Positions 1 to 64,000 of a stretch of 64,000 nucleotides of DNA are shown in pieces (positions within the stretch are counted from its first letter, which is position 1; every line of letters starts with the position of its first letter). The notes under the pieces are model-generated. The model saw nothing but the letters and a program-made list of their open reading frames with translations. It had not been told where the DNA came from and did not search any database. The stretch is from Eledone cirrhosa (lineage: Eukaryota), in assembly GCA_964016885.1 (NCBI GenBank), contig OZ024740.1, forward strand, positions 21,142,001 through 21,206,000. Direction: 5' to 3'. A program made the translations under genes and the position numbers.

Positions 1-1885
1 TTCTTTCAATGTTATATTATCAGACAGTATATCTTCGACTACATTAGACAATATACCATTCCTTCTTTCAATGTGATATTATCAGACAGTATATCTTGGA
101 CAACATTCGACAATGTACCATTCTTTCTTTCAAGGTGATATTATCAGACAGTATATCTTGGACTACAATAGACAATGTACCATTCCTACTTTCAATGTGA
201 TATTAACAGACAGTATATCTTGGACAACATTAGACAATGTACCATTCCTTCTTTCAATGTGATATTATCAGACAGTATATCATGGACTACATTATACAAT
301 GTACCATTCCTTCTTTCAATGTTATATTATCAGACTGTATATCTTGGACTACATTAGACAATATACCATTCCTTCTTTCAATGTGATATTATCAGACAGT
401 ATATCTTGGACAACATTAGACAATGTACCATTCTTTCTTTCAAGGTGATATTATCAGACAGTATATCTTGGACTACAATAGACAATGTACCATTCCTACT
501 TTCAATGTGATATTATCAGACAGTATATCTTTGACTACATTAGACAATGTACCATCACTTCTTTCAATGTGATATTATCAGACAGTATATCATGGACTAC
601 ATTATACAATGTACCATTCCTTCTTTCTATGTTATATTATCAGACTGTATATCTTGGACTACATTAGACAATATACCATTCCTTCTTTCAATGTGATATT
701 ATCAGACAGTATATCTTGGACTACATTAGACAATGTAGCATTCCTTCTTTCAATGTGATATTATCAGACAGTATATCTTGGACTACATTATACAATGTAC
801 CATTCCTTCTTTCAATGTTATATTATCAGACTGTATATCTTGGACTACATTAGACAATATACCATTCCTTCTTTCAATGTGATATTATCAGACAGTATAT
901 CTTGGACTACATTAGACAATGTATCGTTCCTTCTTTCAATGTGATATTATCAGACAGTATACCTTGGACAACATTAGACAATATACCATTCCTTCTTTCA
1001 ATGTGATATTATCAGACAGTATATATTGGACTACATTAGACAATGTACCATTCCTTCTTTCAAGGTGATATTATCAGACAGTATATCTTGGACTACATTA
1101 GACAATGTACCATTCCTTCTATCAAAGTGATATTATCAGACAGTATATCTTGGACTACATTAGACAATGTACCATTCCTTCTTTCAATGTTATATTATCA
1201 GACAGTATATCTTCGACTACATTAGACAATATACCATTCCTTCTTTCAATGTGATATTATCAGACAGTATATCTTGGACAACATTCGACAATGTACCATT
1301 CTTTCTTTCAAGGTGATATTATCAGACAGTATATCTTGGACTACAATAGACAATGTACCATTCCTACTTTCAATGTGATATTAACAGACAGTATATCTTG
1401 GACTACATTAGACAATGTACCATTGCTTCTTTCAATGTGATATTATCAGACAGTATATCTTGGACTACATTAGACAATGTACCATTCCTTCTTTCAATGT
1501 GATATTATCAGACAGTATATCATGGACTACATTATACAATGTACCATTCCTTCTTTCAATGTTATATTATCAGACTGTATATCTTGGACTACATTAGACA
1601 ATATACCATTCCTTCTTTCAATGTGATATTATCAGACAGTATATCTTGGACTACATTAGACAATGTACCATTCCTTCTTTCAATGTGATATTATCAGACA
1701 GTATATCTTGGACTACATTAGACAATGTACCATTCCTTCTTTCAATGGGATATTATCAGACAGTATATCTTGGACTACATTAGACAATGTACCATTTCTT
1801 CTTTCAAGTTGATATTATCAGACAGTATATCTTGGACTACATTAGACAATGTACCATTCCTTCTTTCAATGTGATATTATCAGAC

Positions 1886-1972
1886 TGCGTAATGTAGTCC
1901 AAGATATACTGTCTGATAATATCACATTGAAAGAAGGAATGGTACATTGTCTAATGTAGTCCAAGATATACT
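1886..1972 (-). repeat. 87-bp inverted satellite segment, TGCGT allele
   Basis: CAGAC|TGCGTAATGTAGTCC...GAAAGAAGGAATGGTACAT...AGATATACT|ATGTACC is the reverse complement of 1.4 monomers. Confidence 0.97.
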
Positions 1973-3932
1973 ATGTACCATTCCTTCTTTCAATGTCATA
2001 TTATCAGACAGTATATCTTCGACTACAATAGACAATGTACCATTCCTACTTTCAATGTGATATTAACAGACAGTATATCTTGGACTACATTAGACAATGT
2101 ACCATTCCTTCTTTCAATGTGATATTATCAGACAGTATATCATGGACTACATTATACAATGTACCATTCCTTCTTTCAATGTTATATTATCAGACTGTAT
2201 ATCTTGGACTACATTAGACAATATACCATTCCTTCTTTCAATGTGATATTATCAGACAGTATATCTTGGACTACATTAGACAATGTATCGTTCCTTCTTT
2301 CAATGTGATATTATCAGACAGTATACCTTGGACAACATTAGACAATATACCATTCCTTCTTTCAATGTGATATTATCAGACAGTATATATTGGACTACAT
2401 TAGACAATGTACCATTCCTTCTTTCAAGGTGATATTATCAGACAGTATATCTTGGACTACATTAGACAATGTAGCATTCCTTCTTTCAATGTGATATTAT
2501 CAGACAGTATATCTTGGACTACATTATACAATGTACCATTCCTTCTTTCAATGTTATATTATCAGACTGTATATCTTGGACTACATTAGACAATATACCA
2601 TTCCTTCTTTCAATGTGATATTACCAGACAGTATATCTTGGACTACATTAGACAATGTATCGTTCCTTCTTTCAATGTGATATTATCAGACAGTATACCT
2701 TGGACAACATTAGACAATATACCATTCCTTCTTTCAATGTGATATTATCAGACAGTATATATTGGACTACATTAGACAATGTATCATTCCTTCTTTCAAG
2801 GTGATATTATCAGACAGTATATCTTGGACTACATTAGACAATGTACCATTCCTTCTATCAAAGTTATATTATCAGACAGTATATCTTGGACTACATTAGA
2901 CAATGTACCATTCCTTCTTTCAAGGTGATATTATCAGACAGTATATCTTGGACTACATTAGACAATGTACCATTCCTTCTTTCAATGTTATATTATCAGA
3001 CAGTATATCTTCGACTACATTAGACAATATACCATTCCTTCTTTCAATGTGATATTATCAGACAGTATATCTTGGACAACATTCGACAATGTACCATTCT
3101 TTCTTTCAAGGTGATATTATCAGACAGTATATCTTGGACTACATTAGACAATGTACCATTCCTTCTATCAAAGTGATATTATCAGACAGTATATCTTGTG
3201 ACTACATTAGACAATGTACCATTCCTTCTTTCAATGTTATATTATCAGACAGTATATCTTCGACTACATTAGACAATATACCATTCCTTCTTTCAATGTG
3301 ATATTATCAGACAGTATATCTTGGACAACATTCGACAATGTACCATTCTTTCTTTCAAGGTGATATTATCAGACAGTATATCTTGGACTACAATAGACAA
3401 TGTACCATTCCTACTTTCAATGTGATATTAACAGACAGTATATCTTGGACTACATTAGACAATGTACCATTCCTTCTTTCAATGTGATATTATCAGACAG
3501 TATATCTTGGACTACATTAGACAATGTACCATTCCTTCTTTCAATGTGATATTATCAGACAGTATATCATGGACTACATTATACAATGTACCATTCCTTC
3601 TTTCAATGTTATATTATCAGACTGTATATCTTGGACTACATTAGACAATATACCATTCCTTCTTTCAATGTGATATTATCAGACAGTATATCTTGGACTA
3701 CATTAGACAATGTACCATTCCTTCTTTCAATGTGATATTATCAGACAGTATATCTTGGACTACATTAGACAATGTACCATTCCTTCTTTCAATGGGATAT
3801 TATCAGACAGTATATCCTGGACTACATTAGACAATGTACCATTTCTTCTTTCAAGTTGATATTATCAGACAGTATATCTTGGACTACATTAGACAATGTA
3901 CCATTCCTTCTTTCAATGTGATATTATCAGAC

Positions 3933-4019
3933 TGCGTAATGTAGTCCAAGATATACTGTCTGATAATATCACATTGAAAGAAGGAATGGTACATTGTCTA
4001 ATGTAGTCCAAGATATACT
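3933..4019 (-). repeat. 87-bp inverted satellite segment, TGCGT allele
   Basis: Same reverse-complement block and breakpoints. Confidence 0.97.
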
Positions 4020-5172
4020 ATGTACCATTCCTTCTTTCAATGTCATATTATCAGACAGTATATCTTCGACTACAATAGACAATGTACCATTCCTACTTTC
4101 AATGTGATATTAACAGACAGTATATCTTGGACTACATTAGACAATGTACCATTCCTTCTTTCAATGTGATATTATCAGACAGTATATCATGGACTACATT
4201 ATACAATGTACCATTCCTTCTTTCAATGTTATATTATCAGACTGTATATCTTGGACTACATTAGACAATATACCATTCCTTCTTTCAATGTGATATTATC
4301 AGACAGTATATCTTGGACTACATTAGACAATGTACCATTCCTTCTTTCAATGTGATATTATCAGACAGTATACCTTGGACTGCATTAGACAATGTACCAT
4401 TCCTTCGTTCAAGGTGATATTATCAGACAGTATATCTTGGACTACACTAGACAATGTACCATTCCTTCTTTCAAGGTGATATTATCAGACAGTATATCTT
4501 GGACTAAATTAGACAATGTACCAGTCCTTCTTTCAATGTCATATTATCAGACAGTATATCTTGGACTTCATTAGACAATATACCATTCCTTCTTTCAATG
4601 TGATATTATCAGACAGTATATCTTGGACTACATTAGACAATGTACCATTCCTTCTTTCAAGGTGATATTATCAGACAGTATATCTTGGACTACATTAGAC
4701 AATGTACCATTCCTTCTTTCAATGTTATATTATCAGACAGTATATCTTGGACTACAATAGACAATGTACCATTCCTACTTTCAATGTGATATTATCAGAC
4801 AGTATATCTTTGACTACATTAGACAATGTACCATTCCTTCTTTCAATGTGATATTATCAGACAGTATATCATGGACTACATTATACAATGTACCATTCCT
4901 TCTTTCAATGTTATATTATCAGACTGTATATCTTGGACTACATTAGACGATATACCATTCCTTCTTTCAATGTGATATTATCAGACAGTATATCTTGGAC
5001 TACATTAGACAATGTACCATTCCTTCTTTCAAGGTGATATTATCAGACAGTATATCTTGGACTACATTAGACAATGTACCATTTCTTCTTTCAAGTTGAT
5101 ATTATCAGACAGTATATCTTGGACTACATTAGACAATGTACCATTCCTTCTTTCAATGTGATATTATCAGAC

Positions 5173-5259
5173 TGCGTAATGTAGTCCAAGATATACTGTC
5201 TGATAATATCACATTGAAAGAAGGAATGGTACATTGTCTAATGTAGTCCAAGATATACT
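5173..5259 (-). repeat. 87-bp inverted satellite segment, TGCGT allele
   Basis: Same block and breakpoints. Confidence 0.97.
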
Positions 5260-8200
5260 ATGTACCATTCCTTCTTTCAATGTCATATTATCAGACAGTA
5301 TATCTTCGACTACAATAGACAATGTACCATTCCTACTTTCAATGTGATATTAACAGACAGTATATCTTGGACTACATTAGACAATGTACCATTCCTTCTT
5401 TCAATGTGATATTATCAGACAGTATATCATGGACTACATTATACAATGTACCATTCCTTCTTTCAATGTTATATTATCAGACTGTATATCTTGGACTACA
5501 TTAGACAATATACCATTCCTTCTTTCAATGTGATATTATCAGACAGTATATCTTGGACTACATTAGACAATGTACCATTCCTTCTTTCAATGTGATATTA
5601 TCAGACAGTATACCTTGGACTGCATTAGACAATGTACCATTCCTTCGTTCAAGGTGATATTATCAGACAGTATATCTTGGACTACACTAGACAATCTACC
5701 ATTCCTTCTTTCAAGGTGATATTATCAGACAGTATATCTTGGACTAAATTAGACAATGTACCAGTCCTTCTTTCAATGTCATATTATCAGACAGTATATC
5801 TTGGACTTCATTAGACAATATACCATTCCTTCTTTCAATGTGATATTATCAGACAGTATATCTTGGACTACATTAGACAATGTACCATTCCTTCTCTCAA
5901 GGTGATATTATCAGACAGTATAACTTGGACTACATTAGACAATGTACCATTCCTTCTTTCAATGTTATATTATCAGACAGAATATCTTGGACTACAATAG
6001 ACAATGTACCATTCCTACTTTCAATGTGATATTATCAGACAGTATATCTTTGACTACATTAGACAATGTACCATTCCTTCTTTCAATGTGATATTATCAG
6101 ACAGTATATCATGGACTACATTATACAATGTACCATTCCTTCTTTCAATGTTATATTATCAGACTGTATATCTTGGACTACATTAGACAATATACCATTC
6201 CTTCTTTCAATGTGATATTATCAGACAGTATATCTTGGACTACATTAGACAATGTACCATTCCTTCTTTCAAGGTGATATTATCAGACAGTATATCTTGG
6301 ACTACATTAGACAATGTACCATTCCTTCTTTCAAGGTGATATTATCAGACAGTATATCTTGGACTACATTAGACAATGTACTATTCCTTCTTTCAAGGTG
6401 ATATTATCAGACAGTATATCTTGGACTACATTAGACAATGTACCATTCCTTCTTTCAATGTTATATTATCAGACAGTATATCTTCGACTACATTAGACAA
6501 TATACCATTCCTTCTTTCAATGTGATATTATCAGACAGTATATCTTGGATAACATTCGACAATGTACCATTCTTTCTTTCAAGGTGATATTATCAGACAG
6601 TATATCTTGGACTACAATAGACAATGTACCATTCCTACTTTCAATGTGATATTAACAGACAGTATATCTTGGACAACATTAGACAATGTACCATTCCTTC
6701 TTTCAATGTGATATTATCAGACAGTATATCATGGACTACATTATACAATGTACCATTCCTTCTTTCAATGTTATATTATCAGACTGTATATCTTGGACTA
6801 CATTAGACAATATACCATTCCTTCTTTCAATGTGATATTATCAGACAGTATATCTTGGACAACATTAGACAATGTACCATTCTTTCTTTCAAGGTGATAT
6901 TATCAGACAGTATATCTTGGACTACAATAGACAATGTACCATTCCTACTTTCAATGTGATATTATCAGACAGTATATCTTTGACTACATTAGACAATGTA
7001 CCATCACTTCTTTCAATGTGATATTATCAGACAGTATATCATGGACTACATTATACAATGTACCATTCCTTCTTTCTATGTTATATTATCAGACTGTATA
7101 TCTTGGACTACATTAGACAATATACCATTCCTTCTTTCAATGTGATATTATCAGACAGTATATCTTGGACTACATTAGACAATGTAGCATTCCTTCTTTC
7201 AATGTGATATTATCAGACAGTATATCTTGGACTACATTATACAATGTACCATTCCTTCTTTCAATGTTATATTATCAGACTGTATATCTTGGACTACATT
7301 AGACAATATACCATTCCTTCTTTCAATGTGATATTATCAGACAGTATATCTTGGACTACATTAGACAATGTATCGTTCCTTCTTTCAATGTGATATTATC
7401 AGACAGTATACCTTGGACAACATTAGACAATATACCATTCCTTCTTTCAATGTGATATTATCAGACAGTATATATTGGACTACATTAGACAATGTACCAT
7501 TCCTTCTTTCAAGGTGATATTATCAGACAGTATATCTTGGACTACATTAGACAATGTACCATTCCTTCTATCAAAGTGATATTATCAGACAGTATATCTT
7601 GGACTACATTAGACAATGTACCATTCCTTCTTTCAAGGTGATATTATCAGACAGTATATCTTGGACTACATTAGACAATGTACCATTCCTTCTTTCAATG
7701 TTATATTATCAGACAGTATATCTTCGACTACATTAGACAATATACCATTCCTTCTTTCAATGTGATATTATCAGACAGTATATCTTGGACAACATTCGAC
7801 AATGTACCATTCTTTCTTTCAAGGTGATATTATCAGACAGTATATCTTGGACTACAATAGACAATGTACCATTCCTACTTTCAATGTGATATTAACAGAC
7901 AGTATATCTTGGACTACATTAGACAATGTACCATTGCTTCTTTCAATGTGATATTATCAGACAGTATATCTTGGACTACATTAGACAATGTACCATTCCT
8001 TCTTTCAATGTGATATTATCAGACAGTATATCATGGACTACATTATACAATGTACCATTCCTTCTTTCAATGTTATATTATCAGACTGTATATCTTGGAC
8101 TACATTAGACAATATACCATTCCTTCTTTCAATGTGATATTATCAGACAGTATATCTTGGACTACATTAGACAATGTACCATTCCTTCTTTCAATGTGAT

Positions 8201-8396
8201 ATTATCAGACAGTATATCTTGGACTACATTAGACAATGTACCATTCCTTCTTTCAATGGGATATTATCAGACAGTATATCTTGGACTACATTAGACAATG
8301 TACCATTTCTTCTTTCAAGTTGATATTATCAGACAGTATATCTTGGACTACATTAGACAATGTACCATTCCTTCTTTCAATGTGATATTATCAGAC

Positions 8397-8483
8397 TGCG
8401 TAATGTAGTCCAAGATATACTGTCTGATAATATCACATTGAAAGAAGGAATGGTACATTGTCTAATGTAGTCCAAGATATACT
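8397..8483 (-). repeat. 87-bp inverted satellite segment, TGCGT allele
   Basis: Same block and breakpoints. Confidence 0.97.
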
Positions 8484-10194
8484 ATGTACCATTCCTTCTT
8501 TCAATGTCATATTATCAGACAGTATATCTTCGACTACAATAGACAATGTACCATTCCTACTTTCAATGTGATATTAACAGACAGTATATCTTGGACTACA
8601 TTAGACAATGTACCATTCCTTCTTTCAATGTGATATTATCAGACAGTATATCATGGACTACATTATACAATGTACCATTCCTTCTTTCAATGTTATATTA
8701 TCAGACTGTATATCTTGGACTACATTAGACAATATACCATTCCTTCTTTCAATGTGATATTATCAGACAGTATATCTTGGACTACATTAGACAATGTATC
8801 GTTCCTTCTTTCAATGTGATATTATCAGACAGTATACCTTGGACAACCTTAGACAATATACCATTCCTTCTTTCAATGTGATATTATCAGACAGTATATA
8901 TTGGACTACATTAGACAATGTACCATTCCTTCTTTCAAGGTGATATTATCAGACAGTATATCTTGGACTACATTAGACAATGTAGCATTCCTTCTTTCAA
9001 TGTGATATTATCAGACAGTATATCTTGGACTACATTATACAATGTACCATTCCTTCTTTCAATGTTATATTATCAGACTGTATATCTTGGACTACATTAG
9101 ACAATATACCATTCCTTCTTTCAATGTGATATTACCAGACAGTATATCTTGGACTACATTAGACAATGTATCGTTCCTTCTTTCAATGTGATATTATCAG
9201 ACAGTATACCTTGGACAACATTAGACAATATACCATTCCTTCTTTCAATGTGATATTATCAGACAGTATATATTGGACTACATTAGACAATGTATCATTC
9301 CTTCTTTCAAGGTGATATTATCAGACAGTATATCTTGGACTACATTAGACAATGTACCATTCCTTCTATCAAAGTTATATTATCAGACAGTATATCTTGG
9401 ACTACATTAGACAATGTACCATTCCTTCTTTCAAGGTGATATTATCAGACAGTATATCTTGGACTACATTAGACAATGTACCATTCCTTCTTTCAAGGTT
9501 ATATTATCAGACAGTATATCTTCGACTACATTAGACAATATACCATTCCTTCTTTCAATGTGATATTATCAGACAGTATATCTTGGACAACATTCGACAA
9601 TGTACCATTCTTTCTTTCAAGGTGATATTATCAGACAGTATATCTTGGACTACAATAGACAATGTACCATTCCTACTTTCAATGTGATATTAACAGACAG
9701 TATATCTTGGACTACATTAGACAATGTACCATTCCTTCTTTCAATGTGATATTATCAGACAGTATATCTTGGACTACATTAGACAATGTACCATTCCTTC
9801 TTTCAATGTGATATTATCAGACAGTATATCATGGACTACATTATACAATGTACCATTCCTTCTTTCAATGTTATATTATCAGACTGTATATCTTGGACTA
9901 CATTAGACAATATACCATTCCTTCTTTCAATGTGATATTATCAGACAGTATATCTTGGACTACATTAGACAATGTACCATTCCTTCTTTCAATGTGATAT
10001 TATCAGACAGTATATCTTGGACTACATTAGACAATGTTCCATTCCTTCTTTCAATGGGATATTATCAGACAGTATATCTTGGACTACATTAGACAATGTA
10101 CCATTTCTTCTTTCAAGTTGATATTATCAGACAGTATATCTTGGACTACATTAGACAATGTACCATTCCTTCTTTCAATGTGATATTATCAGAC

Positions 10195-10281
10195 TGCGTA
10201 ATGTAGTCCAAGATATACTGTCTGATAATATCACATTGAAAGAAGGAATGGTACATTGTCTAATGTAGTCCAAGATATACT
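10195..10281 (-). repeat. 87-bp inverted satellite segment, TGCGT allele
   Basis: Same block and breakpoints. Confidence 0.97.
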
Positions 10282-10876
10282 ATGTACCATTCCTTCTTTC
10301 AATGTCATATTATCAGACAGTATATCTTCGACTACAATAGACAATGTACCATTCCTACTTTCAATGTGATATTAACAGACAGTATATCTTGGACTACATT
10401 AGACAATGTACCATTCCTTCCTTCAATGTGATATTATCAGACAGTATATCATGGACTACATTATACAATGTACCATTCCTTCTTTCAATGTTATATTATC
10501 AGACTGTATATCTTGGACTACATTAGACAATATACCATTCCTTCTTTCAATGTGATATTATCAGACAGTATATCTTGGACTACATTAGACAATGTACCAT
10601 TCCTTCTTTCAATGTGATATTATCAGACGGTATATCTTGGACTGCATTAGACAATGTACCATTCCTTCGTTCAAGGTGATATTATCAGACAGTATATCTT
10701 GGACTACACTAGACAATGTACCATTCCTTCTTTCAAGGTGATATTATCAGACAGTATATCTTGGACTACATTAGACAATGTACCATTCCTTATTTCAATG
10801 TGATATTATCAGACAGTGTATCTTGCACTACATTAGACAATGTACCATTCCTTCTGTCAATGTGATATTATCAGAC

Positions 10877-10963
10877 TGCCTAATGTAGTCCAAGATATAC
10901 TGTCTGATAATATCACATTGAAAGAAGGAATGGTACATTGTCTAATGTAGTCCAAGATATACT
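10877..10963 (-). repeat. 87-bp inverted satellite segment, TGCCT allele
   Basis: Same block, preceded by the TTCTGTCAAT monomer variant. Confidence 0.97.
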
Positions 10964-13900
10964 ATGTACCATTCCTTCTTTCAATGTCATATTATCAGAC
11001 AGTATATCTTCGACTACAATAGACAATGTACCATTCCTACTTTCAATGTGATATTAACAGACATTATATCTTGGACTACATTAGACAATGTACCATTCCT
11101 TCTTTCAATGTGATATTATCAGACAGTATATCATGGACTACATTATACAATGTACCATTCCTTCTTTCAATGTTATATTATCAGACTGTATATCTTGGAC
11201 TACATTTGACAATATACCATTCCTTCTTTCAATGTGATATTATCAGACAGTATATATTGGACTACATTAGACAATGTACCATTCCTTCTTTCAATGTGAT
11301 ATTATCAGACAGTATATCTTGGACTGCATTAGACAATGTACCATTCCTTCGTTCAAGGTGAAATTATCAGACAGTATATCTTGGACTACACTAGACAATG
11401 TACCATTCCTTCTTTCAAGGTGATATTATCAGACAGTATATCTTGGACTAAATTAGACAATGTACCATTCCTTCTTTCAATGTCATATTATCAGACAGTA
11501 TATCTTGGACTACATTAGACAATGTACCATTCCTTCTTTCAAGGTGATATTATCAGACAGTATATCTTGGACTACATTAGACAATGTACCATTCCTTCTT
11601 TCAAGGTGATATTATCAGACAGTATATCTTGGACTACATTAGACAATGTACCATTCCTTCTTTCAAGGTGATATTATCAGACAGTATATCTTGGACTACA
11701 TTAGACAATGTACCATTCCTTCTTTCAATGTTATATTATCAGACAGTATATCTTCGACTACATTAGACAATATACCATTCCTTCTTTCAATGTGATATTA
11801 TCAGACAGTATATCTTGGATAACATTAGACAATGTACCATTCTTTCTTTCAAGGTGATATTATCAGACAGTATATCTTGGACTACAATAGACAATGTACC
11901 ATTCCTACTTTCAATGTGATATTATCAGACAGTATATCTTTGACTACATTAGACAATGTACCATCACTTCTTTCAATGTGATATTATCAGACAGTATATC
12001 ATGGACTACATTATACAATGTACCATTCCTTCTTTCTATGTTATATTATCAGACTGTATATCTTGGACTACATTAGACAATATACCATTCCTTCTTTCAA
12101 GGTGATATTATCAGACAGTATATCTTGGACTTCATTAGACAATATACCATTCCTTCTTTCAATGTGATATTATCAGACATTATATCTTGGACTACATTAG
12201 ACAATGTACCATTCCTTCTTTCAAGGTGATATTATCAGACAGTATATCTTGGACTACATTAGACAATGTACCATTCCTTCTTTCAAGGTGATATTATCAG
12301 ACAGTATATCTTGGACTACATTAGACAATGTACCATTCCTTCTTTCAAGGTGATATTATCAGACAGTATATCTTGGACTACATTAGACAATGTACCATTC
12401 CTTCTTTCAATGTTATATTATCAGACAGTATATCTTCGACTACATTAGACAATATACCATTCCTTCTTTCAATGTGATATTATCAGACAGTATATCTTGG
12501 ACAACATTAGACAATGTACCATTCTTTCTTTCAAGGTGATATTATCAGACAGTATATCTTGGACTACAATAGACAATGTACCATTCCTACTTTCAATGTG
12601 ATATTATCAGACAGTATATCTTTGACTACATTAGACAATGTACCATCACTTCTTTCAATGTGATATTATCAGACAGTATATCATGGACTACATTATACAA
12701 TGTACCATTCCTTCTTTCTATGTTATATTATCAGACTGTATATCTTGGACTACATTAGACAATATACCATTCCTTCTTTCAATGTGATATTATCAGACAG
12801 TATATCTTGGACTACATTAGACAATGTAGCATTCCTTCTTTCAATGTGATATTATCAGACAGTATATCTTGGACTACATTATACAATGTACCATTCCTTC
12901 TTTCAATGTTATATTATCAGACTGTATATCTTGGACTACATTAGACAATATACCATTCCTTCTTTCAATGTGATATTATCAGACAGTATATCTTGGACAA
13001 CATTAGACAATGTACCATTCTTTCTTTCAAGGTGATATTATCAGACAGTATATCTTGGACTACAATAGACAATGTACCATTCCTACTTTCAATGTGATAT
13101 TATCAGACAGTATATCTTTGACTACATTAGACAATGTACCATCACTTCTTTCAATGTGATATTATCAGACAGTATATCATGGACTACATTATACAATGTA
13201 CCATTCCTTCTTTCTATGTTATATTATCAGACTGTATATCTTGGACTACATTAGACAATATACCATTCCTTCTTTCAAGGTGATATTATCAGACAGTATA
13301 TCTTGGACTTCATTAGACAATATACCATTCCTTCTTTCAATGTGATATTATCAGACAGTATATCTTGGACTACATTAGACAATGTACCATTCCTTCTTTC
13401 AAGGTGATATTATCAGACAGTATATCTTGGACTACATTAGACAATGTACCATTCCTTCTTTCAAGGTGATATTATCAGACAGTATATCTTGGACTACATT
13501 AGACAATGTACCATTCCTTCTTTCAAGGTGATATTATCAGACAGTATATCTTGGACTACATTAGACAATGTACCATTCCTTCTTTCAATGTTATATTATC
13601 AGACAGTATATCTTCGACTACATTAGACAATATACCATTCCTTCTTTCAATGTGATATTATCAGACAGTATATCTTGGACAACATTAGACAATGTACCAT
13701 TCTTTCTTTCAAGGTGATATTATCAGACAGTATATCTTGGACTACAATAGACAATGTACCATTCCTACTTTCAATGTGATATTATCAGACAGTATATCTT
13801 TGACTACATTAGACAATGTACCATCACTTCTTTCAATGTGATATTATCAGACAGTATATCATGGACTACATTATACAATGTACCATTCCTTCTTTCTATG

Positions 13901-14286
13901 TTATATTATCAGACTGTATATCTTGGACTACATTAGACAATATACCATTCCTTCTTTCAATGTGATATTATCAGACAGTATATCTTGGACTACATTAGAC
14001 AATGTAGCATTCCTTCTTTCAATGTGATATTATCAGACAGTATATCTTGGACTACATTATACAATGTACCATTCCTTCTTTCAATGTTATATTATCAGAC
14101 TGTATATCTTGGACTACATTAGACAATATACCATTCCTTCTTTCAATGTGATATTATCAGACAGTATATCTTGGACTACATTAGACAATGTATCGTTCCT
14201 TCTTTCAATGTGATATTATCAGACAGTATACCTTGGACGACATTAGACAATGTACCATTCCTACTTTCAATGTGATATTATCAGAC

Positions 14287-14373
14287 TGCGTAATGTAGTC
14301 CAAGATATACTGTCTGATAATATCACATTGAAAGAAGGAATGGTACATTGTCTAATGTAGTCCAAGATATACT
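14287..14373 (-). repeat. 87-bp inverted satellite segment, TGCGT allele
   Basis: Same block and breakpoints. Confidence 0.97.
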
Positions 14374-14906
14374 ATGTACCATTCCTTCTTTCAATGTCAT
14401 ATTATCAGACAGTATATCTTCGACTACAATAGACAATGTACCATTCCTACTTTCAATGTGATATTAACAGACAGTATATCTTGGACTACATTAGACAATG
14501 TACCATTCCTTCTTTCAATGTGATATTATCAGACAGTATATCATGGACTACATTATACAATGTACCATTCCTTCTTTCAATGTTATATTATCAGACTGTA
14601 TATCTTGGACTACATTAGACAATATACCATTCCTTCTTTCAATGTGATATTATCAGACGGTATATCTTGGACTGCATTAGACAATGTACCATTCCTTCGT
14701 TCAAGGTGATATTATCAGACAGTATATCTTGGACTACACTAGACAATGTACCATTCCTTCTTTCAAGGTGATATTATCAGACAGTATATCTTGGACTACA
14801 TTAGACAATGTACCATTCCTTATTTCAATGTGATATTATCAGACAGTGTATCTTGCACTACATTAGACAATGTACCATTCCTTCTGTCAATGTGATATTA
14901 TCAGAC

Positions 14907-14993
14907 TGCCTAATGTAGTCCAAGATATACTGTCTGATAATATCACATTGAAAGAAGGAATGGTACATTGTCTAATGTAGTCCAAGATATACT
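14907..14993 (-). repeat. 87-bp inverted satellite segment, TGCCT allele
   Basis: Same block and breakpoints. Confidence 0.97.
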
Positions 14994-17076
14994 ATGTACC
15001 ATTCCTTCTTTCAATGTCATATTATCAGACAGTATATCTTCGACTACAATAGACAATGTACCATTCCTACTTTCAATGTGATATTAACAGACATTATATC
15101 TTGGACTACATTAGACAATGTACCATTCCTTCTTTCAATGTGATATTATCAGACAGTATATCATGGACTACATTATACAATGTACCATTCCTTCTTTCAA
15201 TGTTATATTATCAGACTGTATATCTTGGACTACATTTGACAATATACCATTCCTTCTTTCAATGTGATATTATCAGACAGTATATCTTGGACAACATTAG
15301 ACAATGTACCATTCTTTCTTTCAAGGTGATATTATCAGACAGTATATCTTGGACTACAATAGACAATGTACCATTCCTACTTTCAATGTGATATTATCAG
15401 ACAGTATATCTTTGACTACATTAGACAATGTACCATCACTTCTTTCAATGTGATATTATCAGACAGTATATCATGGACTACATTATACAATGTACCATTC
15501 CTTCTTTCTATGTTATATTATCAGACTGTATATCTTGGACTACATTAGACAATATACCATTCCTTCTTTCAATGTGATATTATCAGACAGTATATCTTGG
15601 ACTACATTAGACAATGTAGCATTCCTTCTTTCAATGTGATATTATCAGACAGTATATCTTGGACTACATTATACAATGTACCATTCCTTCTTTCAATGTT
15701 ATATTATCAGACTGTATATCTTGGACTACATTAGACAATATACCATTCCTTCTTTCAATGTGATATTATCAGACAGTATATCTTGGACAACATTAGACAA
15801 TGTACCATTCTTTCTTTCAAGGTGATATTATCAGACAGTATATCTTGGACTACAATAGACAATGTACCATTCCTACTTTCAATGTGATATTATCAGACAG
15901 TATATCTTTGACTACATTAGACAATGTACCATCACTTCTTTCAATGTGATATTATCAGACAGTATATCATGGACTACATTATACAATGTACCATTCCTTC
16001 TTTCTATGTTATATTATCAGACTGTATATCTTGGACTACATTAGACAATATACCATTCCTTCTTTCAAGGTGATATTATCAGACAGTATATCTTGGACTT
16101 CATTAGACAATATACCATTCCTTCTTTCAATGTGATATTATCAGACAGTATATCTTGGACTACATTAGACAATGTACCATTCCTTCTTTCAAGGTGATAT
16201 TATCAGACAGTATATCTTGGACTACATTAGACAATGTACCATTCCTTCTTTCAAGGTGATATTATCAGACAGTATATCTTGGACTACATTAGACAATGTA
16301 CCATTCCTTCTTTCAAGGTGATATTATCAGACAGTATATCTTGGACTACATTAGACAATGTACCATTCCTTCTTTCAATGTTATATTATCAGACAGTATA
16401 TCTTCGACTACATTAGACAATATACCATTCCTTCTTTCAATGTGATATTATCAGACAGTATATCTTGGACAACATTAGACAATGTACCATTCTTTCTTTC
16501 AAGGTGATATTATCAGACAGTATATCTTGGACTACAATAGACAATGTACCATTCCTACTTTCAATGTGATATTATCAGACAGTATATCTTTGACTACATT
16601 AGACAATGTACCATCACTTCTTTCAATGTGATATTATCAGACAGTATATCATGGACTACATTATACAATGTACCATTCCTTCTTTCTATGTTATATTATC
16701 AGACTGTATATCTTGGACTACATTAGACAATATACCATTCCTTCTTTCAATGTGATATTATCAGACAGTATATCTTGGACTACATTAGACAATGTAGCAT
16801 TCCTTCTTTCAATGTGATATTATCAGACAGTATATCTTGGACTACATTATACAATGTACCATTCCTTCTTTCAATGTTATATTATCAGACTGTATATCTT
16901 GGACTACATTAGACAATATACCATTCCTTCTTTCAATGTGATATTATCAGACAGTATATCTTGGACTACATTAGACAATGTATCGTTCCTTCTTTCAATG
17001 TGATATTATCAGACAGTATACCTTGGACGACATTAGACAATGTACCATTCCTACTTTCAATGTGATATTATCAGAC

Positions 17077-17163
17077 TGCGTAATGTAGTCCAAGATATAC
17101 TGTCTGATAATATCACATTGAAAGAAGGAATGGTACATTGTCTAATGTAGTCCAAGATATACT
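17077..17163 (-). repeat. 87-bp inverted satellite segment, TGCGT allele
   Basis: Same block and breakpoints. Confidence 0.97.
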
Positions 17164-17696
17164 ATGTACCATTCCTTCTTTCAATGTCATATTATCAGAC
17201 AGTATATCTTCGACTACAATAGACAATGTACCATTCCTACTTTCAATGTGATATTAACAGACAGTATATCTTGGACTACATTAGACAATGTACCATTCCT
17301 TCTTTCAATGTGATATTATCAGACAGTATATCATGGACTACATTATACAATGTACCATTCCTTCTTTCAATGTTATATTATCAGACTGTATATCTTGGAC
17401 TACATTAGACAATATACCATTCCTTCTTTCAATGTGATATTATCAGACGGTATATCTTGGACTGCATTAGACAATGTACCATTCCTTCGTTCAAGGTGAT
17501 ATTATCAGACAGTATATCTTGGACTACACTAGACAATGTACCATTCCTTCTTTCAAGGTGATATTATCAGACAGTATATCTTGGACTACATTAGACAATG
17601 TACCATTCCTTATTTCAATGTGATATTATCAGACAGTGTATCTTGCACTACATTAGACAATGTACCATTCCTTCTGTCAATGTGATATTATCAGAC

Positions 17697-17783
17697 TGCC
17701 TAATGTAGTCCAAGATATACTGTCTGATAATATCACATTGAAAGAAGGAATGGTACATTGTCTAATGTAGTCCAAGATATACT
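17697..17783 (-). repeat. 87-bp inverted satellite segment, TGCCT allele
   Basis: Same block and breakpoints. Confidence 0.97.
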
Positions 17784-20700
17784 ATGTACCATTCCTTCTT
17801 TCAATGTCATATTATCAGACAGTATATCTTCGACTACAATAGACAATGTACCATTCCTACTTTCAATGTGATATTAACAGACATTATATCTTGGACTACA
17901 TTAGACAATGTACCATTCCTTCTTTCAATGTGATATTATCAGACAGTATATCATGGACTACATTATACAATGTACCATTCCTTCTTTCAATGTTATATTA
18001 TCAGACTGTATATCTTGGACTACATTTGACAATATACCATTCCTTCTTTCAATGTGATATTATCAGACAGTATATATTGGACTACATTAGACAATGTACC
18101 ATTCCTTCTTTCAATGTGATATTATCAGACAGTATATCTTGGACTGCATTAGACAATGTACCATTCCTTCGTTCAAGGTGATATTATCAGACAGTATATC
18201 TTGGACTACACTAGACAATGTACCATTCCTTCTTTCAAGGTGATATTATCAGACAGTATATCTTGGACTAAATTAGACAATGTACCATTCCTTCTTTCAA
18301 TGTCATATTATCAGACAGTATATCTTGGACTACATTAGACAATGTACCATTCCTTCTTTCAAGGTGATATTATCAGACAGTATATCTTGGACTACATTAG
18401 ACAATGTACCATTCCTTCTTTCAAGGTGATATTATCAGACAGTATATCTTGGACTACATTAGACAATGTACCATTCCTTCTTTCAAGGTGATATTATCAG
18501 ACAGTATATCTTGGACTACATTAGACAATGTACCATTCCTTCTTTCAATGTTATATTATCAGACAGTATATCTTCGACTACATTAGACAATATACCATTC
18601 CTTCTTTCAATGTGATATTATCAGACAGTATATCTTGGACAACATTAGACAATGTACCATTCTTTCTTTCAAGGTGATATTATCAGACAGTATATCTTGG
18701 ACTACAATAGACAATGTACCATTCCTACTTTCAATGTGATATTATCAGACAGTATATCTTTGACTACATTAGACAATGTACCATCACTTCTTTCAATGTG
18801 ATATTATCAGACAGTATATCATGGACTACATTATACAATGTACCATTCCTTCTTTCTATGTTATATTATCAGACTGTATATCTTGGACTACATTAGACAA
18901 TATACCATTCCTTCTTTCAAGGTGATATTATCAGACAGTATATCTTGGACTTCATTAGACAATATACCATTCCTTCTTTCAATGTGATATTATCAGACAG
19001 TATATCTTGGACTACATTAGACAATGTACCATTCCTTCTTTCAAGGTGATATTATCAGACAGTATATCTTGGACTACATTAGACAATGTACCATTCCTTC
19101 TTTCAAGGTGATATTATCAGACAGTATATCTTGGACTACATTAGACAATGTACCATTCCTTCTTTCAAGGTGATATTATCAGACAGTATATCTTGGACTA
19201 CATTAGACAATGTACCATTCCTTCTTTCAATGTTATATTATCAGACAGTATATCTTCGACTACATTAGACAATATACCATTCCTTCTTTCAATGTGATAT
19301 TATCAGACAGTATATCTTGGACAACATTAGACAATGTACCATTCTTTCTTTCAAGGTGATATTATCAGACAGTATATCTTGGACTACAATAGACAATGTA
19401 CCATTCCTACTTTCAATGTGATATTATCAGACAGTATATCTTTGACTACATTAGACAATGTACCATCACTTCTTTCAATGTGATATTATCAGACAGTATA
19501 TCATGGACTACATTATACAATGTACCATTCCTTCTTTCTATGTTATATTATCAGACTGTATATCTTGGACTACATTAGACAATATACCATTCCTTCTTTC
19601 AATGTGATATTATCAGACAGTATATCTTGGACTACATTAGACAATGTAGCATTCCTTCTTTCAATGTGATATTATCAGACAGTATATCTTGGACTACATT
19701 ATACAATGTACCATTCCTTCTTTCAATGTTATATTATCAGACTGTATATCTTGGACTACATTAGACAATATACCATTCCTTCTTTCAATGTGATATTATC
19801 AGACAGTATATCTTGGACAACATTAGACAATGTACCATTCTTTCTTTCAAGGTGATATTATCAGACAGTATATCTTGGACTACAATAGACAATGTACCAT
19901 TCCTACTTTCAATGTGATATTATCAGACAGTATATCTTTGACTACATTAGACAATGTACCATCACTTCTTTCAATGTGATATTATCAGACAGTATATCAT
20001 GGACTACATTATACAATGTACCATTCCTTCTTTCTATGTTATATTATCAGACTGTATATCTTGGACTACATTAGACAATATACCATTCCTTCTTTCAAGG
20101 TGATATTATCAGACAGTATATCTTGGACTTCATTAGACAATATACCATTCCTTCTTTCAATGTGATATTATCAGACAGTATATCTTGGACTACATTAGAC
20201 AATGTACCATTCCTTCTTTCAAGGTGATATTATCAGACAGTATATCTTGGACTACATTAGACAATGTACCATTCCTTCTTTCAAGGTGATATTATCAGAC
20301 AGTATATCTTGGACTACATTAGACAATGTACCATTCCTTCTTTCAAGGTGATATTATCAGACAGTATATCTTGGACTACATTAGACAATGTACCATTCCT
20401 TCTTTCAATGTTATATTATCAGACAGTATATCTTCGACTACATTAGACAATATACCATTCCTTCTTTCAATGTGATATTATCAGACAGTATATCTTGGAC
20501 AACATTAGACAATGTACCATTCTTTCTTTCAAGGTGATATTATCAGACAGTATATCTTGGACTACAATAGACAATGTACCATTCCTACTTTCAATGTGAT
20601 ATTATCAGACAGTATATCTTTGACTACATTAGACAATGTACCATCACTTCTTTCAATGTGATATTATCAGACAGTATATCATGGACTACATTATACAATG

Positions 20701-21106
20701 TACCATTCCTTCTTTCTATGTTATATTATCAGACTGTATATCTTGGACTACATTAGACAATATACCATTCCTTCTTTCAATGTGATATTATCAGACAGTA
20801 TATCTTGGACTACATTAGACAATGTAGCATTCCTTCTTTCAATGTGATATTATCAGACAGTATATCTTGGACTACATTATACAATGTACCATTCCTTCTT
20901 TCAATGTTATATTATCAGACTGTATATCTTGGACTACATTAGACAATATACCATTCCTTCTTTCAATGTGATATTATCAGACAGTATATCTTGGACTACA
21001 TTAGACAATGTATCGTTCCTTCTTTCAATGTGATATTATCAGACAGTATACCTTGGACGACATTAGACAATGTACCATTCCTACTTTCAATGTGATATTA
21101 TCAGAC

Positions 21107-21193
21107 TGCGTAATGTAGTCCAAGATATACTGTCTGATAATATCACATTGAAAGAAGGAATGGTACATTGTCTAATGTAGTCCAAGATATACT
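21107..21193 (-). repeat. 87-bp inverted satellite segment, TGCGT allele (last TGCGT copy)
   Basis: Same block and breakpoints. Confidence 0.97.
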
Positions 21194-22966
21194 ATGTACC
21201 ATTCCTTCTTTCAATGTCATATTATCAGACAGTATATCTTCGACTACAATAGACAATGTACCATTCCTACTTTCAATGTGATATTAACAGACAGTATATC
21301 TTGGACTACATTAGACAATGTACCATTCCTTCTTTCAATGTGATATTATCAGACAGTATATCATGGACTACATTATACAATGTACCATTCCTTCTTTCAA
21401 TGTTATATTATCAGACTGTATATCTTGGACTACATTAGACAATATACCATTCCTTCTTTCAATGTGATATTATCAGACAGTATATCTTGGACTACATTAG
21501 ACAATGTACCATTCCTTCTTTCAATGTGATATTATCAGACAGTATACCTTGGACTGCATTAGACAATGTACCATTCCTTCGTTCAAGGTGATATTATCAG
21601 ACAGTATATCTTGGACTACACTAGACAATGTACCATTCCTTCTTTCAAGGTGATATTATCAGACAGTATATCTTGGACTAAATTAGACAATGTACCAGTC
21701 CTTCTTTCAATGTCATATTATCAGACAGTATATCTTGGACTTCATTAGACAATATACCATTCCTTCTTTCAATGTGATATTATCAGACAGTATATCTTGG
21801 ACTACATTAGACAATGTACCATTCCTTCTTTCAAGGTGATATTATCAGACAGTATATCTTGGACTACATTAGACAATGTACCATTCCTTCTATCAATGTT
21901 ATATTATCAGACAGTATATCTTGGACTACAATAGACAATGTACCATTCCTACTTTCAATGTGATATTATCAGACAGTATATCTTTGACTACATTAGACAA
22001 TGTACCATTCCTTCTTTCAATGTGATATTATCAGACAGTATATCATGGACTACATTATACAATGTACCATTCCTTCTTTCAATGTTATATTATCAGACTG
22101 TATATCTTGGACTACATTAGACAATATACCATTCCTTCTTTCAATGTGATATTATCAGACAGTATATCTTGGACTACATTAGACAATGTACCATTCCTTC
22201 TTTCAAGGTGATATTATCAGACAGTATATCTTGGACTACATTAGACAATGTACCATTCCTTCTTTCAAGGTGATATTATCAGACAGTATATCTTGGACTA
22301 CATTAGACAATGTACTATTCCTTCTTTCAAGGTGATATTATCAGACAGTATATCTTGGACTACATTAGACAATGTACCATTCCTTCTTTCAATGTTATAT
22401 TATCAGACAGTATATCTTCGACTACATTAGACAATATACCATTCCTTCTTTCAATGTGATATTATCAGACAGTATATCTTGGACAACATTCGACAATGTA
22501 CCATTCTTTCTTTCAAGGTGATATTATCAGACAGTATATCTTGGACTACAATACACAATGTACCATTCCTACTTTCAATGTGATATTAACAGACAGTATA
22601 TCTTGGACAACATTAGACAATGTACCATTCCTTCTTTCAATGTGATATTATCAGACAGTATATCATGGACTACATTATACAATGTACCATTCCTTCTTTC
22701 AATGTGATATTATCAGACAGTATATCTTGGACTACATTAGACAATGTACCATTCCTTCTTTCAATGGGATATTATCAGACAGTATATCTTGGACTACATT
22801 AGACAATGTACCATTTCTTCTTTCAAGTTGATATTATCAGACAGTATAACTTGGACTACATTAGACAATGTACCATTCCTTCTTTCAATGTGATATTATC
22901 AGACAGTGTATCTTGCACTACATTAGACAATGTACCATTCCTTCTGTCAATGTGATATTATCAGAC

Positions 22967-23053
22967 TGCCTAATGTAGTCCAAGATATACTGTCTGATAA
23001 TATCACATTGAAAGAAGGAATGGTACATTGTCTAATGTAGTCCAAGATATACT
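22967..23053 (-). repeat. 87-bp inverted satellite segment, TGCCT allele
   Basis: Same block and breakpoints. Confidence 0.97.
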
Positions 23054-24392
23054 ATGTACCATTCCTTCTTTCAATGTCATATTATCAGTCAGTATAACTT
23101 CGACTACAATAGACAATGTACCATTCCTTCTTTCAAGGTGATATTATCAGACAGTATATCTTGGACTACATTAGACAATGTACCATTCCTTCTTTCAAGG
23201 TGATATTATCAGACAGTATATCTTGGACTACATTAGACAATGTACCATTCCTTCTTTCAAGGTGATATTATCAGACAGTATATCTTGGACTACATTAGAC
23301 AATGTACCATTCCTTCTTTCAATGTTATATTATCAGACAGTATATCTTCGACTACATTAGACAATATACCATTCCTTCTTTCAATGTGATATTATCAGAC
23401 AGTATATCTTGGACAACATTAGACAATGTACCATTCTTTCTTTCAAGGTGATATTATCAGACAGTATATCTTGGACTACAATAGACAATGTACCATTCCT
23501 ACTTTCAATGTGATATTATCAGACAGTATATCTTTGACTACATTAGACAATGTACCATTCCTTCTTTCAATGTGATATTATCAGACAGTATATCATGGAC
23601 GACATTATACAATGTACCATTCCTTCTTTCAATGTTATATTATCAGACTGTATATCTTGGACTACATTAGACAATATACCATTCCTTCTTTCAATGTGAT
23701 ATTATCAGACAGTATATCTTGGACTACATTAGACAATGTACCATTCCTTCTTTCAAGGTGATATTATCAGACAGTATATCTTGGACTACATTAGACAATG
23801 TACCATTCCTTCTTTCAAGGTGATATTATCAGACAGTATATCTTGGACTACATTAGACAATGTACTATTCCTTCTTTCAAGGTGATATTATCAGACAGTA
23901 TATCTTGGACTACATTAGACAATGTACCATTCCTTCTTTCAATGTTATATTATCAGACAGTATATCTTGGACTACATTAGACAATGTACCATTCCTTCTT
24001 TCAAGGTGATATTATCAGACAGTATATCTTGGACAACATTCGACAATGTACCATTCTTTCTTTCAAGGTGATATTATCAGACAGTATATCGTGGACTACA
24101 ATAGACAATGTACCATTCCTACTTTCAATGTGATATTAACAGACAGTATATCTTGGACAACATTAGACAATGTACCATTCCTTCTTTCAATGTGATATTA
24201 TCAGACAGTATATCATGGACTACATTATACAATGTACCATTTCTTCTTTCAAGTTGATATTATCAGACAGTATATCTTGGACTACATTAGACAATGTACC
24301 ATTCCTCCTTTCAATGTGATATTATCAGACAGTGTATCTTGCACTACATTAGACAATGTACCATTCCTTCTGTCAATGTGATATTATCAGAC

Positions 24393-24479
24393 TGCCTAAT
24401 GTAGTCCAAGATATACTGTCTGATAATATCACATTGAAAGAAGGAATGGTACATTGTCTAATGTAGTCCAAGATATACT
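24393..24479 (-). repeat. 87-bp inverted satellite segment, TGCCT allele
   Basis: Same block and breakpoints. Confidence 0.97.
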
Positions 24480-25446
24480 ATGTACCATTCCTTCTTTCAA
24501 TGTCATATTATCAGTCAGTATAACTTCGACTACAATAGACAATGTACCATTCCTTCTTTCAAGGTGATATTATCAGACAGTATATCTTGGACTACATTAG
24601 ACAATGTACCATTCCTTCTTTCAAGGTGATATTATCAGACAGTATATCTTGGACTACATTAGACAATGTACCATTCCTTCTTTCAAGGTGATATTATCAG
24701 ACAGTATATCTTGGACTACATTAGACAATGTACCATTGCTTCTTTCAATGTTATATTATCAGACAGTATATCTTCGACTACATTAGACAATATACCATTC
24801 CTTCTTTCAATGTGATATTATCAGACAGTATATCTTGGACAACATTCGACAATGTACCATTCTTTCTTTCAAGGTGATATTATCAGACAGTATATCTTGG
24901 ACTACAATAGACAATGTACCATTCCTACTTTCAATGTGATATTAACAGACAGTATATCTTGGACTACATTAGACAATGTACCATTCCTTCTTTCAATGTG
25001 ATATTATCAGACAGTATATCATGGACTACATTATACAATGTACCATTCCTTCTTTCAATGTTATATTATCAGACTGTATATCTTGGACAACATTAGACAA
25101 TATACCATTCCTTCTTTCAATGTGATATTATCAGACAGTATATCTTGGACTACATTAGACAATGTACCATTCCTTCTTTCAATGTGATATTATCAGACAG
25201 TATATCTTGGACTACATTAGACAATGTACCATTCCTTCTTTCAATGGGATATTATCAGACAGTATATCTTGGACTACATTAGACAATGTACCATTTCTTC
25301 TTTCAAGTTGATATTATCAGACAGTATATCTTGGACTACATTAGACAATGTACCATTCCTTCTTTCAATGTGATATTATCAGACAGTGTATCTTGCACTA
25401 CATTAGACAATGTACCATTCCTTCTGTCAATGTGATATTATCAGAC

Positions 25447-25533
25447 TGCCTAATGTAGTCCAAGATATACTGTCTGATAATATCACATTGAAAGAAGGAA
25501 TGGTACATTGTCTAATGTAGTCCAAGATATACT
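25447..25533 (-). repeat. 87-bp inverted satellite segment, TGCCT allele
   Basis: Same block and breakpoints. Confidence 0.97.
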
Positions 25534-28500
25534 ATGTACCATTCCTTCTTTCAATGTCATATTATCAGACAGTATATCTTGGACTACAATAGACAATGTA
25601 CCATTCCTACTTTCAATGTGATATTATCAGACAGTATATCTTGGACTACATTAGACAATGTACCATTCCTTCTTTCCATGTGATATTATCAGACAGTATA
25701 TCATGGACTACATTATACAATGTACCATTCCTTCTTTCAATGTTATAATATCAGACTGTATATCTTGGACTACAGTAGACAATATACCATTCCTTCTTTC
25801 AAGGTGATATTATCAGACAGTATATCTTGGACTACAATAGACAATGTACCATTCCTACTTTCAATGTGATATTATCAGACAGTATATCTTGGACTACATT
25901 AGACAATGTACCATTTCTTCTTTCAATGTGATATTATCAGACAGTATATCTTGGACTACATTAGACAATGTACCGTTCCTTCTTTCAATGTGATATTATC
26001 AGACAGTATATCTTGGACAACATTAGACAATGTACCATTCTTTCTTTCAAGGTGATATTATCAGACAGTATATCCTGGACTACAATAGACAATGTACCAT
26101 TCCTACTTTCAATGTGATATTATCAGACAGTATATCTTGGACTACATTAGACAATGTACCATTTCTTCTTTCAATGTGATATTATCAGACAGTATATCTT
26201 GGACTACATTAAACAATGTACCATTCCTTCTTTCAATGGGATATTATCAGACAGTATATCTTGGACTACATTAGACAATGTACCATTCCTTCTTTCAAGG
26301 TGATATTATCAGACAGTATATCTTGGACTACATTAGACAATGTACCATTCCTTCTTTCAACGTCATATTATCAGACATTATATCTTCGACTACGTTAGAC
26401 AATGTACCATTCCTTCTTTCAATGTGATATTATCAAACAGTATATCTTGGACTACATTAGACAATGTATCGTTCCTTCTTTCAATGTGATATTATCAGAC
26501 AGTATATCTTGGACTACATTAGACAATGTACCATTCCTTCTTTCAATGTGATATTATCAGACAGTATATCTTGGACTGCATTATACAATGTACCATTCCT
26601 TCTTTCAATGTTATATTATCAGACGGTATATCTTGGACTACATTAGACAATATACCATTCCTTCTTTCAATGTGATATTATCAGACAGTATATCTTGGAC
26701 TACATTAGACAATGTACCATTCCTTCTTTCAATGTGATATTATCAGACAGTATATCTTGGACTACATTATGCAATGTACCATTCCTTCTTTCAATCTAAT
26801 ATTATCAGACTGTATATCTTGGACTACATTAGACAATATACCATTCCTTCTTTCAATGTGATATTATCAGACAGTATATCTTGGACTACATTAGACAATG
26901 TATCGTTCCTTCTTTCAATGTGATATTATCAGACAGTATATCTTGGACTACATTAAACAATGTACCATTCTTTCTTTCAAGGTGATATTATCAGACAGTA
27001 TATCTTGGACTACATTAGACAATGTACCATTCCTTCTTTCAATGTGATATTATCAGACAGTATACCTTGGACTACATTAGACAATGTACCATTCCTTCTT
27101 TGAAGGTGATATTATCAGACAGTATATCTTGGACTACATTAGACAATGTACCGTTCCTTCTTTCAATGTGATATTATCAGACAGTATATCTTGGACTACA
27201 TTAGACAATGTACCATTCCTTCTTTCAATGTGATATTATCAGACAGTATATCTTGGACTACATTTGACAATGTATCGTTCCTTCTTTCAATGTGATATTA
27301 TCAGACAGTATATCTTGGACTACATTAGACAATGTACCATTCCTTCTTTCAATGTTATATTATCAGACAGTATATCTTGGACTACATTAGACAATGTACC
27401 ATTCCTTCTTTCAATGTGATATTATCAGACAGTATATCTTGGACTACATTAGACAATGTACCATTCCTTCTTTCAATGGGATATTATCAGACAGTATATC
27501 TTGGACTACATTAGACAATATACCATTCCTTCTTTCAATGTGATATTATCAGACAGTATATCTTGGACTACATTAGACAATGTACCATTCCTTCTTTCAA
27601 TGTTATATTATCAGACAGTATATCTTGGACGACATTAGACAATGTACCTTTCCTTCTTTCAATGTGATATTATCAGACAGTATATCTTGGACTTCATTAG
27701 ACAATGTACCATTCCTTCTTTCAATGGGATATTATAAGACATTATATCTTGGACTACATTAGACAATAGTCCATTCCTTCTTTCAATATGATATTATCAG
27801 ACAGTATATCTTGGACTACATTAGACAATGTACCATTCCTTCTTTCAATGTGATATTATCAGACAGTATAACTTTGACTACATTAGACAAAGTACCATTC
27901 CTTCTTTCAATGTTATATTATCAGACAGTATACCTTGGACTACATTAGACAATGTACCATTCCTTCTTTCAATGTGATATTATCAGACAGTATAACTTTG
28001 ACTACATTAGACAAAGTACCATTACTTCTTTCAATGTGATATTATCAGACAGTATATCTTGGACTACATTAGACAATGTACCATTCCTTCTTTCAATGTG
28101 ATATTATCAGACAGTATATCTTGGACTACAATAGACAATGTACCATTCCTACTTTCAATGTGATATTATCAGACAGTATATCTTGGACTACATTAGACAA
28201 TGTACTATTCCTTCTTTCAAGGTGATATTATCAGACAGTATATCTTGGACTACATTAGACAATGTACCATTCCTTCTTTCAATGTTATATTATCAGACAG
28301 TATATCTTCGACTACATTAGACAATATACCATTCCTTCCTTCAATGTGATATTATCAGACAGTATATCATGGACTACATTATACAATGTACCATTCCTTC
28401 TTTCAATGTTATATTATCAGACTGTATATCTTGGACTACATTAGACAATATACCATTCCTTCTTTCAATGTGATATTATCAGACAGTATATCTTGGACTA

Positions 28501-29414
28501 CATTAGACAATGTACCATTCCTTCTTTCAAGGTGATATTATCAGACAGTATATCTTGGACTACATATGACAATGTACCATTCCTTCTTTCAAGGTGATAT
28601 TATCAGACAGTATATCTTGGACTACATTAGACAATGTACTATACCTTCTTTCAAGGTGATATTATCAGACAGTATATCTTGGACTACATTAGACAATGTA
28701 CCATTCCTTCTTTCAATGTGATATTATCAGACAGTATATCTTCGACTACATTAGACAATATACCATTCCTTCTTTCAATGTGATATTATCAGACAGTATA
28801 TCTTGGACAACATTCGACAATGTACCATTCTTTCTTTCAAGGTGATATTATCAGACAGTATATCTTGGACTACAATAGACAATGTACCATTCCTACTTTC
28901 AATGTGATATTAACAGACAGTATATCTTGGACAACATTAGACAATGTACCATTCCTTCTTTCAATGTGATATTATCAGACAGTATATCATGGACTACATT
29001 ATACAATGCACCATTCCTTCTTTCAATGTTATATTATCAGACTGTATATCTTGGACTACATTAGACAATATACCATTCCTTCTTTCAATGTGATATTATC
29101 AGACAGTATATCTTGGACTACATTAGACAATGTACCATTCCTTCTTTCAATGTGATATTATCAGACAGTATAACTTTGACTACATTAGACAATGTACCAT
29201 TCCTTCTTTCAATGGGATATTATCAGACAGTATATCTTGGACTACATTAGACAATGTGCCATTTCTTCTTTCAAGTTGATATTATCAGACAGTATATCTT
29301 GGACTACATTAGACAATGTACCATTCCTTCTTTCAATGTGATATTATCAGACAGTGTATCTTGCACTACATTAGACAATGTACCATTCCTTCTGTCAATG
29401 TGATATTATCAGAC

Positions 29415-29501
29415 TGCCTAATGTAGTCCAAGATATACTGTCTGATAATATCACATTGAAAGAAGGAATGGTACATTGTCTAATGTAGTCCAAGATATAC
29501 T
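29415..29501 (-). repeat. 87-bp inverted satellite segment, TGCCT allele
   Basis: Same block, followed by the ATGAACC variant. Confidence 0.97.
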
Positions 29502-31522
29502 ATGAACCATTCCTTCTTTCAATGTCATATTATCAGTCAGTATAACTTCGACTACAATAGACAATGTACCATTCCTTCTTTCAAGGTGATATTATCAGAC
29601 AGTATATCTTGGACTACATTAGACAATGTACCATTCCTTCTTTCAAGGTGATATTATCAGACAGTATATCATGGACTACATTATACAATGTACCATTCCT
29701 TCTTTCAATGTTATAATATCAGACTGTATATCTTGGACTACAGTAGACAATATACCATTCCTTCTTTCAATGTGTTATTATCAGACAGTATATCTTGGAC
29801 TACATTAGACAATGTACCATTCCTTCTTTCAATGTGATATTATCAGACAGTATATCTTGGACTACATTAGACAATGTACCATTCCTTCTTTCAAGGTGAT
29901 ATTATCAGACAGTATATCTTGGACTACATTAGACAATGTACCATTCCTTCTTTCAACGTCATATTATCAGACAGTATATCTTCGACTACGTTAGACAATG
30001 TACCATTCCTTCTTTCAATGTGATATTATCAAACAGTATATCTTGGACTACATTAGACAATGTATCGTTCCTTCTTTCAATGTGATATTATCAGACAGTA
30101 TATCTTGGACTACATTAGACAATGTACCATTCCTTCTTTCAATGTGATATTATCAGACAGTATATCTTGGACTGCATTATACAATGTACCATTCCTTCTT
30201 TCAATGTTATATTATCAGACGGTATATCTTGGACTACATTAGACAATATACCATTCCTTCTTTCAATGTGATATTATCAGACAGTATATCTTGGACTACA
30301 TTAGACAATGTACCATTCCTTCTTTCAATGTGATATTATCAGACAGTATATCTTGGACTACATTATGCAATGTACCATTCCTTCTTTCAATCTAATATTA
30401 TCAGACTGTATATCTTGGACTACATTAGACAATGTACCATTCCTTCTTTCAATGTGATATTATCAGACAGTATAACTTTGACTACATTAGACAAAGTACC
30501 ATTACTTCTTTCAATGTGATATTATCAGACAGTATATCTTGGACTACATTAGACAATGTACCATTCCTTCTTTCAATGTGATATTATCAGACAGTATATC
30601 TTGGACTACAATAGACAATGTACCATTCCTACTTTCAATGTGATATTAACAGACAGTATATCTTGGACTACATTAGACAATGTACCATTCCTTCTTTCAA
30701 GGTGATATTATCAGACAGTATATCTTGGACTACATTAGACAATGTACCATTCCTTCTTTCAAGGTGATATTATCAGACAGTATATCTTGGACTACATTAG
30801 ACAATGTACCATTGCTTCTTTCAATGTTATATTATCAGACAGTATATCTTCGACTACATTAGACAATATACCATTCCTTCTTTCAAAGTGATATTATCAG
30901 ACAGTATATCTTGGACAACATTCGACAATGTACCATTCTTTCTTTCAAGGTGATATTATCAGACAGTTTATCTTGGACTACAATAGACAATGTACCATTC
31001 CTACTTTCAATGTGATATTAACAGACAGTATATCTTGGACTACATTAGACAATGTACCATTCCTTCTTTCAATGTGATATTATCAGACAGTATATCATGG
31101 ACTACATTATACAATGTACCATTCCTTCTTTCAATGTTATATTATCAGACTGTATATCTTGGACTACATTAGACAATATACCATTCCTTCTTTCAATGTG
31201 ATATTATCAGACAGTATATCTTGGACTACATTAGACAATGTACCATTCCTTCCTTCAATGTGATATTATCAGACAGTATATCTTGGACTACATTAGACAA
31301 TGTACCATTCCTTCTTTCAATGGGATATTATCAGACAGTATATCTTGGACTACATTAGACAATGTACCATTTCTTCTTTCAAGTTGATATTATCAGACAG
31401 TATATCTTGGACTACATTAGACAATGTACCATTGCTTCTTTCAATGTTATATTATCAGACAGTGTATCTTGCACTACACTAGACAATGTACCATTCCTTC
31501 TGTCAATGTGATATTATCAGAC

Positions 31523-31609
31523 TGCCTAATGTAGTCCAAGATATACTGTCTGATAATATCACATTGAAAGAAGGAATGGTACATTGTCTAATGTAGTCCA
31601 AGATATACT
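31523..31609 (-). repeat. 87-bp inverted satellite segment, TGCCT allele
   Basis: Same block and breakpoints. Confidence 0.97.
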
Positions 31610-32948
31610 ATGTACCATTCCTTCTTTCAATGTCATATTATCAGACAGTATATCTTCGACTACAATAGACAATGTACCATTCCTACTTTCAATGTGATAT
31701 TAACAGACAGTATATCTTGGACTACATTAGACAATGTACCATTCCTTCTTTCAATGTGATATTATCAGACAGTATATCATGGACTACATTATACAATGTA
31801 CCATTCCTTCTTTCAATGTTATATTATCAGACTGTATATCTTGGACTACATTAGACAATATACCGTTCCTTCTTTCAATGTGATATTATCAGACAGTATA
31901 TCTTGGACTAAATTAGACAATGTACCATTCCTTCTTTCAATGTGATATTATCAGACAGTATATCTTGGACTACATTAGACAATGTACCATTTCTTCTTTC
32001 AATGTGATATTATCAGACAGTATATCTTGGACTACATTAGACAATGTACCGTTCCTTCTTTCAATGTGATATTATGAGACAGTATATCTTGGACAACATT
32101 AGACAATGTACCATTCTTTCTTTCAAGGTGATATTATCAGACAGTATATCTTGGACTACAATAGACAATGTACCATTCCTACTTTCAATGTGATATTATC
32201 AGACAGTATATCTTGGACTACATTAGACAATGTACCATTCCTTCTTTCAATGTGATATTATCAGACAGTATATCTTCGACTACATTAGACAATATACCAT
32301 TCCTTCTTTCAATGTGATATTATCAGACAGTATATCTTGGACAACATTCGACAATGTACCATTCTTTCTTTCAAGGTGATATTATCAGACAGTATATCGT
32401 GGACTACAATAGACAATGTACCATTCCTACTTTCAATGTGATATTAACAGACAGTATATCTTGGACAACATTAGACAATGTACCATTCCTTCTTTCAATG
32501 TGATATTATCAGACAGTATATCATGGACTACATTATACAATGCACCATTCCTTCTTTCAATGTTATATTATCAGACTGTATATCTTGGACTACATTAGAC
32601 AATATACCATTCCTTCTTTCAATGTGATATTATCAGACAGTATATCTTGGACTACATTAGACAATGTACCATTCCTTCTTTCAATGTGATATTATCAGAC
32701 AGTATAACTTTGACTACATTAGACAATGTACCATTCCTTCTTTCAATGGGATATTATCAGACAGTATATCTTGGACTACATTAGACAATGTGCCATTTCT
32801 TCTTTCAAGTTGATATTATCAGACAGTATATCTTGGACTACATTAGACAATGTACCATTCCTTCTTTCAATGTGATATTATCAGACAGTGTATCTTGCAC
32901 TACATTAGACAATGTACCATTCCTTCTGTCAATGTGATATTATCAGAC

Positions 32949-33035
32949 TGCCTAATGTAGTCCAAGATATACTGTCTGATAATATCACATTGAAAGAAGG
33001 AATGGTACATTGTCTAATGTAGTCCAAGATATACT
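32949..33035 (-). repeat. 87-bp inverted satellite segment, TGCCT allele
   Basis: Same block, followed by the ATGAACC variant. Confidence 0.97.
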
Positions 33036-35056
33036 ATGAACCATTCCTTCTTTCAATGTCATATTATCAGTCAGTATAACTTCGACTACAATAGACAATG
33101 TACCATTCCTTCTTTCAAGGTGATATTATCAGACAGTATATCTTGGACTACATTAGACAATGTACCATTCCTTCTTTCAAGGTGATATTATCAGACAGTA
33201 TATCATGGACTACATTATACAATGTACCATTCCTTCTTTCAATGTTATAATATCAGACTGTATATCTTGGACTACAGTAGACAATATACCATTCCTTCTT
33301 TCAATGTGTTATTATCAGACAGTATATCTTGGACTACATTAGACAATGTACCATTCCTTCTTTCAATGTGATATTATCAGACAGTATATCTTGGACTACA
33401 TTAGACAATGTACCATTCCTTCTTTCAAGGTGATATTATCAGACAGTATATCTTGGACTACATTAGACAATGTACCATTCCTTCTTTCAACGTCATATTA
33501 TCAGACAGTATATCTTCGACTACGTTAGACAATGTACCATTCCTTCTTTCAATGTGATATTATCAAACAGTATATCTTGGACTACATTAGACAATGTATC
33601 GTTCCTTCTTTCAATGTGATATTATCAGACAGTATATCTTGGACTACATTAGACAATGTACCATTCCTTCTTTCAATGTGATATTATCAGACAGTATATC
33701 TTGGACTGCATTATACAATGTACCATTCCTTCTTTCAATGTTATATTATCAGACGGTATATCTTGGACTACATTAGACAATATACCATTCCTTCTTTCAA
33801 TGTGATATTATCAGACAGTATATCTTGGACTACATTAGACAATGTACCATTCCTTCTTTCAATGTGATATTATCAGACAGTATATCTTGGACTACATTAT
33901 GCAATGTACCATTCCTTCTTTCAATCTAATATTATCAGACTGTATATCTTGGACTACATTAGACAATGTACCATTCCTTCTTTCAATGTGATATTATCAG
34001 ACAGTATAACTTTGACTACATTAGACAAAGTACCATTACTTCTTTCAATGTGATATTATCAGACAGTATATCTTGGACTACATTAGACAATGTACCATTC
34101 CTTCTTTCAATGTGATATTATCAGACAGTATATCTTGGACTACAATAGACAATGTACCATTCCTACTTTCAATGTGATATTAACAGACAGTATATCTTGG
34201 ACTACATTAGACAATGTACCATTCCTTCTTTCAAGGTGATATTATCAGACAGTATATCTTGGACTACATTAGACAATGTACCATTCCTTCTTTCAAGGTG
34301 ATATTATCAGACAGTATATCTTGGACTACATTAGACAATGTACCATTGCTTCTTTCAATGTTATATTATCAGACAGTATATCTTCGACTACATTAGACAA
34401 TATACCATTCCTTCTTTCAAAGTGATATTATCAGACAGTATATCTTGGACAACATTCGACAATGTACCATTCTTTCTTTCAAGGTGATATTATCAGACAG
34501 TTTATCTTGGACTACAATAGACAATGTACCATTCCTACTTTCAATGTGATATTAACAGACAGTATATCTTGGACTACATTAGACAATGTACCATTCCTTC
34601 TTTCAATGTGATATTATCAGACAGTATATCATGGACTACATTATACAATGTACCATTCCTTCTTTCAATGTTATATTATCAGACTGTATATCTTGGACTA
34701 CATTAGACAATATACCATTCCTTCTTTCAATGTGATATTATCAGACAGTATATCTTGGACTACATTAGACAATGTACCATTCCTTCCTTCAATGTGATAT
34801 TATCAGACAGTATATCTTGGACTACATTAGACAATGTACCATTCCTTCTTTCAATGGGATATTATCAGACAGTATATCTTGGACTACATTAGACAATGTA
34901 CCATTTCTTCTTTCAAGTTGATATTATCAGACAGTATATCTTGGACTACATTAGACAATGTACCATTGCTTCTTTCAATGTTATATTATCAGACAGTGTA
35001 TCTTGCACTACACTAGACAATGTACCATTCCTTCTGTCAATGTGATATTATCAGAC

Positions 35057-35143
35057 TGCCTAATGTAGTCCAAGATATACTGTCTGATAATATCACATTG
35101 AAAGAAGGAATGGTACATTGTCTAATGTAGTCCAAGATATACT
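35057..35143 (-). repeat. 87-bp inverted satellite segment, TGCCT allele
   Basis: Same block and breakpoints. Confidence 0.97.
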
Positions 35144-38100
35144 ATGTACCATTCCTTCTTTCAATGTCATATTATCAGACAGTATATCTTCGACTACAAT
35201 AGACAATGTACCATTCCTACTTTCAATGTGATATTAACAGACAGTATATCTTGGACTACATTAGACAATGTACCATTCCTTCTTTCAATGTGATATTATC
35301 AGACAGTATATCATGGACTACATTATACAATGTACCATTCCTTCTTTCAATGTTATATTATCAGACTGTATATCTTGGACTACATTAGACAATATACCGT
35401 TCCTTCTTTCAATGTGATATTATCAGACAGTATATCTTGGACTAAATTAGACAATGTACCATTCCTTCTTTCAATGTGATATTATCAGACAGTATATCTT
35501 GGACTACATTAGACAATGTACCATTTCTTCTTTCAATGTGATATTATCAGACAGTATATCTTGGACTACATTAGACAATGTACCGTTCCTTCTTTCAATG
35601 TGATATTATCAGACAGTATATCTTGGACAACATTAGACAATGTACCATTCTTTCTTTCAAGGTGATATTATCAGACAGTATATCTTGGACTACAATAGAC
35701 AATGTACCATTCCTACTTTCAATGTGATATTATCAGACAGTATATCTTGGACTACATTAGACAATGTACCATTCCTTCTTTCCATGTGATATTATCAGAC
35801 AGTATATCATGGACTACATTATACAATGTACCATTCCTTCTTTCAATGTTATAATATCAGACTGTATATCTTGGACTACAGTAGACAATATACCATTCCT
35901 TCTTTCAATGTGATATTATCAGACAGTATATCTTGGACTACATTAGACAATGTACCATTCCTTCTTTCAATGTGATATTATCAGACAGTATATCTTGGAC
36001 TACATTAAACAATGTACCATTCCTTCTTTCAATGGGATATTATCAGACAGTATATCTTGGACTACATTAGACAATGTACCATTCCTTCTTTCAAGGTGAT
36101 ATTATCAGACAGTATATCTTGGACTACATTAGACAATGTACCATTCCTTCTTTCAACGTCATATTATCAGACAGTATATCTTCGACTACGTTAGACAATG
36201 TACCATTCCTTCTTTCAATGTGATATTATCAAACAGTATATCTTGGACTACATTAGACAATGTATCGTTCCTTCTTTCAATGTGATATTATCAGACAGTA
36301 TATCTTGGACTACATTAGACAATGTACCATTCCTTCTTTCAATGTGATATTATCAGACAGTATATCTTGGACTGCATTATACAATGTACCATTCCTTCTT
36401 TCAATGTTATATTATCAGACGGTATATCTTGGACTACATTAGACAATATACCATTCCTTCTTTCAATGTGATATTATCAGACAGTATATCTTGGACTACA
36501 TTAGACAATGTACCATTCCTTCTTTCAATGTGATATTATCAGACAGTATATCTTGGACTACATTATGCAATGTACCATTCCTTCTTTCAATCTAATATTA
36601 TCAGACTGTATATCTTGGACTACATTAGACAATGTACCATTCCTTCTTTCAACGTGATATTATCAGACAGTATAACTTTGACTACATTAGACAAAGTACC
36701 ATTACTTCTTTCAATGTGATATTATCAGACAGTATATCTTGGACTACATTAGACAATGTACCATTCCTTCTTTCAATGTGATATTATCAGACAGTATATC
36801 TTGGACTACAATAGACAATGTACCATTCCTACTTTCAATGTGATATTAACAGACAGTATATCTTGGACTACATTAGACAATGTACCATTCCTTCTTTCAA
36901 TGTGATATTATCAGACAGTATATCATGGACTACATTTTACAATGTACCATTCCTTCTTTCAATGTTATATTATCAGACTGTATATCTTGGACTACATTAG
37001 ACAATATACCGTTCCTTCTTTCAATGTGATATTATCAGACAGTATATATTGGACTAAATTAGACAATGTACCATTCCTTCTTTCAATGTGATATTATCAG
37101 ACAGTATATCTTGGACTACATTAGACAATGTACCATTTCTTCTTTCAATGTGATATTATCAGACAGTATATCTTGGACTACATTAGACAATGTACCGTTC
37201 CTTCTTTCAATGTGATATTATCAGACAGTATATCTTGGACAACATTAGACAATGTACCATTCTTTCTTTCAAGGTGATATTATCAGACAGTATATCTTGG
37301 ACTACAATAGACAATGTACCATTCCTACTTTCAATGTGATATTATCAGACAGTATATCTTGGACTACATTAGACAATGTACCATTCCTTCTTTCCATGTG
37401 ATATTATCAGACAGTATATCATGGACTACATTATACAATGTAACATTCCTTCTTTCAATGTTATAATATCAGACTGTATATCTTGGACTACAGTAGACAA
37501 TATACCATTCCTTCTTTCAATGTGATATTATCAGACAGTATATCTTGGACTACATTAGACAATGTACCATTCCTTCTTTCAATGGGATATTATCAGACAG
37601 TATATCTTGGACTACATTAGACAATGTACCATTCCTTCTTTCAAGGTGATATTATCAGACAGTATATCTTGGACTACATTAGACAATGTACCATTCCTTC
37701 TTTCAACGTCATATTATCAGACAGTATATCTTCGACTAGGTTAGACAATGTACCATTCCTTCTTTCAATGTGATATTATCAGACAGTATATCTTGGACTA
37801 CATTAGACAATGTACCATTCCTTCTTTCAATGTGATATTATCAGACAGTATATCTTGGACTGCATTATACAATGTACCATTCCTTCTTTCAATGTTATAT
37901 TATCAGACGGTATATCTTGGACTACATTAGACAATATACCATTCCTTCTTTCAATGTGATATTATCAGACAGTATATCTTGGACTACATTAGACAATGTA
38001 CCATTCCTTCTTTCAATGTGATATTATCAGACAGTATATCTTGGACTACATTATGCAATGTACCATTCCTTCTTTCAATCTAATATTATCAGACTGTATA

Positions 38101-39210
38101 TCTTGGACTACATTAGACAATGTACCATTCCTTCTTTCAATGTGATATTATCAGACAGTATAACTTTGACTACATTAGACAAAGTACCATTACTTCTTTC
38201 AATGTGATATTATCAGACAGTATATCTTGGACTACATTAGACAATGTACCATTCCTTCTTTCAATGTGATATTATCAGACAGTATATCTTGGACTACAAT
38301 AGACAATGTACCATTCCTACTTTCAATGTGATATTAACAGACAGTATATCTTGGACTACATTAGACAATGTACCATTCCTTCTTTCAAGGTGATATTATC
38401 AGACAGTATATCTTGGACTACATTAGACAATGTACCATTCCTTCTTTCAAGGTGATATTATCAGACAGTATATCTTGGACTACATTAGACAATGTACCAT
38501 TGCTTCTTTCAATGTTATATTATCAGACAGTATATCTTCGACTACATTAGACAATATACCATTCCTTCTTTCAAAGTGATATTATCAGACAGTATATCTT
38601 GGACAACATTCGACAATGTACCATTCTTTCTTTCAAGGTGATATTATCAGACAGTATATCTTGGACTACAATAGACAATGTACCATTCCTACTTTCAATG
38701 TGATATTAACAGACAGTATATCTTGGACTACATTAGACAATGTACCATTCCTTCTTTCAATGTGATATTATCAGACAGTATATCATGGACTACATTATAC
38801 AATGTACCATTCCTTCTTTCAATGTTATATTATCAGACTGTATATCTTGGACTACATTAGACAATATACCATTCCTTCTTTCAATGTGATATTATCAGAC
38901 AGTATATCTTGGACTACATTAGACAATGTACCATTCCTTCTTTCAATGTGATATTATCAGACAGTATATCTTGGACTACATTAGACAATGTACCATTCCT
39001 TCTTTCAATGGGATATTATCAGACAGTATATCTTGGACTACATTAGACAATGTACCATTTCTTCTTTCAAGTTGATATTATCAGACAGTATATCTTGGAC
39101 TACATTAGACAATGTACCATTCCTTCTTTCAATGTGATATTATCAGACAGTGTATCTTGCACTACATTAGACAATGTACCATTCCTTCTGTCAATGTGAT
39201 ATTATCAGAC

Positions 39211-39297
39211 TGCCTAATGTAGTCCAAGATATACTGTCTGATAATATCACATTGAAAGAAGGAATGGTACATTGTCTAATGTAGTCCAAGATATACT
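39211..39297 (-). repeat. 87-bp inverted satellite segment, TGCCT allele
   Basis: Same block and breakpoints. Confidence 0.97.
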
Positions 39298-42200
39298 ATG
39301 TACCATTCCTTCTTTCAATGTCATATTATCAGACAGTATATCTTCGACTACAATAGACAATGTACCATTCCTACTTTCAATGTGATATTAACAGACAGTA
39401 TATCTTGGACTACATTAGACAATGTACCATTCCTTCTTTCAATGTGATATTATCAGACAGTATATCATGGACTACATTATACAATGTACCATTCCTTCTT
39501 TCAATGTTATATTATCAGACTGTATATCTTGGACTACATTAGACAATATACCGTTCCTTCTTTCAATGTGATATTATCAGACAGTATATCTTGGACTAAA
39601 TTAGACAATGTACCATTCCTTCTTTCAATGTGATATTATCAGACAGTATATCTTGGACTACATTAGACAATGTACCATTTCTTCTTTCAATGTGATATTA
39701 TCAGACAGTATATCTTGGACTACATTAGACAATGTACCGTTCCTTCTTTCAATGTGATATTATCAGACAGTATATCTTGGACAACATTAGACAATGTACC
39801 ATTCTTTCTTTCAAGGTGATATTATCAGACAGTATATCTTGGACTACAATAGACAATGTACCATTCCTACTTTCAATGTGATATTATCAGACAGTATATC
39901 TTGGACTACATTAGACAATGTACCATTCCTTCTTTCCATGTGATATTATCAGACAGTATATCATGGACTACATTATACAATGTACCATTCCTTCTTTCAA
40001 TGTTATAATATCAGACTGTATATCTTGGACTACAGTAGACAATATACCATTCCTTCTTTCAATGTGATATTATCAGACAGTATATCTTGGACTACATTAG
40101 ACAATGTACCATTCCTTCTTTCAATGTGATATTATCAGACAGTATATCTTGGACTACATTAAACAATGTACCATTCCTTCTTTCAATGGGATATTATCAG
40201 ACAGTATATCTTGGACTACATTAGACAATGTACCATTCCTTCTTTCAAGGTGATATTATCAGACAGTATATCTTGGACTACATTAGACAATGTACCATTC
40301 CTTCTTTCAACGTCATATTATCAGACAGTATATCTTCGACTACGTTAGACAATGTACCATTCCTTCTTTCAATGTGATATTATCAAACAGTATATCTTGG
40401 ACTACATTAGACAATGTATCGTTCCTTCTTTCAATGTGATATTATCAGACAGTATATCTTGGACTACATTAGACAATGTACCATTCCTTCTTTCAATGTG
40501 ATATTATCAGACAGTATATCTTGGACTGCATTATACAATGTACCATTCCTTCTTTCAATGTTATATTATCAGACGGTATATCTTGGACTACATTAGACAA
40601 TATACCATTCCTTCTTTCAATGTGATATTATCAGACAGTATATCTTGGACTACATTAGACAATGTACCATTCCTTCTTTCAATGTGATATTATCAGACAG
40701 TATATCTTGGACTACATTATGCAATGTACCATTCCTTCTTTCAATCTAATATTATCAGACTGTATATCTTGGACTACATTAGACAATGTACCATTCCTTC
40801 TTTCAACGTGATATTATCAGACAGTATAACTTTGACTACATTAGACAAAGTACCATTACTTCTTTCAATGTGATATTATCAGACAGTATATCTTGGACTA
40901 CATTAGACAATGTACCATTCCTTCTTTCAATGTGATATTATCAGACAGTATATCTTGGACTACAATAGACAATGTACCATTCCTACTTTCAATGTGATAT
41001 TAACAGACAGTATATCTTGGACTACATTAGACAATGTACCATTCCTTCTTTCAATGTGATATTATCAGACAGTATATCATGGACTACATTTTACAATGTA
41101 CCATTCCTTCTTTCAATGTTATATTATCAGACTGTATATCTTGGACTACATTAGACAATATACCGTTCCTTCTTTCAATGTGATATTATCAGACAGTATA
41201 TATTGGACTAAATTAGACAATGTACCATTCCTTCTTTCAATGTGATATTATCAGACAGTATATCTTGGACTACATTAGACAATGTACCATTTCTTCTTTC
41301 AATGTGATATTATCAGACAGTATATCTTGGACTACATTAGACAATGTACCGTTCCTTCTTTCAATGTGATATTATCAGACAGTATATCTTGGACAACATT
41401 AGACAATGTACCATTCTTTCTTTCAAGGTGATATTATCAGACAGTATATCTTGGACTACAATAGACAATGTACCATTCCTACTTTCAATGTGATATTATC
41501 AGACAGTATATCTTGGACTACATTAGACAATGTACCATTCCTTCTTTCCATGTGATATTATCAGACAGTATATCATGGACTACATTATACAATGTAACAT
41601 TCCTTCTTTCAATGTTATAATATCAGACTGTATATCTTGGACTACAGTAGACAATATACCATTCCTTCTTTCAATGTGATATTATCAGACAGTATATCTT
41701 GGACTACATTAGACAATGTACCATTCCTTCTTTCAATGGGATATTATCAGACAGTATATCTTGGACTACATTAGACAATGTACCATTCCTTCTTTCAAGG
41801 TGATATTATCAGACAGTATATCTTGGACTACATTAGACAATGTACCATTCCTTCTTTCAACGTCATATTATCAGACAGTATATCTTCGACTAGGTTAGAC
41901 AATGTACCATTCCTTCTTTCAATGTGATATTATCAGACAGTATATCTTGGACTACATTAGACAATGTACCATTCCTTCTTTCAATGTGATATTATCAGAC
42001 AGTATATCTTGGACTGCATTATACAATGTACCATTCCTTCTTTCAATGTTATATTATCAGACGGTATATCTTGGACTACATTAGACAATATACCATTCCT
42101 TCTTTCAATGTGATATTATCAGACAGTATATCTTGGACTACATTAGACAATGTACCATTCCTTCTTTCAATGTGATATTATCAGACAGTATATCTTGGAC

Positions 42201-43364
42201 TACATTATGCAATGTACCATTCCTTCTTTCAATCTAATATTATCAGACTGTATATCTTGGACTACATTAGACAATGTACCATTCCTTCTTTCAATGTGAT
42301 ATTATCAGACAGTATAACTTTGACTACATTAGACAAAGTACCATTACTTCTTTCAATGTGATATTATCAGACAGTATATCTTGGACTACATTAGACAATG
42401 TACCATTCCTTCTTTCAATGTGATATTATCAGACAGTATATCTTGGACTACAATAGACAATGTACCATTCCTACTTTCAATGTGATATTAACAGACAGTA
42501 TATCTTGGACTACATTAGACAATGTACCATTCCTTCTTTCAAGGTGATATTATCAGACAGTATATCTTGGACTACATTAGACAATGTACCATTCCTTCTT
42601 TCAAGGTGATATTATCAGACAGTATATCTTGGACTACATTAGACAATGTACCATTGCTTCTTTCAATGTTATATTATCAGACAGTATATCTTCGACTACA
42701 TTAGACAATATACCATTCCTTCTTTCAAAGTGATATTATCAGACAGTATATCTTGGACAACATTCGACAATGTACCATTCTTTCTTTCAAGGTGATATTA
42801 TCAGACAGTATATCTTGGACTACAATAGACAATGTACCATTCCTACTTTCAATGTGATATTAACAGACAGTATATCTTGGACTACATTAGACAATGTACC
42901 ATTCCTTCTTTCAATGTGATATTATCAGACAGTATATCATGGACTACATTATACAATGTACCATTCCTTCTTTCAATGTTATATTATCAGACTGTATATC
43001 TTGGACTACATTAGACAATATACCATTCCTTCTTTCAATGTGATATTATCAGACAGTATATCTTGGACTACATTAGACAATGTACCATTCCTTCTTTCAA
43101 TGTGATATTATCAGACAGTATATCTTGGACTACATTAGACAATGTACCATTCCTTCTTTCAATGGGATATTATCAGACAGTATATCTTGGACTACATTAG
43201 ACAATGTACCATTTCTTCTTTCAAGTTGATATTATCAGACAGTATATCTTGGACTACATTAGACAATGTACCATTCCTTCTTTCAATGTGATATTATCAG
43301 ACAGTGTATCTTGCACTACATTAGACAATGTACCATTCCTTCTGTCAATGTGATATTATCAGAC

Positions 43365-43451
43365 TGCCTAATGTAGTCCAAGATATACTGTCTGATAATA
43401 TCACATTGAAAGAAGGAATGGTACATTGTCTAATGTAGTCCAAGATATACT
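43365..43451 (-). repeat. 87-bp inverted satellite segment, TGCCT allele
   Basis: Same block and breakpoints. Confidence 0.97.
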
Positions 43452-46154
43452 ATGTACCATTCCTTCTTTCAATGTCATATTATCAGACAGTATATCTTCG
43501 ACTACAATAGACAATGTACCATTCCTACTTTCAATGTGATATTAACAGACAGTATATCTTGGACTACATTAGACAATGTACCATTCCTTCTTTCAATGTG
43601 ATATTATCAGACAGTATATCATGGACTACATTATACAATGTACCATTCCTTCTTTCAATGTTATATTATCAGACTGTATATCTTGGACTACATTAGACAA
43701 TATACCGTTCCTTCTTTCAATGTGATATTATCAGACAGTATATCTTGGACTAAATTAGACAATGTACCATTCCTTCTTTCAATGTGATATTATCAGACAG
43801 TATATCTTGGACTACATTAGACAATGTACCATTTCTTCTTTCAATGTGATATTATCAGACAGTATATCTTGGACTACATTAGACAATGTACCGTTCCTTC
43901 TTTCAATGTGATATTATCAGACAGTATATCTTGGACAACATTAGACAATGTACCATTCTTTCTTTCAAGGTGATATTATCAGACAGTATATCTTGGACTA
44001 CAATAGACAATGTACCATTCCTACTTTCAATGTGATATTATCAGACAGTATATCTTGGACTACATTAGACAATGTACCATTCCTTCTTTCCATGTGATAT
44101 TATCAGACAGTATATCATGGACTACATTATACAATGTACCATTCCTTCTTTCAATGTTATAATATCAGACTGTATATCTTGGACTACAGTAGACAATATA
44201 CCATTCCTTCTTTCAATGTGATATTATCAGACAGTATATCTTGGACTACATTAGACAATGTACCATTCCTTCTTTCAATGTGATATTATCAGACAGTATA
44301 TCTTGGACTACATTAAACAATGTACCATTCCTTCTTTCAATGGGATATTATCAGACAGTATATCTTGGACTACATTAGACAATGTACCATTCCTTCTTTC
44401 AAGGTGATATTATCAGACAGTATATCTTGGACTACATTAGACAATGTACCATTCCTTCTTTCAACGTCATATTATCAGACAGTATATCTTCGACTACGTT
44501 AGACAATGTACCATTCCTTCTTTCAATGTGATATTATCAAACAGTATATCTTGGACTACATTAGACAATGTATCGTTCCTTCTTTCAATGTGATATTATC
44601 AGACAGTATATCTTGGACTACATTAGACAATGTACCATTCCTTCTTTCAATGTGATATTATCAGACAGTATATCTTGGACTGCATTATACAATGTACCAT
44701 TCCTTCTTTCAATGTTATATTATCAGACGGTATATCTTGGACTACATTAGACAATATACCATTCCTTCTTTCAATGTGATATTATCAGACAGTATATCTT
44801 GGACTACATTAGACAATGTACCATTCCTTCTTTCAATGTGATATTATCAGACAGTATATCTTGGACTACATTATGCAATGTACCATTCCTTCTTTCAATC
44901 TAATATTATCAGACTGTATATCTTGGACTACATTAGACAATGTACCATTCCTTCTTTCAATGTGATATTATCAGACAGTATAACTTTGACTACATTAGAC
45001 AAAGTACCATTACTTCTTTCAATGTGATATTATCAGACAGTATATCTTGGACTACATTAGACAATGTACCATTCCTTCTTTCAATGTGATATTATCAGAC
45101 AGTATATCTTGGACTACAATAGACAATGTACCATTCCTACTTTCAATGTGATATTAACAGACAGTATATCTTGGTCTACATTAGACAATGTACCATTCCT
45201 TCTTTCAATGTGATATTATCAGACAGTATATCATGGACTACATTATACAATGTACCATTCCTTCTTTCAATGTTATATTATCAGACTGTATATCTTGGAC
45301 TACATTAGACAATATACCGTTCATTCTTTCAATGTGATATTATCAGACAGTATATATTGGACTAAATTAGACAATGTACCATTCCTTCTTTCAATGTGAT
45401 ATTATCAGACAGTATATCTTGGACTACATTAGACAATGTACCATTTCTTCTTTCAATGTGATATTATCAGACAGTATATCTTGGACTACATTAGACAATG
45501 TACCGTTCCTTCTTTCAATGTGATATTATCAGACAGTATATCTTGGACAACATTAGACAATGTACCATTCTTTCTTTCAAGGTGATATTATCAGACAGTA
45601 TATCTTGGACTACAATAGACAATGTACCATTCCTACTTTCAATGTGATATTATCAGACAGTATATCTTGGACTACATTAGACAATGTACCATTCCTTCTT
45701 TCCATGTGATATTATCAGACAGTATATCATGGACTACATTATACAATGTAACATTCCTTCTTTCAATGTTATAATATCAGACTGTATATCTTGGACTACA
45801 GTAGACAATATACCATTCCTTCTTTCAATGTGATATTATCAGACAGTATATCTTGGACTACATTAGACAATGTACCATTCCTTCTTTCAATGGGATATTA
45901 TCAGACAGTATATCTTGGACTACATTAGACAATGTACCATTCCTTCTTTCAAGGTGATATTATCAGACAGTATATCTTGGACTACATTAGACAATGTACC
46001 ATTCCTTCTTTCAACGTCATATTATCAGACAGTATATCTTCGACTAGGTTAGACAATGTACCATTCCTTCTTTCAATGTGATATTATCAGACAGTATATC
46101 TTGGACTACATTAGACAATGTACCATTCCTTCTGTCAATGTGATATTATCAGAC

Positions 46155-46241
46155 TGCCTAATGTAGTCCAAGATATACTGTCTGATAATATCACATTGAA
46201 AGAAGGAATGGTACATTGTCTAATGTAGTCCAAGATATATT
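46155..46241 (-). repeat. 87-bp inverted satellite segment, TGCCT allele
   Basis: Same block, with a private C>T at 46240. Confidence 0.97.
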
Positions 46242-49200
46242 ATGTACCATTCCTTCTTTCAATGTCATATTATCAGACAGTATATCTTCGACTACAATAG
46301 ACAATGTACCATTCCTACTTTCAATGTGATATTAACAGACAGTATATCTTGGACTACATTAGACAATGTACCATTCCTTCTTTCAATGTGATATTATCAG
46401 ACAGTATATCATGGACTACATTATACAATGTACCATTCCTTCTTTCAATGTTATATTATCAGACTGTATATCTTGGACTACAATAGACAATATACCGTTC
46501 CTTCTTTTAATGTGATATTATTAGACAGTATATCTTGGACTAAATTAGACAATGTAACATTCCTGCTTTCAATGTGATATTATCAGACAGTATATCTTGG
46601 ACTACATTAGACAATGTACCATTTCTTCTTTCAATGTGATATTATCAGACAGTATACGTTGGACTACATTAGACAATGTACCGTTCCTTCTTTCAATGTG
46701 ATATTATCAGACAGTATATCTTGGACAACATTAGACAATGTACCATTCTTTCTTTCAAGGTGATATTATCAGACAGTATATCTTGGACTACAATAGACAA
46801 TGTACCATTCCTACTTTCAATGTGATATTATCAGACAGTATATCTTGGACTACATTAGACAATGTACCATTCCTTCTTTCCATGTGATATTATCAGACAG
46901 TATATCATGGACTACATTATACAATGTACCATTCCTTCTTTCAATGTTATAATATCAGACTGTATATCTTGGACTACAGTAGACAATATACCATTCCTTC
47001 TTTCAATGTGATATTATCAGACAGTATATCTTGGACTACATTAGACAATGTACCATTCCTTCTTTCAATGTGATATTATCAGACAGTATATCTTGGACTA
47101 CATTAAACAATGTACCATTCCTTCTTTCAATGGGATATTATCAGACAGTATATCTTGGACTACATTAGACAATGTACCATTCCTTCTTTCAAGGTGATAT
47201 TATCAGACAGTATATCTTGGACTACATTAGACAATGTACCATTCCTTCTTTCAACGTCATATTATCAGACAGTATATCTTCGACTACGTTAGACAATGTA
47301 CCATTCCTTCTTTCAATGTGATATTATCAAACAGTATATCTTGGACTACATTAGACAATGTATCGTTCCTTCTTTCAATGTGATATTATCAGACAGTATA
47401 TCTTGGACTGCATTATACAATGTACCATTCCTTCATTCAATGTTATATTATCAGACGGTATATCTTGGACTACATTAGACAATATACCTTTCCTTCTTTC
47501 AATGTGATATTATCAGACAGTATATCTTGGACTACATTAGACAATGTACCATTCCTTCTTTCAATGTGATATTATCAGACAGTATATCTTGGACTACATT
47601 ATGCAATGTACCATTCCTTCTTTCAATCTAATATTATCAGACTGTATATCTTGGACTACATTAGACAATGTACCATTCCTTCTTTCAATGTGATATTATC
47701 AGACAGTATAACTTTGACTACATTAGACAAAGTACCATTACTTCTTTCAATGTGATATTATCAGACAGTATATCTTGGACTACATTAGACAATGTACCAT
47801 TCCTTCTTTCAATGTGATATTATCAGACAGTATATCTTGGACTACAATAGACAATGTACCATTCCTACTTTCAATGTGATATTAACAGACAGTATATCTT
47901 GGACTACATTAGACAATGTACCATTCCTTCTTTCAATGTGATATTATCAGACAGTATATCATGGACTACATTATACAATGTACCATTCCTTCTTTCAATG
48001 TTATATTATCAGACTGTATATCTTGGACTACATTAGACAATATACCGTTCCTTCTTTCAATGTGATATTATCAGACAGTATATCTTGGACTAAATTAGAC
48101 AATGTACCATTCCTTCTTTCAATGTGATATTATCAGACAGTATATCTTGGACTACATTAGACAATGTACCATTTCTTCTTTCAATGTGATATTATCAGAC
48201 AGTATATCTTGGACTACATTAGACAATGTACCGTTCCTTCTTTCAATGTGATATTATCAGACAGTATATCTTGGACAACATTAGACAATGTACCATTCTT
48301 TCTTTCAAGGTGATATTATCAGACAGTATATCTTGGACTACAATAGACAATGTACCATTCCTACTTTCAATGTGATATTATCAGACAGTATATCTTGGAC
48401 TACATTAGACAATGTACCATTCCTTCTTTCCATGTGATATTATCAGACAGTATATCATGGACTACATTATACAATGTACCATTCCTTCTTTCAATGTTAT
48501 AATATCAGACTGTATATCTTGGACTACAGTAGACAATATACCATTCCTTCTTTCAATGTGATATTATCAGACAGTATATCTTGGACTACATTAGACAATG
48601 TACCATTCCTTCTTTCAATGTGATATTAACAGACAGTATATCTTGGACTACATTAGACAATGTACCATTCCTTCTTTCAATGGGATATTATCAGACAGTA
48701 TATCTTGGACTACATTAGACAATGTACCATTCCTTCTTTCAAGGTGATATTATCAGACAGTATATCTTGGACTACATTAGACAATGTACCATTCCTTCTT
48801 TCAACGTCATATTATCAGACAGTATATCTTCGACTACGTTAGACAATGTACCATTCCTTCTTTCAATGTGATATTATCAAACAGTATATCTTGGACTACA
48901 TTAGACAATGTATCGTTCCTTCTTTCAATGTGATATTATCAGACAGTATACCTTGGACTACATTAGACAATGTACCATTCCTTCTTTCAAGGTGATATTA
49001 TCAGACAGTATATCTTGGACTACATTAGACAATGTACCATTCCTTCTTTCAATGGGATATTATCAGACAGTATATCTTGGACTACATTAGACAATATACC
49101 ATTCCTTCTTTCAATGTGATATTATCAGACAGTATATCTTGGACTACATTAGACAATGTACCATTCCTTCTTTCAATGTTATATTATCAGACAGTATATC

Positions 49201-51300
49201 TTGGACGACATTAGACAATGTACCTTTCCTTCTTTCAATGTGATATTATCAGACAGTATATCTTGGACTTCATTAGACAATGTACCATTCCTTCTTTCAA
49301 TGGGATATTATAAGACAGTATATCTTGGACTACATTAGACAATAGTCCATTCCTTCTTTCAATATGATATTATCAGACAGTATATCTTGGACTACATTAG
49401 ACAATGTACCATTCCTTCTTTCAATGTGATATTATCAGACAGTATAACTTTGACTACATTAGACAAAGTACCATTCCTTCTTTCAATGTGATATTATCAG
49501 ACAGTATATCTTGGACTACATTAGACAATGTACCATTCCTTCTTTCAATGTGATATTATCAGACAGTATAACTTTGACTACATTAGACAAAGTACCATTA
49601 CTTCTTTCAATGTGATATTATCAGACAGTATATCTTGGACTACATTAGACAATGTACCATTCCTTCTTTCAATGTGATATTATCAGACAGTATATCTTGG
49701 ACTACAATAGACAATGTACCATTCCTACTTTCAATGTGATATTAACAGACAGTATAACTTGGACTACATTAGACAATGTACCATTCCTTCTTTCAATGTG
49801 ATATTATCAGACAGTATATCATGGACTACATTATACAATGTACCATTCCTTCTTTCAATGTTATATTATCAGACTGTATATCTTGGACTACATTAGACAA
49901 TATAACGTTCCTTCTTTCAATGTGATATTATCAGACAGTATATCTTGGACTAAATTAGACAATGTACCATTCCTTCTTTCAATGTGATATTATCAGACAG
50001 TATATCTTGGACTACATTAGACAATGTACCATTTCTTCTTTCAATGTGATATTATCAGACAGTATATCTTGGACTACATTAGACAATGTACCGTTCCTTC
50101 TTTCAATGTGATATTATCAGACAGTATATCTTGGACAACATTAGACAATGTACCATTCTTTCTTTCAAGGTGATATTATCAGACAGTATATCTTTGACTA
50201 CAATAGACAATGTACCATTCCTACTTTCAATGTGATATTATCAGACAGTATATCTTGGACTACATTAGACAATGTACCATTCCTTCTTCCCATGTGATAT
50301 TATCAGACAGTATATCATGGACTACATTATACAATGTACCATTCCTTCTTTCAATGTTATAATATCAGACTGTATATCTTGGACTACAGTAGACAATATA
50401 CCATTCCTTCTTTCAATGTGATATTATCAGACAGTATATCTTGGACTACATTAGACAATGTACCATTCCTTCTTTCAATGTGATATTATCAGACAGTATA
50501 TCTTGGACTACATTAGACAATGTACCATTCCTTCTTTCAATGGAATATTATCAGACAGTATATCTTGGACTACATTAGACAATGTACCATTCCTTCTTTC
50601 AAGGTGATATTATCAGACAGTATATCTTGGACTACATTAGACAATGTACCATTCCTTCTTTCAACGTCATATTATCAGACAGTATATCTTCAACTACGTT
50701 AGACAATGTACCATTCCTTCTTTCAATGTGATATTATCAAACAGTATATCTTGGACTACATTAGACAATGTATAGTTCCTTCTTTCAATGTGATATTATC
50801 AGACAGTATATCTTCGACTACGTTAGACAATGTACCATTCCTTCTTTCAATGTGATATTATCAGACAGTATATCTTGGACTGCATTATTCAATGTACCAT
50901 TCCTTCTTTCAATGTTATATTATCAGACGGTATATCTTGGACTACATTAGACAATATACCATTCCTACTTTCAATGTGATATTATCAGACAGTATATCTT
51001 GGACTACATTATGCAATGTACCATTCCTTCTTTCAATCTAATATTATCAGACTGTATATCTTGGACTACATTAGACAATATACCATTCCTTCTTTCAATG
51101 TGATATTATCAGACAGTATATCTTGGACTACATTAGACAATGTACCATTCCTTCTTTCAATGGGATATTATCAGACAGTATATCTTGGACTACATTAGAC
51201 AATATACCAATCCTTCTTTCAATGTGATATTATCAGACAGTATATCTTGGACTACATTAGACAATGTACCATTACTTCTTTCAATGTGATATTAACAGAC

Positions 51301-51387
51301 TGTCTAATGTAGTCCAAGATATACTGTCTGATAATATCACATTGAAAGAAGGAATGGTACATTGTCTAATGTAGTCCAAGATATACT
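51301..51387 (-). repeat. 87-bp inverted satellite segment, TGTCT allele (exact reverse complement of consensus)
   Basis: Same block and breakpoints. Confidence 0.97.
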
Positions 51388-52726
51388 ATGTACCATTCCT
51401 TCTTTCAATGTCATATTATCAGACAGTATATCTTCGACTACATTAGACAATGTACCATTCCTTCTTTCAATGTGATATTATCAAACAGTATATCTTGGAC
51501 TACATTAGACAATGTATCGTTCCTTCTTTCAATGTGATATTATCAGACAGTATATGTTGGACTCCATTAGACAATGTACCATTTCTTCTTTCAATGTGAT
51601 ATTATCAGACAGTATATCTTGGACTGCATTAGACAATGTACCATTCCTTCTTTCAAGGTGATATTATCAGACAGTATATCTTGGACTACACTAGACAATG
51701 AACCATTCCTTCTTTCAAGGTGATATTATCAGACAGTATATCTTGAACTAAATTAGACAATGTACCATTCCTTCTTTCAATGTCATATTATCAGACAGTA
51801 TATCTTGGACTTCATTAGACAATATACCATTCCTTCTTTCAATGTGATATTATCAGACAGTATATCTTGGACTACATTAGACAATGTACCATTCCTTCTT
51901 TCAAGGTGATATTATCAGACAGTATATCTTGGACTACATTAGACCATGTACCATTCCTTCTTTCAAGGTGATATTATCAGACAGTATATCTTGGACTACA
52001 TTAGACAATGTACCATTCCTTCCTTCAAGGTGATATTATCAGACAGTATATCTTGGACTACATTAGACAATGTACCATTCCTTCTTTCAATGTTATATTA
52101 TCAGACAGTATATCTTCGACTACATTAGACAATATACCATTCCTTCTTTCAATGTGATATTATCAGACAGTATATCTTGGACAACATTAGACAATGTACC
52201 ATTCTTTCTTTCAAGGTGATATTATCAGACAGTATATCTTGGACTACAATAGACAATGTACCATTCCTACTTTCAATGTGATATTAACAAACAGTATATC
52301 TTGGACTACATTATACAATGTACCATTCCTTCTTTCAATGTTATATTATCAGACTGTATATCTTGGACTACATTAGACAATATACCATTCCTTCTTTCAA
52401 TGTGATATTATCAGACAGTATATCTTGGACTACATTAGACAATGTACCATTCCTTCTTTCAATGTGATATTATCAGACAGTATATTTTGGACTACATTAG
52501 ACAATGTACCATTCCTTCTTTCAATGGGATATTATCAGACAGTATATCTTGGACTACATTAGACAATGTACCATTCCTTCTTTCAAGGTGATATTATCAG
52601 ACAGTATATCTTGGACTACATTAGACAATGTACCATTCCTTCTTTCAATGTGATATTATCAGACAGTGTATCTTGGACTACATTAGACAATGTACCATTC
52701 CTTCTGTCAATGTGATATTATCAGAC

Positions 52727-52813
52727 TGTCTAATGTAGTCCAAGATATACTGTCTGATAATATCACATTGAAAGAAGGAATGGTACATTGTCTAATGTAG
52801 TCCAAGATATACT
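52727..52813 (-). repeat. 87-bp inverted satellite segment, TGTCT allele
   Basis: Same block and breakpoints. Confidence 0.97.
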
Positions 52814-54400
52814 ATGTACCATTCCTTCTTTCAATGTCATATTATCAGACAGTATATCTTCGACTACATTAGACAATGTACCATTCCTTCTTTCAATGTG
52901 ATATTATCAAACAGTATATCTTGGACTACATTAGACAATGTATCCTTCCTTCTTTCAATGTGATATTATCAGACAGTATACCTTGGACTACATTAGACAA
53001 TGTACCATTCCTTCTTTCAATGTGATATTATCAGACAGTATATCTTGGACTGCATTAGACAATGTACCTTTCCTTCGTTCAAGGTGATATTATCAGACAG
53101 TATATCTTGGACTACACTAGACAATGTACCATTCCTTCTTTCAAGGTGATATTATCAGACAGTATATCTTGGACTAAATTAGACAATGTACCATTCCTTC
53201 TTTCAATGTCATATTATCAGACAGTATATCTTGGACTTCATTAGACAATATACCATTCCTTCTTTCAATGTGATATTATCAGACAGTATATCTTGGACTA
53301 CCTTAGACAATGTACCATTCCTTCTTTCATGGTGATATTATCAGACAGTATATCTTGGACTACATTAGACAATGTACCATTCCTTCTTTCAAGGTGATAT
53401 TATCAGACAGTATATCTTGGACTACATTAGACAATGTATCGTTCCTTCTTTCAATGTGATATTATCAGACAGTATATCTTGGACTACATTAGACAATGTA
53501 CCATTCCTTCTTTCAATGTGATATTATCAGACAGTATATCTTGGACTACATTAGACAATGTACCATTCCTTCTTTCAATGGGATATTAGCAGACAGTATA
53601 TCTTGGACTACATTAGACAATATACCATTCCTTCTTTCAATATGATATTATCAGACAGTATATCTTGGACTACATTAGACAATGTACCATTCCTTCTTTC
53701 AATCGGATATTATCAGACAGTATATCTTGGACTACATTAGACAATATACCATTCCTTCTTTCAATGTGATATTATCAGACAGTATATCTTGGACTACATT
53801 AGACAATGTACCATTCCTTCTTTAAATGTGGTATTATCAGACAGTATATTTTGGACTACATTAGACAATGTACCATTCCTTCTTTCAATGGGATATTATC
53901 AGACAGTATATCTTGGACTACATTAGACAATGTACCATTCCTTCTTTCAAGGTGATATTATCAGACAGTATATCTTGGACTACATTAGACAATGTACCAT
54001 TCCTTCTTTCAATGTGATATTATCAGACAGTGTATCTTGGACTACATTAGACAATATACCATTCCTTCTTTCAATGTGATATTATCAGACAGTATATCTT
54101 GGACTACATTAGACAATGTACCATTCCTTCTTTCAATGTGATATTATCAGACAGTATATTTTGGACTACATTAGACAATGTACCATTCCTTCTTTCAATG
54201 GGATATTATCAGACAGTATATCTTGGACTACATTAGACAATGTACCATTCCTTCTTTCAAGGTGATATTATCAGACAGTATATCTTGGACTACATTAGAC
54301 AATGTACCATTCCTTCTTTCAATGTGATATTATCAGACAGTGTATCTTGGACTACATTAGACAATGTACCATTCCTTCTGTCAATGTGATATTATCAGAC

Positions 54401-54487
54401 TGTCTAATGTAGTCCAAGATATACTGTCTGATAATATCACATTGAAAGAAGGAATGGTACATTGTCTAATGTAGTCCAAGATATACT
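54401..54487 (-). repeat. 87-bp inverted satellite segment, TGTCT allele
   Basis: Same block and breakpoints. Confidence 0.97.
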
Positions 54488-56756
54488 ATGTACCATTCCT
54501 TCTTTCAATGTCATATTATCAGACAGTATATCTTCGACTACATTAGACAATGTACCATTCCTTCTTTCAATCTGATATTATCAAACAGTATATCTTGGAC
54601 TACATTAGACAATGTATCCTTCCTTCTTTCAATGTGATATTATCAGACAGTATACCTTGGACTACATTAGACAATGTACCATTCCTTCTTTCAATGTGAT
54701 ATTATCAGACAGTATATCTTGGACTGCATTAGACAATGTACCTTTCCTTCGTTCAAGGTGATATTATCAGACAGTATATCTTGGACTACACTAGACAATG
54801 TACCATTCCTTCTTTCAAGGTGATATTATCAGACAGTATATCTTGGACTAAATTAGACAATGTACCATTCCTTCTTTCAATGTCATATTATCAGACAGTA
54901 TATCTTGGACTTCATTAGACAATATACCATTCCTTCTTTCAATGTGATATTATCAGACAGTATATCTTGGACTACCTTAGACAATGTACCATTCCTTCTT
55001 TCATGGTGATATTATCAGACAGTATATCTTGGACTACATTAGACAATGTACCATTCCTTCTTTCAAGGTGATATTATCAGACAGTATATCTTGGACTACA
55101 TTAGACAATGTATCGTTCCTTCTTTCAATGTGATATTATCAGACAGTATATCTTGGACTACATTAGACAATGTACCATTCCTTCTTTCAATGTGATATTA
55201 TCAGACAGTATATCTTGGACTACATTAGACAATGTACCATTCCTTCTTTCAATGGGATATTAGCAGACAGTATATCTTGGACTACATTAGACAATATACC
55301 ATTCCTTCTTTCAATATGATATTATCAGACAGTATATCTTGGACTACATTAGACAATGTACCATTCCTTCTTTCAATCGGATATTATCAGACAGTATATC
55401 TTGGACTACATTAGACAATATACCATTCCTTCTTTCAATGTGATATTATCAGACAATATATCTTGGACTACATTAGACAATGTACCATTCCTTCTTTCAA
55501 TGTGATATTATCAAACAGTATATCTTGGACTACATTAGACAATGTATCGTTCCTTCTTTCAATGTGATATTATCAGACAGTATATGTTGGACTACATTAG
55601 ACAATGTACCATTTCTTCTTTCAATGTGATATTATCAGACAGTATATCTTGGACTGCATTAGACAATGTACCATTCCTTCTTTCAAGGTGATATTATCAG
55701 ACAGTATATCTTGGACTACACTAGACAATGAACCATTCCTTCTTTCAAGGTGATATTATCAGACAGTATATCTTGAACTAAATTAGACAATGTACCATTC
55801 CTTCTTTCAATGTCATATTATCAGACAGTATATCTTGGACTTCATTAGACAATATACCATTCCTTCTTTCAATGTGATATTATCAGACAGTATATCTTGG
55901 ACTACATTAGACAATGTACCATTCCTTCTTTCAAGGTGATATTATCAGACAGTATATCTTGGACTACATTAGACCATGTACCATTCCTTCTTTCAAGGTG
56001 ATATTATCAGACAGTATATCTTGGACTACATTAGACAATGTACCATTCCTTCCTTCAAGGTGATATTATCAGACAGTATATCTTGGACTACATTAGACAA
56101 TGTACCATTCCTTCTTTCAATGTTATATTATCAGACAGTATATCTTCGACTACATTAGACAATATACCATTCCTTCTTTCAATGTGATATTATCAGACAG
56201 TATATCTTGGACAACATTAGACAATGTACCATTCTTTCTTTCAAGGTGATATTATCAGACAGTATATCTTGGACTACAATAGACAATGTACCATTCCTAC
56301 TTTCAATGTGATATTAACAAACAGTATATCTTGGACTACATTATACAATGTACCATTCCTTCTTTCAATGTTATATTATCAGACTGTATATCTTGGACTA
56401 CATTAGACAATATACCATTCCTTCTTTCAATGTGATATTATCAGACAGTATATCTTGGACTACATTAGACAATGTACCATTCCTTCTTTCAATGTGATAT
56501 TATCAGACAGTATATTTTGGACTACATTAGACAATGTACCATTCCTTCTTTCAATGGGATATTATCAGACAGTATATCTTGGACTACATTAGACAATGTA
56601 CCATTCCTTCTTTCAAGGTGATATTATCAGACAGTATATCTTGGACTACATTAGACAATGTACCATTCCTTCTTTCAATGTGATATTATCAGACAGTGTA
56701 TCTTGGACTACATTAGACAATGTACCATTCCTTCTGTCAATGTGATATTATCAGAC

Positions 56757-56843
56757 TGTCTAATGTAGTCCAAGATATACTGTCTGATAATATCACATTG
56801 AAAGAAGGAATGGTACATTGTCTAATGTAGTCCAAGATATACT
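56757..56843 (-). repeat. 87-bp inverted satellite segment, TGTCT allele
   Basis: Same block and breakpoints. Confidence 0.97.
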
Positions 56844-58430
56844 ATGTACCATTCCTTCTTTCAATGTCATATTATCAGACAGTATATCTTCGACTACATT
56901 AGACAATGTACCATTCCTTCTTTCAATGTGATATTATCAAACAGTATATCTTGGACTACATTAGACAATGTATCCTTCCTTCTTTCAATGTGATATTATC
57001 AGACAGTATACCTTGGACTACATTAGACAATGTACCATTCCTTCTTTCAATGTGATATTATCAGACAGTATATCTTGGACTGCATTAGACAATGTACCTT
57101 TCCTTCGTTCAAGGTGATATTATCAGACAGTATATCTTGGACTACACTAGACAATGTACCATTCCTTCTTTCAAGGTGATATTATCAGACAGTATATCTT
57201 GGACTAAATTAGACAATGTACCATTCCTTCTTTCAATGTCATATTATCAGACAGTATATCTTGGACTTCATTAGACAATATACCATTCCTTCTTTCAATG
57301 TGATATTATCAGACAGTATATCTTGGACTACCTTAGACAATGTACCATTCCTTCTTTCATGGTGATATTATCAGACAGTATATCTTGGACTACATTAGAC
57401 AATGTACCATTCCTTCTTTCAAGGTGATATTATCAGACAGTATATCTTGGACTACATTAGACAATGTATCGTTCCTTCTTTCAATGTGATATTATCAGAC
57501 AGTATATCTTGGACTACATTAGACAATGTACCATTCCTTCTTTCAATGTGATATTATCAGACAGTATATCTTGGACTACATTAGACAATGTACCATTCCT
57601 TCTTTCAATGGGATATTAGCAGACAGTATATCTTGGACTACATTAGACAATATACCATTCCTTCTTTCAATATGATATTATCAGACAGTATATCTTGGAC
57701 TACATTAGACAATGTACCATTCCTTCTTTCAATCGGATATTATCAGACAGTATATCTTGGACTACATTAGACAATATACCATTCCTTCTTTCAATGTGAT
57801 ATTATCAGACAGTATATCTTGGACTACATTAGACAATGTACCATTCCTTCTTTAAATGTGGTATTATCAGACAGTATATTTTGGACTACATTAGACAATG
57901 TACCATTCCTTCTTTCAATGGGATATTATCAGACAGTATATCTTGGACTACATTAGACAATGTACCATTCCTTCTTTCAAGGTGATATTATCAGACAGTA
58001 TATCTTGGACTACATTAGACAATGTACCATTCCTTCTTTCAATGTGATATTATCAGACAGTGTATCTTGGACTACATTAGACAATATACCATTCCTTCTT
58101 TCAATGTGATATTATCAGACAGTATATCTTGGACTACATTAGACAATGTACCATTCCTTCTTTCAATGTGATATTATCAGACAGTATATTTTGGACTACA
58201 TTAGACAATGTACCATTCCTTCTTTCAATGGGATATTATCAGACAGTATATCTTGGACTACATTAGACAATGTACCATTCCTTCTTTCAAGGTGATATTA
58301 TCAGACAGTATATCTTGGACTACATTAGACAATGTACCATTCCTTCTTTCAATGTGATATTATCAGACAGTGTATCTTGGACTACATTAGACAATGTACC
58401 ATTCCTTCTGTCAATGTGATATTATCAGAC

Positions 58431-58517
58431 TGTCTAATGTAGTCCAAGATATACTGTCTGATAATATCACATTGAAAGAAGGAATGGTACATTGTCTAAT
58501 GTAGTCCAAGATATACT
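58431..58517 (-). repeat. 87-bp inverted satellite segment, TGTCT allele
   Basis: Same block and breakpoints. Confidence 0.97.
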
Positions 58518-59856
58518 ATGTACCATTCCTTCTTTCAATGTCATATTATCAGACAGTATATCTTCGACTACATTAGACAATGTACCATTCCTTCTTTCAA
58601 TCTGATATTATCAAACAGTATATCTTGGACTACATTAGACAATGTATCCTTCCTTCTTTCAATGTGATATTATCAGACAGTATACCTTGGACTACATTAG
58701 ACAATGTACCATTCCTTCTTTCAATGTGATATTATCAGACAGTATATCTTGGACTGCATTAGACAATGTACATTTCCTTCGTTCAAGGTGATATTATCAG
58801 ACAGTATATCTTGGACTACACTAGACAATGTACCATTCCTTCTTTCAAGGTGATATTATCAGACAGTATATCTTGGACTAAATTAGACAATGTACCATTC
58901 CTTCTTTCAATGTCATATTATCAGACAGTATATCTTGGACTTCATTAGACAATATACCATTCCTTCTTTCAATGTGATATTATCAGACAGTATATCTTGG
59001 ACTACCTTAGACAATGTACCATTCCTTCTTTCATGGTGATATTATCAGACAGTATATCTTGGACTACATTAGACAATGTACCATTCCTTCTTTCAAGGTG
59101 ATATTATCAGACAGTATATCTTGGACTACATTAGACAATGTATCGTTCCTTCTTTCAATGTGATATTATCAGACAGTATATCTTGGACTACATTAGACAA
59201 TGTACCATTCCTTCTTTCAATGTGATATTATCAGACAGTATATCTTGGACTACATTAGACAATGTACCATTCCTTCTTTCAATGGGATATTAGCTGACAG
59301 TATATCTTGGACTACATTAGACAATATACCATTCCTTCTTTCAATATGATATTATCCGACAGTATATCTTGGACTACATTAGACAATGTACCATTCCTTC
59401 TTTCAATCGGATATTATCAGACAGTATATCTTGGACTACATTAGAGAATATACCATTCCTTCTTTCAATGTGATATTATCAGACAATATATCTTGGACTA
59501 CATTAGACAATGTACCATTTCTTCTTTCAATGTTATATTATCAGACAGTATATCTTGGACTACATTAGACAATGTTCCATTCCTTCTTTCAATGTGATAT
59601 TATCAGACAGTATATCTTGGACTACATTAGACAATGTACCATTCCTTCTTTCAATGGGATATTATCAGACAGTATATCTTGGACTACATTAGACAATGTA
59701 CCATTCCTTCTTTCAAGGTGATATTATCAGACAGTATATCTTGGACTACATTAGACAATGTACTATTCCTTCTTTCAATGTGATATTATCAGACAGTGTA
59801 TCTTGGACTACATTATACAATGTACCATTCCTTCTGTCAATGTGATATTATCAGAC

Positions 59857-59943
59857 TGTCTAATGTAGTCCAAGATATACTGTCTGATAATATCACATTG
59901 AAAGAAGGAATGGTACATTGTCTAATGTAGTCCAAGTTATACT
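59857..59943 (-). repeat. 87-bp inverted satellite segment, TGTCT allele
   Basis: Same block, with A>T at 59937 shared with the next copy. Confidence 0.97.
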
Positions 59944-60662
59944 ATGTACCATTCCTTCTTTCAATGTCATATTATCAGACAGTATATCTTTGACTACATT
60001 AGACAATGTACCATTCCTTCTTTCAATGTGATATTATCAAACAGTATATCTTGGACTACACTAGACAATGAACCATTCCTTCTTTCAAGGTGATATTATC
60101 AGACAGTATATCTTGGACTAAATTAGACAATGTACCATTCCTTCTTTCAATGTCATATTATCAGACAGTATATCTTGGACTTCATTAGACAATATACCAT
60201 TCCTTCTTTCAATGTGATATTATCAGACAGTATATCTTGGACTACATTAGACAATGTACCATTCCTTCTTTCAAGGTGATATTATCAGACAGTATATCTT
60301 GGACTACATTAGACAATGTACCATTCCTTCTTTCAAGGTGATATTATCAGACAGTATATCTTGGACTACATTAGACAATGTACCATTCCTTCTTTCAATG
60401 TTATATTATCAGACAGTATATCTTCGACTACATTAGACAATATACCATTCCTTCTTTCAATGTGATATTATCAGACAGTATATCTTGGACAACATTCGAC
60501 AATGTACCATTCTTTCTTTCAAGGTGATATTATCAGACAGTATATCTTGGACTACAATAGACAATGTACCATTCCTTCTTTCAATGTGATATTATCAGAC
60601 AGTGTATCTTGGACTACATTAGACAATGTACCATTCCTTCTGTCAATGTGATATTATCAGAC

Positions 60663-60749
60663 TGTCTAATGTAGTCCAAGATATACTGTCTGATAATATC
60701 ACATTGAAAGAAGGAATGGTACATTGTCTAATGTAGTCCAAGTTATACT
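60663..60749 (-). repeat. 87-bp inverted satellite segment, TGTCT allele
   Basis: Same block, with A>T at 60743. Confidence 0.97.
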
Positions 60750-61964
60750 ATGTACCATTCCTTCTTTCAATGTCATATTATCAGACAGTATATCTTCGAC
60801 TACATTAGACAATGTACCATTCCTTCTTTCAATGTGATATTATCAAACAGTATATCTTGGACTACATTAGACAATGTATCGTTCCTTCTTTCAATGTGAT
60901 ATTATCAGACAGTATATCTTGGACTACATTAGACAATGTACCATTTCTTCTTTCAATGTGATATTATCAGACAGTATATCTTGGACTGCATTAGACAATG
61001 TACCATTCCTTCTTTCAAGGTGATATTATCAGACAGTATATCTTGGACTACACTAGACAATGAACCATTCCTTCTTTCAAGGTGATATTATCAGACAGTA
61101 TATCTTGGACTAAATTAGACAATGTACCATTCCTTCTTTCAATGTCATATTATCAGACAGTATATCTTGGACTTCATTAGACAATATACCATTCCTTCTT
61201 TCAATGTGATATTATCAGACAGTATATCTTGGACTACATTAGACAATGTACCATTCCTTCTTTCAAGGTGATATTATCAGACAGTATATCTTGGACTACA
61301 TTAGACAATGTACCATTCCTTCTTTCAAGGTGATATTATCAGACAGTATATCTTGGACTACATTAGACAATGTACCATTCCTTCTTTCAATGTTATATTA
61401 TCAGACAGTATATCTTCGACTACATTAGACAATATACCATTCCTTCTTTCAATGTGATATTATCAGACAGTATATCTTGGACAACATTCGACAATGTACC
61501 ATTCTTTCTTTCAAGGTGATATTATCAGACAGTATATCTTGGACTACAATAGACAATGTACCATTCCTACTTTCAATGTGATATTAACAGACAGTATATC
61601 TTGGACTACATTAGACAATGTACCATTCCTTCTTTCAATGTGATATTATCAGACAGTATATCATGGACTACATTATACAATGTACCATTCCTTCTTTCAA
61701 TGTTATATTATCAGACTGTATATCTTGGACTACATTAGACAATATACCATTCCTTCTTTCAATGTGATATTATCAGACAGTATATCTTGGACTACATTAG
61801 ACAATGTACCATTCCTTCTTTCAATGTGATATTATCAGACAGTATATCTTGGACTACATTAGACAATGTACCATTCCTTCTTTCAATGTGATATTATCAG
61901 ACAGTATATCTTGGACTACATTAGACAATGTACCATTCCTTCTGTCAATGTGATATTATCAGAC

Positions 61965-62051
61965 TGCCTAATGTAGTCCAAGATATACTGTCTGATAATA
62001 TCACATTGAAAGAAGGAATGGTACATTGTCTAATGTAGTCCAAGATATACT
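61965..62051 (-). repeat. 87-bp inverted satellite segment, TGCCT allele (outlier in the TGTCT domain)
   Basis: AGAC|TGCCTAATGTAG at 61961-61976. Confidence 0.97.
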
Positions 62052-62770
62052 ATGTACCATTCCTTCTTTCAATGTCATATTATCAGACAGTATATCTTCG
62101 ACTACATTAGACAATATACCATTCCTTCTTTCAATGTGATATTATCAGACAGTATATCTTCGACTACATTAGACAATATACCATTCCTTCTTTCAATGTG
62201 ATATTATCAGACAGTATATCTTGGACAACATTAGACAATGTACCATTCTTTCTTTCAAGGTGATATTATCAGACAGTATATCTTGGACTACAATAGACAA
62301 TGTACTATTCCTACTTTCAATGTGATATTAACAAACAGTATATCTTGGACTACATTATACAATGTACCATTCCTTCTTTCAATGTTATATTATCAGACTG
62401 TATATCTTGGACTACATTAGACAATATACCATTCCTTCTTTCAATGTGATATTATCAGACAGTATATCTTGGACTACATTAGACAATGTACCATTCCTTC
62501 TTTCAATGTGATATTATCAGACAGTATATTTTGGACTACATTAGACAATGTACCATTCCTTCTTTCAATGGGATATTATCAGACAGTATATCTTGGACTA
62601 CATTAGACAATGTACCATTCCTTCTTTCAAGGTGATATTATCAGACAGTATATCTTGGACTACATTAGACAATGTACCATTCCTTCTTTCAATGTGATAT
62701 TATCAGACAGTGTATCTTGGACTACATTAGACAATGTACCATTCCTTCTGTCAATGTGATATTATCAGAC

Positions 62771-62857
62771 TGTCTAATGTAGTCCAAGATATACTGTCTG
62801 ATAATATCACATTGAAAGAAGGAATGGTACATTGTCTAATGTAGTCCAAGATATACT
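62771..62857 (-). repeat. 87-bp inverted satellite segment, TGTCT allele
   Basis: Same block and breakpoints. Confidence 0.97.
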
Positions 62858-64000
62858 ATGTACCATTCCTTCTTTCAATGTCATATTATCAGACAGTATA
62901 TCTTCGACTACATTAGACAATGTACCATTCCTTCTTTCAATGTGATATTATCAAACAGTATATCTTGGACTACATTAGACAATGTATCCTTCCTTCTTTC
63001 AATGTGATATTATCAGACAGTATACCTTGGACTACATTAGACAATGTACCATTCCTTCTTTCAATGTGATATTATCAGACAGTATATCTTGGACTGCATT
63101 AGACAATGTACCTTTCCTTCGTTCAAGGTGATATTATCAGACAGTATATCTTGGACTACACTAGACAATGTACCATTCCTTCTTTCAAGGTGATATTATC
63201 AGACAGTATATCTTGGACTAAATTAGACAATGTACCATTCCTTCTTTCAATGTCATATTATCAGACAGTATATCTTGGACTTCATTAGACAATATACCAT
63301 TCCTTCTTTCAATGTGATATTATCAGACAGTATATCTTGGACTACCTTAGACAATGTACCATTCCTTCTTTCATGGTGATATTATCAGACAGTATATCTT
63401 GGACTACATTAGACAATGTACCATTCCTTCTTTCAAGGTGATATTATCAGACAGTATATCTTGGACTACATTAGACAATGTATCGTTCCTTCTTTCAATG
63501 TGATATTATCAGACAGTATATCTTGGACTACATTAGACAATGTACCATTCCTTCTTTCAATGTGATATTATCAGACAGTATATCTTGGACTACATTAGAC
63601 AATGTACCATTCCTTCTTTCAATGGTATATTAGCAGACAGTATATCTTGGACTACATTAGACAATATACCATTCCTTCTTTCAATATGATATTATCAGAC
63701 AGTATATCTTGGACTACATTAGACAATGTACCATTCCTTCTTTCAATCGGATATTATCAGACAGTATATCTTGGACTACATTAGACAATATACCATTCCT
63801 TCTTTCAATGTGATATTATCAGACAGTATATCTTGGACTACATTAGACAATGTACCGTTCCTTCTTTAAATGTGGTATTATCAGACAGTATATTTTGGAC
63901 TACATTAGACAATGTACCATTCCTTCTTTCAATGGGATATTATCAGACAGTATATCTTGGACTACATTAGACAATATACCATTCCTTCTTTCAAGGTGAT

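What the first reader, a model, noticed from the sequence alone, without database searches (positions are those of the whole stretch)
1886..62857. One 87-bp phase-preserving micro-inversion amplified to 30 copies inside the satellite
Seen: if the monomer is written as A (37 bp, ATGTACC...CAGAC) plus B (25 bp, AGTATATC...TTAGACA), every inverted patch is revcomp(B-A-B) sitting exactly where B-A-B should be, with no base gained or lost. All 29 starts after the 3199 insertion are 27 mod 62. Both breakpoints are the same in all copies. Spacing is irregular (10-83 monomers, mean about 2.1 kb). Every copy I checked is followed by the same ATGTCATATT variant monomer, mostly with TCTTCGAC, and most TGCCT and TGTCT copies are preceded by TTCTGTCAAT. 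Inference: the inversion arose once and spread by unequal crossover or block duplication, rather than by repeated site-specific inversion. A short, repeatedly interspersed antisense patch is an unusual satellite architecture compared with large strand switches.
Basis: partly seen in the sequence, partly recalled or inferred. Interest (0 to 1): 0.75.

Follow-up and report, generated by a model that had tools for sequence, protein, structure and literature searches.

The report
One flipped patch, copied 120 times
An 87-base back-to-front patch occurs 120 times, with the same two end points, in a single 353-kb array of a 62-base repeat; its copies share rare flanking mutations, so it likely flipped once and likely rode along as a passenger when blocks of the array were duplicated, which makes it a record of repeat turnover rather than a shown functional element.

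Summary
Observation confirmed: 30 of 30 patches are 87-bp reverse complements of B-A-B with identical breakpoints. The window lies in one 353-kb, 5,692-monomer array on G000:C1 that holds 120 patches of this lineage over 270 kb, and none in the first 83 kb. Single origin is well supported: variant 25C follows 115 of 115 copies with an intact right end (282 of 5,455 elsewhere); 17G precedes 90 of 120 (10 of 5,450 elsewhere); no patch carries the array's three commonest variants. Ordinary two-SNV monomer haplotypes have the same range and similar copy numbers, and inferred duplication breakpoints show no net excess at patches, so the patch behaves as a passenger. 'Phase preservation' is automatic for a balanced inversion. 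By-product: patches change about 0.6 times as fast as their flanks (p 0.015-0.035), as expected if shielded from gene conversion. Closest known: amplified, conserved inversion sites in Tribolium satellites. The scan noted similar amplified inversions in other satellites of this genome before; two loci checked here agree. Expression and function untested.

The parts
1..64000 (+). 62-bp satellite array, part of a 353-kb single-locus array (G000:C1:20,932,170-21,285,008; window coordinates about -209,830 to 143,008)
3198..3199 (+). 1-bp insertion in one monomer that shifts the register by one
1886..1972 (-). 87-bp inverted patch, TGCGT lineage
3933..4019 (-). 87-bp inverted patch, TGCGT
5173..5259 (-). 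87-bp inverted patch, TGCGT
8397..8483 (-). 87-bp inverted patch, TGCGT
10195..10281 (-). 87-bp inverted patch, TGCGT
10877..10963 (-). 87-bp inverted patch, TGCCT lineage
14287..14373 (-). 87-bp inverted patch, TGCGT
14907..14993 (-). 87-bp inverted patch, TGCCT
17077..17163 (-). 87-bp inverted patch, TGCGT
17697..17783 (-). 87-bp inverted patch, TGCCT
21107..21193 (-). 87-bp inverted patch, TGCGT
22967..23053 (-). 87-bp inverted patch, TGCCT
24393..24479 (-). 87-bp inverted patch, TGCCT
25447..25533 (-). 87-bp inverted patch, TGCCT
29415..29501 (-). 87-bp inverted patch, TGCCT
31523..31609 (-). 87-bp inverted patch, TGCCT
32949..33035 (-). 87-bp inverted patch, TGCCT
35057..35143 (-). 87-bp inverted patch, TGCCT
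39211..39297 (-). 87-bp inverted patch, TGCCT
43365..43451 (-). 87-bp inverted patch, TGCCT
46155..46241 (-). 87-bp inverted patch, TGCCT with one private substitution near the right end
51301..51387 (-). 87-bp inverted patch, TGTCT (identical to the reverse complement of the consensus)
52727..52813 (-). 87-bp inverted patch, TGTCT; left junction seen in sequencing-run contigs
54401..54487 (-). 87-bp inverted patch, TGTCT
56757..56843 (-). 87-bp inverted patch, TGTCT
58431..58517 (-). 87-bp inverted patch, TGTCT
59857..59943 (-). 87-bp inverted patch, TGTCT with 44A
60663..60749 (-). 87-bp inverted patch, TGTCT with 44A
61965..62051 (-). 87-bp inverted patch, TGCCT
62771..62857 (-). 87-bp inverted patch, TGTCT

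Best explanation
The patch is a balanced 87-bp inversion present in 120 copies with shared breakpoints and linked flanking variants, which likely arose once in one monomer pair of a single-locus 62-bp satellite and was likely multiplied as a neutral passenger by in-register block duplications and deletions. Shown: identical breakpoints, linkage to 17G and 25C, nested sub-lineages with ancestral-looking copies at both edges and the most derived in the centre, comparable copy numbers of ordinary monomer haplotypes. Inferred: the duplication mechanism (unequal exchange or homology-directed repair), the order of the sub-lineages, and that the patch, having no same-strand partner except other patches, is largely cut off from exchange with ordinary monomers. 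The origin of the first flip (template switch or double cut and rejoin) cannot be decided; there is no exact microhomology at either junction.
For: 25C follows 115 of 115 copies with an intact right end versus 282 of 5,455 other monomers; 17G precedes 90 of 120 versus 10 of 5,450. None of the patches carries 22G, 3A or 25T, which sit in 23.6%, 16.9% and 12.7% of ordinary monomers of the same zone; chance of 0 of 118 is 1.6e-14, 3.5e-10 and 1.1e-7 if copies were independent flips. Two-SNV haplotypes share the range and size: 25T+48C 126, 12T+56A 131, 3A+52A 106, 14A+32A 117 copies versus 120 patches (16 haplotypes examined, 34-271 copies). Sub-lineages are nested: TGTCT/25C-only (13 copies) at 21,015-21,051 and 21,250-21,285 kb, TGCGT (19) only at 21,108-21,163 kb. 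Inferred breakpoints within patch plus 124 bp: 52.5 and 58.5 versus shifted nulls of 53.2 and 53.5 (p 0.56, 0.22; 354 and 359 jumps). In-register events also trim the patch: one 25-bp copy (one 62-bp period lost), four 84-bp copies with a replaced right flank, one with its last 14 bases replaced. Whole-unit kilobase duplications and deletions are measured in Arabidopsis CEN178 (10.1101/2025.06.02.657473; abstract and passages).
Against: Patch spacing is the most even of all markers compared (CV 0.68; 28 single variants 0.69-2.98, the lowest being the linked 25C; 16 haplotypes 0.79-2.46) and no gap is under 9 monomers (0 of 119; about 18% expected at random), though four haplotype markers also have minima of 9-16. 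Breakpoints are slightly enriched in the 124 bp beside patches (p 0.077 and 0.023) while depleted inside. Patches carry fewer changes than their flanks, which constraint would also give. The ancestral patch equals the consensus, true of only 2.4% of 4,011 ordinary B-A-B stretches. Right junction not shown in reads; no independent individual; no RNA data.
Confidence: 0.82

Rival explanations
1. Functional hairpin lattice: each patch pairs with neighbouring monomers into an 87-bp stem in single-stranded DNA or in a transcript, and selection keeps the patches intact and evenly spaced (chromatin landmark or hairpin-RNA/siRNA source).
For: A 461-nt stretch with a patch folds to -115.4 kcal/mol as DNA (z -17.9) and -189.5 as RNA (z -16.5), a patch-free stretch to -32 (z 0.2). 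Lowest spacing CV of the markers compared. Fewer changes inside the patch. Function is proposed, not shown, for Tribolium inversion sites.
Against: The folding follows by construction from any inversion in a tandem array. The first 83 kb of the array has no patch. Ordinary haplotypes match its range, number and minimum spacing. Damaged copies (25, 73, 84 bp) persist and the 84-bp form was itself copied four times. Isolation from conversion explains the lower change rate without selection.
Confidence: 0.08
2. Self-promoting patch: hairpins cause breaks whose repair duplicates the patch-bearing blocks, so the patch drove the expansion of the 270-kb layer.
For: The patch range coincides with the younger monomer layer (38T, 46A, 59T, 56A appear where patches do). 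Slight excess of inferred breakpoints in the flanking 124 bp.
Against: No net excess within 124 or 310 bp including the patch (p 0.22-0.56); the patch-free left zone was also amplified to about 1,330 monomers with its own repeated indel markers; no inverted block longer than one patch exists in the array.
Confidence: 0.05
3. Recurrent site-specific inversion at the two AGACA motifs of the monomer.
For: Both breakpoints lie at the monomer's internal direct repeat AGACA (positions 34-38, 58-62; sequence). A separate 27-bp inverted segment at C1:21,275,586 has other breakpoints, three of its four switch points near the same motifs.
Against: Flanking linkage and the absence of common array variants in the patches; direct repeats do not yield inversions by simple recombination (established knowledge); the second event is a singleton with different ends and an 18-bp net loss.
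Confidence: 0.02
4. Assembly or sequencing artefact, or inflated copy number.
For: Right junction not displayed in any listed contig; runs X4-X6 may be the assembled sample; raw RAD-seq runs gave only 9, 6 and 5 reads, none informative.
Against: Left junction in run contigs at depth 365 and 493 with no differences; the array's right boundary sequence appears as a loose end in X4-X6; copies carry heritable nested variants that an error process would not make.
Confidence: 0.03

Closest known systems
Conserved, amplified inversion sites of Tribolium madens TmSat1/TmSat2 (INV_1a, INV_1b, INV_2; PMC13081366, abstract and passages)
   Same: Thousands of near-identical orientation-switch junctions inside satellite arrays, no foreign sequence, predicted long hairpins.
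   Different: There the inverted subarrays are kilobases to tens of kilobases, on all chromosomes, read as possibly functional. Here both junctions are 87 bp apart, travel together, sit in one 353-kb locus, and behave like neutral markers.
Six inversion-segment types of Tribolium freemani TfSat01 (10.1101/2024.12.02.626372, passages)
   Same: Stereotyped junctions of truncated monomers, 95-99.9% alike, spread by amplification.
   Different: Single strand switches between long subarrays, shared between chromosomes; not an out-and-back patch shorter than two monomers.
Hieracium alpinum HintCl-18 block-type arrays (PMC11566620, passages)
   Same: Repeated forward and reverse blocks in a short-monomer satellite, attributed to microinversions.
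   Different: About 650-bp blocks with linkers; read as multiple inversions or aged transposons; single origin not tested in the passages seen.
Microinversions and short-range template switches in ape genomes (PMC8755829, abstract; PMC7954356, passages)
   Same: Precise in-place reverse complement (type 1-3-2-4 in the four-point model).
   Different: [quoted passage not shown]
Period-preserving indels and non-allelic gene conversion in Arabidopsis CEN178 (10.1101/2025.06.02.657473, abstract and passages)
   Same: Whole-unit kilobase duplications and deletions plus short conversions are enough to give this array's pattern.
   Different: The word 'inversion' does not occur in its main text; centromeric role of the present array is unknown.

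Membership tests
Single-origin variant amplified by satellite turnover | Identical breakpoints in all copies | tested here: met
   All 120 lineage copies share the left breakpoint; 115 of 120 keep the right one, 5 have it secondarily replaced.
Single-origin variant amplified by satellite turnover | Shared rare flanking variants | tested here: met
   25C 115 of 115 versus 282 of 5,455; 17G 90 of 120 versus 10 of 5,450.
Single-origin variant amplified by satellite turnover | Range and copy number like neutral co-amplified markers | tested here: met
   16 two-SNV haplotypes, 34-271 copies, four at 106-131, over the same zone.
Single-origin variant amplified by satellite turnover | Selective neutrality | tested here: inconclusive
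   No breakpoint hot spot, but most even spacing and fewer internal changes.
Tribolium-type macro-dyad symmetry | Conserved, amplified inversion junctions without foreign DNA | tested here: met
Tribolium-type macro-dyad symmetry | Kilobase-scale inverted subarrays of roughly balanced length | tested here: not met
   All 121 minus-strand segments are 25-89 bp.
Tribolium-type macro-dyad symmetry | Present on many chromosomes, (peri)centromeric | tested here: not met
   Genome-wide exact counts (3,037 forward, 116 reverse, 90 junctions) equal those in this one array; centromeric status not testable.
Inverted-repeat-flanked microinversion (Potapova et al.) | Perfect or nearly perfect flanking inverted repeat | tested here: not met
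   0 bp exact; 4 of 6 inside, 2 of 6 outside; 11.5% of all 3,844 breakpoint pairs score as high.
Regular higher-order repeat containing an inverted subunit | Fixed period between patches | tested here: not met
   Gaps 9-142 monomers, median 30, CV 0.68.
Hairpin-RNA (endo-siRNA) locus | Long fold-back stem | tested here: met
   Predicted only; follows by construction.
Hairpin-RNA (endo-siRNA) locus | Transcription and phased small RNAs | not tested

The most novel reading that the evidence does not exclude
The 120 patches form a selected, evenly spaced lattice of 87-bp fold-back stems that turns an otherwise unstructured satellite into a hairpin-RNA or cruciform source, and amplified micro-inversions are a general design of this genome's satellites. 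A milder novel reading, which I put near 0.5, is that the patch is a conversion-shielded internal clock that lets de novo mutation and non-allelic gene conversion be separated inside one array.
Probability: 0.08. Interest if true: 0.7.

Novelty: new variant of a known kind. Interest (0 to 1): 0.3.

Why it matters
As a passenger it is a clean lineage tracer for satellite turnover: one unambiguous event with 120 descendants, nested sub-lineages and a mapped range in a fully assembled single-locus array. It is also a caution: conserved, amplified inversion junctions are read in print as hints of function, yet here they are matched by ordinary SNV haplotypes. Because the patch has few same-strand partners, comparing it with its flanks offers a way to split mutation from conversion (about 2.0-2.3 versus 3.5-3.6 events per kb). 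If the lattice reading were true it would give a testable role to satellite dyad symmetry.

Tried and rejected
Coding role: stop-to-stop frames are 61 aa by the 186-bp period, longest 112 aa, 283 listed. Known RNA family: no Rfam hit in 51000-56000, 5 kb of the 64 kb. Flanking inverted repeat as cause: not above background. Hairpin-templated correction or conversion from ordinary monomers into the patch: rejected, the 15 patch variants are far rarer in the array than frequency-weighted sampling predicts (0 of 20,000 draws as low), only marginally commoner than uniform (p 0.050). The 25-bp copy as ancestor: rejected, it carries a derived haplotype shared with neighbouring 87-bp copies. Patches seeding larger inversions, as earlier scan notes propose for other arrays: none in this array. 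Raw RAD-seq runs X7-X9: 9, 6 and 5 reads, uninformative. Runs X1 and X2 (other organism labels, small share): a 92-bp contig of the plain consensus cycle at depth 12 and 24, no junction contig, too shallow to mean absence. In one search the in-patch mutation bin was inflated by first occurrences and by mixed-strand comparisons; I dropped those 66-67 positions. Literature: 10 searches; five returned nothing and none showed this satellite or an amplified sub-two-monomer inversion, but the library lacks most subscription journals and matches words only. Supplements were not read; those of the two bioRxiv preprints are closed and could hold similar short inverted segments.
Full report
Observation. 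The window is one 62-bp tandem array of 1,032 copies. Scanning with revcomp(B-A-B) gives exactly 30 hits of 87 bp with 0-2 mismatches, from 1886 to 62857; 29 start at 27 mod 62 and the first at 26, on the other side of a 1-bp insertion near 3199. Spacing, mean 2,099 bp, and the flanking variants are as described: 25C after 30 of 30, TCTTCGAC after 24 of 30, 17G before 21 of 22 TGCCT or TGTCT copies. Phase preservation is automatic for an inversion without gain or loss.

Setting. The window is G000:C1:21,142,001-21,206,000 in a 3.0-Gb assembly. I fetched 270 kb to the left and 200 kb to the right. The array runs from 20,932,170 to 21,285,008, about 353 kb and 5,692 monomer slots. Exact counts of a 24-base monomer word (3,037 forward, 116 reverse) and of the 22-base right junction (90) in this stretch equal the genome-wide totals, so in this assembly these words occur only here. 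A strand and phase parse finds 121 minus-strand segments: 113 of 87 bp, one parsed as 89 (an 87 with a flanking substitution), four of 84, one of 73, one of 25, and one of 27 with other breakpoints. The first 83 kb has none. No inverted block exceeds one patch. The flanks look to me like octopus SINE-rich DNA; that is recalled and untested, and one earlier scan note also says 'likely octopus'.

Is it real? An 80-bp contig identical to window 52677-52756 crosses the left junction in run X4 (depth 365) and X5 (depth 492.6), with 30 letters on the patch side, one short of the tool's bridging rule. The array's right boundary appears as a loose end in X4-X6. These runs are one sample, possibly the assembled one. 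No listed piece bridges the right junction, with 247 pieces not shown. RAD-seq reads were too few. The nested heritable variants below argue against an error process.

Single origin. 25C follows 115 of 115 copies whose right end is intact, against 282 of 5,455 other monomers; 17G precedes 90 of 120, against 10 of 5,450. Independent flips would sample the array's variation, yet no patch has 22G, 3A or 25T (23.6%, 16.9%, 12.7% of ordinary monomers; chance of 0 of 118 between 1e-14 and 1e-7). Patches differ from the reversed consensus by 0.99 bases on average, pairwise diversity 1.5%, against 3.6% from consensus for ordinary monomers. Sub-lineages are nested: TGTCT with 25C alone (13 copies) at both edges, TGTCT with 48C (37), TGCCT with 48C and 56A (43), and TGCGT (19) confined to 21,108-21,163 kb. 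I read this as expansion from within that pushes older forms outward; the order is inferred by parsimony, no tree was built. Later in-register events trimmed some copies: the 25-bp copy lost one 62-bp period and shares its haplotype with neighbouring full copies; the four 84-bp copies joined an ordinary monomer end, likely at a shared TATAC, and lost the 25C monomer.

Passenger or driver. Sixteen two-SNV monomer haplotypes have 34-271 copies; four have 106-131 and span about the same zone as the 120 patches. Short gaps are missing for the patch (0 of 119 under 9 monomers, about 18% expected at random), but also for 22G+54A, 25C+53T, 11T+23T and 41G+49C, so this reflects the size of duplicated blocks. 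Against neutrality, the patch has the lowest spacing CV of all 44 markers compared (0.68; next 0.69 for the linked 25C, 0.72 for 12T). A copying model run in both directions gave 354 and 359 jumps in the patch zone. Against 300 shifted placements, jumps are depleted inside patches (5.3 and 7.0 versus 13.4 and 13.6), slightly raised in the 124 bp beside them (p 0.077, 0.023), and unremarkable when summed (p 0.56, 0.22). So exchanges are displaced from the patch, not multiplied by it. The model's jump cost was set by hand and not varied.

Isolation from conversion. Substitution-like events run at 2.05 and 2.34 per kb in patches (21 and 24 in 10,265 bp) against 3.47 and 3.58 in their immediate flanks, which share the genealogy (92 and 95 in 26,537 bp; binomial p 0.015, 0.035), and 4.1-4.4 in the whole zone. 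The 15 patch variants are much rarer in the array than conversion from ordinary monomers would give. In the flanks 58% of events involve alleles at 1% or more, against 23% if uniform, but this share is partly circular because flank alleles were amplified with the patch. In Arabidopsis CEN178, conversion between nearby units supplies most point changes and large indels add or remove whole units (10.1101/2025.06.02.657473; abstract and passages). The simplest reading is that the patch sees mostly de novo mutation; constraint is not excluded.

Origin of the flip. There is no exact microhomology at either junction, and the imperfect inverted match (4 of 6 inside) is reached by 11.5% of all breakpoint pairs when inside and outside are summed. 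This fails the defining feature of the ape microinversions (PMC8755829, abstract). It fits an in-place 1-3-2-4 template switch (PMC7954356, passages) or a double cut and rejoin; an inverted copy of neighbouring monomers cannot be told apart. Both breakpoints lie at the monomer's AGACA direct repeat, a post hoc remark. A singleton at C1:21,275,586 replaces about 42 bases by a 24-29-base inverted piece with 3- and 2-base microhomology; it is likely a second, independent event.

Structure. A patch folds back on adjacent monomers into an 87-bp stem (DNA -115.4, RNA -189.5 kcal/mol; patch-free control -32). This follows by construction and shows no function. No Rfam family in 5 kb tested, no coding frame beyond the periodic 61-112 aa, no RNA data.

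Comparison. Amplified, near-identical inversion sites are described in Tribolium madens (PMC13081366, abstract and passages) and T. freemani (10.1101/2024.12.02.626372, passages), with kilobase inverted subarrays on many chromosomes; forward and reverse blocks occur in Hieracium (PMC11566620, passages). The present case works like those junctions in being amplified but is not a macro-dyad symmetry. Ten searches found no paper on this satellite or on an amplified out-and-back patch shorter than two monomers; coverage is limited. The scan has noted the same kind of thing in 16-, 20- and 39-bp satellites of this genome (unchecked AI notes). I fetched 20 kb at two of those places on C1 and found 20-bp arrays with 46 and 41 alternating segments of recurring lengths, which agrees with the description; their single-origin claims I did not test.

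Verdict. Real, single-origin, most likely a neutral passenger (0.82). New variant of a known kind; interest 0.3, held up by its use as a lineage tracer and as a possible control for conversion rates.

Noticed in passing
L027, G000:C1:21,275,573-21,275,616: Singleton 27-bp inverted segment with different breakpoints, short microhomologies and an 18-bp net loss; likely a second independent template switch, near other complex indels at the array's right end.
   Followed up: partly
L024, G000:C1:21,238,929-21,238,953: 25-bp patch: an 87-bp copy that lost one 62-bp period internally, still in phase.
   Followed up: yes
L019-L020, G000:C1:21,124,108-21,131,817: Four 84-bp copies whose right end joins an ordinary monomer in register; found with both TGCCT (3) and TGCGT (1) heads, implying exchange between patches.
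   Followed up: partly
L028, G000:C1:21,277,771-21,277,857: Copy whose last 14 bases are replaced by a 14-base stretch of unclear origin, length kept.
   Followed up: no
L047 and L001-L007, G000:C1:20,932,170-21,015,000: Patch-free left layer with its own variants (62G, 15G, 44A) and more indels; 62G and 15G reappear near the right edge, suggesting an older layer split by the younger one.
   Followed up: partly
L029-L031, G000:C1:21,290,830-21,313,945: A second, unrelated 32-bp satellite of about 716 copies begins 6 kb right of the array.
   Followed up: no
window 52785-52817 in runs X1, X2, X6: About 33-bp pieces of the monomer embedded in unrelated sequence in several contigs, hinting at dispersed fragments; X1 and X2 also hold a 92-bp contig of the exact consensus cycle at low depth.
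   Followed up: no
monomer positions 52-62 and 1-5: Each monomer junction has a small predicted hairpin with an AGAC loop; the right inversion breakpoint lies one base from that loop.
   Followed up: no
L048-L051, G000:C1:279.62 Mb and 296.17 Mb: Two 20-bp satellites with 46 and 41 alternating-strand segments per 20 kb and recurring segment lengths.
   Followed up: partly
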